From Treponema sp. (GTDB taxonomy: Bacteria > Spirochaetota > Spirochaetia > Treponematales > Treponemataceae), in contig JAGCDP010000011.1 of the NCBI GenBank assembly GCA_017651065.1, forward strand, positions 14,964 through 78,963: DNA of 64,000 nt, in the 5' to 3' direction. Positions 1 to 64,000 of the stretch are shown piece by piece. The position numbers were made by a program, and so were the translations under genes. The number at the start of each line of letters is the position of its first letter. Positions within the stretch are counted from its first letter, which is position 1. A model generated the notes under the pieces. It saw nothing but the letters and a program-made list of their open reading frames with translations, had not been told where the DNA came from and did not search any database.

Positions 1-484
<484 letters not shown>

Positions 485-486
<2 letters not shown>

Positions 487-2608
487 AGACTTTGAACAGG
501 TCTACCTGTTCACCAATCTTGTCAATAGAACCCTTAACCTGTGAAGAAATCTCGCTGAGAGTAGCTCCAGTCTGGTTGATCTTCTGTGCACCAACAGCCA
601 TTTCTTCCATGCTGGTGTTCATCATCTTTGTTGTTTCGTAAAGGTGTTCCATCTCTTCTACAATCTGAGAGTTGCGTGCCTGCATTTCATGAGAAGAGTT
701 ACGTACTTCAATAGTTGAATTGTTAAGATTCTGCAAAGCTTCGAGAATCTGTTTAGAACCTTCGTTCTGCTCTTCCATTGCAGAATTGATATGATAAACA
801 AGTTCATGAGTATTTTTGAGTTGAGAAGCTACATGTGCAAAGGCTTCACTTGCGTCTGTAGAAGAGTTAGAAACTGTCGAAATTGACATCTGAATATTTG
901 TAAGCTGATCACCAATTTTGTTAGACTGTTCAGATGAAGTTTCACTAAGCTTACGGATTTCATCTGCTACTACGGCAAATCCTTTTCCGGCTTCACCAGC
1001 ATGGGCAGCTTCGATTGCAGCGTTCATAGCAAGAAGGTTTGTCTGTTCTGCAATTGCAGAAATAGCAGCGTTGGCTTCCTGAAGCATTTCTGACTGACCT
1101 TCAATCTGTTTAATCTGTTCATTTACATTATTCTGTTTTGCAAATCCGTTTTCGGCATCATGCTGAAGTGTTTTAAAGGAATCAGACATCATTTCTACAG
1201 AATGTTTTACAGAGTTAATGTTACCAATCATTTCTTCTACGGCAGCACTAGCTTGGGTTACGCTTGCAGACTGATCTTCAATCATGTTATCAAGACTTGT
1301 AATAGAGCTTGAGATTGTTCTGATAGAACCGCTTGTTGCTCCTACTGTTCTAGTCTGATTATTAATCTGTCCGTGAATACTTTCAATTGTTGCAATAATC
1401 TGTGTGATTGAGCTTGAAGTATCCTGTGTACCTACATCAAGAGTGTCTCCACTTGTACCAAGCTCGGCTTTAGAATTCTTAAGGGTTCGTACAATTTCCT
1501 GAAGCTTATCCATAAAGGCATCAAAGTTGATTACAAGTGTACCAATTTCGTCGCGGATATAAAGGGCACAACGCTTACTCAAATCTGCATCACCACTTGC
1601 AAGTTCACCAAGGAAGTCTGATACGTGCTTGATTCGTTTCATAATCCAGCGAACAAAGAGGAAGCCTGCAATTGCCAGAACTATAATAAGTGTAGCGGCA
1701 ACAGGAACAACCATGCTTACAGTTGTATATTTAATCTGTTCAATAACATCCATTGGTTTTGCAACGAAAGTCATACCTGTAATTGTTCCATCGTCGCTTA
1801 CAAGAGGGTCATAGTTTGAATAGTACTGGCGGCCGTTGATTGTATTCAGCCCGTCGAAAGGAATACCCTTATAAAGAACCTGCTTTACAATAGCTTCGTT
1901 TGCAAGCTCTGTTCCAATCATGTTTTCACCGAGTGTTGTTGATGCACGGATTTTTCCTTTGAATACAGTACAGTCTACACCATAGTTATCATTTACAACC
2001 TGAATGTAGGTATCTTCACCGCTGTCGGCAAGTTCATAACCTGTAACTATACAACCAACAACTTCGTCACCATCAAAAACAGGGCAGGCTGCTATAAGTC
2101 CGTAAACCATTTCTCCAAAGGTGTCGTAAGCATAGCTTTGTTCACCACGAAGTGCTTTTCGTATAAAGGAATCATTTACCGGTGTTCCAGAGGAAACTCC
2201 AGCACCAGCAAACAAAAGTCCGTTGTAATCTACAAAAGCAAGAAGGTCCAGACCTGCTCTTTCTGCAAGACCTTCCAGGAATTCATCCATATTTTCCTGA
2301 ACAAAGTGATCTTCACCCTCTTCATCTTCAAAATATTCACGGGTAGAAGGTTCAATAGAAAGCATGTCTCCATAGCGGTAGAGGTTATCGAGCCAGTCAA
2401 TAAGAATAAAACGAACACCATTAGAAGTATTGTTAATTTCTGCTTCTGCATTCTGAATAAGGCCTCTGTCAAAAACTTTAAGGGCTACAAATCCTGTAAC
2501 TGCAACTCCAAGAAAGCTGGCACCAACAATCATAGCTATAAGTTTTGCCTTAAGAGATAAATTCTTTCTTGGATTCTCTTCAAATCTGTCAAGTTCCTTC
2601 TTTGCCAT
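485..2608 (-). CDS. Methyl-accepting chemotaxis protein (Cache sensor, HAMP, MA domain)
   Basis: Two TM segments, HAMP (RDEIGTL) and the MCP signature [38 protein letters not shown]. Confidence 0.95.
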
Positions 2609-2751
2609 GTGAATACCTCATTGTAACTAGGTTCTTATAATTATCTATCAACTTATTGAAAAAAGCAATTAAAAACACATTTAATTGCACTTTATAATAA
2701 TTCGTTATAAAATAGTAGAATAATAAAAAACTATTTTTAGGAGAATTAAAA

Positions 2752-4158
2752 ATGGGTGAACAAAAAGAAAGAGAAACCCTGGGCAGCCGACTTGGATTCT
2801 TGCTGTTGTCTGCCGGATGTGCAATCGGATTAGGAAACGTATGGCGCTTTCCTTACATTACAGGTAAATACGGTGGAGCAGCATTTGTTCTTATTTATCT
2901 CGTATTCCTTGTAATTCTTGGTCTTCCAGTAATGGTTTGTGAATTTGCTGTTGGACGCGCTTCACGCAAGAGTATGGCAGCTGCTTTCAAAGAGCTTGAG
3001 CCGGAAGGAACAAAGTGGCACTGGTATAGTGGCTTTGCAATTGCAGGTAACTATCTTTTGATGATGTTCTATACAGTAGTTTCCGGATGGTTCCTTAAGT
3101 ATTTTGTACAGATGATCAGCGGAAAGTTTGTAGGCTTGTCTGCAGATGCAATCGTAGATGAATTTGTAAACGGAACTGTTGGCTCACCTTCTACACTTTT
3201 GATTGGAATGGTTGTAGTAATCGTAATTGGTTTTGGAACATGTATTCTTGGACTTCAGAAGGGTGTTGAACGCATTACAAAAATCATGATGTCTGCTTTG
3301 CTTATCATTATGATTGGTCTTGCAATTTACGTTGCATTCCTTCCAGGAGCAGGTGCCGGTTATGCATTCTACCTTAAGCCGGATTTCAAGGCTTTGGTAA
3401 GTGGTGAACACGGACTTTGGGATACAATCTATGCCGCTATGGGACAGGCATTCTTTACTTTGTCTTTGGGTATTGGTTCTATGGAAATCTTTGGTTCTTA
3501 CATTGGTAAGGATCACTCACTTACTGGTGAATCTTTGCGCGTAATTGGACTTGATACATTCGTAGCAATTTGTGCCGGTTTGATTATTTTCCCAGCTTGT
3601 GCCGCATTTGGTGTAGAAGCTTCTTCTGGTGCAGGTCTTGCATTCATGTCATTGCCAAACGTATTCAACGCTATGGGTCCAGTTGCAGGACGCATTGTTG
3701 GTGCATTCTTCTTCCTGTTCATGTCATTTGCTGCTCTTTCTACTGTAATTGCAGTATTCGAAAACATCGTAGCATTTGCAATGGATAAGCTCGGATGGAG
3801 CCGTACAAAGGCTGTACTTATCAACTTTGCAGCAATGCTCGTACTTGCAACTCCAGCTGCTCTTGGTATGAACGTTTGGTCAGGAGTACACTTTGGTGCT
3901 CACATTGGTTCTATCGACGCTCTGGAAGATTTCATCGTTAGCCAGAACTTGTTGCCAATCGGATCTATGCTCTTCCTTCTCTTCTGTACAATCAAGAAGG
4001 GTTGGGGCTGGGATGGCTTTATTGCCGAAGCCGATGCCGGTGAAGGTATTAAGTTCCCTAAGAACAAGGTATTTAAGTTCTATCTTAAGTTCATTGCACC
4101 TGTAATTATTATTGTAGTATTCGTTGCAGGATATTTTGATATCTTTGGTGCGAAATAA
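2752..4158 (+). CDS. Sodium-dependent transporter, neurotransmitter:sodium symporter (NSS/SNF) family
   Basis: SRLGFLLLSAGCAIGLGNVWRFPY and GQAFFTLSLG motifs, multi-TM, RBS AGGAG. Confidence 0.93.
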   Translation: MGEQKERETLGSRLGFLLLSAGCAIGLGNVWRFPYITGKYGGAAFVLIYLVFLVILGLPVMVCEFAVGRASRKSMAAAFKELEPEGTKWHWYSGFAIAGNYLLMMFYTVVSGWFLKYFVQMISGKFVGLSADAIVDEFVNGTVGSPSTLLIGMVVVIVIGFGTCILGLQKGVERITKIMMSALLIIMIGLAIYVAFLPGAGAGYAFYLKPDFKALVSGEHGLWDTIYAAMGQAFFTLSLGIGSMEIFGSYIGKDHSLTGESLRVIGLDTFVAICAGLIIFPACAAFGVEASSGAGLAFMSLPNVFNAMGPVAGRIVGAFFFLFMSFAALSTVIAVFENIVAFAMDKLGWSRTKAVLINFAAMLVLATPAALGMNVWSGVHFGAHIGSIDALEDFIVSQNLLPIGSMLFLLFCTIKKGWGWDGFIAEADAGEGIKFPKNKVFKFYLKFIAPVIIIVVFVAGYFDIFGAK

Positions 4159-4223
4159 TAATTCATAAAGGCCCTTTGCTTCGACATGCTCAGCATAAAC
4201 TAGCTCAGGGACCCCATGAGTAA

Positions 4224-4277
4224 ATGGATTGCCAATCTTCGTCATTGCGAGCGAAGCGCGGCAATCCATTTTTTTTT
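4224..4277 (+). terminator. Probable intrinsic terminator built on a family-1 REP-like element (4241-4267)
   Basis: atggattgcc (4224-4233) pairs with ggcaatccat (4260-4269), followed by a T run, downstream of the NSS gene. Confidence 0.55.
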
Positions 4278-4287
4278 CAAAAAAAAC

Positions 4288-4370
4288 TTGACATACCCCG
4301 TTAGTCGTAGTATGATAAACACAGTACGACAGTCGTAGTATTGTCTATCGTAGTACGACAGGCAAGGTAT
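4288..4370 (+). promoter_or_regulatory. Sigma70-type promoter with repeated operator half-sites, probably PadR autoregulation
   Basis: TTGACA (4288-4293)-17 nt-TATGAT (4311-4316). Palindrome tacgac-a-gtcgta at 4325-4337. agtcgtagta at 4303 and 4331; agtacgacag at 4323 and 4352. Confidence 0.75.
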
Positions 4371-4411
4371 TATTTGAACGGGCCACAAAATGGTCCGATA
4401 CAGGAGGTCTT

Positions 4412-4747
4412 ATGGTCACAATCAGCAGTGATGTAATTCGTGGGTATAATGACACGATGATACTGTTTCTGCTAAAGATTGCGCCTTCATACGGGTATGA
4501 GATTTCCAAAAATATAAAGGCACTTACGAGCGAAAAATATGTTATTAAAGAAACAACGCTCTATTCTGCTTTTACACGAATGGAAGAAAACGGGTATGTT
4601 GAATCATATTCCCAGGAGGCAGACAACGGAAAACGCAGAACTTATTATCGTATTACCGAAAAAGGAAAAGCGTATTATAATGAAAAATGCGAAGAGTGGA
4701 AGCTCACGCAGGAAGTTGTAGAAAAATTTATCAGCGAGGCAAACTAA
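4412..4747 (+). CDS. PadR family transcriptional regulator
   Basis: SYGYEI...ETTLYSAFTRME..G...RRTYYRITEKG winged-helix pattern, RBS AGGAGG. Confidence 0.92.
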   Translation: MVTISSDVIRGYNDTMILFLLKIAPSYGYEISKNIKALTSEKYVIKETTLYSAFTRMEENGYVESYSQEADNGKRRTYYRITEKGKAYYNEKCEEWKLTQEVVEKFISEAN

Positions 4748-5721
4748 TGGAAACTATTAAAAATTATCTTGAATCAATGTTCAGAAACCTTCCGAACACA
4801 GCCGAAGTGCTTAAGGCAAAAAACGAGCTTCTGCAAATGATGGAAGACAAATATGCAGAATTGCGCCGTGAAGGCAAATCAGAAAACGAAGCAGTTGCAA
4901 CTGTAATTTCTGAATTTGGTAACCTTGACGAAGTTGCATCATCTCTTGGAATTAAAGAGGTTTTGAGCAGCGGCAAGGAAGAGCAGACAAGAAGAAACGT
5001 AACTTTAGACGAAGTTAAAGAATATCTTTCTGACTTGTTCAGTTCAATCATCTTTAAGACAGTTGGAATCGTGCTCTTTATTATCTGTACATGCCCGGTA
5101 ATTTTCTTTGGCGATGTACTTGAAAAGCATGAAGTTACAGGTATTGTTCTTATGTTTGTTCTTATTGCAGCCGGCATTGCATGTATGATTATTCCTAATG
5201 CAAATATGGAATCATGGAGATTCTTAAGAAGAGAACCTTGTTCAATAAGTCCTGCAACAACAGATTATGTTTCCGGCGAAAAGAAGAAGTTCAGAAATCA
5301 ATATACAATCATGAATACTGTTGGAATTGTTTTGTGTGTATGCAGCTTTATTCCTGCAATCATTCTTGATGAATATGAGTCAAAGATAAATGAAAGCTGG
5401 AGCGGAATATTGTTCTTTGTTTTTGTTGCTGCAGGTGTTGCTTGTATTGTTTACAGCAGCTGGCGTTACAGATCATATCAGAGACTTCTCAATATCAATT
5501 CTGAAAACACAATCGGCGGAACTTATACACGTGCACGCGACAAGGAACCTTACTATGACAACAAGACAATGCGCGCAGTTATGTCTGTTTATTGGCCTAC
5601 TGTAACATGTATCTATCTTGCTTACAGTTTCCTTACATTCAACTGGTGGATCAGCTGGATTATCTGGCCTATTGCCGGTGTTGTTCACAAGCTTATTGTT
5701 AATCTTAACGTTGAAGACTAA
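4747..5721 (+). CDS. Membrane protein with N-terminal permease-prefix domain (PadR-associated)
   Basis: Start moved to ATG 4747, which overlaps the PadR stop. METIKNYLESMF...ELLQMMEDKY...EAVATVISEFGN followed by about 6 TM segments. Confidence 0.8.
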   Translation: METIKNYLESMFRNLPNTAEVLKAKNELLQMMEDKYAELRREGKSENEAVATVISEFGNLDEVASSLGIKEVLSSGKEEQTRRNVTLDEVKEYLSDLFSSIIFKTVGIVLFIICTCPVIFFGDVLEKHEVTGIVLMFVLIAAGIACMIIPNANMESWRFLRREPCSISPATTDYVSGEKKKFRNQYTIMNTVGIVLCVCSFIPAIILDEYESKINESWSGILFFVFVAAGVACIVYSSWRYRSYQRLLNINSENTIGGTYTRARDKEPYYDNKTMRAVMSVYWPTVTCIYLAYSFLTFNWWISWIIWPIAGVVHKLIVNLNVED

Positions 5722-5743
5722 GTGTGCATGAGAGGTTAATAAA

Positions 5744-6532
5744 ATGAAGAAGAATGTATTTTTAATCATTATTACTCTGATTACAGTTTTATGTATCATT
5801 GTAGGTTCTACACATCATCTGGGCATTTCGCGCAAGGGCTATAATTCTTTGTCATCATCAATACGAAGAGGGCTTAGCCGCAGTGGATTACATTTTCACT
5901 TTGGCGGCAATGACGATGACGATTTTGATGATGAAGAAAGAGATTTTGATTTTGACGACGACGATCCAAAATCATTTGATACAGAAACAATCAGCGAATT
6001 CACGGAGCTTGAAGTAAACCTTAAGGTTGGCGGAATTACAATTGAACGAGGTAATAAGTGGGAATTAAGATCAAAGTATTCATATGATTATCTTAAGCCT
6101 GTTTATACTTTGAAAAACGGAAAACTCAGCATTTCTCAGCCTGGTTATAGAAATCAGAAACTGGGAACTAAAACCTGCCGCATTGTAGTAACAGTTCCTT
6201 TTGGTACAGAGCTCGATAAACTCGATATGAACATGGATGTGGGTGCTGTTGAGCTGAGCGGCTTTGATATCAAAAAGGGTTCAATCGACACAGATGTTGG
6301 TGCCATCGAAATTTCCAATGTAAACTTCAATGACCTTGATCTTGATTCTGATGTTGGTGCAGTGAGCATTGAACTTGTTGAGCCTATAGAAAACTATGAT
6401 ATCAGCATTAATTCGGACCTTGGCGGAATTGTTGTTGATGGCAGAAATGTAAAGCGCCGCTATTCTCAAAAAGGTGATAAGGACAAGCGCCTTAGAATTA
6501 ATACAGATGTTGGTGGCGTTGAGGTAAAGTAA
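5744..6532 (+). CDS. DUF4097-like beta-strand-repeat (putative adhesin) protein
   Basis: N-terminal membrane anchor, acidic tract and repeated DVGA/DLGG strands. Typical third gene of PadR operons. Confidence 0.75.
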   Translation: MKKNVFLIIITLITVLCIIVGSTHHLGISRKGYNSLSSSIRRGLSRSGLHFHFGGNDDDDFDDEERDFDFDDDDPKSFDTETISEFTELEVNLKVGGITIERGNKWELRSKYSYDYLKPVYTLKNGKLSISQPGYRNQKLGTKTCRIVVTVPFGTELDKLDMNMDVGAVELSGFDIKKGSIDTDVGAIEISNVNFNDLDLDSDVGAVSIELVEPIENYDISINSDLGGIVVDGRNVKRRYSQKGDKDKRLRINTDVGGVEVK

Positions 6533-8071
6533 GTGAAGGCTATAATTGTCAGCGACTATCCCGATCCTGATGTAATTCGTGTGGGCGATGTTTATTACAT
6601 GGCCAGTACAACAATGCATTTTATGCCTGGCTGTGTAATACTCCGCTCGTACAATCTTGTTGACTGGGAGTTTGCTTCGTATGTTTATGATAAGCTTGAA
6701 GAAACAGACGGGCAGACTCTTAAGGACAACAAGGGTATTTACGGAAAGGGCATGTGGGCTGCATCACTTAATTTTCATGATGATAAGTTTTATGTAAGCT
6801 TTGTTGCAAATGACACTCATAAAACTTATCTTTTTACTTCCGATAAAATTGAAGGTCCGTGGAAGCGTTCAGAAATCAAGGGCTTTTATCATGACATGTC
6901 TCTTTTCTGGGACGACGACGGACGCGTTTATGTTGTTCACGGAAATACAGAAATCCATCTTACAGAACTCGAAGCAGATTTGAGTGGTCCTAAAAAGGGC
7001 GGAGTTGATAAAGTGATGATCTGCGATGACAGGGAAAAGGTGATTCTTGGTTATGAAGGAAGCCACCTGTATAAAATAAACGGCAGATATTATAACTTTA
7101 TGATTCACATGCCAAAGGGCAAGATGCGTTCCCAGGGCTGTTATGTTGCAGATAACATTGAAGGTCCTTGGACAGGCGGAGACGTTCTTTGTTCAGATCT
7201 GGACAACTGGAACAGCGGCGTTGCTCAAGGCGGAATTGTTCAGGATAAACAGGGCAAATGGTTCGGCATTTTGTTCCAGGACCACGGTGCGCTAGGACGC
7301 ATTCCGGTACTGGTGCCGGTGGAATTTAATTCAGCCGGGGTCCCCGTGGTCCCTGAGCCTGTCGAAGGGGTCGAAGGGCCATCAAAAAGGGGTGTTTCGA
7401 CAAGCTCAACAACCCCAAAAATTCTAGACAACAACCCAGGCTACAAATATGCCCCTCTGTGGAGCAACGACTTTACTAATCCGGCATGGCAGTGGAATCA
7501 TATTCCGGATAAGAGCTTCTGCACCTTGCAGGACAATTGCTACACAATCACGACAAACAAAACTGTAGTAAATATCACACAGGCAGTGAACACATATACA
7601 CAACGCACACTCACAGAAAACTGCGCAGGCTCTGTTGTGCTTGATGCCAGTCAGATAAACGAAGGTGACTTTGCGGGGCTTGCGGCTTTAGAAGGCGAAT
7701 ACGGCTTTATTGCAGTAACAAAGCGTGACGGTAAATACTATCTTGTTGCGGCAGAACATAAAACAAAATATACCCCTTGGGCTATGGGCGTGTTCGATAC
7801 AGATCCACCAGACATCAAGGCAGAAATCCCGCTTGAAAATCCAAAGATTGAGCTTAAACTTGTTTTTGATTTGACTCGTGAAAAACAGCAGGTTCAGCTG
7901 CAATACAAAAATAATCCGGGCGTTGGCGAATATCAGACACTTTTTACACCAGTTCAGCTTCGTTATACGCTGGACCAGTTCGTAGGTGTAAGGTTCGCGT
8001 TGTTCTGTTATTCAACAAAGCAAACCGGCGGCAAGGCACAGTTCACAGATTTTAACTATTCTTTTTTGTAA
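6533..8071 (+). CDS. GH43 beta-xylosidase/arabinofuranosidase
   Basis: DYPDPDVIRVGDVYY, GMWA, YEGSH and AQGG motifs plus C-terminal beta-sandwich. Contains a repeat-derived insert. Confidence 0.9.
   Translation: MKAIIVSDYPDPDVIRVGDVYYMASTTMHFMPGCVILRSYNLVDWEFASYVYDKLEETDGQTLKDNKGIYGKGMWAASLNFHDDKFYVSFVANDTHKTYLFTSDKIEGPWKRSEIKGFYHDMSLFWDDDGRVYVVHGNTEIHLTELEADLSGPKKGGVDKVMICDDREKVILGYEGSHLYKINGRYYNFMIHMPKGKMRSQGCYVADNIEGPWTGGDVLCSDLDNWNSGVAQGGIVQDKQGKWFGILFQDHGALGRIPVLVPVEFNSAGVPVVPEPVEGVEGPSKRGVSTSSTTPKILDNNPGYKYAPLWSNDFTNPAWQWNHIPDKSFCTLQDNCYTITTNKTVVNITQAVNTYTQRTLTENCAGSVVLDASQINEGDFAGLAALEGEYGFIAVTKRDGKYYLVAAEHKTKYTPWAMGVFDTDPPDIKAEIPLENPKIELKLVFDLTREKQQVQLQYKNNPGVGEYQTLFTPVQLRYTLDQFVGVRFALFCYSTKQTGGKAQFTDFNYSFL
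7337..7416. repeat. Family-2 palindromic element (CCCTGAGCYTGTCGAAGGG) inverted pair inside the GH43 CDS
   Basis: ccctgagcctgtcgaaggggtcgaaggg ... ttcgacaagctcaacaacccc, translated as GVPVVPEPVEGVEGPSKRGVSTSSTTP. Confidence 0.85.
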
Positions 8072-9059
8072 GACAAAGTGAAATAAAGAAAGGCACTCCC
8101 AAAATGGAAGTAATAATTCCTGCAGGGAGCTCGCCTGGTGCAATAGCTGTTCGGGCAATCGTATCAGAAACAAGCAGCAGTGCAGCACCAAACATCATGC
8201 TGTAAGGAATGAGCGTGCGGCTTTTTGGTCCGGTAAGCTTTCGTACAATGTGCGGAGCAATAAGGCCTACAAAACCAATAGTTCCACCGGCGCAAACAGC
8301 ACAACTAACTGCAAGAGCCCCACTAACCAAAACCCAGATTCTTATACGGTCAACTTCTACACCAAGAGATTCGGCAGTTTTTTCTCCACAGGTAAGCAAA
8401 TCAAGCGGGCGGGCAACTGCAAAAGCAATAATTATAGAAAGGGCAGTAGGAATTGCAATAAAGATCAGTTCCTTCCAGCCGCGGCCGTTAAAGCTGCCTA
8501 AAATCCAGGTGTAAATGGAATGGAGCTCCTTGTTGCTTGTAAGTAAGATTGCAGAAGAAATTGCAGAATAAAGAGTTCCAAGAGCAGTACCGCAAAGAAG
8601 CAGCATTACGCTGGAGGCCTTTCCTGCACGACTAAAGGCAAGAGCAGTTACAAAAAATCCGGCGGCAAGTGCACCCAAAAAAGCGCAAAGGTTTATTGGA
8701 GAAATAAACTTGAAGACCGGATCAAGGGCTGCGGGCAAAGTACGTCCTGCAAGAATTACAGTTGCAATAACTGCACCCAGCGTTGCCCCCGAAGAAATTC
8801 CCATAATGCCAGGCTCTGCAAGAGGATTACGGAAAAACAACTGGAATACAGCTCCACTTGCTCCAAGAAGGAGTCCTGTAACAAGCACCAGCAGGCAGCG
8901 AGGAAGTCTTATTTTCCAAAGGATTATGTTTTGAAACTTAGTCCCCTTACCAATCAAAACCAGAGGACTAAGCTTTTCTGCGCCGAACACAAGCGACAAG
9001 GCAAGTGATAAAATCAGCAGCAGAAAAAATAGAATTGCGAAAAGAGATTGTCTTTTCAT
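8052..9059 (-). CDS. FecCD/BtuC family ABC permease (iron complex or cobalamin)
   Basis: IRLPR, FRNPLAEPGIMGISSGA and GFVGLIAPHI motifs. Confidence 0.92.
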   Translation of the reverse strand: MKRQSLFAILFFLLLILSLALSLVFGAEKLSPLVLIGKGTKFQNIILWKIRLPRCLLVLVTGLLLGASGAVFQLFFRNPLAEPGIMGISSGATLGAVIATVILAGRTLPAALDPVFKFISPINLCAFLGALAAGFFVTALAFSRAGKASSVMLLLCGTALGTLYSAISSAILLTSNKELHSIYTWILGSFNGRGWKELIFIAIPTALSIIIAFAVARPLDLLTCGEKTAESLGVEVDRIRIWVLVSGALAVSCAVCAGGTIGFVGLIAPHIVRKLTGPKSRTLIPYSMMFGAALLLVSDTIARTAIAPGELPAGIITSILGVPFFISLCLTKKNS

Positions 9060-9077
9060 AAGGTTTTATAAATCAAA

Positions 9078-9959
9078 TTACTGATTCAAAAGCTCAGACA
9101 AATCAAGAACTACATCTGCAATTCTTGGAGCCGGGCGTGAATACATGTTGTCATCAATAATGTAGATTCTGTCGTTTACAACAGCAGGAATTGAATCCCA
9201 TCCTGCACGGGCTTTTACATCTTCTACTGTAACACCGTTGCTTCTTGGCAAAAGAATTACATCTGGTGCGCGTGCAATAATAGTTTCATCACTTACCATA
9301 GGATAAGCATCTGTAAGATCATCAAAAATATTTTTTCCGCCTGCATTTACAATAACATCATTAATGAAAGAAGTAGAACCAACAGACATAAACGGAGCAT
9401 TCCAAACTTCGTAGTAAACTTTAATAGATGAATCACCGGTAGTCTCAGGCAATTTTTCTGCCATCTGAGCAACTACCTGAGCAGCTTCGTCCTGGTGTCC
9501 TGTTATTTCGCCAAGGTCCATGATTTCTTTTTCAATTGCAGTAATCGAAGTAGCGTTTGAAAGATACCATTTGATTCCAAAAGAATCGAGTTGTTCAATC
9601 AAGAAGTTGTGCATGCCGTCTGTAAGATAAACAAAATCAGGTTCAAAAGACATGATTGTTTCAACGCTTAAAGTTTTTCCATCAAAACCTCCGACAACTG
9701 GTTTTGCGGCAGCTTCAGGTGGATAATCTGTAAATTCAGAAACTGCGGCAATCTGGTCACCGGCACCAATTGCATAAAGAATTTCTGCAGCAGATGGTGA
9801 AAGTGTTACAATTGATTTTGGATACTGAACTGTCTGTTCTGTTTTTTTTGCAGATTTTTTAATCTTTTTTGTGATTGTTTTTTTTGCTTTAGCGCTCAAG
9901 CTCATTGCAAGAGTAAGCATCAAAAGTACGATTGAGATTTTTTTAATAAAATTTTTCAT
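9078..9959 (-). CDS. BtuF-like periplasmic binding protein
   Basis: Signal peptide from ATG 9959; IVTLSPSAAEILYAIG, DYPPEA and SRPAPRI motifs. Confidence 0.88.
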   Translation of the reverse strand: MKNFIKKISIVLLMLTLAMSLSAKAKKTITKKIKKSAKKTEQTVQYPKSIVTLSPSAAEILYAIGAGDQIAAVSEFTDYPPEAAAKPVVGGFDGKTLSVETIMSFEPDFVYLTDGMHNFLIEQLDSFGIKWYLSNATSITAIEKEIMDLGEITGHQDEAAQVVAQMAEKLPETTGDSSIKVYYEVWNAPFMSVGSTSFINDVIVNAGGKNIFDDLTDAYPMVSDETIIARAPDVILLPRSNGVTVEDVKARAGWDSIPAVVNDRIYIIDDNMYSRPAPRIADVVLDLSELLNQ

Positions 9960-10642
9960 TTTGCACCCCATTGAGAATAGTATATATCTAATTGTTTTTT
10001 AAGTTCATCAGTTATTACAGTTTTGTCGCCGTTTGTATAAAGTGCATCCATAACATCTGCCATTGTTACAATTGCCGCAGTCTTAAATCCATAATTCTGA
10101 GAAATTACCTGCAGAGCCGATTTTTCAGAATCAGGGGCTTTTTCCAGACGGTCAAGGCTGACGATTTCTCCAAGAATCTTTATTCCGCCTTCTGTTGTTT
10201 CAAGCGCCTTGATTTTTGGATAAACTTCATCGATTGATTTTCCGGAGGTTGTAACGTCTTCTATGATGACAACCTTATCGCCATCCTGGATTTTGTAACC
10301 AAGAATCGAACCCTTGTCGGCACCATGGTCTTTTTCTTCCTTGCGGTCGCAGCAGTATTTTACTTCTTTTCCATAGAGTTCAGAGAAGGCGATTGCAGTA
10401 GTTACTGCCAGCGGGATGCCCTTGTAGGCAGGCCCAAAGAAAACATCAATGTCGTCTCCAAAATTGTCATGAACTGCCTTTGCATAATATTCGCCAAGCT
10501 TTTTAAGCTGAGCACCAGTAATGTAAGCGCCAGCGTTCATAAAGAAAGGCGACTGTCTTCCACTTTTAAGCGTGAACGACCCGAACTTGAGCACCTGGCT
10601 CGTCACCATAAAGTCAATAAATTCTTTTTTGTATTGTTCCAT
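9956..10642 (-). CDS. pyrE: Orotate phosphoribosyltransferase
   Basis: FGSFTLKSGRQSPFF, GPAYKGIP, RKEEKDHG and the PRPP motif VIIEDVTTSG. Confidence 0.95.
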   Translation of the reverse strand: MEQYKKEFIDFMVTSQVLKFGSFTLKSGRQSPFFMNAGAYITGAQLKKLGEYYAKAVHDNFGDDIDVFFGPAYKGIPLAVTTAIAFSELYGKEVKYCCDRKEEKDHGADKGSILGYKIQDGDKVVIIEDVTTSGKSIDEVYPKIKALETTEGGIKILGEIVSLDRLEKAPDSEKSALQVISQNYGFKTAAIVTMADVMDALYTNGDKTVITDELKKQLDIYYSQWGAK

Positions 10643-10681
10643 GGGTTAAAATTATATCAATTTTTAATTTTAAGACAATAC

Positions 10682-10768
10682 GTCATTGCGAGCCGAAGGC
10701 GTGGCAATCCAGGGTTATTGATCCATCTGCTGGCTGGATTGCCACGTCGCTTTGCTCCTCGCAATGAC
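10682..10768. repeat. Inverted pair of family-1 REP-like elements
   Basis: 10682-10710 gtcattgcgagccgaaggcgtggcaatcc and 10736-10768 ggattgccacgtcgctttgctcctcgcaatgac. Confidence 0.88.
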
Positions 10769-10829
10769 GAGTCACTTCGTGCACAATGACGGACTTGAAT
10801 TATAGGACTGCACGAAGTATAGTAAAAGC

Positions 10830-11462
10830 ATGCCGCAGTTCTTCATACCAGAAAAAATCCAGATATCTCCTGTAGAGCACGACTACTCAGAAACAGCTCG
10901 TTATTTAGGTTATCAAAAAATTACGGTACCCGACGAACAGATTTCCGAATTAATAAAGGTTGCCGCAGATGAAATGCTCGAAGTAATAAAACCACAGGCA
11001 GTTTACGAACAGTTTGATTTAAGAGTTGAATATGATGAGGCCGCCGGAACAGGCATGGTGGAATTTTCAGATGTAAAAATTCCGTCAAAAGACCTTGCAC
11101 GTAATTTGCGCAACTGCAGCCAGGTTGTTATTTTTGCTTCAACCTTAGGCCCACAGTGCGACCAGCTTATCCGCCGCACACAGGTAAAAGACCAGGTAAA
11201 AGCCGCAGTATTCCAGGCTACCGGCGCCATGTACATAGAAAAATGTGTAGATTTGCTAAATGAAAAAATCAGGCAGGAAGCAGAAACTCAGGGAAAAAAA
11301 GTCCGCCCAAGATTCAGTCCGGGCTTTGGCGACGTTTCACTAGAAGTTCAAAAAGACTTTTTCCGGCTGTTGCCATGTAATAGAATAGGACTAACTCTTA
11401 TGGATACTCTGATTATGTCGCCGGAAAAGTCTGTGACTGCTTTTATTGGAATTAAAGTTTAA
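10830..11462 (+). CDS. Stand-alone B12-dependent methionine synthase activation-domain-like protein
   Basis: RYLGY, FASTLG, RFSPGFGD and MSPEKSVTAFIG motifs. Promoter TTGAAT-17-TATAGT ends 6 nt before the ATG. Confidence 0.8.
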   Translation: MPQFFIPEKIQISPVEHDYSETARYLGYQKITVPDEQISELIKVAADEMLEVIKPQAVYEQFDLRVEYDEAAGTGMVEFSDVKIPSKDLARNLRNCSQVVIFASTLGPQCDQLIRRTQVKDQVKAAVFQATGAMYIEKCVDLLNEKIRQEAETQGKKVRPRFSPGFGDVSLEVQKDFFRLLPCNRIGLTLMDTLIMSPEKSVTAFIGIKV

Positions 11463-11748
11463 ACTTTCTATCTTCAGGTTTCTCTGCTTCTTTATAGAGG
11501 ATGGCTACATTACCAATAATTCGTACAAGTGTTGCATCTGTTCGTGCACAAAGGTCGGTTGTGAGCTCGTGCTTTTCGTCTTTGTATTCGTTGTATTTTA
11601 CTTTTATAAGCTCGTGGGCAGCAAGAGATGCGGCTGTCATCTGGACAACTCCGTCTGTGAGACCGGCCCCGCCAACAATTACGATTGGCTGCAGGTCGTG
11701 TGCTGCTTTTTCGAGAATTTTTCTTTGTTTGCTGTTTAGTTCTATCAT
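11452..11748 (-). CDS. yhbY: YhbY/CRM-domain RNA-binding protein
   Basis: LNSKQRKILEKAAHDLQPIV..G..GL, HELIKVK and IIGNVAILY. Start moved to ATG 11748. Confidence 0.88.
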   Translation of the reverse strand: MIELNSKQRKILEKAAHDLQPIVIVGGAGLTDGVVQMTAASLAAHELIKVKYNEYKDEKHELTTDLCARTDATLVRIIGNVAILYKEAEKPEDRKFKL

Positions 11749-11780
11749 ATGTGGGTATTCTATCAAGTTTATGTTATTTT

Positions 11781-11813
11781 GTCATTGCGAGGAGCGAAGC
11801 GACGTGGCAATCC
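11781..11813. repeat. Family-1 REP-like element
   Basis: gtcattgcgaggagcgaagcgacgtggcaatcc. Confidence 0.88.
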
Positions 11814-11814
11814 A

Positions 11815-12987
11815 TTAATGACGTATTAGTTTTACACAGCCGTATGGAGTGTCGTGGTAGGCTTTAAAATCTTCTATGATTTTGCGGGCAAAAGGGGAGA
11901 TTTGGGAGAGCCGGCCCACACTTGATGTGTCATTGTCGGGCTTGACCCGACAATCTTTCACTAAAGGATCAATATATCTTTGCTTTACATTCAGCGAGAC
12001 GCAAAAGTATTCTTCTGGGGGCAGGGCATGGTCTGTGTGCTCGATTGAAGTCATGGTGCGGAAGGTGTTGTATAAGCGAGTGAGTTGGTTCTGGTGCGGC
12101 CCTTCGACAGGCTCAGCAACCCCACGGGGTCCCTGAGCTTGTCGAAGGGCGTCCATAATTTCCCGTTCACTCTTGTTCATAAAATCTTCTTCGTGGAGGA
12201 TACCTTGTTCTACTGCCATGTTCATAATCTGGCCGAGCATGTGTAGCGTAAGTTTGTTTTCGTTCAACTGCAAAATATGTCCAATCATACAGAAACGTCT
12301 GCAGTAATCTTCTGCAATTTCTAGTGTCTTAAAACCAAGTTCATCCTGGCCGTCTTCATTTTTTAAAACTGTAATATCGTTGTAGGCGCGTTCAATAGAC
12401 TGCAAATCCCATGTGCCATCAAGCGCCATGCCGGAAGGAAACATGTATTCCAGTCGGTCGGCACTTAACTGCGGGATTTCATTATCTGCAACAGGATAGA
12501 TGTGGTAGTCGCAGATCTGTTCTACAGTCAGACCATCCTCTACCAAAAGCGAACACAAGGCACTGTCATTTTTCAAAAGCCTTTCATTATCAGATTCAGT
12601 AGCTGTTTGTGTAAGTGCGTCGCCTTTTCTAAAATCAGAAACATGCGAAAAGACCGGAGTAGATGCATCATGAAAAAGGCCTGCAAGTGTCTGCGCTTTA
12701 TCATGAGTAAAATGCCAGATAATCAGGGCAACACCAACAGAATGATCCAGGCGTGAATAATAAAATCGGTTTTTGTAAAGCTTAGTCCAATCGGTACCAC
12801 ATAAAAGTCCCACTCCCTTGAGCCTTGAAAGAATTGGCAGGGCGATGTACTTATCTAAAAAATCAGGGTAATCGGGACTAAGGATTTTGTGGTATTTTTT
12901 GATGTCGTAAAACGCAGCAGGGTCATCGGGCCAGACGTTCAACGACATCATTGTTTTCCAGTCGAACTGTTCGAAATAGTTAGACAT
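11815..12987 (-). CDS. HD-domain phosphohydrolase
   Basis: SRLDHSVGV, GLFHDAS..FSH and ADRLEY motifs. Two repeat-derived inserts near the C-terminus. Confidence 0.85.
   Translation of the reverse strand: MSNYFEQFDWKTMMSLNVWPDDPAAFYDIKKYHKILSPDYPDFLDKYIALPILSRLKGVGLLCGTDWTKLYKNRFYYSRLDHSVGVALIIWHFTHDKAQTLAGLFHDASTPVFSHVSDFRKGDALTQTATESDNERLLKNDSALCSLLVEDGLTVEQICDYHIYPVADNEIPQLSADRLEYMFPSGMALDGTWDLQSIERAYNDITVLKNEDGQDELGFKTLEIAEDYCRRFCMIGHILQLNENKLTLHMLGQIMNMAVEQGILHEEDFMNKSEREIMDALRQAQGPRGVAEPVEGPHQNQLTRLYNTFRTMTSIEHTDHALPPEEYFCVSLNVKQRYIDPLVKDCRVKPDNDTSSVGRLSQISPFARKIIEDFKAYHDTPYGCVKLIRH
11928..11956. repeat. Family-3 palindromic element inside the HD CDS
   Basis: tgtcattgtcgggcttgacccgacaatct, the reverse complement of the intergenic copy at 30975-31003. 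Translated as DCRVKPDNDT. Confidence 0.85.
12098..12150. repeat. Family-2 inverted pair inside the HD CDS
   Basis: gcccttcgacaggctcagcaacccc...ggggtccctgagcttgtcgaagggc, translated as ALRQAQGPRGVAEPVEGP. Confidence 0.87.
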
Positions 12988-13859
12988 TATTTTTTTGGAG
13001 CATCGCCAACCATAGAAACATCAAGACGGTTGAATGGAGTTTCAAGTCCGGCAAGTTCCTTTTCTTTTGTTATGGCAATGTGAAGATCACTTTTTGTTTT
13101 TAAGAAATCTTTTGGGTCAAACCAGACTGCAACAGTTATATCAATTCCGGAATCACCGAATTTGTCTATCCAGGCTGCAGGTGCAGGATCTTTCAAAACA
13201 GTTTCACAATCATTTGCTGCCTTAAGATAAGTGTCCAAGGCCAGCTGCAAATCGTTACCATAAGCAATAGGGCAGGTAACAGTAAGACGGCGTTTTGAAT
13301 GGAATGATTTGTTCATCAGATTTGTATTGATGATTGTAGAGTTTGGAATACGAACCATTTCATTATCAAGTGTGTGAACTGTAACAGAAATGAGGTTGAT
13401 GGAATCTACAACACCGGTAATTCCGTCTACAATAATTGTATCTCCAATTTTAATGGCACCTTCGGTAATTACAAAAAGTCCGCTTATGAGGTTGCTTACA
13501 CTTGTTTGGGCAGCAAAACCAATTGCAACTCCGGCAATTCCTGCAGCGCCCCAGATGGCACTAAGTTTAACTCCAAAAAGACTCAATACATACATTACTA
13601 TGATAACATAGAAAACATATCGCAAAAATTTTATAAGAATAAGAGAGCGGGCTCTTGGAAGCTTTTTCTCAGGAACTTTTTTGATTCCGCGAACCATTAA
13701 TCTGAATATAATCCAGAAAATAAAGATTATGATTAAGGCGCCTATAAGCTTAAAGAGATTTTCCCAGGTGAGAAAGCTCTTTATCCAGGTTAAGAATGAT
13801 GAGGTTTGTTCCCAAAAAGAACTGCCTGCGTTTTTAAGTCCTTCAGATACTTCGTCCAT
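12987..13859 (-). CDS. Small-conductance mechanosensitive channel (MscS family)
   Basis: AGIAGVAIGFAAQTSVSNLISG, IKIGD and IPNS motifs. Confidence 0.92.
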   Translation of the reverse strand: MDEVSEGLKNAGSSFWEQTSSFLTWIKSFLTWENLFKLIGALIIIFIFWIIFRLMVRGIKKVPEKKLPRARSLILIKFLRYVFYVIIVMYVLSLFGVKLSAIWGAAGIAGVAIGFAAQTSVSNLISGLFVITEGAIKIGDTIIVDGITGVVDSINLISVTVHTLDNEMVRIPNSTIINTNLMNKSFHSKRRLTVTCPIAYGNDLQLALDTYLKAANDCETVLKDPAPAAWIDKFGDSGIDITVAVWFDPKDFLKTKSDLHIAITKEKELAGLETPFNRLDVSMVGDAPKK

Positions 13860-13860
13860 G

Positions 13861-14526
13861 TTAAACTCCTTTAGTATGGCCCTTCGACAAGCTCAGGGAC
13901 CCCGAGATGCATATGTCATTTATTATACACTCATTGCACTTTGGATTTCTAGCGGTGCAGACATATCTTCCATGCAGCAAAAGCCAGTGGTGGGCGTGTT
14001 CAAGATATTGAGGCGGGATTCGCTTCAGTAAGGATTCCTCCACCTGTTCCGGCGTAGTACCTTCTGCAAGTCCAATCTTAGGGCAAATCCTGAGCAAATG
14101 TGTATCTACCGGCATTGTCGGCTGATGAAAAATTACATTCAAAACAACATTTGCAGTTTTTCGCCCAACTCCCCGCAGAGTCATGAGCTTTTCACGCGTA
14201 TCAGGCACCTGGCTTTCAAAATCATCAATAAGCTGCTGCGAAAGTTTAATTATATTTGCAGCCTTGTTTTTATAAAGCCCTATTGATTTTATGTAGGGAA
14301 TGAGGCCTGCTTCACCAAGCGCAAGCATTTTTTCCGGAGAGTCTACAACTTTAAAAAGTTCTCGGGTTGCAAGGTTCACACTCTTGTCTGTAGCCTGCGC
14401 CGAAAGAACAACCGCAACAAGAAGTGTATACGGATTCACATATTCCAACTCCGACTTTGGCGAAGGGTTTTGTGCTTTGAGACGCTCCATTACCTTTACA
14501 ATCTGATTTTTATTCAGCAGATTCAT
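13861..14526 (-). CDS. nth: Endonuclease III
   Basis: LLVAVVLSAQATD, HhH motif LRGVGRKTANVV, VDTH and the FeS motif C-x6-C-x2-C-x5-C. Confidence 0.95.
   Translation of the reverse strand: MNLLNKNQIVKVMERLKAQNPSPKSELEYVNPYTLLVAVVLSAQATDKSVNLATRELFKVVDSPEKMLALGEAGLIPYIKSIGLYKNKAANIIKLSQQLIDDFESQVPDTREKLMTLRGVGRKTANVVLNVIFHQPTMPVDTHLLRICPKIGLAEGTTPEQVEESLLKRIPPQYLEHAHHWLLLHGRYVCTARNPKCNECIINDICISGSLSLSKGHTKGV
13878..13903. repeat. Family-2 element forming the C-terminal tail of Nth
   Basis: ggcccttcgacaagctcagggacccc, read on the minus strand as GSLSLSKG. Confidence 0.82.
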
Positions 14527-14532
14527 TGTTTA

Positions 14533-15735
14533 TTAAAGGGCTTTTTTGAGTTCTTCTACCTTATCTGTTTTTTCCCAAGGGAAGCCTTCTCGTCCAAAGT
14601 GACCGTAGCTTGCAGTTTTAGCGTAGATTGGAGCTTTGAGTCCAAGAGTCTTTGAAATGCCGGCCGGACTGCAATCAAAAACCTTTTTAACGGCTGCTTC
14701 AATTGCAGTTTTTTCAACCTTTTCTGTTCCAAAAGTTTCTACCATAATGCTGACAGGGAACGGAACACCAATTGCATATGCCAGCTGAACTTCTGCGCGT
14801 TCTGAAAGCCCTGCCGCAACAATATTTTTTGCAATGTAGCGGGCCATGTAGGCTGCAGAACGGTCTACCTTACTTGGATCTTTTCCGCTAAAGGCACCGC
14901 CACCATGACGACCCATGCCACCGTAAGTGTCTACAATGATTTTGCGACCGGTAAGGCCTGCATCACCGTCCGGGCCACCCTTTACAAAACGTCCGGTTGG
15001 ATTTATATAGAATTTTGTGCGCTCATCCAAAAGTCCGGTTGGTTCAAGCACAGGCTTAATGATTTGTTCAATTATAGTCTGTTCAATCTGTTCGTGCGAA
15101 ATATCATCATCGTGCTGGTGAGAAATTACAACTGCATCAATGTGAACAGGTTTATGACCTTCGTATTCAATTGTAACCTGACTTTTAGCATCAGGACGAA
15201 GCCATGCAATTTTTCCGCTTTTTCTGAGTTCTGTAGCCTTAAGCAAAAGCTGGTGTGAATAATAAACAGGAGCCGGCATAAGAGTTGGAGTTTCGTTACA
15301 GGCAAATCCAAACATCATTCCCTGGTCACCTGCACCCTGAAGTCCTTCATATTCCTTAAGACCTGTTCCATCAACACCCTGGCTAATATCATCTGATTGA
15401 GCGTGAAGTCTGTTCATAAAGGTAAAGGTTTTATAATCAAGTCCCTTGTCTTCGCTGTCATAGCCAATATTTTTTGCAACCGAGCGTGCAATTTCTTCTA
15501 TTTTCTGATTCAATTCTGCAATTGCAATGCCCTGTTTCTTAAAACTTATTTCGCCGCCAACAAGTACAAAGTTAGTTGTAGCAAAAGTTTCGCAGGCAAC
15601 ATGTGCTTCTGAATCAAGAGTAAGACAGTAATCAAGAATGGCATCCGAAATCTGATCACAAAGCTTGTCCGGGTGACCTTCTCCAACTGATTCTGATGTA
15701 AATAAATAGTGATTTTTGTTTAAGACAGCGTCCAT
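14533..15735 (-). CDS. metK: S-adenosylmethionine synthetase
   Basis: [19 protein letters not shown] and [16 protein letters not shown] signatures. Confidence 0.97.
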
Positions 15736-15742
15736 TTTTGGA

Positions 15743-15815
15743 CCTCCTCTTTAGCAAGATTTACCGGCAGTCAGACCGCCAGATTCCGTTCTGCAATTTG
15801 GATAAATCAACGGGA
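15743..15815 (-). ncRNA. SAM-II-class riboswitch (long-loop variant) in the metK 5' UTR
   Basis: Minus strand reads CCGTT-GATTT-ATCC-AAA-TTGC-AG-AACGG...[hairpin ctggcggt-ctg-actgccgg]-TAAAT-CTT-GCTAAA-GAGGAGG. This matches the SAM-II landmarks from memory (P1, GAUUU, UUGC, UAAAU, GCUAAA next to the SD). -10 TATTAT at 15828-15823. Confidence 0.75.
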
Positions 15816-15936
15816 TAAGCATATAATATTGAAAAGAGTGAAATATATCAACATATTTTACGCCATATTGCTTTTTTTTCTATAATAAAGTATTTTTATA
15901 AGCGGTAGGGGCATTATTTTTAAACGGAGTTTTTAA

Positions 15937-16254
15937 ATGGGTTTAAAAAAGTCTTTTTCTAAGGATAAGACAAAATGTACAGTGACATTTACCGTTTCAC
16001 CGGAAGCAGCTCAGGGTGCTAAGCAGATTAATATTGCCGGTGATTTCAACAGCTGGAGCAGTACAATTACACCTCTAAAAAAAGAACAGGACGGCTCTTT
16101 TTCTGTAAAACTTGAGCTTGACGTAAATCGCGAGTACCAGTTCCGTTATTTGTTAGATAATACTAAATGGGAAAACGACTGGAACGCCGACAAATATGTT
16201 CCAGCCCCATACAGTAACGCAGATAACTCTGTTGTAGAAACTTATCTTAAGTAA
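15937..16254 (+). CDS. Isoamylase early-set / CBM48-like glycogen-binding domain protein
   Basis: VTFTV, IAGDFNSW, YQFRYLLD..WEND and NSVV motifs. Confidence 0.85.
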   Translation: MGLKKSFSKDKTKCTVTFTVSPEAAQGAKQINIAGDFNSWSSTITPLKKEQDGSFSVKLELDVNREYQFRYLLDNTKWENDWNADKYVPAPYSNADNSVVETYLK

Positions 16255-16910
16255 ATCACTTCATTCAAACAAAGCAGTTTTGTAAAGTTTATACTCTGAA
16301 CAGTTTGTGATCCGTCTGGATTTTTTAAAGTAATCCTGAAGTTACAGCTTTTCATTTCTTCGGCAATTTCTTCGCCATAAAAAGTCGAAAGTACTTCAAG
16401 ATATTCTTCCTGAGTCATTACTTCATCATTAAAAACAGGTGCAAGCAGCATATCAAGGTACATCTTTGTCTGACTGTCTGTAGAATCGTAATATTTTATA
16501 AGAGTTTCAGGAGAAAGAGATGCATTGAGCTTTCCGTCTTTTACGCTTATTACGCCCGAAGTAAATAATGCAGATTTCTGATTCTTATCTGTTACAGAAA
16601 TTGTAAGGTCTGAACCGGTTTTAGAAACAGCCTTTACCTTAGAAAATCCGTTGGCACCTAATTCATATTCAATTTCTTTTGTATTAAAAACTACATGATC
16701 GGCTTCCGGATCTGTTACACCGTTTGCAGAATTCATAAGGGTAGCAAAAGCTGTTCCTGCAGCTCCGGAAAATTGTACATCAACAGAGCCGTCTTTTTTG
16801 AGTTCAACTGTAATTTCAGAAGTACAGCTTGCGCACAAAATAATCAAACCTGCACATGCGCAAAGCAATTTTAATCCTTTAAAAAGTTTTTTCTTTAATT
16901 CAATAATCAA
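16242..16910 (-). CDS. Hypothetical lipoprotein
   Basis: Basic N-terminus, hydrophobic stretch and lipobox-like CASC. Confidence 0.6.
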   Translation of the reverse strand: MIIELKKKLFKGLKLLCACAGLIILCASCTSEITVELKKDGSVDVQFSGAAGTAFATLMNSANGVTDPEADHVVFNTKEIEYELGANGFSKVKAVSKTGSDLTISVTDKNQKSALFTSGVISVKDGKLNASLSPETLIKYYDSTDSQTKMYLDMLLAPVFNDEVMTQEEYLEVLSTFYGEEIAEEMKSCNFRITLKNPDGSQTVQSINFTKLLCLNEVIYLR

Positions 16911-16912
16911 TT

Positions 16913-18028
16913 TTAGTTCCTCGTATAAAATGCAGACAACGGAACTGTAACTCTGACACCTGTATACATTACAAGTCCTGCTGCAATAGATTCTGTAAAT
17001 GGAAGGGCAGCTCCATCTGTATTATTATACACAGTATAGTTTATATCTTGTACTGCCTGAAGCGCAACCTTACCAATTTTCCATTTAGGAGTTGAAACAG
17101 CAAATCCAATTATTCCAGGGAAAACAGAACCCTTAATTGTTTTATCTGTATCTATGAGGGTTGGTGTTTTAAATGTAAAAACCGGTCCCGCATACATCCG
17201 GATATAATCATTCATTGAAAGACTTAAAATAACAGGAAGCTGGAATGTATCAAGTCCTGCATTAAATCTTATGAATAAGCCTACACCCGGATTAAGGTTC
17301 CATCCAGTATAACTGGCATGAAGGCCTGCATCAATTCCTCTATATCTGAAAACAAACTGACGCGGAGAAAGTAACGACCAGTCAAAATAAAGTGATGCGT
17401 CTAAAAGAAGCTTGTCTTCAAAAGAAAGTGGGGTAGAAGCTGGCCCACCCTTACTGCTGCCTTCATTTTCAAAACCTTCTGTCATTGGCGTTTCAGAAAG
17501 CGCTTCGCTGGAGTATTCGTCTTTTCCGGAAGGAAGGAATTGTCCTGTAGAAACATAGCGTTCTTTCCAGTAATCCTGATTAAGTGATGAAACAATTACT
17601 CCGGTATTAGGACCGTCGCTTATTGCAGAAATAAACTGATTGTTTCCAATATAAACACCAATGTGCGAAATTGTAGAAGAGCCTGTTGTTTTAAAAAACA
17701 TAAGGTCGCCTATTTCGCGTTTTTCATCGGGAATCATTCTTACATAGTTATAGATTGCTTTAGCTGTTCGAGGCAGTTGAACTTTAATTGCTTTGTTTGC
17801 CGAATAATAAATGAGTCCTGAACAGTCAAAAGCATCTGGACCAACAGCACCATATTCGTAGGGCGCCCCTACATGAGTTTTTATTTCTTCTACAAAGGCT
17901 TCTCGTAAAGTCTGTGCCTGTCCCGGAGTCATGTTACTGCTCTGTGCACAAAGCTGAAAACAGGTAAGTGAAAAACAAACAATCAGAAAAAGATAAATTT
18001 TTAATGTAATTTTTCCAAGATTCTTCAT
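16913..18028 (-). CDS. NlpC/P60 (C40) peptidase with C-terminal beta-rich domain
   Basis: Signal peptide from ATG 18028; GAPYEYG..FDCSGL, LPRTA, GDLMFF and SHIGVYIG motifs. Confidence 0.85.
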   Translation of the reverse strand: MKNLGKITLKIYLFLIVCFSLTCFQLCAQSSNMTPGQAQTLREAFVEEIKTHVGAPYEYGAVGPDAFDCSGLIYYSANKAIKVQLPRTAKAIYNYVRMIPDEKREIGDLMFFKTTGSSTISHIGVYIGNNQFISAISDGPNTGVIVSSLNQDYWKERYVSTGQFLPSGKDEYSSEALSETPMTEGFENEGSSKGGPASTPLSFEDKLLLDASLYFDWSLLSPRQFVFRYRGIDAGLHASYTGWNLNPGVGLFIRFNAGLDTFQLPVILSLSMNDYIRMYAGPVFTFKTPTLIDTDKTIKGSVFPGIIGFAVSTPKWKIGKVALQAVQDINYTVYNNTDGAALPFTESIAAGLVMYTGVRVTVPLSAFYTRN

Positions 18029-18102
18029 ACTACACATATTATATCGATAAATTTGCATTTTTGTTCAATTTTTTTTAAAAAATTCATATTATTATTGCAA
18101 AT

Positions 18103-19728
18103 ATGAAAACAAAAACAGAAGTATTTGTGAATCAGATTGGATATTTACCTGAAAAAACTAAATTTGCCTATGCAACAGGACTTGCTGGTGGCGAAGAGTT
18201 TGAGATTTTGAGTAAGGGTACAGTTAGTTTTTCTGGCAGAGTGAAGGAGCCTTTGCAGGACAGAGTTGCAGGGGAGCCTGTCTGTTGTATTGATTTTTCT
18301 GATTTTAAACAGAACGGGGAATATGTTCTTCGTGTAAAAAATGCCAAAGGTAAGGCTGTAGAAAGTGTTCCTTTTAAAATTGGCGACGGCCTTTATAATG
18401 ATATTTACTTTTCAACATTAAATTATTTTTATCTTTCGCGCTGCGGCATTGAACTTGATAAAACTGCTGGCGGTCCATGGGCTCATTCAGTTTGTCACAA
18501 TACTCCTGCAGTTGTTTATGGAACAAACGAAAAAATAGAAGTAAACGGCGGATGGCACGATGCAGGCGACTACGGACGTTACATTGTTGCAGGTTCCAAA
18601 GCAGTAATGGATTTACTTCTGGCGTATGAAGCAAATCGCAGCGACGTGGCAATCCATTTTGATATTTTAAGTGAAGTCCGATATGAACTTGAATGGATGC
18701 TTAAAATGCAGCGACTGGATGGCGGAGTTTATCATAAAGTTTCATGCTATCATTTCTGCGGTTTTATAAATCCGGACAAAGAAAAAGATGAGCTTGTAGT
18801 TTCTCCTGTTTCGTCTACTGCAACTGCAGACTTTGCAGGCTGCTGTGCTTTTGCTTCCGGCTTCTTTGAAAAGTCAGATCCGGCTTTTGCAAAAAAACTT
18901 ATGGATGCAGCCTTTAAGGCACAGGCATATCTTGATACTCACGACGACGAACTTTTTAAAAATCCTCCGGAAATTACAACAGGCGGTTACGGCGACTGGT
19001 CTTCTTCTGATGAGCGATATTTTGCATATGCCGCACTTTTTTATAAAACAGGCGACAATACTTATTTAGACAAGGCCCTGGGCCTGCGTAAGAAAATTCT
19101 TGATCAGCCCGATGACCCTCAGTTCCCGTGGAAGAACAAATGGTTCGAAGGTTTTGGCTGGGGAATGGTTGCCGGTTATGGAACAGAAATCTTTTTACGT
19201 GCAAAAGAAAAAATCGCAGACAAGCAGAAGGCTAAACTGCTCGAAGATTCAATGCTTAAAAGTGCAGACCGTATTCTTGAGCGCGTAAACGTTGCTTCGT
19301 TTGGAACAAGCATGGATAAGGTTCACTGGGGAAGCTGCGGTCATGTATGCGACGATGCTCATGCTCTTCTTGCTGCTTATGATATTACGGGGCGCAAAGA
19401 ATATTACGAGGCTGCAAAAAAACAGCTTGATTATGTTCTTGGATGTAATCCTAATAATGTCTGCTATGTTACAGGCTTTGGTACAAACACAGTTAATCAT
19501 CCTCACCACAGACCTTCCGGTGCAAATAAGAAGACAATGCCTGGTATGCTAAGCGGAGGCCCTTGCGAAGGACTTCATGATGAATGTGCAAAGAGAAAAC
19601 TTGGACCAAAAAAACTTCCGCCGCTCAGATGTTTTATAGATAATGTTGCAAGCTACAGTACAAACGAAATTGCCATCTATTGGAATTCCACTTTTGTATA
19701 TGTAGCGTCAAAGTTGAAAATGGTGTAA
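18103..19728 (+). CDS. GH9 endoglucanase with N-terminal Ig-like domain
   Basis: VNQIGY, GGWHDAGDYGRY, HPHHRPS and YSTNEIAIYWNS motifs. Confidence 0.93.
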   Translation: MKTKTEVFVNQIGYLPEKTKFAYATGLAGGEEFEILSKGTVSFSGRVKEPLQDRVAGEPVCCIDFSDFKQNGEYVLRVKNAKGKAVESVPFKIGDGLYNDIYFSTLNYFYLSRCGIELDKTAGGPWAHSVCHNTPAVVYGTNEKIEVNGGWHDAGDYGRYIVAGSKAVMDLLLAYEANRSDVAIHFDILSEVRYELEWMLKMQRLDGGVYHKVSCYHFCGFINPDKEKDELVVSPVSSTATADFAGCCAFASGFFEKSDPAFAKKLMDAAFKAQAYLDTHDDELFKNPPEITTGGYGDWSSSDERYFAYAALFYKTGDNTYLDKALGLRKKILDQPDDPQFPWKNKWFEGFGWGMVAGYGTEIFLRAKEKIADKQKAKLLEDSMLKSADRILERVNVASFGTSMDKVHWGSCGHVCDDAHALLAAYDITGRKEYYEAAKKQLDYVLGCNPNNVCYVTGFGTNTVNHPHHRPSGANKKTMPGMLSGGPCEGLHDECAKRKLGPKKLPPLRCFIDNVASYSTNEIAIYWNSTFVYVASKLKMV

Positions 19729-19752
19729 AATCTCCGTAAGGAGAATTTGACA

Positions 19753-20484
19753 ATGTTAGAACTCAAAAATGTAACAAAAGCTTACAACAAAGGCAATGTA
19801 AAGGCTGTTGATAATCTTACAATGACCGTAAATAACGGCGAGATTTTTGGATTTTTAGGACCAAACGGTGCCGGTAAAACAACTTCAATCAGAATGTTAA
19901 CAGGAATCCTTCAGGCAGATGAAGGCGACCTTTTGCTGGACGGCATTTCAATTAAGGAACGTCCTATTGCTGCAAAAAGAACCTTTGCATTTGTACCAGA
20001 TAACCCGGAAACTTTTTCGCGCCTTAAGGCAATTGAATATCTTGATTTTATAAGTGATGTTTATAAGGTTCCTCAAGAAGACAAAATGAACCGAATCAAA
20101 ACATACTGTGAAAAATTCGGCATGATGGAAAATCTTGACAGCCGCATTGCTTCGTTCAGCCATGGTATGAAGCAGAAACTCTTCCTTATTGCAAGCTTGA
20201 TTACAGATCCACATAACTGGATTTTAGATGAACCAATGGTTGGTCTTGACCCTGAAGCAGCTTTTACAATTAAGGAAATCATGCGCGAACGTGCCGCTGC
20301 CGGTAAAACAGTTTTCTTTTCTACACACGTAATGGAAGTTGCAGAAAAGCTTTGCGACCGTGTTGGAATCATCAAAAAAGGAAAGCTCGTATTTACAGGA
20401 ACAATTGCAGAGCTGCAGGCACAGCATGGTGCAGCCGGACAGTCTCTTGAAGATATCTTCCTTAAACTTGTTGCGGAGGACTAA
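19753..20484 (+). CDS. ABC transporter ATP-binding protein
   Basis: Walker A GPNGAGKTT, signature FSHGMKQK, Walker B ILDEP. Confidence 0.93.
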   Translation: MLELKNVTKAYNKGNVKAVDNLTMTVNNGEIFGFLGPNGAGKTTSIRMLTGILQADEGDLLLDGISIKERPIAAKRTFAFVPDNPETFSRLKAIEYLDFISDVYKVPQEDKMNRIKTYCEKFGMMENLDSRIASFSHGMKQKLFLIASLITDPHNWILDEPMVGLDPEAAFTIKEIMRERAAAGKTVFFSTHVMEVAEKLCDRVGIIKKGKLVFTGTIAELQAQHGAAGQSLEDIFLKLVAED

Positions 20485-20485
20485 G

Positions 20486-22213
20486 ATGAATAATAAGTCT
20501 CTATGGCCTCTGTTTAAAATTCTGGCCTCTAATAATTTTTCGCTTGGAACATTCATTGAAGGTTTTAAAAAGGGCATTAAGGGCATTTTAAAAAATCTTC
20601 TTGTAATTGTTCTTGTGCTTTACTTTGTTGTTGTTGCCGGCGGTATGTACATTACTGTAATGAACCTGCTTGGTAACGGCCTTCTTAATACAGGTGATAT
20701 TGAAAAAATGCCTGTAGTTATAATTTTTGCAGCCTTCTGTCTTGTGCTGTTCTTTGGTTTTGTAAGTGCAGCAACAAACTATTACACAGGAGCCGGTGAA
20801 GAGCAGTTTCTTGCAATGCCACTCAAGCCTGTAGAAATTTTTTCTGCAAAGGTTGGAGTTACTGCAATTACAGATGCATCGCTTGGTGCTGTTGTTGTAA
20901 TCGTAGGTTCAATAATTTACGGAATAAAAGCAGGTCTTGTTACAAAGCCTTTGTTCTATGTGGGCATGCTTGTAACAACCTGCGCAATCGTAAGCATTTC
21001 GCTTTTCCTTATTTACGGACTTATGATTTTGTTACTGCTCATTTTTCCAAAGTTCAGAAAACGTAATATTTTAACAGGCCTTGCTACAATTTTAATATTT
21101 GTATTTGTCTGCTGTTACAGCTTCCTTTCTTCTCAAATGTCTATGATGTTAGATATGGATGCGGGGGCAGCTGCTCCACTTGTTCAGATGATTCGTATCT
21201 GGGCAGGAAAAGCTCCGTTCCTTATGATTTTTGCAGATGCAATGAGCGGAAAAATTCTTCCAATGCTTTTGATGGTTGCAATTACACTTGTATTTGTGTT
21301 CGGAATTGTTCCAGTATTTGCACCAGGTTATATCAAAACTCTTAACGGATTTTCTGATATTAAATCTAAAAAGATTTCTAAAGCAAAAGCACAGGATGTT
21401 ATTAACAGAAACGTTAAGGCAAATTCAGTTTTCAGCACACTCTTTACAAGAGATTTGCGCACAATGTTCCGCGAGCCTTCTTTCTTTGCAAACGGTCCGC
21501 TTTTGCTCATAATTCTTCCTGTAATCATGCTGCTTTCTGGTGGAATAAGCTTCCTTATGGCAAGCAAGGATAATCTTTCTGCAGTTTTGAATGAGCTTCA
21601 GAAAATATTCCTGCAGATGTCTCCAGAAGGAATGCTCCGCTTTAAGCATTACGCAACCCTTATTATTGCTGCTATTGCTGTATTTATGGGAAACTGTACA
21701 AACGTAGCATCAACTTCCTTCAGCCGTGAAGGAAAGGCGCTTTATGATCTTAAAGCAATGCCAATTGAACCTGACACAATCGTGCTTGTAAAATTCTGGC
21801 ATGCCTTTATGTACTGTCTTATTGCAGTTGTAATAATCGCAATTTATTTTGTTGGTGCGGTTGCACTTTTAAGAATGCCTCTTACAAGCACAGAAGTTAT
21901 TACAATGCTTCTGGAAGCCTGTGTCATAACACTTCTTGTTTCGCTTGTTTTGATTTTTACAGAAATGTTTATTGATACAATCAATCCGAAGCTTCAGTGG
22001 GAAAATCCTACAGCTGCCTTTAAGCAGAATGTAAATGCAGTAGTTTCTTCATTTATATCTATGGGCGTTGTTGGTATCTTTATAGTACTCATGATTTTCC
22101 TGCCAAAGACAAACCTTGGAATGCTGTTAATCGCACTTATTTTTGCAGTAATCGCAGCTCCTCTTGGATACTTTTACTTCAGGTATGCTGTAAAGCGTAT
22201 TGCTAAGATGTAA
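20486..22213 (+). CDS. ABC-2 type permease (multi-TM)
   Basis: Start moved to ATG 20486 after GGAGG. Many TM segments, SFSREG..LKAMP motif, follows the ATPase. Confidence 0.85.
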   Translation: MNNKSLWPLFKILASNNFSLGTFIEGFKKGIKGILKNLLVIVLVLYFVVVAGGMYITVMNLLGNGLLNTGDIEKMPVVIIFAAFCLVLFFGFVSAATNYYTGAGEEQFLAMPLKPVEIFSAKVGVTAITDASLGAVVVIVGSIIYGIKAGLVTKPLFYVGMLVTTCAIVSISLFLIYGLMILLLLIFPKFRKRNILTGLATILIFVFVCCYSFLSSQMSMMLDMDAGAAAPLVQMIRIWAGKAPFLMIFADAMSGKILPMLLMVAITLVFVFGIVPVFAPGYIKTLNGFSDIKSKKISKAKAQDVINRNVKANSVFSTLFTRDLRTMFREPSFFANGPLLLIILPVIMLLSGGISFLMASKDNLSAVLNELQKIFLQMSPEGMLRFKHYATLIIAAIAVFMGNCTNVASTSFSREGKALYDLKAMPIEPDTIVLVKFWHAFMYCLIAVVIIAIYFVGAVALLRMPLTSTEVITMLLEACVITLLVSLVLIFTEMFIDTINPKLQWENPTAAFKQNVNAVVSSFISMGVVGIFIVLMIFLPKTNLGMLLIALIFAVIAAPLGYFYFRYAVKRIAKM

Positions 22214-22215
22214 CC

Positions 22216-22248
22216 GTCATTGCGAGGAGCGAAGCGACGTGGCAACCC
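22216..22248. repeat. Family-1 REP-like element overlapping the start of the next gene
   Basis: gtcattgcgaggagcgaagcgacgtggcaaccc, containing GAGGAG (22224-22229) and an in-frame GTG (22239). Confidence 0.85.
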
Positions 22249-25100
22249 ACATACCAAAACGCATTCTTTGCATAGCATTCCTGTTCCTCTCATTGCTGCC
22301 GGCCTGGAGCCACGAAGGCAGCCTTGCAGGTGCAGGAAAGCTAAGGGTGAGTCAGACAAAGTATTTTGATATTATCTATTCCGAAAAAAATCTGGCAACG
22401 GCACAAATTCTTTACGAAAATGCCGACCGGATTTTTGAAGAGATTACAGCCGCTTATGGTTACGATGCAAATTACAGACTTCCTGTAGTAATTACAACAA
22501 CAGTCGAACAGTTCAACGCTTACTATGCAGACAGCCCTTACAACCGCATTGTTATTTATGATACAGCCCAGATAGATGACCTTGCGGTTTTTTCACAGAC
22601 GTTGCTTTCTACTTTTACACACGAGCTTACTCACGCTGTAACTTATAATTTAAAAAATGGAACAATGCGCGCCCTTGGAAAAATCTTTGGTGACGCTTTT
22701 GCAAATCACTATATTACTGTAACAAGCGGCATGGCAGAGGGTGCAACAGTTTCTTATGAAAGTTCAAATGGCGAAGGCCGATTAAATGACCCTTATGCAC
22801 TTCAGCAAATCAGGCAGGCAAAAATAGAAGGAAAGTTCCCCACTTATTCAGATGTAAAAGGTGCTTCAGATGCTTATCCGCGCAATTCCTTTTATTATTT
22901 CAACGGAGCCTTTGCTGAGTTTTTGCAGAAAAATTACGGCATGCAAAAATATGCTGAATTCTGGTACCGCTGTATTAACATTGAAAGCTTAACAGATATT
23001 ACAGCAGGCGGAGCTTTTAAATATACATACGGAATGAAAATTAACCAGGCGTGGGAGCTTTTTGAGCAGTCTTTAGAAGTGCCAAAGGTCGCTGCCCCGG
23101 AACCAGTTGCAGCCGGTCAGGCATATGATTTTTTTAAACCGGAAAACGAAAAACCTTCTATAAAAAATAAAGCCGGTTCTCTTTATACAAATCTTTGTGC
23201 CGGTGGCGACATTCTTGTTTTTTCAGATGAAAGCTGCGACACAGTTTACGCTTATAAAAACGGTAAAGTAAAAAAACTTTTTACACGCGATTATCTAGAC
23301 ACTTTAAAACTTTCACGCGACGGAAGATTTCTTACAGTTGGATATTATTCTTCTGCTTCTGCAACAATAAAACACAAAGTGCAGATTTATGATTTACAGA
23401 ACAAAAAATGGATTTCTGTTAAAGGCACAAATTATGTAGACCCCGCTGTAATCAGTGACGGAAACAATTATTATTTTGTAGCGCAGAATTACGAAGCGCA
23501 AAAGTATTCAATCTGCGTTAAGAAAATAGAAGTTAATGGCAGAAGAGTTAAAGTAAATAATGAAAACCTTTTTCAGTACTATTTTTTAACCGAAGAAGTT
23601 CCTTCAGATTTTACAGATTTAGGAAACGGAAACTTTGCCTTTGTTTTAAAATCTGGGCTTGAATATTCTGTTTGTGTAAGTGATTGTGGCCTTACAGAAA
23701 TAAAAAAATATGTTGTTCCGTTCGAAAGAATGAAGCTTCGCGATTTGTCTGCAACAGATTCCGGTCTGATGTTTTCGTGGGCAGTAAAAGAAACAATGCC
23801 GCGACTTGGAACTCTTGATTTAAAAGACGGAACTTTCAGTCTTTCGAAAGATGATATTTCGGGAGGTATTTATACTCCTGTTGAGTTTGAAGGACATATT
23901 TATTACACAGCACATTTTTATAAAGAGACACGGTTGCTTGAGTTAGCACAGGCTACCCTGGTGAGCGTACCTGTCCTTAAAGAAGATTACCGGGTCGAAG
24001 GGGTCGAGCCTCTTGGGGTCCCTGAGCCTGTCGAAGGGGTCGAAGCCCCAATCCCATACACCTCTTTCAATCCATTCCGCTATACTTTTGAAGGATTATT
24101 ACTTCCAATAGCCGGCCTTAATACACAGACACTGTTACCTGGCATTACATATATTACAGCATCGCCATGGTATTCAAACCTTACAATAATTTCGGGTGGT
24201 TATGACAGAAAATCAGAATCAGGCATTTTCTCATTCAGTTATCAAGGCGGAACAGACACAAGTCTTTTCCAATATCTTATAGATTCTTCGCTTATTGTAG
24301 ACAAGGCAGGAATAAAAGATATTACCGGCGATATTTCGACAGTAACAAGTTTTGATGTTGGTAAAATTTCTGCATTTTCTTTTACAGCAGAAGCTTCTGT
24401 TGAATACAGCCGCTTCTTTTACGAAGACACAAAATATTTCCTTTCAACAATTCAGCTTGTAACGGCAGGTTATTCAAATGTAACAAAGACAGGCCCAGGG
24501 ACTCATGAAAAGGCCGGAATAAATCTTGTAGCAGGCGTTGTTCATTCTTATGAAACTCAGCTGGAGCCAGTAGAAGAAAAACTGTTCAGCCTGTACGACA
24601 TGGAAATTGATTTTTCTGTAAACATTCCAAAGCTCATTCCAATTACCTGTGCAGATAACTTTACTTATAATTTGCCTTCAACAATTAAAACATATTTCTT
24701 TTCGTTGAGCTCTAAAAAGATGCGGCTTGCAAGAGTAAATGCAGAAACAATTGTATTTGCCTACGATATTCAAAAGGCAATTCCTGGAGTTTCGGCAATC
24801 TTTACAAATAATGTTCTTCTTTCATTCGGCTACACCGGAGGCTTTGATTACAAAAATGCTGCCGATTTTAAGCAGAACTGGCATTTCTTAAAAACGCCGG
24901 AATATATAGACCTTATAAAAAACGGTGAACTCAAATACAAAGATTATTATACAATCAAACTTTCTCTTGGATTAACTCCAAACATCGGTTCCTTTGCAAA
25001 TCCTCAGGCAAAAACCGATCTTTATTTCTGCTTTTATTTTGGCAACTCTGATGCAGTTCCGGAATCAAAATTCAATTTTGGTTTTGAAGCAAAGTTCTAG
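22239..25100 (+). CDS. Large exported protein: gluzincin-like HExxH domain, propeller-like middle, probable C-terminal beta-barrel
   Basis: Signal-peptide-like MATHIPKRILCIAFLFLSLLPAWS; THELTH followed by MAEG; ends FNFGFEAKF (terminal Phe). The start position is inferred. Confidence 0.65.
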   Translation: MATHIPKRILCIAFLFLSLLPAWSHEGSLAGAGKLRVSQTKYFDIIYSEKNLATAQILYENADRIFEEITAAYGYDANYRLPVVITTTVEQFNAYYADSPYNRIVIYDTAQIDDLAVFSQTLLSTFTHELTHAVTYNLKNGTMRALGKIFGDAFANHYITVTSGMAEGATVSYESSNGEGRLNDPYALQQIRQAKIEGKFPTYSDVKGASDAYPRNSFYYFNGAFAEFLQKNYGMQKYAEFWYRCINIESLTDITAGGAFKYTYGMKINQAWELFEQSLEVPKVAAPEPVAAGQAYDFFKPENEKPSIKNKAGSLYTNLCAGGDILVFSDESCDTVYAYKNGKVKKLFTRDYLDTLKLSRDGRFLTVGYYSSASATIKHKVQIYDLQNKKWISVKGTNYVDPAVISDGNNYYFVAQNYEAQKYSICVKKIEVNGRRVKVNNENLFQYYFLTEEVPSDFTDLGNGNFAFVLKSGLEYSVCVSDCGLTEIKKYVVPFERMKLRDLSATDSGLMFSWAVKETMPRLGTLDLKDGTFSLSKDDISGGIYTPVEFEGHIYYTAHFYKETRLLELAQATLVSVPVLKEDYRVEGVEPLGVPEPVEGVEAPIPYTSFNPFRYTFEGLLLPIAGLNTQTLLPGITYITASPWYSNLTIISGGYDRKSESGIFSFSYQGGTDTSLFQYLIDSSLIVDKAGIKDITGDISTVTSFDVGKISAFSFTAEASVEYSRFFYEDTKYFLSTIQLVTAGYSNVTKTGPGTHEKAGINLVAGVVHSYETQLEPVEEKLFSLYDMEIDFSVNIPKLIPITCADNFTYNLPSTIKTYFFSLSSKKMRLARVNAETIVFAYDIQKAIPGVSAIFTNNVLLSFGYTGGFDYKNAADFKQNWHFLKTPEYIDLIKNGELKYKDYYTIKLSLGLTPNIGSFANPQAKTDLYFCFYFGNSDAVPESKFNFGFEAKF
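23992..24049. repeat. Family-2 element cluster inside the large exported-protein CDS
   Basis: gggtcgaaggggtcgagcc...ggggtccctgagcctgtcgaaggggtcgaagcccc, translated as RVEGVEPLGVPEPVEGVEAP. Confidence 0.83.
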
Positions 25101-25174
25101 CTCCCTGTCATTGCAAAATTTCTTTTCCTTTTTTAAAAATCTGCTTTATAATTAATTAAATGGACGGAGTCTAA

Positions 25175-27109
25175 ATGGAAAAGAATAAAAAGCTTGAAAA
25201 ACTCAAGCACTTTTTTGGGATAGGTAAGCACTCAGATTATATAAACGAATATTTTGACAAATCAAATATCCGTTCCAGTCTTTATGTAACTTCGGTTGTT
25301 TTAGTTCTTGAACTGTTTATGATGCTAAATGTTTTGCTCAGACAGTTTGATGAAGAAACCCGCCGCACCACCGAATGGTTTGTAATTCATTTTTCATGTT
25401 TTCTGGTTCTTTTCTTTGCAGCCCTTGTGCTTTTTGTATATTCAATCCGTCATTTAAAAAAGCTTAGCGAAAAACGATATACCTGGGAAATCATAAAATA
25501 TATTTTTTCTGTAATCGCAATTGCTTTTGGAATTTACATTTCGCTTCTTGATTATAAAAAAGGCGAACAGTTCATAACACTCATGACAATGACTATTTTT
25601 GTATTCTGTTTTGTTGTGTGGCGTCCTGTTTATACTATTGTTCTTATGAGTGTTTCGTATGGTCTTTTCTTTATTCTTTGTAATAAATTTTTACCGGCTA
25701 CATATGCAACAAAAGTAAACCTTACGATTGTGTTTATTACAATTCTTATGAGTGCAATGAATGCCTATCATCAAAAGCTAAAGGAAGCCCAGAAGGATGA
25801 AAGGCTTGAGCATGCACAGGGAATTCTTTTAAAGCTTTCAATCAGCGATGAAGTTACCGGAATTGCAAACATGCATTTTTTCAGAAGTCAGGCGCTTGAG
25901 CTTATGCACGATAAATCTGTAGATATAAGCAGTCTGATTTTCCTTTTCCTTGATATTGAAAATTTTAAAATCCTGAACGAAAAATACGGCTTTTGGGAAG
26001 GTAATGCTTTCCTTAAAAAATTTGCCGACATGATTGAAAAGATTTTCAGCGGTTCAATTGTTGCACATTTTTCGAATGATAATTTTGTTGTACTTACCAA
26101 GGATGAAGCAATTGAAGAAAAACTCAATACAATAAGACGAAACCTTTTGAGCATGAATTATGACATTAAGCTTGGTCTTAAGGTAGGAAGTTACCGTCCG
26201 CGCGACAGGGAATGCCTGCCTCTTATTGCCTGCGATCATGCCCGCTATGCCTGCTACACTATTAAAAAACGCTACAACTACGATTACCGCGAATACGACG
26301 ATTCAATGGCAAATGACTTCCAGAAAAAGCAGTACATTATAAACAACATTGATGAAGCAATTAAAAAGGAATATATCAAGGTATTTTATCAGCCGGTTAT
26401 AAATGCAAAAACAGGAAAGCTCTGCGGACTTGAAGCACTTGCACGCTGGGATGATCCTCAGTATGGATTTTTATCTCCTGCCGATTTTATTCAGACACTC
26501 GAAGAATACTATCAGATTTACAAGCTTGATATGTTTGTTGTAGAAAAGGTCTGCCAGCATTTTGTTCACATTATGGAAAGAAATCTTCCTCTTATTCCTG
26601 TTTCGTTAAACTTTTCGCGTCGCGATTTTGATTCAATTAATCTTGCCGAAGATGTTGAAGCTTGCCTGCAAAAATACAATATAGACAAAAAATTAATTCA
26701 CATAGAAGTTACCGAAAGTACTCTTTCTGAAAATGACGAAAAGCTCAAGGAAATTTTAAAACGCTTCAGAAGTAACGGCTATGCTTTGTGGCTCGATGAT
26801 TTTGGAGCAGGTTATTCCGGCTTGAACGTTCTTAAAGAATATGACTTTGACATGATGAAAATAGATATGAAATTCTTAAGCGGATTTTCCGGTAACGAAA
26901 AGGCACGCCATATTCTTAAGAACATAATCACTATGGCCAAGGCACTTAACATGAGCACATTAACAGAAGGCGTAGAAACAGAAGAAGCCTACCAGTTCCT
27001 TCGCGAAAACGGCTGTGAACAAATTCAGGGCTATCTTTTTGGACGCCCAATGCCGGATAAAGAGCTTTATGAAAAAGTAAAAATCGGCATGTACCAGCTT
27101 GATGTATAG
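25175..27109 (+). CDS. Membrane-bound GGDEF(degenerate)-EAL protein, probable c-di-GMP phosphodiesterase
   Basis: N-terminal TM segments; the GGDEF site reads SNDNF; EAL motifs intact (EALARW, DDFGAGYS, EGVE, QGYLF). Confidence 0.88.
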   Translation: MEKNKKLEKLKHFFGIGKHSDYINEYFDKSNIRSSLYVTSVVLVLELFMMLNVLLRQFDEETRRTTEWFVIHFSCFLVLFFAALVLFVYSIRHLKKLSEKRYTWEIIKYIFSVIAIAFGIYISLLDYKKGEQFITLMTMTIFVFCFVVWRPVYTIVLMSVSYGLFFILCNKFLPATYATKVNLTIVFITILMSAMNAYHQKLKEAQKDERLEHAQGILLKLSISDEVTGIANMHFFRSQALELMHDKSVDISSLIFLFLDIENFKILNEKYGFWEGNAFLKKFADMIEKIFSGSIVAHFSNDNFVVLTKDEAIEEKLNTIRRNLLSMNYDIKLGLKVGSYRPRDRECLPLIACDHARYACYTIKKRYNYDYREYDDSMANDFQKKQYIINNIDEAIKKEYIKVFYQPVINAKTGKLCGLEALARWDDPQYGFLSPADFIQTLEEYYQIYKLDMFVVEKVCQHFVHIMERNLPLIPVSLNFSRRDFDSINLAEDVEACLQKYNIDKKLIHIEVTESTLSENDEKLKEILKRFRSNGYALWLDDFGAGYSGLNVLKEYDFDMMKIDMKFLSGFSGNEKARHILKNIITMAKALNMSTLTEGVETEEAYQFLRENGCEQIQGYLFGRPMPDKELYEKVKIGMYQLDV

Positions 27110-27140
27110 ATTGCCACGTCGCTACGCTCCTCGCAATGAC
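27108..27140. repeat. Family-1 REP-like element
   Basis: agattgccacgtcgctacgctcctcgcaatgac, between the EAL gene and purB. Confidence 0.88.
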
Positions 27141-27171
27141 ATTTTTTTATCAATTCGCTATAATGTCGTTT

Positions 27172-28593
27172 ATGGAAACACGCAATATTTTTGAAAATCT
27201 CTCTTGTATCGATCACAGATACTCTTTGTCGGAGGCCGATGCTTTTGCAGGCCTTTCTAAATACATTTCTGAAGAAGCTTCTATCCGTTCATGCGCTAAA
27301 TGTGAAGCCGCTCTTGTAAAGGCTCACTTAAAGCTTCGCGGTAAGCTTACAGATGACATTGCTGCTAAACTCGATAAGGTTGCTCAGGATATTGACCCTC
27401 AGGAAGTTTATACCGAAGAAGAAAAAACAAAGCACAATATCCGTGCGCTTGTAAATGTTATGAAGACAAAGGTCGATTCAGAAATTGGCCCGCTTATTCA
27501 CCTTGGCGCAACCTCTGTTGATATTCTTGATACAGCACTCAGCTGCCGTATGCGCGATGTTACTCAGAATGTTGTGCTCCCCGAACTTAAAAAACTTGAA
27601 AATTATCTTTGCGATATTGCTGAGCGTGAATGCGCAACTCCACAGGTTGGACGTACTCACGGTCAGCACGCAGTTCCAATTACTTTTGGATGGAGCATTG
27701 CAGAGTTTGTGTCGCGTCTTGGTAAGTCAATTTTAAAGATTGAAGAATTGAGCAAGGGACTTGTTGGTAAGCTTGCAGGTCCTGTTGGTTCTTACAACGG
27801 ACCAAGTATGATTGTAAAAGACCCGGAAGAACTGGAACGCACTTATGTAGAATTTTTAGGCTTACAGCCAAGTGAATATTCTAACCAGCTTGTTGAACCT
27901 GAATATGTTTTGCGCCTTTTGCTCGAGATGAACGTTGCCTTTGGTATTATTGCAAACCTTGCAGATGACCTTCGTAACTTGCAGCGTTCTGAAATTGGTG
28001 AAGTTTTTGAATACTTTGCAGCAACACAGGTTGGTTCAAGCACAATGCCACAGAAGCGAAACCCTTGGAACAGCGAACATGTTAAGTCACTCTGGAAAGC
28101 AATGTGCCCACGCGTAATTACTTTCTATATGGACCAGATTAGTGAACATCAGCGCGACCTTACAAACTCTGCAAGCCAGCGCTTTATTGCAGATTATGTT
28201 TCTGGCTTTACAATGGCAGTTGCCCGCATGAACAGTGTAGTTAAGGGTCTTCAGGCAGACAAAGAAGGCATGGCTCGCAACCTTGAAAATGCCGGTGGTA
28301 AAGTTAAGGGCGGCGTTCTTGCAGAACCGGCTTACATTCTTCTTGGAGAAGCAGGCTACAACGATGGTCACGAAGTTATCCGTAAAATTACTTTGGAAGC
28401 AGAACAAACAGGAAAAACATTCTTTGAAGTTCTTAAGACTCACGAAAAAGAATATGCCGACATCACAGCTCAGCTTGAAAAACTTGGTGTAGAAAATCCT
28501 GCTAACTTCTTTGAGCATCCAAGCAACTACTGCGGACTTGCTGCGGTTAAATCAAAGAGACTTGCACAAAAATATAAGGAATTAATGAAATAG
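27172..28593 (+). CDS. purB: Adenylosuccinate lyase
   Basis: HLGATS.D, GRTHGQHA and GSSTMPQKRNP motifs; adjacent to purC. Start moved to ATG 27172 because the ORF-track ATG lies inside the repeat. Confidence 0.92.
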   Translation: METRNIFENLSCIDHRYSLSEADAFAGLSKYISEEASIRSCAKCEAALVKAHLKLRGKLTDDIAAKLDKVAQDIDPQEVYTEEEKTKHNIRALVNVMKTKVDSEIGPLIHLGATSVDILDTALSCRMRDVTQNVVLPELKKLENYLCDIAERECATPQVGRTHGQHAVPITFGWSIAEFVSRLGKSILKIEELSKGLVGKLAGPVGSYNGPSMIVKDPEELERTYVEFLGLQPSEYSNQLVEPEYVLRLLLEMNVAFGIIANLADDLRNLQRSEIGEVFEYFAATQVGSSTMPQKRNPWNSEHVKSLWKAMCPRVITFYMDQISEHQRDLTNSASQRFIADYVSGFTMAVARMNSVVKGLQADKEGMARNLENAGGKVKGGVLAEPAYILLGEAGYNDGHEVIRKITLEAEQTGKTFFEVLKTHEKEYADITAQLEKLGVENPANFFEHPSNYCGLAAVKSKRLAQKYKELMK

Positions 28594-28602
28594 AGGTTGT
28601 AT

Positions 28603-29448
28603 ATGAAAAAGATTATTTCTGGTAAAGTTCGCGAGGTTTACGACCTTGAAGACGGACGCATGGTTATTGTAACAACAGACAGAATTTCTGCTTTTGATGT
28701 AATTCTTCCAACAATGATTACAGACAAGGGAAAGGTTTTGAATGCCCTTGCAAACTTCTGGTTTGATTACACAAAAGATATTGTAAAAAATCATATGATT
28801 TCGAGCGACCTTAAAGATATGCCTGCCGAATTCCAGAAGCCTGAATTTGAAGGACGCACAATCCTTGTTAAAAAGCTTAAGATGCTTCCTTATGAAGTAA
28901 TTGTTCGCGGCTATATGTTTGGTTCAATGTACGAAGCTTACAAAAAGGGCGAACCATTCCTTGGTCACAAGTTTGACAAGGAATACCAGCAGGCAGAAAA
29001 ACTTGCAGAACCAATTGTAACTCCTTCTACAAAAGCAGAAGAAGGTCACGATATTAACGTTACACTTCAGTACATGAAGGATGACCTTGGCGAAGACCTT
29101 GGATCAAAAATTGAACAGGTTGCTCTTGCAATCTACAAAAAATGCTACGAGCACGCTAAAGCAAACGGAATTATCATTGCCGATACAAAGTTTGAATTTG
29201 GCCTTGATGAAAACGGTGAACTTACTCTTGCAGACGAAGTTCTTACACCAGACAGTTCACGCTTCTGGGATGCTTCTAAATATGAAGTAGGCGGAAGTCC
29301 TGCAAGCTACGACAAGCAGTTCCTTCGCGACTGGTTAAAGGCAAACAACCTTGCCGGCGACCCTACAATCAAGGAAGTTCCAGCAGATGTAGTTGCCAAG
29401 ACAAGCGAAATCTACCACGAGTGCGAACGACGAATCTGTCATAAATAA
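28603..29448 (+). CDS. purC: SAICAR synthetase
   Basis: GKVREVY, TDRISAFD, ADTKFEFG, DEVLTPDSSRFW and SYDKQFLRDW motifs. Confidence 0.96.
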   Translation: MKKIISGKVREVYDLEDGRMVIVTTDRISAFDVILPTMITDKGKVLNALANFWFDYTKDIVKNHMISSDLKDMPAEFQKPEFEGRTILVKKLKMLPYEVIVRGYMFGSMYEAYKKGEPFLGHKFDKEYQQAEKLAEPIVTPSTKAEEGHDINVTLQYMKDDLGEDLGSKIEQVALAIYKKCYEHAKANGIIIADTKFEFGLDENGELTLADEVLTPDSSRFWDASKYEVGGSPASYDKQFLRDWLKANNLAGDPTIKEVPADVVAKTSEIYHECERRICHK

Positions 29449-29452
29449 AAAG

Positions 29453-30976
29453 ATGAAGAAATTACAAATACTGATTCTTTGTGGGTTGGTAGTAAATATG
29501 ACATGCGCTTGTCATATTAAAAACAAAAAGGAGCTTAAAATTATGGATAGTAGAGAAGAATCTCTCAAGCGCTTTACACCAATGCAGAAGCTTATGGCAG
29601 AAAAGGCAACAAAACTTCCTGCAGAAAATAATCCGGTTGTTTTACACAAGTTTAATGCAGACCCGGCTGTTCTTGTTTATGATGATACAGTTTACATTTA
29701 TTGTACAAATGATTTTCAGCAGGCAGAGTTTTCATTGGGAAAAAGTGACAACTCCTACGACAAAATCAATACACTAAATGTTTTCAGTTCAAAAGATTTA
29801 GTTAACTGGACCGATTGCGGAATTATTAAAGTTGCGGGGCCTACAGGTGCTGCTAAATGGGCCAAGAATTCCTGGGCTCCTGCAATCTGTACAAAAAAAA
29901 TAAACGGTAAAGATAAATTCTTCCTTTACTTTGCAGACAGTGCAAACGGAATTGGCGTTTTAAGTGCCGATAGTCCTACAGGTCCTTTTGAAGACCCTAT
30001 TGGCAAAGCACTTGTTTCACGGGGCATGCCAACAATTGATGGTGTTTACTGGCTTTTTGACCCTGCTGTTTTTGTTGATGATGATGGAACAGGTTATATT
30101 TATTTTGGCGGTGGACATCAGGCAGAGTTTATTCATCCAAAGTCGGCCCGTTGTGCAAAGCTTGGTGATGACATGATTAGTCTTGCCTGCGATCCTATAG
30201 AAATGGATCCTCCGTTCCTTTTTGAAGATTCCGGAATTAATAAGTTTGGTGATACTTACTATTATTCTTACTGTACAAACTGGCAGAGCCGCGACGGAGT
30301 TGTTGCAGACCCTATGCTTCCAATTGCTGTAATTGCTTATATGACTTCTAAAAATCCTCTTGGACCTTTTGAATTCAAAGGATATACTCTTGAAAATCCG
30401 GGAACAATGTTTGGGGCCTGGGGAAACAACCACCACTGGATTTTTACTTTCCGTGGAAAAAACTACATTGCTTACCATGCACAGTATGTTGAAAAAACTC
30501 TTGGACTCGAAAAAGGCGGTTACCGACACCTTATAATAAATGATTTTGAAATAAACGAAGACGGCAGCTGGCCAATCCAAAAGGGTTCAAAAGCCGGTGT
30601 TGAACAGAGCGGAACTTTTAATCCGTTTACAACTGTTCCTGCCGCAACAATGTGTTCTTCACGCAATATGATTGTTTCTGCCCGCCAGACTCTTTATGCA
30701 CTTAAAGATGGGGCTTATGTTTGTATTAAAGGTGTGGATTTTGAAAAACGCCCTTCGACAAGTCCAATTATTAAGATTGAAGTTGCAGAAGGTCATAAGG
30801 GTGGCAGCGTAGAATTCCGTGCGGGTAATCTGGCAAACGGGGAAGTGCTTGCTAAGGTTGAGGTTGGGGAAGAAGCAACAGCCACTGCTCCATTTACTGC
30901 TCCTGCAGAAAAAGTTACAGACCTTTACATTGTGATCAGCGGTGATGTTGAATTAGTCGATTGGATCATTCAATAG
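29453..30976 (+). CDS. GH43 arabinoxylan arabinofuranohydrolase-like enzyme with C-terminal CBM6-like module, probable lipoprotein
   Basis: ADPAVLVY, SWAP, FDPAVFVDDDG, FEDS and GNNHH motifs; N-terminal hydrophobic stretch ending in Cys. Confidence 0.87.
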   Translation: MKKLQILILCGLVVNMTCACHIKNKKELKIMDSREESLKRFTPMQKLMAEKATKLPAENNPVVLHKFNADPAVLVYDDTVYIYCTNDFQQAEFSLGKSDNSYDKINTLNVFSSKDLVNWTDCGIIKVAGPTGAAKWAKNSWAPAICTKKINGKDKFFLYFADSANGIGVLSADSPTGPFEDPIGKALVSRGMPTIDGVYWLFDPAVFVDDDGTGYIYFGGGHQAEFIHPKSARCAKLGDDMISLACDPIEMDPPFLFEDSGINKFGDTYYYSYCTNWQSRDGVVADPMLPIAVIAYMTSKNPLGPFEFKGYTLENPGTMFGAWGNNHHWIFTFRGKNYIAYHAQYVEKTLGLEKGGYRHLIINDFEINEDGSWPIQKGSKAGVEQSGTFNPFTTVPAATMCSSRNMIVSARQTLYALKDGAYVCIKGVDFEKRPSTSPIIKIEVAEGHKGGSVEFRAGNLANGEVLAKVEVGEEATATAPFTAPAEKVTDLYIVISGDVELVDWIIQ

Positions 30977-31041
30977 ATTGTCGGGTCAAGCCCGACAATG
31001 ACATAGAATTTATGTCATTCCCGTGCTTGACACGGGAATCT
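30975..31041. repeat. Inverted pair of family-3 palindromic elements between convergent genes
   Basis: agattgtcgggtcaagcccgacaatgaca and tgtcattcccgtgcttgacacgggaatct. Both touch stop codons. Confidence 0.85.
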
Positions 31042-32506
31042 ATCTTCCGGTATCCCTTATTTGTCCTTCCACATAATCCGGGTCGAGCGTTCTTAAGAGG
31101 GACGCACCCGGCAATTCATACTTAGAATAAACAACGCAAGGATGTCCGTCGCAGACCCAGTTGAGTTTTGTGCCGGTTTCGGGATTAATCAGGAAGAACT
31201 CGCCGGGCTTTGCAGTTACGCTTACAAAATCGGGAGAAACAAATTCAATTTCGCCGTTTGCCTGAATCATATTCAAGGGAGTGCAGGCATACATGTGCCA
31301 GCCTTCTTTCTTTTCAAAGGCTTCTACTTTTCTGTCTGTGTGAATTTCTAAATCTTTAAGTTTGGCTTCGCGTGCGGCCGGGTGCATCTGTTCAAGCTGG
31401 TCAGAAAACTTTTTGTAGTTAGCTTGTCCTGTTTCATAAATCTTTTCAAATTCATTGCCAGTTATTTCTTCGTGCATCTGGGCTGCAAGCTGGTACTTAC
31501 TGTCACTTGCGCCGATTGTTGTTGCGTCTGCTTCGGCTTTGTTGTAGTAAAAGCCTGTTGTACTTTCGCGGTGACTTACATTTTCAAGCTCGTCAATAAA
31601 AGGCTGAGCGTCTGCAGAAGAAATCTTTCCTTCAAGGGCATCGAGTGCCTTTCTGTAAGCCCTGGTTACCATTGCAACATAGTAAACGCTTTTCATGCGG
31701 CCTTCAATTTTAAGGGAATCAACTCCGGCAGCTTTGAAGTCGGCAAGGTGTTCAATCATCCTTAAATCTTTTGAAGATAAAACTGCAGTAAAATCTTCGC
31801 CTTCAAAAATCGGGAATTTTTCACCGGGACGCTGTTCTTCTTCTATTGTTAAAAGTCCGCTTTGTGCAAGAGCCTTTGCCTGTTCCGGAGTTGCAGTTCC
31901 GTCTACTTTAAAATTCCATCTGCAGGTGTGACTGCAAAATCCGCTTTGGGCACTGCGGCCTGTAAGATATGCGCTCATTAAACAACGGCCTGCGTAGGCA
32001 ATACACATGGCACCATGGCAGAAGGCCTCCAGTTCCATATCAGGCACAGTATCTTTTATTCGTTTAATCTGGTCCAAAGAAATTTCACGGCCCAGAACTA
32101 TTCTGGAAAAACCAAGCTGCTTATATAACTTAACTGCTTCTGAATTTACGCAACTTGACTGTGTACTAAGATGAAGCTGAACCCCCGGAAATTCCTTTTG
32201 CAAAAGCGGAACAATTCCAATATCCTGAACAATAAAAGCATCAATAGGGTAGAGCTTAAAGTAATCTAGGTTTTGTTTTAAAGAATCAATTTCGTCGTCG
32301 TGGAAAGAAATGTTCAACGCACAATGAAGGCGGCGGCCCGGGAACTGATTTTTTAATTCCTGCACCTTTTTATATTCATCATCATAAAAATTATCTGCCT
32401 TAATACGAAGCGAAAATTTTTTAAGACCAATATATGCGGCATCGGCACCATAGGCATAGGCGTAATATAATTTTTCTACATTTCCTGCAGGAGAAAGAAG
32501 TTCCAT
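31040..32506 (-). CDS. Peptidase U32 family protein (probable tRNA/rRNA hydroxylation)
   Basis: MELLSPAGN, HLSTQ, HGAMCIAYAGRC..S..GFCSHTCR and SLKIEGRMKS motifs. Confidence 0.9.
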   Translation of the reverse strand: MELLSPAGNVEKLYYAYAYGADAAYIGLKKFSLRIKADNFYDDEYKKVQELKNQFPGRRLHCALNISFHDDEIDSLKQNLDYFKLYPIDAFIVQDIGIVPLLQKEFPGVQLHLSTQSSCVNSEAVKLYKQLGFSRIVLGREISLDQIKRIKDTVPDMELEAFCHGAMCIAYAGRCLMSAYLTGRSAQSGFCSHTCRWNFKVDGTATPEQAKALAQSGLLTIEEEQRPGEKFPIFEGEDFTAVLSSKDLRMIEHLADFKAAGVDSLKIEGRMKSVYYVAMVTRAYRKALDALEGKISSADAQPFIDELENVSHRESTTGFYYNKAEADATTIGASDSKYQLAAQMHEEITGNEFEKIYETGQANYKKFSDQLEQMHPAAREAKLKDLEIHTDRKVEAFEKKEGWHMYACTPLNMIQANGEIEFVSPDFVSVTAKPGEFFLINPETGTKLNWVCDGHPCVVYSKYELPGASLLRTLDPDYVEGQIRDTGR

Positions 32507-32509
32507 GCG

Positions 32510-33514
32510 CTAGGCCTCCGAATGAAGGCTGTGTTCAAGCTTTGGTTTATTTTCGATTTCTACAGATTCAACGCCGGCCGAATCCTGTGTAACAATTTTT
32601 CCAACCTTATCAAGCGCCAGATGAGATTCATGCAGATATTCATCGGCCATCTGGAACATAAACATCATGCCCTTCCAGATATCAAGCTCGCAGGTGTTTC
32701 CGTTTTCTCTAAGACGTGCAATAAATTCCTTTGCATCTTCAAGAAGAATTTCCTTTGAGCCCATTTGAATAAATACAGGAGGAAATCCTTTAAGCTGTTC
32801 ATCATCGGCAAGCAGCGGAGACACAGAAGAGATTTTTGTATTTTCAAAATAAGTGTAATCGGTAACGCTCTTTTTAAAAACATCAAGCGTAAGAACTTCA
32901 TCACTTATTTTTTTAGACGACATAATTTTAGAACCAGGAGACAAATCAAGCCACGGACTAAAAAGTACAACATGACTAATGCAGTTTCTGTAGCGTTCAC
33001 GAAGGTTATATAAAAGTGCGCAGGCAATTGTTGCACCGGAACCATCGGCAGCAATAATAATTTCGGGAAGCTTTGGAGTAGTTCCTTTTTCTGTATTAAG
33101 CGAAGCCTGAATCTGTTCTTCTGTAAAAAGCGAACGGAACACAGCCTGAATATCTTCAATTGCAGCAGGGCAAGGATAAGCAGGAGAAAGACGGAACTCT
33201 GGAATTACAACACGGCAGTAACATTTTGTAGCAAGTGAAGAACAAAAGGCGCGGTAAGTTTTGCGTGAACCACCCGAAAAGCAGCCTCCGTGAATATAAA
33301 TCATAACGCGGTTTGAAGAATACATTTCCGGTGAAAGAATATCGCAGTCAATGTTTCCGTATTTGTATTCAGTGCGTTCAACACCATTTGGCAGAAAAAC
33401 AGTAGAGTAAGCTTCTTCCATCTTTTGTCTGAATGAGTCAAGGTTTGATTTTGAATTGTAAGTAAGAAGCTTTAGTTTTTTAATTGCAGCTTTTCTGTCA
33501 TTCTGAATTTCCAT
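32510..33514 (-). CDS. HSL-family alpha/beta hydrolase fold protein with degenerate catalytic residues
   Basis: YIHGGCF and FRLSPAYPCPAAIED motifs present. The nucleophile elbow reads ADGSGA and the His site reads GMMFMF. Confidence 0.8.
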   Translation of the reverse strand: MEIQNDRKAAIKKLKLLTYNSKSNLDSFRQKMEEAYSTVFLPNGVERTEYKYGNIDCDILSPEMYSSNRVMIYIHGGCFSGGSRKTYRAFCSSLATKCYCRVVIPEFRLSPAYPCPAAIEDIQAVFRSLFTEEQIQASLNTEKGTTPKLPEIIIAADGSGATIACALLYNLRERYRNCISHVVLFSPWLDLSPGSKIMSSKKISDEVLTLDVFKKSVTDYTYFENTKISSVSPLLADDEQLKGFPPVFIQMGSKEILLEDAKEFIARLRENGNTCELDIWKGMMFMFQMADEYLHESHLALDKVGKIVTQDSAGVESVEIENKPKLEHSLHSEA

Positions 33515-33575
33515 ATCAGATAATTATAGCATATAAATGCCTATTTTGCTATAATGAGATTTCAAGAGGTACAAA

Positions 33576-34484
33576 ATGCCAATTAAAATTCAGTCAGGTT
33601 TACCAGCATGTAAAATTCTCGAAAAAGAAAATATCTTTGTCATGACCGAAAAGCGTGCAGACACTCAGGATATCCGTCCGCTTAAAATTGCAATCGTGAA
33701 TCTTATGCCTACAAAAATCGAAACAGAAACTCAGCTTCTGAGACTTCTTGGAAACACTCCTCTTCAAATTGAAATTTCACTTGTGCGCATGGAAAATCAT
33801 GTGAGCAAAAATACAGATGAAGATTATCTTGAAAAATTCTATATTTCTTCGAGTGAGCTTTATTCACAGAAATTCGACGGCATGATTATTACAGGTGCTC
33901 CGGTTGAACAGCTTGCTTTTGAATCTGTTGATTACTGGAAAGACCTTTGCAAAATTATGGACTATGCACGCCAAAATGTTTTCTCTACCCTGTATCTTTG
34001 CTGGGGTGCTTTTGCAGGTCTTTATCATCATTATGGAATTAAAAAATATCTTCTTGACCGCAAGATGTCTGGAATTTTTATGAACGAGCGTTGTACAGAA
34101 GGAGATCCTCTTCTTCGTGGTTTTGATGACACCTTCCCAATTCCTCAGAGCCGCCACACAACTCTTCATAAAGAAGATATTGAAAAATGCCGCGAGCTTG
34201 TTATTCTTGCTGAAAGTGCAGAAGCCGGAGTAACAATCATTAAGTCAAAAGATAACCGCGAAATTTTTATGACAGGTCATCTTGAATATGATACAATGAC
34301 TTTAGCAAACGAATTCTACCGCGATACAGACAAGGGCATGAAGGTTCCGCTTCCAAAGAATTACTTCCCTACAAACAATGTAAACCGCATGCCAACAAGT
34401 TACTGGCGCGCTACTGCTCACTTGTTCTACTCAAACTGGCTAAATTACTACGTATATCAGGCAACTCCGTTTAACTTTGTATAG
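33576..34484 (+). CDS. metA: Homoserine O-acyltransferase (MetA family, probably acetyl-specific)
   Basis: NLMPTK, ITGAPVE (Glu at the specificity position), CWGA, PQSRH and GHLEYD motifs. Confidence 0.94.
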   Translation: MPIKIQSGLPACKILEKENIFVMTEKRADTQDIRPLKIAIVNLMPTKIETETQLLRLLGNTPLQIEISLVRMENHVSKNTDEDYLEKFYISSSELYSQKFDGMIITGAPVEQLAFESVDYWKDLCKIMDYARQNVFSTLYLCWGAFAGLYHHYGIKKYLLDRKMSGIFMNERCTEGDPLLRGFDDTFPIPQSRHTTLHKEDIEKCRELVILAESAEAGVTIIKSKDNREIFMTGHLEYDTMTLANEFYRDTDKGMKVPLPKNYFPTNNVNRMPTSYWRATAHLFYSNWLNYYVYQATPFNFV

Positions 34485-34492
34485 GTGGGGTT

Positions 34493-35608
34493 ATGACGAA
34501 AACAGTCGTACTACAAAAATGCAAAAATTATACTTTTGATGATGTTTTTGCATGCGTAAAAAAAATGCTTGAGCTTTTGCCTCCACCCGATGTTAAAGGC
34601 AAGGTAGTTCTTCTTAAGCCTAATATTCTGTATCCAAAAAAACCGGAGCTCGCTGTTGGAACTCATCCTGTTGTTGTAGGCGCTGCCGTTAAAGCATTTT
34701 TAGAGCGTGGTGCCGAGAAAGTTTTAGTAGGTGAGTCTCCCGCAATTGCAAATTCTTATACTTCTGCAAAGCTTACAGGCATGCTCGACCAGGTTGTTTT
34801 CAACGGCGGTGAATGGGCAGATTTTCATGATTCTATTCCTGTTGCGTGTCCTGATGGAGTTGTTGTAAAGCAGTTTGAATTTGCCCGTCAGTTTGATGAA
34901 GCAGATATTGTAGTTTCAATGAGCAAGCTCAAAACTCATCAGCTTATGTCTTATACCGGTGCAATGAAGAATCTTTTTGGACTTGTAGTAGGATTGGACA
35001 AAGCACAAAAGCATTATCAGTTTCCGAACAAAGAAGATTTTGGAAATTACCTGATTGATTTGAATATTGCCGCAAATGCCGACTACGCAATTATGGACGC
35101 AATAGTTGGAATGGAAGGTCCCGGTGGGCCTGGTTCAGGAGATCCTGTTCAGATTGGTTTCCTTGCCGCCTCCGATAACCTGCTTGCGCTCGACTGGAAA
35201 TGTTCTTCTCTTGTAGGCTACGATCCTCATAAAGTTGTATATCTTGAACAGGCGTTGAAGCGCGGTTACTGGCTTAAATCGGATAAAGAAATTAAAACTA
35301 TCGGCGCTCCTGAAAACGAATGCCGCAGTACAACTTTTAAAATTGTAAAGGATCCGGTGCAGACTTTGGGAGGCATGCTTCCAAAAACACTCGACGTTAT
35401 TGCCGAAAAATATTTTGTTAAAACACCACGCTTTAATTCTAAACGCTGCCGTTCTTGTGGTCGCTGTGAACAGATTTGCCCGGCACACGACATTGATATG
35501 GAAGGCCCGGATGGAACAGCTCGCCTCAAAGATAAAACAAAATGTATTCATTGCTTCTGCTGTCACGAAATCTGTTCGTTTGGTGCAATTAAGCTTCGCC
35601 GTTTCTAA
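34493..35608 (+). CDS. DUF362 domain protein with C-terminal 2x[4Fe-4S] ferredoxin domain
   Basis: VLLKPN, KLKTH..TGAMKNLFG, GMEGPGGPGSG and two CxxCxxCxxxC motifs. Confidence 0.87.
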   Translation: MTKTVVLQKCKNYTFDDVFACVKKMLELLPPPDVKGKVVLLKPNILYPKKPELAVGTHPVVVGAAVKAFLERGAEKVLVGESPAIANSYTSAKLTGMLDQVVFNGGEWADFHDSIPVACPDGVVVKQFEFARQFDEADIVVSMSKLKTHQLMSYTGAMKNLFGLVVGLDKAQKHYQFPNKEDFGNYLIDLNIAANADYAIMDAIVGMEGPGGPGSGDPVQIGFLAASDNLLALDWKCSSLVGYDPHKVVYLEQALKRGYWLKSDKEIKTIGAPENECRSTTFKIVKDPVQTLGGMLPKTLDVIAEKYFVKTPRFNSKRCRSCGRCEQICPAHDIDMEGPDGTARLKDKTKCIHCFCCHEICSFGAIKLRRF

Positions 35609-35666
35609 ACCTATTTACCTACTAGAATAACTTGTTGAAAAATCCCGACAGTGTTATAATTAAGTT

Positions 35667-36074
35667 ATGATAGTTTCAACTCGTGGAAGATATGCGCTCA
35701 GAGTTATGATTGACTTGGCTGAGCAAAGTTCAGATTCATTTGTACCTCTTAAGGATATTGCACAGCGTCAGAATATTTCTCAAAAATATATTGAAGCAAT
35801 TATGGCAATTCTTTCTAAAAACGGTTTTGTTGACGGAGTTCACGGAAAGGGTGGCGGCTACAAGCTCAACCGTAAGCCAAAGGATTATAAGGTTGGCGAG
35901 ATTTTAACTTTGACAGAAGGAACTCTGGCTCCTGTTGCCTGTCTAGAATGTGGAGCTGCTCCATGCGACCGCGAAAAAGAATGCCGCACAATTCCGCTTT
36001 GGCGAGAGCTTGATAAACGGATTTCGGGATATTTAAACAGCGTTTCTATTGCTGACTTGATGAAGAAAAACTAA
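35667..36074 (+). CDS. Rrf2 family transcriptional regulator (IscR/CymR-like)
   Basis: STRGRYALR, IAQRQNIS.KY, GKGGGYKL and three Cys (C..C..C). Confidence 0.92.
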   Translation: MIVSTRGRYALRVMIDLAEQSSDSFVPLKDIAQRQNISQKYIEAIMAILSKNGFVDGVHGKGGGYKLNRKPKDYKVGEILTLTEGTLAPVACLECGAAPCDREKECRTIPLWRELDKRISGYLNSVSIADLMKKN

Positions 36075-36090
36075 AAGGATTTTTACTCTT

Positions 36091-37254
36091 ATGAATTATA
36101 TTGATCAGGACATGCCAAAGGCCGGCGACACAGTTGTTGTCGGAATGTCTGGAGGTGTAGATTCAACCTTAACTGCATATATGCTCAAGGAACGAGGCTG
36201 CAAAGTAATTGGAGTTACAATGTCGCTTTGGGATGATTCGTTTCCTGTAGTTCAGGGCGATGATGCAAAGGCTGTTAAGGATGCCTGTTTTGGTCCGGGC
36301 GAAGCTGATGATATTGAAGAGTGCCGCCGCTTTTGCGCAAAGTATGATATTGAGTATCATGTAATTGACGTTAAGGAACAGTACAAGCGCGAAGTTATAG
36401 AATATTTTAAAAGTGAATACCGTGCAGGCAGAACGCCTAATCCGTGTATCCGCTGTAACAGAATGATTAAGTTTGGTGCACTTTTGCAGGGTGTTGAGGC
36501 TCTTGGAATTAAGTTTGATTATTTTTGCACAGGGCATTATGCAAAAATTGTGCGCCCGGAAGAAGGCCTGTATGGCACAGATTGTCGCCCTTATATGATT
36601 GCCTCTGCAACTGATGTTTCTAAAGATCAGACTTATTTTGTATACCGGGTTCCTTCAAGTGTGCTGGAAAGGGTCCGCTTTCCTCTGGCGCTCATGAAAA
36701 AATCTGAAGTTTTTGAACTTGCAAAAAAAGCAGGTCTTGCCGCAGCTGAACGCGCCGAAAGCCAGGATTTTATAAGCGCTGAATATTTTGATTTACTGTT
36801 TGCAGATAAGCCTTCTGTGCCGGGAGACATTATTGACCTTGATGGTCACGTGCTTGGCCGCCACCGTGGAATTGAACATTACACAATTGGTCAGCGCCGT
36901 GGTCTTGGGGTTGCTGTAAGTTATCCGGTTTATGTTCATTCAATTGACGCAAAAAATAATGTGGTAGTTCTGGCACCGTCCAGCGCACTTGATTCAGCCG
37001 GTCTTATTGCAGATGATTTTGTCTGGGCCGGCGATGTTGTTCCTCCGCCAGAAGCAGAACCAATCGAAGCTATGGTAAAAATCAGACTTGCAAGTAAGCC
37101 CGTTAAAGCAAAAATCCGCCGCAATAATCCTGAAGGAACTGAGTGGGAAGTCATGTTTGAAACTCCCCAGCATGCAGTTGCCCCGGGACAGTCTGTTGTG
37201 CTGTACCAGGACGGCGTGATTATTGGCGGCGGAATTATAAGTAAGAAGATTTAA
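36091..37254 (+). CDS. mnmA: tRNA 2-thiouridylase
   Basis: GMSGGVDS, TPNPCIRCN..IKF, TGHY, KDQTYF, YTIGQRRGLG and APGQ motifs. Confidence 0.95.
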   Translation: MNYIDQDMPKAGDTVVVGMSGGVDSTLTAYMLKERGCKVIGVTMSLWDDSFPVVQGDDAKAVKDACFGPGEADDIEECRRFCAKYDIEYHVIDVKEQYKREVIEYFKSEYRAGRTPNPCIRCNRMIKFGALLQGVEALGIKFDYFCTGHYAKIVRPEEGLYGTDCRPYMIASATDVSKDQTYFVYRVPSSVLERVRFPLALMKKSEVFELAKKAGLAAAERAESQDFISAEYFDLLFADKPSVPGDIIDLDGHVLGRHRGIEHYTIGQRRGLGVAVSYPVYVHSIDAKNNVVVLAPSSALDSAGLIADDFVWAGDVVPPPEAEPIEAMVKIRLASKPVKAKIRRNNPEGTEWEVMFETPQHAVAPGQSVVLYQDGVIIGGGIISKKI

Positions 37255-37682
37255 ATATTCTTCAATTCTTCCTGACTGATTGTATGTATTCCGTTTGCTT
37301 CGAGAATCTCTTCTGTCTTTGGCATGTTTGTACAGCGGATAATCATACAGGCGCTGTTTGTCTTGCGGCCTGTAAAGCCGTACATGTATTCAATGTTGCG
37401 GCCGTTTTCGGCAAGAAGCTTTAAGATTTTGTTTAAGCTTCCGGCTTCGTCAGGGATTTCTATTGCAATTACACCTGTTGTTTTTACAATGTAATCGTTG
37501 TTTTTAAGAATCTCTTCGGCGGCTGAGCAGTCATCTGTGATGATGCGGGCAATTCCAAAGTCGCTTGTGTCTGCAAGGCTGAGCGCGCGCATGTTTACGT
37601 TATTCTTAGCTAATACGTCTGTAAGCTGTGAAAGTGATTCCGGTTTGTTTTCCAAAAAAATTGAAATCTGATTTACTGTCAT
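37251..37682 (-). CDS. Tandem ACT-domain amino-acid-binding protein
   Basis: QISIFLENKP..L, LADTSDFGIAR and NIEYMY motifs. The usual neighbour of anaerobe paaK. Confidence 0.88.
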   Translation of the reverse strand: MTVNQISIFLENKPESLSQLTDVLAKNNVNMRALSLADTSDFGIARIITDDCSAAEEILKNNDYIVKTTGVIAIEIPDEAGSLNKILKLLAENGRNIEYMYGFTGRKTNSACMIIRCTNMPKTEEILEANGIHTISQEELKNI

Positions 37683-37695
37683 AATATTCCTCCTA

Positions 37696-39006
37696 TTAGT
37701 CATGCAACTTGCGTGTGTCGATTACGCGCTTAGCTTTACCTTCTGAACGGGCGATGCTCTTTGGTGCAACCAGTTTAACTTTAGCTTTAATCTGCAGAAC
37801 AGACAAGAGTGCAGACTCAAGGGCCTTTTCCTGTCTGCTGATTTCTGATACAACGTCGCTGAACTTTTCTGGTACCATTTCAACAAGAATCTCGAAGGTA
37901 TCGGTGTTGTTTTCGCGGCCAACATGAATTTCGTAGTTTGGTGGATATCCGTTCTGGAGCAGTACTCCTTCAATCTGGCTTGGGAATACGTTTACACCAC
38001 GGATGATAAGCATGTCGTCTGTACGTCCCATTGGCTTACTCATGCGGACAAATGTACGGCCACAACCACAAGGAGCGCGGTTCAATACGCCGATATCCTT
38101 TGTGCGGAAGCGCATAAGAGGGAAGGCCTTCTTTGTAATTGCAGTGAATACAAGCTCGCCCTTTTCTCCGTCCGGCAGGCGCTTACCTGTTTCAGGGTCA
38201 ATTGTTTCAATGATGAAGTGGTCTTCGTTTACGTGCATACCTTTCTGTTCTGTACATTCATATGCAACACCTGGTCCCATAACTTCTGTAAGACCATAAA
38301 TATCGTATGCTTTAATTCCAAGTGATTTTTCAATATCGCGGCGCATTTCTTCGGTCCATGGTTCTGCTCCGAAAATACCTGCTTTAAGGTGAATGTCTGC
38401 AGGAGTGAGACCCATGTCCTTCAAAGTTTCACCAAGATATGCTGCATAAGAAGGTGTACAGCAAAGCACTGTAGATTTAAGATCCTGCATGAATGTAATC
38501 TGGCGCTGTGTGTTACCGCTTGAAATTGGAATTACTTCACAGCCAAGCTTTGTTGCTCCCCCGTGAAGACCAAAACCTCCGGTGAAAAGTCCGTAGCCGT
38601 ATGCACCCTGAACAATGTCGTTTTCATCTGCGCCGATCGCTACAAGCTGGCGGGCAGTACAGTCGTCCCAGATATCCAGGTCTTCTTTTGTGTAGCCTAC
38701 TACAATCTGCTTTCCTGTTGTTCCACTAGATGCGTGAATACGTACAACCTTGCTCATAGGAACTGCAAAAAGTCCGTATGGGTAAGTCTGGCGCAAGTCA
38801 TCCTTACAGGTGAATGGAATCTTGTCCAAGTCTTCAAGTCCTTTGATGTCGTCAGGTGTTACGCCTGCTTCCTGGCAGCGCTTTCTGTAATATTCAACAT
38901 TTTCATATACATGGCGGAAATTTTCAGCCAGCCGTTTGCCCTGAAGCTTTTTCAATTCGTCCAGCGGCATGCATTCGTATTCTTTTTGATAGTATTTAAG
39001 GTTCAT
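37696..39006 (-). CDS. paaK: Phenylacetate-CoA ligase
   Basis: RIHASSGTTG, GYGLFTGG.GLH, FGAEPW, DIYGLTE and GRTDDMLIIRGVNVFPSQIE motifs. Confidence 0.93.
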   Translation of the reverse strand: MNLKYYQKEYECMPLDELKKLQGKRLAENFRHVYENVEYYRKRCQEAGVTPDDIKGLEDLDKIPFTCKDDLRQTYPYGLFAVPMSKVVRIHASSGTTGKQIVVGYTKEDLDIWDDCTARQLVAIGADENDIVQGAYGYGLFTGGFGLHGGATKLGCEVIPISSGNTQRQITFMQDLKSTVLCCTPSYAAYLGETLKDMGLTPADIHLKAGIFGAEPWTEEMRRDIEKSLGIKAYDIYGLTEVMGPGVAYECTEQKGMHVNEDHFIIETIDPETGKRLPDGEKGELVFTAITKKAFPLMRFRTKDIGVLNRAPCGCGRTFVRMSKPMGRTDDMLIIRGVNVFPSQIEGVLLQNGYPPNYEIHVGRENNTDTFEILVEMVPEKFSDVVSEISRQEKALESALLSVLQIKAKVKLVAPKSIARSEGKAKRVIDTRKLHD

Positions 39007-39024
39007 AAGTTACTCCTGTGTAAT

Positions 39025-39087
39025 CGTCATGCTGAACTTGTTTCAGCATCTATTATGTACAGATCCCGAAACAAGTTCGGGATGACG
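39025..39087. repeat. Inverted pair of family-4 palindromic elements in the paaK leader
   Basis: cgtcatgctgaacttgtttcagcatct (39025-39051) and agatcccgaaacaagttcgggatgacg (39061-39087). Confidence 0.82.
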
Positions 39088-39168
39088 GGATTTTAATTTG
39101 CAATTTGATTTCGTTACCGTGCACGGCAGCTGGTGCGCATTGCACAAAAAAGATAGAGAAGTTCGCCC

Positions 39169-39231
39169 TTAGGCGAAAAAGAATGTAAAGACAAAGTGAC
39201 GGCTTTTTAGTAAGCCTAAAGTTCTTAACAT
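39169..39231 (-). CDS. Phe-rich leader peptide of the paaK-ACT operon (MLRTLGLLKSRHFVFTFFFA)
   Basis: Manual translation gives 5 Phe in the last 8 codons. Promoter TTTACA (39267-39262)-17-TAATAT (39244-39239) ends 7 nt before the ATG. Hairpin ttcgcc-taag-ggcgaa spans the stop and is followed by a pyrimidine/U tract. Confidence 0.75.
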   Translation of the reverse strand: MLRTLGLLKSRHFVFTFFFA

Positions 39232-39317
39232 ATACTGCATATTACTATATAAAGAAACATTTGTAAAGAGATTTTTAAAAAATTTTCAAAAAAAAAATTC
39301 TATGTTATACTTATAAT

Positions 39318-41249
39318 ATGAATCGACGAATTGCTGTTCTAACATGTGGCTGGAGCTCTCACTTCCTTAAAGGCTTTATTCAGGGAATGATGCGTGCAGT
39401 TGAAGGAAAGAATATAGATATTTATGTATTCAATACCTACAACTACATAGAATATTCAGGTTTCCCGAACAACACAGGTTTTTCTGTATTCAATCTCATA
39501 AACTACGAAGATTTTGACGGCATTGTTATGCTTTCCGATTTAATCAACAATGCCCGTGTGCTTGAACGCGAAAGGCTTAGAATTATAAAAGCAAACAAGC
39601 CTGCAATTACAATCAATAAAAAGCTTCAGGGAATCTGTTGTCTTAAGGTGGACAATTACACGGGAATGTACGAAGTACTTGCTCACCTTATCCGCATGCA
39701 TAATGTTTCAGACATTGCCTATATTTCAGGAAAAGAATCTGCTGTAGATATTGCCGAACGCTACAAGGCATATAAAGCAGTTTTAGAAGACAACAATATT
39801 CCATTCAATAACGAAAAGGTTTATACAATCGATTCGTGCGATTATCACATTGCCTATACTTTTTTTGATGACTATGTAAAATCAGGAAAAAAACTTCCGC
39901 AGGCCTTCTGCTGTGCTAACGATCTTATTGCCATGGCATTGCTCAAGGTTTGCGTAGAAAATAAAATCAAGGTTCCGGAGCAGCTTAAAATAATCGGCTT
40001 TGATAACATGACAGAAACACAATGTACAAAGCCTTCAATTACAACAGTAAATAATAATGCAGAGCTCCTTGGTTCCGAAGCAGTAAACCGCCTTCTCAGG
40101 GGAATCAATCCGCTGCAGACATTGAGTGTAAAAAGTAATCCTGTTTTAAGACAGTCCTGCGGCTGCAGTTATTCGGTTACTTCGGCACAAAATCTTTTTG
40201 CACTTAAAATCCTTGATGAATCAAATAAAAAAGAGGCTTTCGATTCCCATATGGAAACAATGGGAGAAATTTTTACAGAAGCAGCAGACGTTTTTACGCT
40301 TCTTACAAATATCGAAAACTTTTTTGCAAAATCGCATAGCTTTGAAGGAACAGATTTCTGTATCTTTATGAAATCAGACTGGACTTCGGTACTCATAAAC
40401 TCAGCCGAAAATCTTCCACAAAATCTTACATATGGTCCGCAAGTTCAGGCTATCAGCTCTGTGCAGAACAATCAGAAATATCTGCGCGAAATGATTCCTG
40501 TCCGCGATTTAATTCCTTCAAAAATGAAAACAGATGACAAGAGTAATGTATTTTTGTTCATGCCTGTTTTTCATCATTCATATGTTTACGGCTACTATGT
40601 TGCAAAAAATAATCTTACAATGATCGACAACCGCTACGGATATTTGTGGACCCGCAACATGGGAACAGGCATTGAACACTTCCGCAAAAAGAATATGTTC
40701 AAACAGATGAGTCAGCAGTATCTGCGCCTTTCTACAAAAGATGCTCTTTCAGGTGCGCTCAACCGCCAGGGCCTGGAAAAAATGGCAAAGCCTTATTATG
40801 CCCAGAATAAAAAGAACGGGCTTACTACTGTTTTATTCTTTGTTGATATTAATAAGATGAAGCATATCAATGATAAGTTTGGTCATCTTCACGGCGACCT
40901 TGCAGTAAAAACAGTTGCAGCTGCCGTGCTCGAAACAATCCCAAAAAACTGGCTGTGTATCCGCTACGGAGGCGACGAGTTCCTTGTAGTAGGTAACAGC
41001 AAAAATTACAACGGCGAAGATTACTGCACAATGATTAAAGACCGCCTTGCCAAAAAAACATCTGTCATGCATCTGCCATATAATCTTTCTGCCAGCGTAG
41101 GAACCTATTCCGTCCCACCACAGATGGATATAACTTTGGAACAGGCAGTAGAAAATGTAGATAACATCATGTACGAGCAGAAACAGGAATTTCACCGCGC
41201 GGACCCTGAGCTTGTCGAAGGGCAAAAAGAAGTTGATGGAAAAGAATGA
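39318..41249 (+). CDS. Diguanylate cyclase with N-terminal LacI-type sugar-binding domain
   Basis: VDNYTGM, FCCANDLIA, IIGFDN, PSITTV, RQSCGC, then NDKFGHLHGD and an intact RYGGDEF. Confidence 0.9.
   Translation: MNRRIAVLTCGWSSHFLKGFIQGMMRAVEGKNIDIYVFNTYNYIEYSGFPNNTGFSVFNLINYEDFDGIVMLSDLINNARVLERERLRIIKANKPAITINKKLQGICCLKVDNYTGMYEVLAHLIRMHNVSDIAYISGKESAVDIAERYKAYKAVLEDNNIPFNNEKVYTIDSCDYHIAYTFFDDYVKSGKKLPQAFCCANDLIAMALLKVCVENKIKVPEQLKIIGFDNMTETQCTKPSITTVNNNAELLGSEAVNRLLRGINPLQTLSVKSNPVLRQSCGCSYSVTSAQNLFALKILDESNKKEAFDSHMETMGEIFTEAADVFTLLTNIENFFAKSHSFEGTDFCIFMKSDWTSVLINSAENLPQNLTYGPQVQAISSVQNNQKYLREMIPVRDLIPSKMKTDDKSNVFLFMPVFHHSYVYGYYVAKNNLTMIDNRYGYLWTRNMGTGIEHFRKKNMFKQMSQQYLRLSTKDALSGALNRQGLEKMAKPYYAQNKKNGLTTVLFFVDINKMKHINDKFGHLHGDLAVKTVAAAVLETIPKNWLCIRYGGDEFLVVGNSKNYNGEDYCTMIKDRLAKKTSVMHLPYNLSASVGTYSVPPQMDITLEQAVENVDNIMYEQKQEFHRADPELVEGQKEVDGKE
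41203..41223. repeat. Family-2 element in the last codons of the GGDEF gene, at the left edge of the island
   Basis: accctgagcttgtcgaagggc, translated as DPELVEG. Confidence 0.8.
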
Positions 41250-41571
41250 AAAAAAACGATTTTTTGTTCCTGTGCTGTTAGTTTACTTTTTAGTAAGTAT
41301 TGTCGCATCCTGGTTTCAAGAACTTGTTGTTATAAAGATAAAAATCTTTTCAGATGTAGTTTTTCTGGGACTGTTTATATTGCAGACAATATCTATGATG
41401 TATTATTTATTTATGGAATTTACAAAACTAGAACCAAATCTTATTAATATGCTTGGCTATGCTCCATTGATTGTTTTCTTTGCATTCTGGCTTATGCGGG
41501 ATATAAAACTGTTAAAGAAAATCCTGTCAGAAAACAGTATGAAGGAATTTGATGAAAAACCTTTCAATTGA
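41236..41571 (+). CDS. Small multi-TM protein, putative orphan immunity
   Basis: Start at ATG 41236. C-terminal WLMRDIKLLKK is shared with 44298-44717 (WLVRDIKLLKK). Confidence 0.6.
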   Translation: MEKNEKKRFFVPVLLVYFLVSIVASWFQELVVIKIKIFSDVVFLGLFILQTISMMYYLFMEFTKLEPNLINMLGYAPLIVFFAFWLMRDIKLLKKILSENSMKEFDEKPFN

Positions 41572-41683
41572 TAATCTGTTGCTCTGTCATTAATTTAATG
41601 CTGTCTAGTTATATTTTTCATTTTCTTGCTTTTTGGTTAATTCGTAATATAATAATATTAGATAAATGTATATGTGAGGATAA

Positions 41684-42952
41684 ATGAAAATACAAAAACG
41701 CAGGCTTCCAAAATTCATAGACATCAACACATTTGATTTCACTCCTTATGGCCGTGAGCTTACAAGAGAGGAGTCTTATCGTGTAAATGGTGGAAACGTT
41801 AATGAAGATGTTCATACAGTTCAAAGCGGGGATACTCTTGGAACACTGGTTTATAATTACAACCAGGAACATGGAACAAATCTTACAGTAAACGAAGTTG
41901 CTGCAAATAATGGTATTGATAATCCTGATCTTATATATGTAGGGCAGACGATTAATTTTGGGAATCCTGGTAATAATCAAGAAAAGCCACAAACAGATAC
42001 GTCATCAGATAATTCAACTCCAGACATTACTCCTCAACAGCCGAATCAGTCTTTAATACCGACTTCAATTTATACAAATTCCGGTAATAATGGAAATTAT
42101 AAACCATCTTATTCCACATCTTCAGATTGTTATAACCCAGAATCTTCTGATCCTTGTAATAATAGTTCAAGTAATTATAATGATAGAGAATATCCGAGTA
42201 GTAAGGATGGATTGATAAATACAAATAATAAACGAAATGCGGGAAGTGGAAAGGCTGTAAATTCAATTAATAAAATCTATGTTTCCAGTTTAGGTTATGA
42301 AATAGATTATTATAATAAAATAATAAGGTCACCTCGCAATAATCAAAAGGCATTGTTGGAGGCTTCAGAAAAATTCCTTGCATTTGAGAGGGAAGAACTT
42401 GGTTATACTTTTGAAGTATTATGTGAGAATAGTGAATCTATAAAGTTTTTGAAATATTCAGAAATAGTAAGTTTCATGGGTGAATTGCAGCCAGATGTTG
42501 ACTTCTTTATTGGAATAGATAATAGTTGTAAAACAGCAAATCAAAATAAAGTTGATAAAGAGGTTTTTTTAGAAATTCACAAAAAGAATAATAATAATTC
42601 CGGATATAATGGGATAAATGTTCAAGGTGGTCTTTTAAGATTATCATCAGAATTAAATAATTCTAAAATGACGAATAATATAGCAGGTAGTTTTTCTTTA
42701 GATGTTATGGATGGTGAATATAATATTGAAACAGGCAAAGGATTGAAAGCTTCCGTCGGTTTAAATATATCTACTGTATCTGGTGAAATAGGTATACAGG
42801 GTGATGATTGGAAATTTACAGTAGGGGGAGCTTTGGGCTTAGGAGTATCTGGCGGTTTTGATATAAATGTTCCAGAAAAAAGATTAGCTTTGGATCTTAC
42901 AGCTGTATATGGCATTTCGTTTGTTATAGATTTGCCAGATAGTGGATTTTAA
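41684..42952 (+). CDS. Substrate/toxin A: GG leader, LysM, Ser/Asn linker, Gly-rich C-terminal tip
   Basis: MKIQKRRLPKFIDINTFDFTPYGRELTREESYRVNGG; LysM HTVQSGDTL...NGIDNPDLIYVGQTI; tip contains VGGALGLGVSGG. Confidence 0.8.
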   Translation: MKIQKRRLPKFIDINTFDFTPYGRELTREESYRVNGGNVNEDVHTVQSGDTLGTLVYNYNQEHGTNLTVNEVAANNGIDNPDLIYVGQTINFGNPGNNQEKPQTDTSSDNSTPDITPQQPNQSLIPTSIYTNSGNNGNYKPSYSTSSDCYNPESSDPCNNSSSNYNDREYPSSKDGLINTNNKRNAGSGKAVNSINKIYVSSLGYEIDYYNKIIRSPRNNQKALLEASEKFLAFEREELGYTFEVLCENSESIKFLKYSEIVSFMGELQPDVDFFIGIDNSCKTANQNKVDKEVFLEIHKKNNNNSGYNGINVQGGLLRLSSELNNSKMTNNIAGSFSLDVMDGEYNIETGKGLKASVGLNISTVSGEIGIQGDDWKFTVGGALGLGVSGGFDINVPEKRLALDLTAVYGISFVIDLPDSGF

Positions 42953-42953
42953 T

Positions 42954-43331
42954 ATGGAAAAAAATAGAAAAAGGTATTTTTTCTTTCTCCTTTTATTAGT
43001 TTTTATATTTGGTTTTTTAGTTTTTCTGTCGGTACATAAACCATTATCTGAGAGTGAACCATATGTATATTCAATGGAATTATTGAATCAGAACAAAACT
43101 GTAAAGGAGTATCTGGGTGATAAGATAAAACGTTTATCTGTTATTAAGGTTATAATTGATGAAAATGAGGATGGAAGCGGAAAAGCAGAAATAATTCTTT
43201 TAGTAAAGGGGAATAAAGGAAAAGGCATACTCTATGTTAATTCAATTAAACAAAATAATGAATGGCGTTACAGTAAAATTGAGTTTGATACCAAAACTGG
43301 AAATACTGGTATAATAAATCTAATCAATTAA
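42954..43331 (+). CDS. Single-TM protein resembling the bacterial Coa1-like family, putative immunity to A
   Basis: Starts 1 nt after the toxin A stop. TM followed by Y..SMELLNQN..VKEYLG...G.GKAEI...VKGNKGKG.LY......W. Confidence 0.55.
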   Translation: MEKNRKRYFFFLLLLVFIFGFLVFLSVHKPLSESEPYVYSMELLNQNKTVKEYLGDKIKRLSVIKVIIDENEDGSGKAEIILLVKGNKGKGILYVNSIKQNNEWRYSKIEFDTKTGNTGIINLIN

Positions 43332-43346
43332 ATAAAAGCAGAAATA

Positions 43347-43712
43347 ATGAAGAAGAACCTGATTATTAATTTTTGTATAACCTTTCTCATAAATATAATT
43401 ATTGCTACTTTATTAGTTATTTTTTCTCCCCATATTGATTATTTTCTAAAGACTTTAATGATACTAGGTATTTCGATTATTATATATACTCTTTTGAATT
43501 TGTTTTTTTATTTTAGTGTAAAATTTAATTCTTCTTTGTGTATAGGAAATGCGGTTTTATTTATTGGATTAATTATTTTTTCATTTATGGTAATAATAGG
43601 CTTTTTTTACGTACTTATATGTCATGAATATTTTTTTGTTATTATGATTATACCTGTATTAACAACTTCAATAAATTGGTTGATAATCATTTATAATGAA
43701 AAATATACATAA
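43347..43712 (+). CDS. Four-TM small protein, putative orphan immunity
   Basis: 121 aa, almost entirely hydrophobic, very AT-rich. Confidence 0.55.
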   Translation: MKKNLIINFCITFLINIIIATLLVIFSPHIDYFLKTLMILGISIIIYTLLNLFFYFSVKFNSSLCIGNAVLFIGLIIFSFMVIIGFFYVLICHEYFFVIMIIPVLTTSINWLIIIYNEKYT

Positions 43713-43789
43713 ATAATGGATAGGAATTATTGCTGTTGTAATTTCTGTAATACTACCAAAATAATCTTAGAAAAAATGGAAATAATTAA

Positions 43790-44284
43790 ATGAAAAAACA
43801 AAAAAATAGCCTTCCAAAATTCATAGACATCAACACATTTGATTTCACACCTTACGGCCGTGAGCTTACAAGAGAAGAGGCTTATCTTGTTAATGGTGGA
43901 GACGTTAATGAAGATGTTCATACAGTTCAAAGCGGGGATACTCTTTGAACACTAGTTTACAATTATAATCAGGAACACGGAACAAATAGATCTCTAAATT
44001 CAGAAGGAGAATGGATTATAAACAGTAAAACAGATGTTAGTGGTTATAATTGGTATATGAAGGGATTTAATATATATGACATGAATATTGTTTACAGAAA
44101 TGATAAGATTGATATTGAAAAAACAGCTGAAAATATTATAGGGTCCATAACCACCTGTACGACATATTATGCATTAGATCATATGAATGATAAAATGTAT
44201 AAGGAAAACTGTGTTACTGCATTGTATAATACTATTGCATTTCAACCTTCTGGAAGATACTTTAAAAATACTATGGGAGAATAA
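43790..44284 (+). pseudogene. Silenced toxin cassette: GG leader, half LysM (nonsense at 43946), different C-terminal tip
   Basis: MKKQKNSLPKFIDINTFDFTPYGRELTREEAYLVNGGDVNEDVHTVQSGDTL* (GGA changed to TGA). The frame continues TLVYNYNQEHGTN then RSLNSEG..., in frame with the 44057-44284 ORF. Confidence 0.8.
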
Positions 44285-44297
44285 TTATTTATTGGTT

Positions 44298-44717
44298 ATG
44301 GAAAACAGTTCAATAAAAAGAAGACCCAAAGATATAGTTTTTCTTTTCCTACGTTTCTTGTACCTGGTGGTTATTTATTGTTGTTTATTTATGCCACCTG
44401 GGCCAACTTCCTTTGTTTTTTTTCCATTAGATTACAGATTCTTTTTTTCTCATTTAGTTGTGTATTTTATTTTTGCTATTATTTTTTTGTTCATCTCAGA
44501 AAAGAAATTCGTAAGAATTAAATATGCTTTTGATCTATTGTTTGTCGTTCTTCTCTCAATAATGACTATTATAGTATTTTGTTCAGGATTGAATTCATCA
44601 GATGGGGGAGGCATTTTAGTTATCTTCATTATTTTTCAATATTTTCCTATTTACATTCCTTTTATAATCTGGCTTGTGCGCGATATAAAATTGTTAAAGA
44701 AAAATTCCAATAGATGA
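44298..44717 (+). CDS. Four-TM protein, putative immunity to the 43790 cassette
   Basis: ATG 44298 lies just after the cassette stop. Paralogous C-terminus to 41236-41571. Confidence 0.6.
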   Translation: MENSSIKRRPKDIVFLFLRFLYLVVIYCCLFMPPGPTSFVFFPLDYRFFFSHLVVYFIFAIIFLFISEKKFVRIKYAFDLLFVVLLSIMTIIVFCSGLNSSDGGGILVIFIIFQYFPIYIPFIIWLVRDIKLLKKNSNR

Positions 44718-44737
44718 TTTATTGTACCGTCATATTA

Positions 44738-44870
44738 TTCATTTCCAGAAAACATTAGTGATTTTAATACTGTCTGTTTTCCATTGTTCATTTTGTTTGC
44801 CGTTTATTCTTGTCTACGGAAATGCTGACTGTTGATAAGAAACAATTGTATCATTTGACAAAAAAAACTA
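44738..44870 (-). pseudogene. Scar of a deleted copy of the exporter operon
   Basis: 44738-44813 is similar to the lipoprotein 3' end (46881-46956). ggaaatgctgactgttga matches 47056-47073. aattgtatca.ttgacaaaaaaaa matches the PCAT upstream region (52173-52196). Confidence 0.8.
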
Positions 44871-44945
44871 TAAAATTAACTTTTTTTTTGATTTTTATTT
44901 AATCCGTTATATAATATAATCAGATATTTGTATTTGTGAGGATAA

Positions 44946-45935
44946 ATGAAAACAAAACGTAAACTTCCCAAATTCATAGATATCAACACATTTGATTTCA
45001 CACCTTACGGACGTGAACTTACAAGAGAAGAGGCGTATCTTGTTAATGGCGGGCAGGTAATGACACCGGAAGACCAGTATGCAATGGCACAGGCCCATGC
45101 CCGCGGTGACAAAGAAACCATGGATGCAATTGTTGCAAAGTATGAAAATAAGGATAAACAGGAGCCAGAGCAGACAAGTTCTGCTACAGGCAGTTCATCG
45201 GGTTCTGGTACATCTTCTCAGGAGACTGATCCAAATACGGTAATTCCTATGAATTTTGATGCACTGCCAAGACCTGAAGGAACAATGTCTCCTGACGAGC
45301 AGGCAATGATGGCCATGTATGATGAGATGATAAAAACAGGTTCAGGCCGGAACATGCAATATGGAACACAGGCAGGTTATGTAGTGAATCAAGAAGGCGC
45401 CGCAACCCTTGGCCATGCAGGATGGTTTGTTCAGACTTATAATAATAAATTTGTTTTCTTTGAAGTTATAGGTATTTCACCTAAAGCAAATGGTTTAGAA
45501 GAGGATACTCCATCATACACTACAGAAAAAGATAACTTAAACAAAGCTACAACAGTTTTAAGTAATTCACCGGTAGGAAAGGTAACCATGCCTCTTGCAG
45601 CATTATCGGGCTTTCCTACACAGGCAGGTTGTCTTGTCAGAGTTTATGATTCGAAAGAAGAAATGAAAGAAGAATTGAGTAAAATGGGTTTTGATGAAAT
45701 GGTAGTATTTAATACGAATTCCGTACAGAATGCATATATTTATGAAGCGTCTGTAGAATTCGGGAAGAGTTTTACTGGATATGAGGTGCTTACAAACAGC
45801 TGCGGAATAGCAGGAAGGGATTCGTTAACCGTAGAGGGAAGTGGAATAAAATGTTACTTTGATACACCAGTACCTAATATAATAGACGATTCTCTGTTTG
45901 TAAGTAACGGAAACTGCTGGTGGGAAAAACTCTGA
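44946..45935 (+). CDS. Substrate/toxin B: GG leader, helical MTPEDQ module, permuted papain-like (His...NxC) domain
   Basis: Leader ..ELTREEAYLVNGG; LGHAGW (His157) precedes YEVLTNSC (Cys286). Confidence 0.75.
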   Translation: MKTKRKLPKFIDINTFDFTPYGRELTREEAYLVNGGQVMTPEDQYAMAQAHARGDKETMDAIVAKYENKDKQEPEQTSSATGSSSGSGTSSQETDPNTVIPMNFDALPRPEGTMSPDEQAMMAMYDEMIKTGSGRNMQYGTQAGYVVNQEGAATLGHAGWFVQTYNNKFVFFEVIGISPKANGLEEDTPSYTTEKDNLNKATTVLSNSPVGKVTMPLAALSGFPTQAGCLVRVYDSKEEMKEELSKMGFDEMVVFNTNSVQNAYIYEASVEFGKSFTGYEVLTNSCGIAGRDSLTVEGSGIKCYFDTPVPNIIDDSLFVSNGNCWWEKL

Positions 45936-45943
45936 GGCTGTAC

Positions 45944-46843
45944 ATGAAAAAAAAGGTTGTTTTTGTTTTACTGGTTTTCCTTTTTTCATTTTACTGTCAT
46001 GCTGCAGAAAGTATTAAAGTTCCCATGATATACAACAACTGGAATGAAAGGATTATAGTATTCGGAGACACAGTAATTCCTAATCAACCCTATCACTGTT
46101 GTGCTTATGACGGTAAACAGCAAAAATTCTGGTTACATATAGCCGAGGAACATACTTCTACCTTTAATCAAATTAATATAAATGGACAGATAGAAGAGAC
46201 AATAACCATAACCTTTGGTAGTTTTGGAGCTTGGGATAATGGTCCGTTTTTTGTTTATGATAATCTTGCAGTTGTTTGGGCTTATACTAAAAAAAATAAA
46301 ATGATTATTGTAAATCTGGAAACAAAAGAATTCAAAGTTTTTGACTTGTCAAAATACAGTTATTATCCTGTTTATGGTTTTCGTGACAATAAAGTTTTTA
46401 TCTTTAATAATGTAGAAGATAAAGTAAAGTATTATGACTGCCTTACAGGTGAGCTTTTTGATGCCAAAACAGACTTACAGGGATACGGTTTTATGCCGTT
46501 TGGAAATGCATATGTAGGCTTGAATAAAAAGGGAAAAATTGTAATACAGAAGTTTGATACTGGGGAAATTATAGAAACAAAAATTCAAGGCATCAGAAAA
46601 AGAACCTCAGGTGATGTTAATGACAGATACTATATGACAGAAAAGTACCTGTATTTTTCAAAGAAAGACAGAGGATATAGTTTTACGCATGGAATTCAGC
46701 TTTTCTTTGCAAAATTCTTTTATGATCTTAACCACGAACCAATTCCCCATAAGTGGTACCGCTATTCTCTTGAAACAGGAGAAATAGAAGAAATAAAGAC
46801 AGACTATCCCTTTATAAACCTGCTTGGAGTAGTTGAGGAATAA
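45944..46843 (+). CDS. Sec-exported beta-rich protein, putative immunity to B
   Basis: Signal peptide MKKKVVFVLLVFLFSFYCHA. Paralog of 53295-54194 and 57121-58011. Confidence 0.7.
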   Translation: MKKKVVFVLLVFLFSFYCHAAESIKVPMIYNNWNERIIVFGDTVIPNQPYHCCAYDGKQQKFWLHIAEEHTSTFNQININGQIEETITITFGSFGAWDNGPFFVYDNLAVVWAYTKKNKMIIVNLETKEFKVFDLSKYSYYPVYGFRDNKVFIFNNVEDKVKYYDCLTGELFDAKTDLQGYGFMPFGNAYVGLNKKGKIVIQKFDTGEIIETKIQGIRKRTSGDVNDRYYMTEKYLYFSKKDRGYSFTHGIQLFFAKFFYDLNHEPIPHKWYRYSLETGEIEEIKTDYPFINLLGVVEE

Positions 46844-46881
46844 AAAAGCATTGATAACAGCGAATTGCTCCGTTGTTAATT

Positions 46882-47292
46882 TTATTTCCAGAAAACATTA
46901 GTTATTTTAATACTGTCTGTTTTCCATTTTTCATTTTGTTTGTCGTTTATTCTTGTATCAAATTCAAATTGTATGGGAATAAAAACAGAAGAGCCTGGAC
47001 TGATTGTAATGTCAAAAGATACTGTTTTATAGTATTCTCTTTCTGTTGATTCACAGGAAATGCTGACTGTTGAATTGTAAATATCAATGTTGCCTGTGTT
47101 TGTTATTTTAAGCGTTGCATTTAAATAACGTATATAATAAGTTGCTGTTTCATACTTGTATTCTTCTTGTGTGGTATAAGCAGAAAGCAGTTCCGCATTA
47201 CCACACGGGGCATCAAACAATTTACAGCCGTTAAGTTGCAGTACAATAAACAAAAGTATAATAGTAGTTCCAAGTTTAAAACAGTTTTTCAT
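46882..47292 (-). CDS. Small lipoprotein, last gene of the exporter operon
   Basis: Lipobox LNGC, RBS GGAGG, overlaps the stop of the TolC-like gene. Confidence 0.7.
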   Translation of the reverse strand: MKNCFKLGTTIILLFIVLQLNGCKLFDAPCGNAELLSAYTTQEEYKYETATYYIRYLNATLKITNTGNIDIYNSTVSISCESTEREYYKTVSFDITISPGSSVFIPIQFEFDTRINDKQNEKWKTDSIKITNVFWK

Positions 47293-48832
47293 AAATGCCT
47301 CCTAATAGTTCATTCATTAAATCTTTATTTGCACCATATATTTCAATTACTTTAAGCTGATTGTTTATTGTTTTCCAAAATGTTTTTACATAATCAGAGT
47401 AGATAAGATAATACATAGTCTCGCTTTTGTAAAAATCATTGCTTGTAATCAATCCTTGAGAAAACAGGGTCATTCGTTCGTTTCGGAAAGTCTCTTCTTC
47501 TGTAAGCTGCTGCTCAAGAGTGGCCATGTATTCCGAATCAGATTTAATTTGATTCAGCAGGAGTGTCAGTTCATTTTTCTGTGAAGTTTGATTCATTTGC
47601 CTTTCTTTTTTTATAGAGTCACAGTAAAGATTATATATTTCTTTTCTAAGTGTTTTTGCTTTCGGTAATTCAAAACTTTTATATATTCCAACAACAAATG
47701 AAAAATTTACAGGGTAAGGTCTTTGATTCAGTACTCTGAATGATTTAAACCAGTCGGAGTAAGCATAATTAAAATTATTGTCGGTACTTAAAGATGAAGA
47801 AAGATATAATATTGGTGAAGATTGTTTGTCGTCATTCTGATATTGAAATTTATATTGTTTTAAAACACTTTCATATATAAGACTGTCAAGATTGCTTGCC
47901 AAAATTGCATCTTGTTCTTCTTGAGTATAGTCTGCAAATTTTTCAAGAGTTTTAAGAATAGACTCTCTAAGTTCGTTTTTTCTGGTATTTATAATCTCAC
48001 AATTATAATCAGGAATAATAATACGAAGTTCTTTTAATTTTTCATTTTTTTCAAATATTATATTGCTAAGCGAATCCTGAGAATTGACGTATTGATGTAC
48101 AGCATAAAAGGTTTCAAGATTTGATCTAAGTCCAGATTCATTTTTTTCTTGTGTAGTATTGGCTTCACTTTCGTATTGTTTAACAAGAGCTTCATAATAA
48201 TCTTCTTGTGCACAAAGAAAGTCTGTTTCTGAAATAAGCATAATTAAATATTTGAATTCTTCAAACAAATTCTTATCTAATACCATACGGCTATATTGCA
48301 TTTGCTCTTGTAATAAAAGTAATTCCGGATCTTTTGTTATTCCAAAAGTTCCCCTTGAAAGCCCCTGGTTAAAACTTAATTCAAGACTTGGATACTGAAT
48401 AAATAAGTTTCTTTCTGTAAGGTAACTAAATGCATAATCTGCAGTTAATGAAACCTGGCCGTTCCCAGGAAGTTTTTGAATAATCGAAACCGATGTAACA
48501 GGAGACAGCAGTAATGTATGTTCACTATCTATGTTTTGTGTCTGATTTAATATATTAATATAATCAGAGCGTTTGAAGTTAAAATTATTTTGAATACCTG
48601 TTTGTATTACAGGTACCCACGAATAATCATATTGTTTTTTCTTAATCAAAGAAGATTGATATTCATTCAATAAATTTGTCACCCTGGTATTGTTTAAAAA
48701 TGCAGTTTGGAAAATGCCAATCCAAAAACTATCTTGCTGCATTTCATTTTGAGCATATAAAACAGAATTAACAAAAAAGAAATGAAAAATGAAGATAATG
48801 CTTATTATTTTGTATTTAGATTTTAGTACCAC
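47276..48832 (-). CDS. TolC-like outer membrane channel
   Basis: Signal peptide, 518 aa, alternating long helices and beta-strands (QKLPGNG, FSQGLITSNDF), co-operonic with HlyD and PCAT. Confidence 0.7.
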   Translation of the reverse strand: MVLKSKYKIISIIFIFHFFFVNSVLYAQNEMQQDSFWIGIFQTAFLNNTRVTNLLNEYQSSLIKKKQYDYSWVPVIQTGIQNNFNFKRSDYINILNQTQNIDSEHTLLLSPVTSVSIIQKLPGNGQVSLTADYAFSYLTERNLFIQYPSLELSFNQGLSRGTFGITKDPELLLLQEQMQYSRMVLDKNLFEEFKYLIMLISETDFLCAQEDYYEALVKQYESEANTTQEKNESGLRSNLETFYAVHQYVNSQDSLSNIIFEKNEKLKELRIIIPDYNCEIINTRKNELRESILKTLEKFADYTQEEQDAILASNLDSLIYESVLKQYKFQYQNDDKQSSPILYLSSSLSTDNNFNYAYSDWFKSFRVLNQRPYPVNFSFVVGIYKSFELPKAKTLRKEIYNLYCDSIKKERQMNQTSQKNELTLLLNQIKSDSEYMATLEQQLTEEETFRNERMTLFSQGLITSNDFYKSETMYYLIYSDYVKTFWKTINNQLKVIEIYGANKDLMNELLGGIYEKLF

Positions 48833-49965
48833 AGGTTTAGTTTCTCCAGTAAAAATTGCATTATTGTTTTTTTTGAAAGAATTATTCTTGCATCTGTTTC
48901 AAGTCCTACTCTAAGAGGGTAGACTTTTCCTTTTTTGTCAGATAATAATCTGTCTTCTATATTTGTTTTTATAATAAAATATGCTTCACCATTTTGTGTT
49001 CTGGTTATATCAGGATCAATTGTAATAATAGTACCTTTTGTACCGCCAAACTCATGATAGGGTAAACTTGGAAAACGCATTTTTACAGTCATGCCTTCTT
49101 CAATTTTGCCTGCCTGTTTTGTAGATATAACAAGTTCAACTTTAACCGAGGTATCTTCTGTGGGAACAATATTAAATAACAGTTGTCCTGTTTGAACCCA
49201 GTCGCCAGTGTTGAATACAGAAACTTCCTGAATAATCCCATCAATAGGTGCACAAACTTTTGTAAAGAGTAACGAGTTTTCAATTTGTTTAAGTTTTGAA
49301 TTATTAATTTTGTTTGAAGTTTCAAATTCAGCAATTTCCTGTTCAATTTCATGTTTAAAAGAATAGTAAAGATTGTCATATTCATCGCAGGAAATTAAAT
49401 ACTGTGAATTTAATTCATCAAGCGCCGCCGTAGTTGTCATTGATTTTGGGAGATTCTTTTCCTTTTCATATTTTTCAAGGTTCAGGTTTCTGATGTTTTC
49501 CAGTTTAGAAAGATTTGTTTTCCAGACTTCATATCGTAAAAAGGCTTCATAGTGACTGCTGTCAATGATATTCATATTCTGTTCAATGCTGTTTCTTATT
49601 TCGTAAAGGGAATCAAGCTTCTTCTGTTCCTCTGTCATAAGTGTAATAAGGCTTTCCTTTTCTGCTTCAAGTTGTGTTGGATCTATTTCCAGGAGAAGTT
49701 GTCCTTTTTTAACTGTTTGTCCAGAGCTGTAAGAAACAGTTTGTATTCTTCCGGTTACGGCATTTAGAACACCTGAGATATTTTCATTTGGGCGTATAAA
49801 ACCCTTTACTTTGATAACTTCTTCAAAAGGAGCAAAACATATAAAAACAAAAATAAATGTAAGCAGTAATGTAATAATACAAATAAAAGCCTGTTGTAAT
49901 TTTGTTTTTCTGTTTAAAAAGTATTCTTTTACATAAGGCATTGTACTGTAATCATATGCTTTCAC
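48823..49965 (-). CDS. HlyD family membrane fusion protein
   Basis: N-terminal TM, VKKGQLLLEID, coiled coil, APIDGII and LRVGL. Start probably GTG 49965 after GGAGG. Confidence 0.92.
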   Translation of the reverse strand: MKAYDYSTMPYVKEYFLNRKTKLQQAFICIITLLLTFIFVFICFAPFEEVIKVKGFIRPNENISGVLNAVTGRIQTVSYSSGQTVKKGQLLLEIDPTQLEAEKESLITLMTEEQKKLDSLYEIRNSIEQNMNIIDSSHYEAFLRYEVWKTNLSKLENIRNLNLEKYEKEKNLPKSMTTTAALDELNSQYLISCDEYDNLYYSFKHEIEQEIAEFETSNKINNSKLKQIENSLLFTKVCAPIDGIIQEVSVFNTGDWVQTGQLLFNIVPTEDTSVKVELVISTKQAGKIEEGMTVKMRFPSLPYHEFGGTKGTIITIDPDITRTQNGEAYFIIKTNIEDRLLSDKKGKVYPLRVGLETDARIILSKKTIMQFLLEKLNLWY

Positions 49966-49967
49966 AG

Positions 49968-52130
49968 TTAGTCCTCCGCATTCTGATTTTTCCACATGGC
50001 TGCATATGTGCCTTTTTTGCGCATAAGAGAGCTGTGTGTACCGCTTTCGACAATTTGACCATCCTGAAGTACAAAGATTTTGTCACATTTTTTTATTGTG
50101 CTGAGTCTATGTGCCGCCATAATTGTTGTAATTCCAGAGCTGATTTTACCTATGGTTTTCATAATTTCTTTTTCACAAATGCTGTCCAGATTTGAAGTAG
50201 CTTCGTCAAGAACAAGAATTTGTGGTTTTCGTAACAAAACCCGTGCAAGCGCAAGTCTTTGCCGTTCACCTCCAGAAAGAGTTGCTCCGCGTTCACCAAC
50301 TTTTGTTGCAAAACGCTCCTCTAGTTTAGAAATAAAATCCAGTGCCTGAGCGTTACTGGCTGCTTCAAATATTTCTTCGGGGGTTGCTCCTTCATTACCG
50401 AATGCAATATTATCTTGTATTGTTCCGCTGAATAAGAGAATTTCCTGCGGAACATACCCAAAAGTTTTTCGGTATAATTGTGTGTCAAAATCTTTTATGT
50501 TTTTATCATCAAGAGTTATTTCTCCAGATTCAGGTTCGTAAAATTTTAACAGAAGTTTCATAAGAGTTGTTTTGCCGGAACCCGAAGGACCAACAAAGGC
50601 AACCTTCTGACCGGCCTTAATTTCAAGGTTAATGTTATTGAGTGTTACTCCTCTGGTTCCGTAAGAAAATGTAAGGTTTTTTACACAGATATTACCTTTT
50701 ATATCTTTTGGTATAAGCTTTGTTCCTTGTGCAGATTTTTCTTCGCTAAGATCTAATATTTCACCAAGTCTTTTTGATGCAACAGAAAGTTCCTGTAACT
50801 GAGGTTGAAGTGTTATTAAACGACCTAAAGGGCTAAGGAAAAAGCCGAGTAAGGTCACAAAAGAAATAAGCTGTCCTAATGAAAGCTTACCTTGCATTAT
50901 AAGAAAACTTCCGTACCAGTAAACTGCAAGGTTTCCGGCCTGAGATAAAAAGCCCTGTAGTGTAGACTGAAGGTTTCCAAGATTTGAAAGGGTAAAGCCT
51001 TTTTGAATTGAATCGATAATCTTTAACTCTGCCCGGTCATTGCATTCATCTTCAGAGGCAAGTGCTTTTATTGTAGACATGCCGTTTATACTTTCGACAA
51101 AATGAGAATACTTTTCGGCTTCGGAAACAGAACGAATAAAAATAAGTTTTCTGAACTTCTTGGCAAATGCAAGAACCAAAATGCCGGAAAGAATTACAGG
51201 AATAACCGCAATTGTTATGAGAGAGGAACTGAAGGCAAATAAAACGATGCCGTCAAATATAAGCATGGTACAGTCAAGAATTACACCAACACACATTGAT
51301 GAAAGTGCGTTTTTTATAGTATTTATGTCTGAAAATCTGGAAAGGATTTCTCCACTTTTGCGTTTTGTAAAAAAATCAAGGGGAAGGTTCAGAATGTGCC
51401 TGAAATACTCTAAAGACAATGATGCTTCCAGTTTGTTACTTAAGAAGATAATCAAGTGATTTCTGGCGTAACCAAGTATACTTTGGAATATGATTACTGC
51501 AAGATAGGCAAGCGAAATTGAAACAAGGGCATTTGGTAAATATGAATATATTACTTCATCAATAAGAAACCTGAAATAAAACGCACTGAAAATACCAAGA
51601 ATTGTAAGTACAAAGCTTGCAATGAATGTTTGTACAGTAATGTGCTTGTTCTGTAATAAAAGATACCAGAAGCGTTGGAAAAACGATTTATCATCGGTAC
51701 TTTGTTCAAAGGTTGTATCTGGTGAAAGAAAAAATATATTTCCTGTCCAATCTTTAGAAAAGTCATCTTTAGAAATCCATTTTAAGGAATCGGCCGGATC
51801 TCCTATTAGAATTTTGTTATGCTTAACTTTGAAAATAACAACATAATGTTCAAGCAATTCATTATTAATGGATTTTTTTGTATGCGCAATACAAGGAAAT
51901 GGAAGCTCTGGTGAAATAATTTTGTTATTAAATATCATAAGTTTGCTGGAAAAACTAAGAAGCTTTGCTGCTTTTATTATGCCTTGTCCAGAAGTTCCTT
52001 TAAGGTCGGTACCTGCCATGTTCCGGATTTTGGCTATAGATATTCTTTTGCCGTAAAAAGCAGCAACCGTAGCTAGACATGCTGCCGCACAATCTTTTTC
52101 ATCCTGCTGTTTTATCAAACAATATTTCAT
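49968..52130 (-). CDS. Peptidase-containing ABC transporter (PCAT; C39 peptidase, TMD, NBD)
   Basis: QQDEKDCAAAC (catalytic Cys), EHYVV (His), GDPA (Asp); Walker A GPSGSGKT, LSGGERQR, LDEATSNLD. Start at ATG 52130. Confidence 0.95.
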   Translation of the reverse strand: MKYCLIKQQDEKDCAAACLATVAAFYGKRISIAKIRNMAGTDLKGTSGQGIIKAAKLLSFSSKLMIFNNKIISPELPFPCIAHTKKSINNELLEHYVVIFKVKHNKILIGDPADSLKWISKDDFSKDWTGNIFFLSPDTTFEQSTDDKSFFQRFWYLLLQNKHITVQTFIASFVLTILGIFSAFYFRFLIDEVIYSYLPNALVSISLAYLAVIIFQSILGYARNHLIIFLSNKLEASLSLEYFRHILNLPLDFFTKRKSGEILSRFSDINTIKNALSSMCVGVILDCTMLIFDGIVLFAFSSSLITIAVIPVILSGILVLAFAKKFRKLIFIRSVSEAEKYSHFVESINGMSTIKALASEDECNDRAELKIIDSIQKGFTLSNLGNLQSTLQGFLSQAGNLAVYWYGSFLIMQGKLSLGQLISFVTLLGFFLSPLGRLITLQPQLQELSVASKRLGEILDLSEEKSAQGTKLIPKDIKGNICVKNLTFSYGTRGVTLNNINLEIKAGQKVAFVGPSGSGKTTLMKLLLKFYEPESGEITLDDKNIKDFDTQLYRKTFGYVPQEILLFSGTIQDNIAFGNEGATPEEIFEAASNAQALDFISKLEERFATKVGERGATLSGGERQRLALARVLLRKPQILVLDEATSNLDSICEKEIMKTIGKISSGITTIMAAHRLSTIKKCDKIFVLQDGQIVESGTHSSLMRKKGTYAAMWKNQNAED

Positions 52131-52235
52131 TATTTTTTCCTTGTATAATCTAAGATGTATATTATACAATATAATTGTATCACTTGACAAAAAAAAATAT
52201 ATATTAGACTAACAAGTTACTGCACAAGATAAACC

Positions 52236-52293
52236 TTGCTTTTTATTTAATCCGTAATATAATAATATTAGATAAATGTATATGTGAGGATAA
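52236..52293 (+). promoter_or_regulatory. Conserved substrate promoter/5' UTR, repeated before toxins A, B and B'
   Basis: TTGCTT-16-TATAAT...gtgaggataa ATG. Near-identical at 41626-41683 and similar at 44888-44945. Confidence 0.65.
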
Positions 52294-53286
52294 ATGAAAA
52301 TACAAAAACGCAGGCTTCCAAAATTCATAGACATCAACACATTTGATTTCACTCCTTATGGCCGTGAACTTACAAGAGAAGAAGCATATCTTGTAAACGG
52401 TGGCCAGGTAATGACACCGGAAGACCAGTATGCAATGGCACAGGCCCATGCCCGCGGTGATAAAGAAACCATGGATGCAATTGTTGCAAAGTATGAAAAT
52501 AAGGATAAACAGGAGCCAGAGCAGACAAATTCTGCTACAGGCAGTTCATCGGGTTCCGGTGTATCTTCTCAGGAGACTGATCCAAATACGGTAATTCCTA
52601 TGAATTTTGATGCACTGCCAAGACCTGAAGGAACAATGTCTCCTGACGAGCAGGCAATGATGGCCATGTATGATGAGATGAAAAAAACGGGTGCAGGCCG
52701 GAACATGCAATATGGTACAATAGCCGGTTATGTCGTGAATAAAGAGGGCGCCAAAAATTTCGGACATGCAGGGTGGTTTGTTCAGACATATAATAATAAA
52801 TTTGTTTTCTTTGAAGTTATAGGTATTTCGGAAGCAACAAATGGGTTGAAAGAAGATATTCTTCCAGGCACTACAAAACCAGATTATAAAGATAAAGATA
52901 CAACGGTATTAAGTAATACACCGCTAGGAAATGTAAGCATGCCTCTCGCAGTATCATCGGGGTTTGATAGTCAGGCAGGCTGTCTTGCCAGAGTTTATGA
53001 CTCTAAAGAAGAAATGATGGCTTCTCTTAGTGATATGGGTTTTGATGAAATGGTAGTATTTAATACGAATTCCGTACAGAATGCATATATTTATGATGCT
53101 TCGGTTGAAATAGGTAAAAGCTTTTCTGGATATGAAGTGCTTACAAATAGCTGCGGAATAATAGGACGAGATGTTTTGACTACAGATGGAAGCGGAATAA
53201 ACAGTTACTTTGATACACCAATACCTAATTGTATAGATAATGTTTTATGTGCAAGCAACAATAACTGTTGGCGGGAAAAACTCTGA
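52294..53286 (+). CDS. Substrate/toxin B' (paralog of B)
   Basis: First ~130 aa almost identical to B apart from the extreme N-terminus; FGHAGW (His158) and YEVLTNSC (Cys287). Divergent from the exporter operon. Confidence 0.78.
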   Translation: MKIQKRRLPKFIDINTFDFTPYGRELTREEAYLVNGGQVMTPEDQYAMAQAHARGDKETMDAIVAKYENKDKQEPEQTNSATGSSSGSGVSSQETDPNTVIPMNFDALPRPEGTMSPDEQAMMAMYDEMKKTGAGRNMQYGTIAGYVVNKEGAKNFGHAGWFVQTYNNKFVFFEVIGISEATNGLKEDILPGTTKPDYKDKDTTVLSNTPLGNVSMPLAVSSGFDSQAGCLARVYDSKEEMMASLSDMGFDEMVVFNTNSVQNAYIYDASVEIGKSFSGYEVLTNSCGIIGRDVLTTDGSGINSYFDTPIPNCIDNVLCASNNNCWREKL

Positions 53287-53294
53287 GGCTGTGC

Positions 53295-54194
53295 ATGAGA
53301 AAGAAAGTTCTTTTTGTGTTAATGGTTTTCTTTTTCACATTTTACTCTCATGCTGCAGAAAGCATTGAACCTCCTCTGATATATTACAGAGACAATTCTA
53401 TAATAATCGGTAATACAGTAGTCCCTGTTCCTCTGGGAAATACTGGAAGCTACGAATACGCTTTTGACGGTAAAAGGCAAAAGTTGTGGTTTCAGGATTC
53501 AGGGAGACATACATCTACCTTTATCTGCGTTAACACTAAAGGGCAGACGGAAGAAACCTTTACGATAGATGTTGGAAAAATAAACCTTATAGGCGGCCGT
53601 TTCTTTGTTTTTGATAACAAGGCATTAATCTGTGTTCAAAGTAAGAAACACACAAGACTTATTGTAGATCTTGAAACAAAAGAATACCAGCTCATTGATA
53701 TTACAAATATGGGATATAAAGAAATAAGTTGTTTTTATGACAATAAAATCTTTTTCTTTAGCGAAAGTGTAGAAAAGAGTGTAATGTATTTTGATTGCTT
53801 TACAGGTGAGATTTTTTATGCAGAAACAGACCTGCAGGGATACGGCTTTATGCCGCTTACAAATGCATATGTGGGCTTGAATAAAAAGGGAAAAATAGTA
53901 ATACAGAAGTTTGATACAGGGGAAATTATAGAAACAAATATAAGTGGCATCAGGGGAAGGCCCTTGGGCAAGGTTAATGACAGATATTATATGACAGAAA
54001 AATATCTGTATTTTTCAAAGAAGGACAAATGGTATAGTTTTACACATGGAATGTTCTTTGCAAGATTCGTTTTCGGCCTTGGACCAGTACAGGTTGCCCA
54101 TAAGTGGTACCGCTATTCCCTTGAAACAGGCGAAATAGAAAAAATAAAGACAGACTATCCATTTATAAACCTGCTAGGAGTAGTTGAGGAATGA
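53295..54194 (+). CDS. Putative immunity to B' (Sec signal, beta-rich)
   Basis: Paralog of 45944-46843 with a variable N-terminal half and conserved C-terminal half. Confidence 0.7.
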   Translation: MRKKVLFVLMVFFFTFYSHAAESIEPPLIYYRDNSIIIGNTVVPVPLGNTGSYEYAFDGKRQKLWFQDSGRHTSTFICVNTKGQTEETFTIDVGKINLIGGRFFVFDNKALICVQSKKHTRLIVDLETKEYQLIDITNMGYKEISCFYDNKIFFFSESVEKSVMYFDCFTGEIFYAETDLQGYGFMPLTNAYVGLNKKGKIVIQKFDTGEIIETNISGIRGRPLGKVNDRYYMTEKYLYFSKKDKWYSFTHGMFFARFVFGLGPVQVAHKWYRYSLETGEIEKIKTDYPFINLLGVVEE

Positions 54195-55384
54195 AAAAAA
54201 TAAAGCATAAGCTTCCAAAATTCATAGACATCAACACATTTGATTTCACTCCTTATGGCCGTGAACTTACAAGAGAAGAAGCATATCTTGTAAACGGTGG
54301 CAGTACTGTAGAAGATACACACACAGTCCAGAGCGGTGATACTCTTGGAACACTTGTTTATAATTACAACCAGGAACATGGAACAAATCTTACAGTAAAC
54401 GAGGTTGCAGCTAATAACGGGATAGATAACCCGGATCTTATATATGTGGGGCAGCAAATAAATTTTGGGAATTCAACTCCTGCTTCAACCAATTCCGCAC
54501 CTGATAACAACATGTCTTCACCAGATGTTCCAAGCCCTTTAAACGAACAGTCGTCAACACAGCATAGTAATACTTCAACAAATACAAATGGACATACAAA
54601 CTCTGTTCAGGCAAGTACAACTGTTACAGGTAGTACGGGTAGTTCCAGTTATTCAGCTACCGGAAATTCTTCATCTGGAGAAAACGCAACAGTAAATAAT
54701 ATGACTTCATTTCCGATCGGTCCAGAATGTTATAATCCGAATGATCCAAATCCTGACAAGAGATACAACGGACAGGATTACGGGAATGAACATCTGATGG
54801 TAGTACAGCGTAGTGATGCCAGAAATTTTGAAATACTCAGGGATTATTATCTTACTGTAGGCCAGTATGGTGCAGCAGGAACCATTTCCTATGACGGAAT
54901 TGGCCTGACCAATGAAAATGGACAGATTGTAGATGTTCTGAAAGATGAAAAATCTATTCTTGAGTATTCCATAACCCTTGGAATTCCTACTAAACAGGGG
55001 GCACATGGTGATTTGTTTTTTACAGCTGAAGCTGATTTAGTTGCTGCAACAGGGATAGAAGGGGCTGTATCTTTGGTATTTGATTTAGATAACTTAATGG
55101 ATTCTGGCATCAACTTTAGTATTGGATTTGCAACAGGATGTAATATAGGCTTAGGCATTGGTGTCGGCTACGTAAAAAGAGAACTTGAAGGTCCTATGCC
55201 AATTGGAATAGATGGTAATTTAGGATATTTGCCTTTTAGTTTTACAGTAATGACTGATGAAGAAGGGTATAATGGAGGATGCCTTGCATATGGACCTGGA
55301 AAAGGATTATCAACATCATCCCAAAAATCAATTACGATTAGCCCGAATAGTGTGATAGATTTGCTTAATAAAATAGGGGAATAA
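54191..55384 (+). CDS. Substrate/toxin C: GG leader, LysM, Ser/Thr/Asn linker, Gly-rich tip
   Basis: LysM nearly identical to toxin A. Tip AEADLVAATGIEGAVSLV...GFATGCNIGLGIGVGY. Confidence 0.8.
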   Translation: MKKIKHKLPKFIDINTFDFTPYGRELTREEAYLVNGGSTVEDTHTVQSGDTLGTLVYNYNQEHGTNLTVNEVAANNGIDNPDLIYVGQQINFGNSTPASTNSAPDNNMSSPDVPSPLNEQSSTQHSNTSTNTNGHTNSVQASTTVTGSTGSSSYSATGNSSSGENATVNNMTSFPIGPECYNPNDPNPDKRYNGQDYGNEHLMVVQRSDARNFEILRDYYLTVGQYGAAGTISYDGIGLTNENGQIVDVLKDEKSILEYSITLGIPTKQGAHGDLFFTAEADLVAATGIEGAVSLVFDLDNLMDSGINFSIGFATGCNIGLGIGVGYVKRELEGPMPIGIDGNLGYLPFSFTVMTDEEGYNGGCLAYGPGKGLSTSSQKSITISPNSVIDLLNKIGE

Positions 55385-55693
55385 ATGAAATTAAGATATT
55401 ATTTTGGATTAAGTATAAGAATGTATTTTGAAATAAATCTTTTTGTTTATCCATTTTTGGATTTTTTCCTTTTTATTATTTTAGAATCATTAGGATTAAA
55501 TATTCTAGTTTGTGGGATATTGTTTATCATAATATTTGTTATTGTAGGAATAAGAACCTATAGTATAAAATGTCCAGAATGTAATACCAAGCTAATAGAA
55601 ACATATAGAATTAACTCAAAATATTATGGTGGAGCTTTTCACAGGGCTCCAAAAAAATGCCCTTGTTGCGGAATAGATTTAGATAAAGTGTAA
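55385..55693 (+). CDS. Two-TM plus zinc-ribbon (CxxC...CxxC) protein, putative immunity to C
   Basis: Abuts the toxin C stop; IKCPECNTKL...KKCPCCG. Confidence 0.65.
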   Translation: MKLRYYFGLSIRMYFEINLFVYPFLDFFLFIILESLGLNILVCGILFIIIFVIVGIRTYSIKCPECNTKLIETYRINSKYYGGAFHRAPKKCPCCGIDLDKV

Positions 55694-55722
55694 TAAAAGA
55701 GTAAGATTCAGAGGTGAAAAAG

Positions 55723-55869
55723 TTGTTACAAAGAAAAAAGAAACCATATCCCAATTTATACGCCTGCGATTACTCCTGGTTTGCCCGCGAAATGACAGAA
55801 GAAGAGCTGTATACGGTTAATGGCGGGCAGGTAATGTCGCAGTCAGATCAGATGACATTAAGGAATTAA
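55723..55869 (+). pseudogene. Class-II GG-leader mini-ORF (leader plus 13 aa), not in the ORF track
   Basis: RBS GAGGTG and TTG start: MLQRKKKPYPNLYACDYSWFAREMTEEELYTVNGG then QVMSQSDQMTLRN*. Confidence 0.7.
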
Positions 55870-55873
55870 ATAA

Positions 55874-56476
55874 ATGAAAAAGCATTTTGTCTTGCTAGTT
55901 ATTATAATAGTTTCTTTTTTGAGTTGTACAAATACTAAAAATAGTGATTTAATTGAGCAAACTAACAGTTTATGTTGGTGGAATAGTATGGAAGATGCTG
56001 AAAAGGCTCTTGATATCCTTGACAGAGCCATTGAAATAGAACCCAAGGAATGGAAAGCCTATTCTATTGAATTACAAATATATGATACCTGGTGTCATAA
56101 AACAGAAGAGCTTTCAAACAATTATATTGCTTTAAAAGATGTATATGATAGATGGATTATTAATGGAAATACATTTTCATTTGTTCAACTATTTGGTTAT
56201 GCAAATGTTCTTTTCTGTTTAGGAGAAAGAGAGAAAGCAAAAGATTATTATGACAAAATGAGTTCTTCGGTAATGAATGATAATAGTTTATTGTTAGATG
56301 AACAGAACTATGTAGCGTATATTTTGTCTGGGATATTAAATGGATTAATTGTTAAAGAAAATTTCAGTGATTACAAAATGAATGCTTATGATGAAAACGG
56401 GGTAAATGAATATCTTTTTCAGATTATTGTAAATGATAGCCAAGAAGATATTATAGAAACTTATTGTACAACATAG
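55874..56476 (+). CDS. TPR-like lipoprotein, putative orphan immunity
   Basis: Lipobox FLSC; helices AEKALDILDRAIEIEP and GEREKAKDYY. Confidence 0.62.
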   Translation: MKKHFVLLVIIIVSFLSCTNTKNSDLIEQTNSLCWWNSMEDAEKALDILDRAIEIEPKEWKAYSIELQIYDTWCHKTEELSNNYIALKDVYDRWIINGNTFSFVQLFGYANVLFCLGEREKAKDYYDKMSSSVMNDNSLLLDEQNYVAYILSGILNGLIVKENFSDYKMNAYDENGVNEYLFQIIVNDSQEDIIETYCTT

Positions 56477-56567
56477 TTGTTAGAGGATGTTCTTTTGGGA
56501 TAAAGAGGGCAATATTTATTATATCTGTAAGAGGAAACTGCTATAAATTAAGTCGTGAGAATAAAAT

Positions 56568-56834
56568 ATGAAAATACGAACAGAATACAAATTAACAGGT
56601 TGGGTAATTCCAGTTATTTTATGCATTTGTGCTTTGATATTTCCAAAACCTCTGATTTTTCTAGCCTTTATATTTATAGATATTTTAATTCATGAACGAA
56701 TTGCTTGTCCGAATTGTAAAACTAAAATAAGTTCTTTTTATAATCCAAAATCTAAAAATTTTAAAGGCTTACGTTTCGGTTTTCGTTTTAGATTTCCAGA
56801 CAAATGTCCAAATTGTGGTTGTGATTGGGAGTAA
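56568..56834 (+). CDS. Two-TM plus zinc-ribbon protein, orphan paralog of 55385-55693
   Basis: IACPNCKTKI...NPKSK.F.G...PDKCPNCG. Confidence 0.65.
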   Translation: MKIRTEYKLTGWVIPVILCICALIFPKPLIFLAFIFIDILIHERIACPNCKTKISSFYNPKSKNFKGLRFGFRFRFPDKCPNCGCDWE

Positions 56835-56839
56835 GGAAT

Positions 56840-57112
56840 ATGATAAGAAAACATAAACCACATCCCAATTTAAACTCCTACGATTACTCCTGGTTTGCCC
56901 GCGAAATGACAGAAGAAGAGCTGTATACGGTTAATGGCGGGCAGGTAATGTCGCAGGCAGACCAGTATGCGATGGCCCAGGCCCATGCCCGCGGTGACCA
57001 GGCTGCTATGGATGCAATTGTCGCAAAGAAGAGTTTTTCTGGATATGAATTGATTACAAACAGCTGCGGAATAGCGGCAAGCAACAATAACTGCTGGCGG
57101 GAAAAAATCTGA
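56840..57112 (+). pseudogene. Internally deleted B-type toxin with class-II leader
   Basis: MIRKHKPHPNLNSYDYSWFAREMTEEELYTVNGG-QVMSQADQYAMAQAHARGDQAAMDAIVAK / KSFSGYELITNSCGIA / ASNNNCWREKI. Two in-frame deletions relative to B/B' remove the catalytic His. Confidence 0.82.
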
Positions 57113-57120
57113 GGTTGTAT

Positions 57121-58011
57121 ATGAAAAAGAAGGTTGTTTTTGTTTTACTGGTTTTCTTTTTTTCATTTTATTGTCATGCTTCAGAAGCCATTGAAATTCC
57201 CTTGATATATAAGAAGAGAGATTCTTTTATAATGATCGGTGAAACAGAGGTTTCTGTCCCTCAAGGATACAGTTGTGCTTTTGACGGTAAACAACAAAAG
57301 CTATGGTTTCATTCTGCTGCGGGAAACACTTCTACCTTTACTCAGATTAATAAGAACGGAGAGACTGAGAAGATAATTACAATAGACTATGGTAATCATT
57401 GTGCTTGGGATAATGGACCTTTTTTTGTCGTTGATAATATAGCTTTTGTTTGTGCTCTTGATAAAAAAAATGCTGTGATTTTTGTTAACCTTGAAACAAA
57501 AGAATTCAATTTTTTTGATTTATCAAAATATGAATATTATCCCATTTATGGTTTTTATGACAAAAGAGTTTTTTTCTATAACAATGTAGATGATAAAGTA
57601 AGGTATTATGATTGTCTTACAGGCGAGGTATTCGATGCAGAAACAGACCTTCAGGAGTACGGCTTTATGCCGCTTGTAAATGCCTATGTGGGCTTGAATA
57701 AAAAGGGAAAAATAGTAATACAGAAGTTTGATACTGGGGAAATCATAGAAACCAAAATAAGTGGAATCAGGGGAAGAACCAGTGGCAATGTTCGTGAAAG
57801 ATACTATATGACAGAAAAGTATCTGTACTTTTCAAAGAAGGATAGATGGTATAGTTTTACACATGGAATGTTCTTTGCAAGATTCGTTTTCGGCCTTGGA
57901 CCAGTACAGGTTGCCCATAAGTGGTACCGCTATTCTCTTGAAACAGGAGAAATAGAAGAAATAAAGACAGACTATCCCTTTATAAACCTGCTTGGAGTAG
58001 TTGAAGAATGA
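57121..58011 (+). CDS. Third B-family putative immunity protein
   Basis: Signal peptide; C-terminus nearly identical to 53295-54194. Confidence 0.7.
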   Translation: MKKKVVFVLLVFFFSFYCHASEAIEIPLIYKKRDSFIMIGETEVSVPQGYSCAFDGKQQKLWFHSAAGNTSTFTQINKNGETEKIITIDYGNHCAWDNGPFFVVDNIAFVCALDKKNAVIFVNLETKEFNFFDLSKYEYYPIYGFYDKRVFFYNNVDDKVRYYDCLTGEVFDAETDLQEYGFMPLVNAYVGLNKKGKIVIQKFDTGEIIETKISGIRGRTSGNVRERYYMTEKYLYFSKKDRWYSFTHGMFFARFVFGLGPVQVAHKWYRYSLETGEIEEIKTDYPFINLLGVVEE

Positions 58012-59018
58012 AAAAAATAAAGCATAAGCTTCCAAAATTCATAGACATCAACACATTCGATTTTTCACCTTACGGCCGTGAGCTTACACGAGAAGAGTCG
58101 TATCTTGTAAATGGTGGACGCCAGATAGAAAATTCAATAGCTGCGCAGGCGTTGGCAAATCCTGGAGATACAGTTACAGATAGTAATGGAAAAACTTCTG
58201 TTCTAACGGAATCTGATATAAAATGGGCTCAGAAACAAATAGGTTATAATGAACCGACAGGGGATGTTTCAGATACATCTGAAGTAATTGAGACAACACC
58301 AGTACAAACTAATCAGTGTGAACTTTCAAAAAAGGAAGAAGAGATTAAAGGACAAAATGAAAACAGCGGAAATACTACTGTAAAAAAGACAGATGATCCT
58401 TCTCAATCAGGCAATAACAATGATAATGCATCTACATCTTTGATATTTGATCCACATGATCCAACTCGAATAATAGCAAATCTTGATGATCCAGAATCAT
58501 TGAAAGCCGCCGCAGAATTATTGTCTGACCCTTTTTTAGGCTATACAGTTACAGCTTATGGTGAAGAAACGGGAAAAATAAAGAATTTTAAAAATTATTC
58601 AGAAATATATGTATATCTATCAATGAATGATAAAACATCTGTTTTTCAGGATTTTTTCGATAGATTAATGAGATTTCATTTCGAAGAAAGAGATTCAAGA
58701 AATATTATTACAGAATCATATCAAGATATTTTGGAATCTGCTCAAAACAATGGGGATTGGAAACTGTTATCTCCAGAAATGTCAAAATATCATCAGAATG
58801 GATTTGTTTTTGATGAATTAAAATTCGTTTGTAAAGACGGAAGAGAAGCGGTTTTTACAAAAGATTTTTCTCCTGATGGTTCTTATGAATTATATTTAGA
58901 TCCAAGATATAAAGGAACGTATAACTATTGTGATCCTATAAATAATCCAATAGGTCATTTTTTTAAAGATATGGTTCCATATTATTTAACAGGATTCAGA
59001 AATGAAAGAACTCAATAA
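58008..59018 (+). CDS. Substrate/toxin D: GG leader, ALANPGDTVT module, linker, enzyme-like tip
   Basis: Leader ..ELTREESYLVNGG; tip contains YHQNG, DGREAVF, GTYNYCDP and GHFFKDMVPY. Confidence 0.75.
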   Translation: MKKIKHKLPKFIDINTFDFSPYGRELTREESYLVNGGRQIENSIAAQALANPGDTVTDSNGKTSVLTESDIKWAQKQIGYNEPTGDVSDTSEVIETTPVQTNQCELSKKEEEIKGQNENSGNTTVKKTDDPSQSGNNNDNASTSLIFDPHDPTRIIANLDDPESLKAAAELLSDPFLGYTVTAYGEETGKIKNFKNYSEIYVYLSMNDKTSVFQDFFDRLMRFHFEERDSRNIITESYQDILESAQNNGDWKLLSPEMSKYHQNGFVFDELKFVCKDGREAVFTKDFSPDGSYELYLDPRYKGTYNYCDPINNPIGHFFKDMVPYYLTGFRNERTQ

Positions 59019-59511
59019 AAGATTTATAACTGGTATTATTATTGTTGGGGTTGCAATGGGATTTTTGTTTTGTAAAACTGATTATATTATTAGTTTTGAA
59101 AGTGAAGAATTTAATACTCTCAATGGTAATGTCTTTAAGAAATTAGAAACAACAAATGATATTTACCGTACTAGAATCATGACTACAGTATGGTTAGAAT
59201 TAATCTTTAAAAGGTTTTCTAAAAATACGACTTTTGAAAAAATTACAATAACAAACATTATTCTGGAAGATGACAAGGGTAATGAAATTGAACATTTTCA
59301 AGATGTGTCTTTAGAGGCAAATGGGATTATGCATGAAGAAAATGGAAGTTTTTATCAATTATATTCGTTCAGAATAGAAGATGAAGCTTTAAGAATAAAA
59401 ATAAAAAAGTATAAGACAAAATACATACTTTTAAAGTATGAAATAAATGGGGAAAAATATTCAGAGAAACTTAAACGTGTTGTGGAAAAATATCCAATAT
59501 TGAGAACATAA
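59002..59511 (+). CDS. Membrane-anchored or lipoprotein, putative immunity to D
   Basis: Overlaps the toxin D stop; N-terminal hydrophobic segment ends FLFC. Confidence 0.62.
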   Translation: MKELNKRFITGIIIVGVAMGFLFCKTDYIISFESEEFNTLNGNVFKKLETTNDIYRTRIMTTVWLELIFKRFSKNTTFEKITITNIILEDDKGNEIEHFQDVSLEANGIMHEENGSFYQLYSFRIEDEALRIKIKKYKTKYILLKYEINGEKYSEKLKRVVEKYPILRT

Positions 59512-59541
59512 AAAAATGAATGCGATATATGAGAGGCAGAC

Positions 59542-60204
59542 ATGAAGAAGAGTTCTTTTTTAATTCTATTATTAATATGTGTTTTTATTTGTTCGTGTTC
59601 AAAACAAACTATAATAGTTAATGAAAATACAATGCAACTAAATAAGGGATCAACATTAATTCAAGAATTATACCTTGGGCGTTTTTATATTATTCAAAGT
59701 GAAGAAATTGAAAATGGCATAAAAGTTGAATATGAATATATTGATGATTTAGATGAAGTTGGGTATCCAAGATATGGACAATATGATGGGGAATTATATT
59801 TTACTATATCTGATAATAAACTTGTACCTGTCCTTAATATTGTAAATGTTTATCGGCAGACTTTTGGTTCGTGCATTAAACTCTTGAATAAGACGGAAGA
59901 AAATGGTGTCATAAATATAGAATATGATTTTCAATTATATGACATAGCAAGAGCTGCCGGATTTGGGACAGTAAAAATAAGCTATGAGATTATAAATAAT
60001 CCTTCAGGAGAATTAGAATATAAAGTAATTGATTATTCGAGTGATTTAATAAGTCGTTTTAAGATGACAGTTCCAAACGATCCAAACAGCATGATGCCGC
60101 GAATGGATGGAGACATAATAAATCAGATAGATTTCCCAATAGAAGAATTCAATAAAATAGCTGATCAGGTATATGAATATATTCAATACAGTGAAGGATT
60201 ATGA
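59542..60204 (+). CDS. Lipoprotein, putative orphan immunity
   Basis: MKKSSFLILLLICVFICSC lipobox, RBS GAGG. Confidence 0.62.
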   Translation: MKKSSFLILLLICVFICSCSKQTIIVNENTMQLNKGSTLIQELYLGRFYIIQSEEIENGIKVEYEYIDDLDEVGYPRYGQYDGELYFTISDNKLVPVLNIVNVYRQTFGSCIKLLNKTEENGVINIEYDFQLYDIARAAGFGTVKISYEIINNPSGELEYKVIDYSSDLISRFKMTVPNDPNSMMPRMDGDIINQIDFPIEEFNKIADQVYEYIQYSEGL

Positions 60205-60393
60205 TGATACTAAAACGCAAATATCCCAAATTCATAGACATCAACACATTTGATTTCACAGGCGCTTGCAAATCCAGGAGAAATACTTGAAATTATTTAT
60301 AACACAAGTCCCTTTATTATAAATCAAATATTGAATAATTCTGGGATGGGAAAGTTTGTGCAATTAGATTATATTGAATTGGATGGAAAATAG
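60201..60393 (+). pseudogene. Collapsed D-type toxin cassette
   Basis: MMILKRKYPKFIDINTFDFT is joined out of frame to caggcgcttgcaaatccagga (QALANPG, compare 58146-58166). That frame continues EILEIIYNT...ELDGK* into the next gene's GTG. Confidence 0.75.
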
Positions 60394-60728
60394 TGAATAT
60401 AGCCATAATTATTTTAAATATAATAGATGTTTTATTAATCTATATAATTGATGTAAAAATGAATAATATTTTTGCAGAAGTATTATTTGACATATTTGGA
60501 GGAGCTATAATTGCTTTAATATGGATAAAAATAGATGAATACTATTCCCGAACAGAACAGAATTTAAAATGGACCTCTTTCTTGTATTTGATTTTTACTT
60601 TATTCTATTTAATAGTTTCATTGATAAGAAACGAATTAAAGTTTGTTCAGCCTGTATGTTCTCCCGTTATTCTTGTTTGTATTTCATATTATGCAATTAG
60701 AATTAAAAAAAGGATTGAACAAAAATAG
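60393..60728 (+). CDS. Small multi-TM protein, putative immunity of the collapsed cassette
   Basis: GTG overlaps the remnant's TAG; hydrophobic and AT-rich. Confidence 0.55.
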   Translation: MNIAIIILNIIDVLLIYIIDVKMNNIFAEVLFDIFGGAIIALIWIKIDEYYSRTEQNLKWTSFLYLIFTLFYLIVSLIRNELKFVQPVCSPVILVCISYYAIRIKKRIEQK

Positions 60729-60755
60729 TTTATTCTATATTTAGCGAGGCATTTT

Positions 60756-62333
60756 ATGAAAACACAAATCAAACTCACAGGAAAAGAAAAGGTAAAATTC
60801 AATAACAATGTAAACTACTGTGTAGGAACCGGGCGAATGGGGCTGGCGCTTACAAAGGAATATCTGGATCAACTGGCTGTTGTTCAGAAGGATATTGGGT
60901 TTAAGTTTATCCGCGGGCATGGACTGTTCAGTGATGATATGGCAATTTATCAGGAGTTTAAGGACAGGAGTGCGCTCAAAAAGAAACCTGAAGATTTTAA
61001 AGATTACCGTGAGTATTTTGAATATGTAGACAAAAATGCTCCGCGCATAATTGAATATAATTTTACTTATCTTGATCGTGTTGTTGATGCTTATCTTGCT
61101 TTAAATATCAGACCATTCCTTGAGCTTGGTTTTATGCCAAAAAAGCTTGCCTCTGGTGAACAGACAATTTTTTACTGGAAGGGTAACACAACTCCTCCAA
61201 AAGATTATAAAAAATGGACTGACCTTGTTATTGCAACGCTGCGCCATTTGATGCAGCGCTATGGCGAAGACGAAGTTCTTACCTGGCCTATTGAAGTCTG
61301 GAATGAACCAAATCTTCCTGGCTTCTGGAAAGATGCAGACATGCAGGAATATTTTAAGCTTTACGAAAAAACTGCACGCGCAATTAAAAAGCTGAACAAA
61401 CGCTTTATGGTTGGAGGCCCTGCAATTTGTGGAGGCGCAGACAAAAAATGGATGGTCGGATTTCTTGACTTCCTTACACAGAAAAAGCCGCCGATTGATT
61501 TTATTTCGCGTCATCACTATACAACTTTATTCCCTGATTACAAGGGTCACTACGGTTATGCAAAACTTATGCCGCTTGATGAAACACTTCAGACTCTGCG
61601 CGACTGCCGTAAAATCATAAACCATTACAAAGATTACAAGGACCTTCCGTTCTACATTACAGAGTTCAATACTTCTTATATTCCAAACTGTCCTATTCAC
61701 GATACAAACCTGAATGCAGCCTATCTTGGACGCACTCTTGCCGAAATTGGTGACTATGCAACAGGTTATTCTTACTGGACTTTTGGTGATGTGTTTGAAG
61801 AAAATGGAGTTCCTTTTACACCGTTCCACGGAGGCTTTGGACTTTTAGCCAACGGAAGCATTCCAAAACCAACATACTGGACCTTTAAGTTCTTTAAAGA
61901 CCTTAAGGACGGTCAGGAAAAATGTCTTTACCGCGATAAAAATATTGTGATTGTAAAAGCAGCAGACGGTTCTTATAAAGGCATTGCCTGGAACCTTACG
62001 CTTGAAACAAAACAGAAGCAGCTTGATTTTGAAATTGTTCTGCCAAAGCTGGATTGCACCCGCGCAAGCCTTTTAACAAAAACAGTTGATGAAGAATGCT
62101 GTAATCCGTTAAAGGTATGGCACGATATGGGAGAGTGTGCAAACCTTAATGAAGAACAGATTGATTTACTTAAGTCTGCTGCAAAGCCTCTTGTTGCTAC
62201 ACAGCTTGTAGACGGTAAGGCTCCTAAGTTTACAATAAAGGCTGGCCGTAATGCTGTTGTTTATTTTGAAGTTGCTCCGGCTCCTTTAACAAGCGATAAT
62301 GCCTATGACTACAGCTTTTACGAAAAGATGTAA
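60756..62333 (+). CDS. GH39 beta-xylosidase
   Basis: CVGTGRMGLAL, IRGHGLFSDDM, EVWNEPNL, ITEFNTSY and SYWTFGDVFEE motifs. Confidence 0.93.
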   Translation: MKTQIKLTGKEKVKFNNNVNYCVGTGRMGLALTKEYLDQLAVVQKDIGFKFIRGHGLFSDDMAIYQEFKDRSALKKKPEDFKDYREYFEYVDKNAPRIIEYNFTYLDRVVDAYLALNIRPFLELGFMPKKLASGEQTIFYWKGNTTPPKDYKKWTDLVIATLRHLMQRYGEDEVLTWPIEVWNEPNLPGFWKDADMQEYFKLYEKTARAIKKLNKRFMVGGPAICGGADKKWMVGFLDFLTQKKPPIDFISRHHYTTLFPDYKGHYGYAKLMPLDETLQTLRDCRKIINHYKDYKDLPFYITEFNTSYIPNCPIHDTNLNAAYLGRTLAEIGDYATGYSYWTFGDVFEENGVPFTPFHGGFGLLANGSIPKPTYWTFKFFKDLKDGQEKCLYRDKNIVIVKAADGSYKGIAWNLTLETKQKQLDFEIVLPKLDCTRASLLTKTVDEECCNPLKVWHDMGECANLNEEQIDLLKSAAKPLVATQLVDGKAPKFTIKAGRNAVVYFEVAPAPLTSDNAYDYSFYEKM

Positions 62334-62399
62334 AATTCTTCATATAATAAAATATAAACGTACAATTTACTTTTACTCGGGCGGACTATAATCAGCTGT

Positions 62400-63737
62400 A
62401 TGAAAACAAATATGATTAATATGACCAGCGGCAATACTGTGCACCTGCTTTTGACTTTTTCGGTGCCTATGCTCATTGGTAATATTTTTCAGCAGCTCTA
62501 TAACCTCGCCGATTCTGTAATTGTTGGTCAGCTTATTGGTGCCGATGCCCTTGCTGCAATTGGCGCCACTGCTTCAATTACCTTTTTCTTTTTTGCCCTT
62601 TGTAACGGAACAGGTTCTGCCGGCGGTATTGTAACCTCACAGTTTTTTGGCGAAGGCAACGATGCAAAAGTAAAAAACTGTATTGTAAATACTGCCTTTA
62701 TTATGATTGTTGTTCCGCTTGTAATCGGTACAATTGCTTTCTTTTGTGCAGGCCCAATCTTAAGGCTCCTGAATACCCCTGAAAACATTATTGCCGATGC
62801 AACTGCCTACATGAAAATCATGTGTTTAAATCTTTTCCTTGTAAGCGCCTACAACTTTGTTTCTTCAATGCTGCGTGCCCTTGGAGACTCAAAAACTCCG
62901 CTTTATTTTTTAATTCTTTCGTGCATATTAAATATCATCCTTGATTTGATTTTTGTATATACTCTGCACCTTGGTGTAATTGGTGCCGGTGTTGCAACAC
63001 TTATTTCTACAATTATCTGCAGCATTTTGTGTCTGGGTTTTGCTTTTAAAACTAATCCGTATTTTAAGTTTACCCGTGCAGACCTTCATCTTAATTCTGC
63101 AATTTTATGGAAGTGTATAAAGCTTGGAGTTCCAATTTCGCTTCAGTTTTCGATGATTGCAATTTCGTGCATGGCCTTGCAGCGTGTTGTAAATAATTAC
63201 GGAGCTGTTGCAGTTGCCGCGTTTACAGCTACAAGCCGCATTGAACAGTTAATTCATCAGCCGTATCAGACACTTGGTGCAGCACTTAGTACCTACAGTG
63301 GTCAGAATTACGGGGCAAAAAATAAAGAACGACTTGCCGAAGGTTTTAAGAAAAGCATGCTCATGACAGCAATTTTCTCTTTAGCAATGCTTCCTATAAT
63401 GCAGTTTTTAGGAAACGCAATAACAAGACTTTTTGTAAAAGATCCTGAAGTTATTACTATGGGTGCAAAGGCTCTTGCAATTACAAGCTGGTTCTATATT
63501 TTCCTTGGTATAATCTATATGGTGCGTGGCGTACTAAATGGTGTAGGCGACGCATTCTTTTCACTTCTCAACGGTATTACAGAAGTAATCGGCCGATTTA
63601 CGGTTCCGTTCCTTCTTACAGCAATACCGCTTTTTAATGTCTGGGGCATCTGGTGGTCTGTAGGCATTGTCTGGTTTTTAAGTGCAGCTACTGCGTACTG
63701 GAGATATATTTACAAACGCAATAGGATTGAACTATAA
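62400..63737 (+). CDS. MATE family efflux transporter
   Basis: FSVPMLIGNIFQQLYNLADSVIVG, LRALGDSKTPL and NIILD motifs. Confidence 0.93.
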   Translation: MKTNMINMTSGNTVHLLLTFSVPMLIGNIFQQLYNLADSVIVGQLIGADALAAIGATASITFFFFALCNGTGSAGGIVTSQFFGEGNDAKVKNCIVNTAFIMIVVPLVIGTIAFFCAGPILRLLNTPENIIADATAYMKIMCLNLFLVSAYNFVSSMLRALGDSKTPLYFLILSCILNIILDLIFVYTLHLGVIGAGVATLISTIICSILCLGFAFKTNPYFKFTRADLHLNSAILWKCIKLGVPISLQFSMIAISCMALQRVVNNYGAVAVAAFTATSRIEQLIHQPYQTLGAALSTYSGQNYGAKNKERLAEGFKKSMLMTAIFSLAMLPIMQFLGNAITRLFVKDPEVITMGAKALAITSWFYIFLGIIYMVRGVLNGVGDAFFSLLNGITEVIGRFTVPFLLTAIPLFNVWGIWWSVGIVWFLSAATAYWRYIYKRNRIEL

Positions 63738-63771
63738 TAAAGATTACTATCAATAAAAACGAGGCTAAAAT

Positions 63772-64000
63772 ATGGGTGAAAATTATTTCAACAAAATTCC
63801 ATGGCGTGAGGCTAGACTTCAGCTTGGACACTGCCGTTCTATGGCAAAAGAAGAATTTGCGGACGGAGTAAACGCCCTTAAAGGTAAAAAAATTGTAATT
63901 GTTGGATGTGGAGCTCAGGGTTTGAACCAGGGTCTCTGCCTTCGTGATTCAGGACTTGATGTTAGTTATGCACTTAGACCGGCTGCTATTGCCGAAAAGC
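63772..64000 (+). CDS. ilvC: Ketol-acid reductoisomerase, N-terminal part (runs off window end)
   Basis: Manual translation: [69 protein letters not shown]. Confidence 0.9.

Follow-up and report, generated by a model that had tools for sequence, protein, structure and literature searches.

The Cassette Locus and Its Exporter

The window analyzed here is a 64,000-nt stretch of DNA from Treponema sp. (GCA_017651065.1, contig JAGCDP010000011.1, positions 14,964-78,963 of the forward strand). At 41236..60728 this gut Treponema carries an array of gene cassettes around a bacteriocin-type exporter. G+C content is 28-37% over 42001-60000 versus 35-44% in the rest of the window, and counts of promoter-like sites (95 vs 94) and terminators (7 vs 9) show no excess over shuffled sequences. 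A gene for a periplasmic-sensor GGDEF protein flanks the locus. Contig C29 of the same genome (2.13 Mb; G000, 75% complete) holds a second such locus, with its own PCAT operon and leaders.

A sequence-only reading of this DNA had proposed that a PCAT with an intact C39 triad, an HlyD, a TolC-like protein, and a lipoprotein form one operon, and profiles, motifs, and homologs all bear this out. The four genes lie on the minus strand. The PCAT (49968..52130), composed of C39 peptidase, ABC membrane, and ATPase domains, scores 607 bits against TIGR01193 (cut-off 524). It retains C39 residues Q28, C34, H115, and D131 (numbered from 52190) along with intact Walker A, LSGGE, Walker B, and H-loop motifs. 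Translation is assigned to the ATG at 52130, which has a ribosome-binding site; the TTG at 52190 given by the ORF finder falls inside a promoter-like site. Assignment to the RTX/HlyB type is not indicated, since the catalytic Cys is present and TIGR01846 falls below its cut-off, and profile searches of the cargos matched no RTX family.

The HlyD-family adaptor (48823..49995) is recognized by PF13437 (HlyD_3; 74 bits, above cut-off), with TIGR01843 below cut-off at E 2e-45. The family search of the window gave no Pfam OEP match for the protein encoded at 47276..48832, and its alignment matched no PDB sequence, but six of seven direct homologs tested pass the OEP cut-off. The label TolC-like outer-membrane factor is therefore supported through its relatives. 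The last gene of the operon (46882..47292) encodes a small conserved lipoprotein, whose lipobox-like signal was read off the sequence and whose homologs adjoin the operon in most related loci.

A Shared Double-Glycine Leader

Nine copies of a leader ending in the consensus RE[LM]TxEExYxVNGG were identified in the window, all on the plus strand. They begin at 41684, 43790, 44946, 52294, 54191, 55714/55723, 56834/56840, and 58008, with a cut copy at 60201. The NGG is invariant and is preceded by L/M(-12), E(-9,-8), and V(-4). The leader consensus of class II bacteriocins and microcins is L(-12), E(-8), V/I(-4). Two of the window copies matched PF10439 and TIGR03949 weakly, below cut-off.

A profile built for the leader recovered the nine copies already noted when it was run over the 2.13-Mb genome. 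It gave 11 matches, comprising these nine and two beside the C29 PCAT operon, with none elsewhere. Because all 11 lie at two PCAT operons, their clustering is not a product of chance. The window locus revealed no small peptide that combines a GG leader with an intact core.

Intact Cargos and Their Tips

Five leaders head intact cargos of 422, 329, 330, 397, and 336 amino acids (mature mass 32-42 kDa), each of which overlaps or abuts its downstream gene. The five cargos stand as first described, but their variable tips represent four types and not five, because the tips at 44946 and 52294 are members of one family (75% identical).

Three of the four tip types (T1, T8, and, by a weak match, T5) recur at the ends of Rhs proteins. 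Cargo T1 (41684..42952, plus strand) consists of the GG leader (residues 1-37), a LysM domain (44-90), a linker, a pre-tip module (206-268), and a glycine-rich beta-type tip whose family also occurs at the ends of Rhs proteins L183 and L185. Cargo T8 (58008..59018, plus strand) has a leader, a hairpin module, a linker, a pre-tip module (146-207), and a tip that is 52% identical to the post-DPDG C-terminus of Rhs proteins of 1893 and 1611 amino acids. The Rhs cores preceding T8- and T1-type tips pass TIGR03696, and the pre-tip module is also found after an Rhs core (L185). Profile searches found no Rhs family or YD-repeat core in the cargos. A pattern search found no Rhs core motif among the ORFs of G000, a genome that is 75% complete, and plasmids gave no match for three of the window tips.

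Cargo T5 (54191..55384, plus strand) comprises a leader, LysM, a linker, and a beta-barrel-like tip. Its low-confidence Atlas model aligns with PT-VENN/DUF637, haemagglutinin proteins, and VapA-like barrels, and the tip weakly matches sequence behind the end of an Rhs core in L173, where the core is partial and under cut-off. The beta-rich tips are predicted to be membrane-inserting domains.

The remaining cargos, T3a (44946..45935, plus strand) and T3b (52294..53286, plus strand), carry two alleles of a tip with a predicted TseH-like permuted NlpC/P60 fold (His157, Cys286 in T3a), and their N-terminal parts are 97% identical. The T3 tip model reached a pLDDT of 89.5 with a 20-row alignment, compared with 41 for a shallow one. 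It superposes on TseH (6v98) with Z 13.2 and rmsd 3.0 over 145 aligned residues at 12% sequence identity, followed by YiiX at Z 8.5; Foldseek returned E 5e-3 and probability 0.96. His precedes Cys in the family, and both are invariant in 20 sequences. The tip alignment matched no PDB sequence, and complex prediction for the tip with its partner scored 0.01, a value taken as evidence neither for nor against pairing. By analogy with TseH and Tox-Act1 (PMC12994826), T3 tips are predicted lipid-acyl hydrolases.

Some of these folds might suggest that the cargos are aimed at gut eukaryotes (protozoa, fungi, host cells) and not at bacteria. The VapA-like resemblance of the low-confidence T5 model is compatible with such targets, as are lower-ranked structural matches of permuted papain folds in eukaryote-directed effectors. 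We nevertheless regard this as highly improbable, given that peptidoglycan hydrolase tips are common and that a dedicated envelope partner for each tip implies a target also present in the producer.

Partners, Broken Cassettes, and Orphans

The coupling of a small membrane, lipoprotein, or periplasmic gene to each cargo, and the presence of broken cassettes and orphan genes in the gaps, were both upheld. In the window, three cassettes have suffered deletions and five or more genes are orphans; all of the genes that follow are on the plus strand. The first is an orphan membrane gene (41236..41571) that is 27-41% identical to a family trailing "type A" permuted-papain-like tips. The T1 partner (42942..43331), Coa1-like and membrane anchored (PF08695, 53 bits; cut-off 22), travels with T1 in a conspecific strain. 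Behind it is an orphan membrane gene (43347..43712), a weak homolog of which (40% over 63 aa, E 9e-7) comes immediately after an Rhs protein that ends in a T1-family tip.

Three of the leaders open short ORFs whose counterparts elsewhere are complete cargos (P0031, P0021, P0017); the window forms carry internal deletions or stops. One broken cargo (43790..44284) retains the leader, a LysM start with a premature stop, and, after an internal deletion, the last part of a permuted-papain-like tip of type A, matching residues 4-69 and 276-392 of P0031. It is followed by a membrane partner (44298..44717) whose family also lies behind type A tips in L037, L041, and L001. The stub at 55714..55869 fuses the leader to the final codons of a cargo; in G032 the partner that comes next here is preceded by a complete 281-aa cargo, and the junction falls at a shared AGATCAG. 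The partner remaining after this deletion is a TPR-like lipoprotein (55874..56476), 99% identical to L051:11958 and with a homolog in L159 that follows a tip of the same family. A T3-type cargo with an internal deletion (56840..57112) matches residues 6-66 and 269-301 of P0017 and precedes a third T3-partner allele (57121..58011; 67-77% identical to the other alleles) that has no intact cargo.

The T3a partner (45944..46843) has a signal peptide and belongs to no known family; its 18 homologs are all unnamed, and its allele tracks the tip allele. The T3b partner (53268..54194) is 61% identical to it and shares 89% identity with its counterpart behind the matching allele in L150. T5 is followed by a two-helix membrane protein with CxxC pairs (55385..55693), whose family lies behind T5 tips in L041, L059, and L070 and includes an orphan (56568..56834) at 38-43% identity. 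The membrane-anchored T8 partner (59002..59511) has a homolog, 37% identical, behind a T8-type cassette in L070. Next comes an orphan lipoprotein (59542..60204) that weakly resembles a gene behind an Ntox44 cargo (32% over 68 aa, E 9e-6). The cut leader (60201..60260) preserves its first 20 codons at a place occupied in L150 by an intact 393-aa cargo. For the final orphan membrane gene (60393..60728), the homolog search found none.

Contigs from a separate run (X3) match the window in eight stretches with zero differences, the junctions at 43916-45083 and 55813-56910 among them, and RNA-library contigs X18-X20 match it in 150-300-nt pieces only. The X3 contigs end at leader repeats, so the cassette order, taken from short-read assemblies spanning those repeats, is without independent bridging. 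An assembly artifact is thus ruled out for cassette content but not fully for order.

The Family across Genomes

An initial scan of the genome collection with the TolC-like protein gave no match. Homologous operons gathered by this protein alone number 11, and 10 of them have a GG cargo of at least 200 aa nearby; the eleventh, located where its contig begins, adjoins a cut leader. This extends the association of leader and PCAT to other genomes. The leader profile is positive in 22 of 400 family genomes, but 10 of the 22 supplied the profile, which makes that overlap circular, and it is not counted as linkage. Among 10 other leader-positive genomes of the same genus, a PCAT was found in four, one of them weakly. 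Five genomes that are 92-95% complete and have leader cassettes yielded no C39 domain. Two of these have stub leaders only and one has an HlyD piece at a contig end; the intact cargo of G258 is 424 aa long, and in G014 a 564-aa cargo lies near a contig end.

These genomes without a C39 match would fit toxin-immunity pairs whose whole cargo does not pass through the PCAT, with release by lysis, vesicles, or another route, or of a short processed piece only. Known active-C39 cargos of about 10 kDa or less (PMC8277102) agree with this alternative, and the export role of TepA1 was left without a genetic test in PMC11879956. It is quite unlikely, all the same, because NGG is retained in 144 of 150 family members, the cargos lack a Sec signal, large cargos adjoin 10 of 11 operons, and the locus showed no small GG-leader peptide whose core is intact. 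Furthermore, T. denticola GG proteins occur near full length in the supernatant and are absent from the outer-sheath fraction (PMC11879956).

Tips are highly diverse, as opposed to invariant C-termini: 136 fall into 48 clusters behind one leader and three to four N-modules, and 21 of 27 tip-sharing pairs bear the same tip on different N-modules. Structure and family searches identified a TseH fold, Ntox44, Tox-JAB-2, M23, lysozyme, and Rhs-shared tips. Named families (Ntox44, DUF4329, M23, NlpC/P60, lysozyme) account for 11 of 102 cargos scanned, nine above cut-off, and 87 of the 102 had no Pfam match whatever. In PMC3482391, DUF4329 is called Tox-JAB-2, and both it and Ntox44 are predicted nucleases. 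Despite such tips, the partners of Ntox44 and Tox-JAB-2 cargos here carry signal peptides; a literature search on Ntox44 found no paper bearing on envelope partners.

Partners follow tips. Across genomes, 12 of 13 cassette pairs that share a partner family share the tip family, compared with two of 193 N-module-sharing pairs that share a partner, and 2000 shuffles gave at most 4, with kin not independent in these counts. At the script's threshold, only 12 of the 27 tip-family-sharing pairs share a partner family. Partner alleles likewise follow tip alleles (98/91%, 91/89%) and not N-termini (97/61%). By a simple hydropathy rule, a hydrophobic signal is present in 0 of 45 cargos, 45 of 45 downstream genes, and 521 of 1322 control ORFs. 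A conspecific strain whose exporter is 99% identical has its cassettes reordered as units, with one gained and one missing. Cassette dN/dS values (0.2-0.5) exceed those of the exporter (0-0.06) yet stay below 1, so positive selection is not shown.

The cargos could be exported without being weapons, as variable proteins for wall remodeling, scavenging, or adhesion, with the downstream proteins acting as anchors, chaperones, or receptors. LysM, M23, M15, and NlpC/P60 are also housekeeping domains, the majority of tips are unnamed, and the T. denticola supernatant killed none of the strains tested (PMC11879956). We consider such roles unlikely in view of tips common to Rhs C-termini and named toxin families, partner alleles that track tip alleles, and partners that outlast deleted tips and accumulate as orphans, including in genomes whose only leaders are stubs. 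A role for the tips as kin-recognition or signaling ligands, with the downstream proteins as receptors, is very improbable: many tips are predicted enzymes with conserved catalytic residues, and the partners are unrelated families without signaling domains. This holds even though peptide pheromones, too, carry GG leaders (a point taken up in PMC11879956), every partner is envelope located, and a periplasmic-sensor GGDEF gene flanks the locus.

A Proposed Toxin-Immunity System

Members of this family have a common anatomy and leader, diverse tips that include Rhs and toxin-family domains, tip-specific partners, shuffled cassettes, and stubs that keep their partners. Association with the PCAT operon beyond this genome, broad tip diversity, tips common to Rhs and known toxin families, tip-specific partners, orphans, and shuffling had been predicted as hallmarks, and all were found on testing. 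We infer cleavage, export, toxicity, and immunity, and assign a probability of roughly 70% to an envelope-targeting polymorphic toxin-immunity system that uses a leader-cleaving type I exporter.

In such a system, the C39 domain would cleave each cargo behind its NGG leader, and the PCAT-HlyD-TolC channel would export the mature 32-42 kDa protein. Binding or crossing of the target envelope would fall to the N-module (LysM, small hairpin, or short helix) and to the pre-tip module of 60 residues. There, the variable tip likely harms competitor bacteria, and the membrane or periplasmic product of the downstream gene likely shields the producer. Recombination where leader and module DNA is nearly identical would create new weapons, and old cassettes would become stored immunity through loss of the DNA between short repeats.

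Literature searches found no interbacterial toxin system of this kind described in spirochetes. If the proposal is true, it adds a delivery route to the polymorphic toxin catalog and a candidate spirochete weapon in the ruminant gut, by an export route whose other known cargos are tiny peptides. Whether an active-C39 PCAT carries large cargo becomes testable, which bears on transport mechanism and on the use of GG leaders for protein secretion. About 48 tip clusters, mostly unnamed, are now cataloged with a candidate inhibitor for each.

Comparison with Known Systems

In Caulobacter, the antibacterial proteins CdzC/CdzD leave by type I secretion and have an immunity gene, but they are small glycine-zipper proteins and do not form an array of swapped enzymatic tips. 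Class II microcins and bacteriocins share with the window an active-C39 PCAT, an adaptor, a TolC-like channel, a GG leader, and a partner gene for each cargo. Active-C39 transporters carry substrates of up to about 10 kDa according to one review (PMC8277102), whereas the window cargos are multidomain proteins of 32-42 kDa, and many tips of the family are predicted enzymes. The T3 tips resemble Vibrio cholerae TseH and Salmonella Tox-Act1 (PMC12994826) in fold, His-before-Cys order, and envelope-located partner; those effectors are delivered by a T6SS, and the T3 tip, a predicted enzyme, has 12% sequence identity.

Polymorphic toxins (Rhs, CdiA, LXG, MafB; PMC3482391) likewise have a constant N-terminus, swapped tips, a tip-specific neighbor, and orphans, and Ntox44, Tox-JAB-2, and Rhs tips are common to both. 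The window cargos differ in lacking YD repeats, a filament, and VENN or LXG domains, and the partners of this family are all envelope proteins. The terms "T1SS" and "type I secret" are absent from the part of PMC3482391 covered here.

The closest relatives are at the tepA1-tepB1 locus of T. denticola, where a PCAT and HlyD lie by GG-leader proteins (TDE_0416, TDE_0422, TDE_0424; PMC11879956, PMC4947327). This locus is also treponemal, has GG cargos far above 10 kDa (167-614 aa), and interleaves lipoprotein genes. Large GG-leader cargos beside a Treponema PCAT are thus already known, and the sequence-only suggestion that the combination was undescribed does not hold for this part; toxin domains, an immunity role, and polymorphism went unrecognized in those reports and killing was not seen. 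GG proteins of about 61 kDa occur in culture supernatant and gave zero inhibition of seven oral strains (PMC11879956). The T. denticola leader is short, with GG at 17-18, compared with 36-37 residues in the window, and its cargos are paralogs 84-98% identical (two are 89% identical end to end; PMC11879956) in place of swapped tips.

Loci L129-L132 of genus g35 have the T. denticola architecture, with a PCAT 52-53% identical to that of the window. The leader profile matches them weakly, and they contain PF09710 lipoproteins that are absent from the window; one has a T8-family tip, and M23 domains occur in others. We lean, somewhat beyond even odds, toward a toxin system found across treponemes in which an active-C39 PCAT moves multidomain toxins of 30-70 kDa, well beyond its supposed size limit by a factor of several, bearing envelope-attacking tips only, drawn from the Rhs pool. 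The dozens of unnamed tip and partner families would then be new toxin-immunity pairs. One branch of this system would comprise the "bacteriocin-like proteins" of T. denticola together with their clustered lipoproteins, which offers a possible reading of these GG proteins.

The Export Operon and Its Leaders

The locus centers on a minus-strand operon encoding a PCAT (49968-52130), an HlyD adaptor (48823-49995), a TolC-like protein (47276-48832) and a small lipoprotein (46882-47292). The PCAT scores 607 bits with TIGR01193 (cut-off 524), and its C39 residues Q, C, H and D and every ATPase motif are intact. Pfam OEP is passed by six of seven direct homologues of the 518-aa TolC-like protein. Eight whole double-glycine (GG) leaders and one cut leader (60201-60260) lie around the operon, in a region whose G+C is below that of the flanks. 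An operon with an intact C39 domain amid nine leaders is therefore present, as the sequence-only reading claimed. That reading also described five intact leader-headed proteins with variable tips. These proteins, termed cargos here, do number five (T1, 41684-42952; T3a, 44946-45935; T3b, 52294-53286; T5, 54191-55384; T8, 58008-59018; all plus strand; 329-422 aa) and their tips do vary, but only four tip types occur among them.

A leader profile detects 11 copies in the genome, nine of which are at this locus. The other two lie next to a second PCAT-HlyD-TolC-lipoprotein operon, on contig C29 (L001:3297-12779, or G000:C29:63296-72778), and the PCATs of the two operons are 71% identical. The second operon is accompanied by two intact GG cargos (426 and 412 aa), together with an orphan fragment of a tip and a membrane partner gene in duplicate.

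Two further sequence features were observed in the window. A 75-nt block is repeated upstream of three cargos (41621-41695, 44883-44957 and 52231-52305), with a divergent PCAT promoter-like site (52161-52190) near it; the block is likely a shared promoter and recombination site. Between a CoA-ligase-like gene and a GGDEF gene, at 39025-39087, two 27-nt arms form an inverted repeat that is 85% paired.

Linkage of Cargos to the Exporter

To select loci without using the leader, 400 genomes of the family were searched with the TolC-like protein, which was found in 10 genomes of the same genus (11 operons) and weakly in one more. A GG-leader protein of at least 200 aa is encoded in the fetched flanks of 10 of the 11 operons, and the eleventh sits at a contig start next to a cut leader. 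The expected association of leader proteins with PCAT-HlyD-TolC thus extends to other genomes. Across the order, 61 of 400 genomes encode PCATs. Among 20 further fetched PCAT loci, 13 have GG-leader ORFs of at least 150 aa (counted by eye), two encode ordinary bacteriocin-like peptides of 73-76 aa, one has a 121-aa ORF and four have none.

Linkage is not absolute: G226 and G269 carry satellite cassette arrays apart from the operon, and five genomes of 92-95% completeness (G258, G305, G309, G014 and G327) yielded no C39 domain. G258 encodes an intact cargo, and G327 has a piece of HlyD at a contig end. Only stub leaders, left where the cargo is deleted, were found in G305 and G309, within strings of partner-type genes (L153:4386-9480 and L154:8659-12156, respectively). 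These strings look like defence-only immunity arrays.

Eighteen of the 19 closest HlyD loci belong to assemblies named Treponema sp., several of which came from rumen or from the faeces of horses, and the window stretch occurs in sequencing runs of animal gut metagenomes. The remaining locus is a 6.3-kb contig assigned to Anaerobutyricum (L063) that carries the treponemal operon (HlyD 60% identical), which reflects either mis-binning or transfer. Elsewhere, a 570-aa ORF with an HlyD N-terminus (L131:5355-7067) is followed by no separate TolC-like gene and is possibly a deletion-fusion.

Cargo Anatomy and Tip Diversity

Cargos share one order of parts: a leader of 24-47 aa ending in NGG, an N-module, a linker rich in S, T, N and G, in some cases a pre-tip module, and the tip. 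Among 133 cargos the N-module is LysM in 9, a small hairpin in 89, a short helix in 23 and another type in 12, and a 60-aa pre-tip module occurs in 13, including T1 and T8. Searched against 1.84 billion proteins, a profile built on leader and module hit 283 clusters (50% identity); among the matches listed, 144 of 150 carry [IV][ND]GG close to the N-terminus and 106 of 150 are at least 250 aa long. These 106 and 30 locus cargos supplied 136 tips, which fall into 48 clusters at BLAST E 1e-5, a threshold that may split distant families. Tip diversity is accordingly a property of the leader family at large, as had been proposed for the window.

Of 102 cargos scanned, 11 have a tip that Pfam assigns to an enzyme or toxin family, 9 above cut-off (DUF4329, three; M23, three; Ntox44, two; NlpC/P60, two; lysozyme, one), and 87 gave no Pfam match. 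Beside PCATs, locus cargos carry Ntox44, DUF4329, M23, M15 and NlpC/P60. Ntox44 and DUF4329 (Tox-JAB-2) are listed as polymorphic toxin domains in a published catalogue (PMC3482391).

Some loci hint at modified cargos. A subset of cargos has a CGGG-type motif directly after GG and adjoins radical SAM/SPASM genes (L035:4257-8297, L040:4391-7819 and L140:11172-16526), and the N-termini of these large proteins may be modified in the manner of RiPPs. A GT4 glycosyltransferase gene recurs next to PCAT loci (confirmed at L134:3277-4932 and L142:6029-7735, with similar ORFs in L135, L138, L139, L141 and L143); the cargos there have Ser/Gly-rich linkers and may be glycosylated.

Three of the window's tip types match stretches of Rhs proteins. 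The T8 tip is 52% identical to the post-DPDG stretch of Rhs proteins of 1893 and 1611 aa. The T1 tip family follows Rhs cores in L183, where a weak homologue of the window's orphan membrane gene (43347-43712) comes next, and in L185, where the pre-tip module sits between core and tip. In L173, a T5-family match (E 2e-6) lies behind a partial Rhs core that scores below its cut-off, and a low-confidence Atlas model of T5 aligns with PT-VENN/DUF637, haemagglutinin proteins and VapA-like barrels.

A fold search, suggested with the original reading as a check on the tips, places T3 (modelled from 20 sequences; pLDDT 89.5) closest to TseH (Z 13.2), followed by YiiX and further NlpC/P60 proteins of the permuted type. 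The T3 tip has an invariant His157 and Cys286. Phospholipase activity has been shown for TseH and its relative Tox-Act1, the latter acting from the periplasm (PMC12994826).

One protein (L184:1162-2316) lacks a GG leader and has a beta-rich stretch of the T1 family ahead of an Ntox44 domain. Because of this arrangement, the beta-rich stretch may in some settings act as an entry domain.

Partner Genes

By a hydropathy rule, a signal or membrane segment is present in the genes directly downstream of cargos (partners) in 45 of 45 cassettes from 22 genome labels, one of these ORFs being possibly spurious, in none of the 45 cargos, and in 521 of 1322 control ORFs, which include spurious ones. Even the genes behind the predicted nucleases Ntox44 and Tox-JAB-2 bear signals.

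Among cross-genome pairs, which include kin and so are not independent, 12 of 13 with a common partner family also share a tip family (2000 shuffles reach at most 4), compared with 2 of 193 pairs with a common N-module that share a partner. At the threshold used, only 12 of the 27 pairs with a common tip family also have a partner family in common. In the T3 alleles the partner tracks the tip (98/91% and 91/89%); N-termini can be 97% identical yet the partners only 61%. The downstream gene is thus tied to the tip rather than to the N-terminus, as expected of the immunity gene that it had been taken for.

Cassette Shuffling

Three conspecific loci (L149-L151), probably from one strain, have an exporter 99% identical to the window's and the same flanks. 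In these loci T1 and its partners have relocated to the opposite side, T5 is absent, and the position of the window's cut leader is taken by a new cassette. Genome G032 has different content at the same chromosomal site, with a whole 281-aa cargo at the position of the window's stub (55714-55869), whose junction is a 7-base repeat. Stubs with partners retained likewise occur in L070. Contigs from another sequencing run match cassette interiors exactly and break at repeats. Cassette genes are under purifying selection, yet they change faster than the exporter (dN/dS of 0.2-0.5 versus 0-0.06).

Precedent in Treponema denticola

The combination of cargo and exporter is partly anticipated in Treponema denticola, for which two papers describe three GG-leader proteins (167, 614 and 607 aa) upstream of PCAT and HlyD (PMC11879956, PMC4947327). 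The former reports supernatant bands of ~61, 43 and 14 kDa, no inhibition of seven oral strains, and an unobtainable deletion of one lipoprotein-cargo pair; its authors leave the function of the GG proteins open (PMC11879956).

In that study, the failed deletion spanned a lipoprotein gene immediately downstream of an intact cargo (PMC11879956). Self-poisoning could be offered as an alternative to the authors' recombination account; close paralogues remain in that genome.

One review puts active-C39 cargo at ~10 kDa or less (PMC8277102). The terms “T1SS,” “type I secret” and “double-glycine” are absent from the main part of the toxin catalogue, with one “double-glycine” counted in its remainder (PMC3482391). 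No description of PCAT-exported polymorphic toxins was found in the mostly non-subscription literature covered, including the available portions of PMC12136450, PMC6099711 and 10.1101/2025.07.08.662037.

Proposed Mechanism and Comparison with Known Systems

On all genomic tests run, the window locus works like a polymorphic toxin system. In the mechanism we propose, the C39 domain would cut each cargo after NGG and the tripartite channel would export the mature protein. The N-module and pre-tip module would engage the envelope of a neighbour, whose wall or membrane the tip would attack; kin would be protected by the envelope partner. We assign this mechanism as a whole a probability of roughly 0.7. 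The export parts resemble those used for microcins, but the cargos are larger than the size limit for microcins. The delivery parts of Rhs, CdiA and RTX systems, in turn, are absent from the window system.
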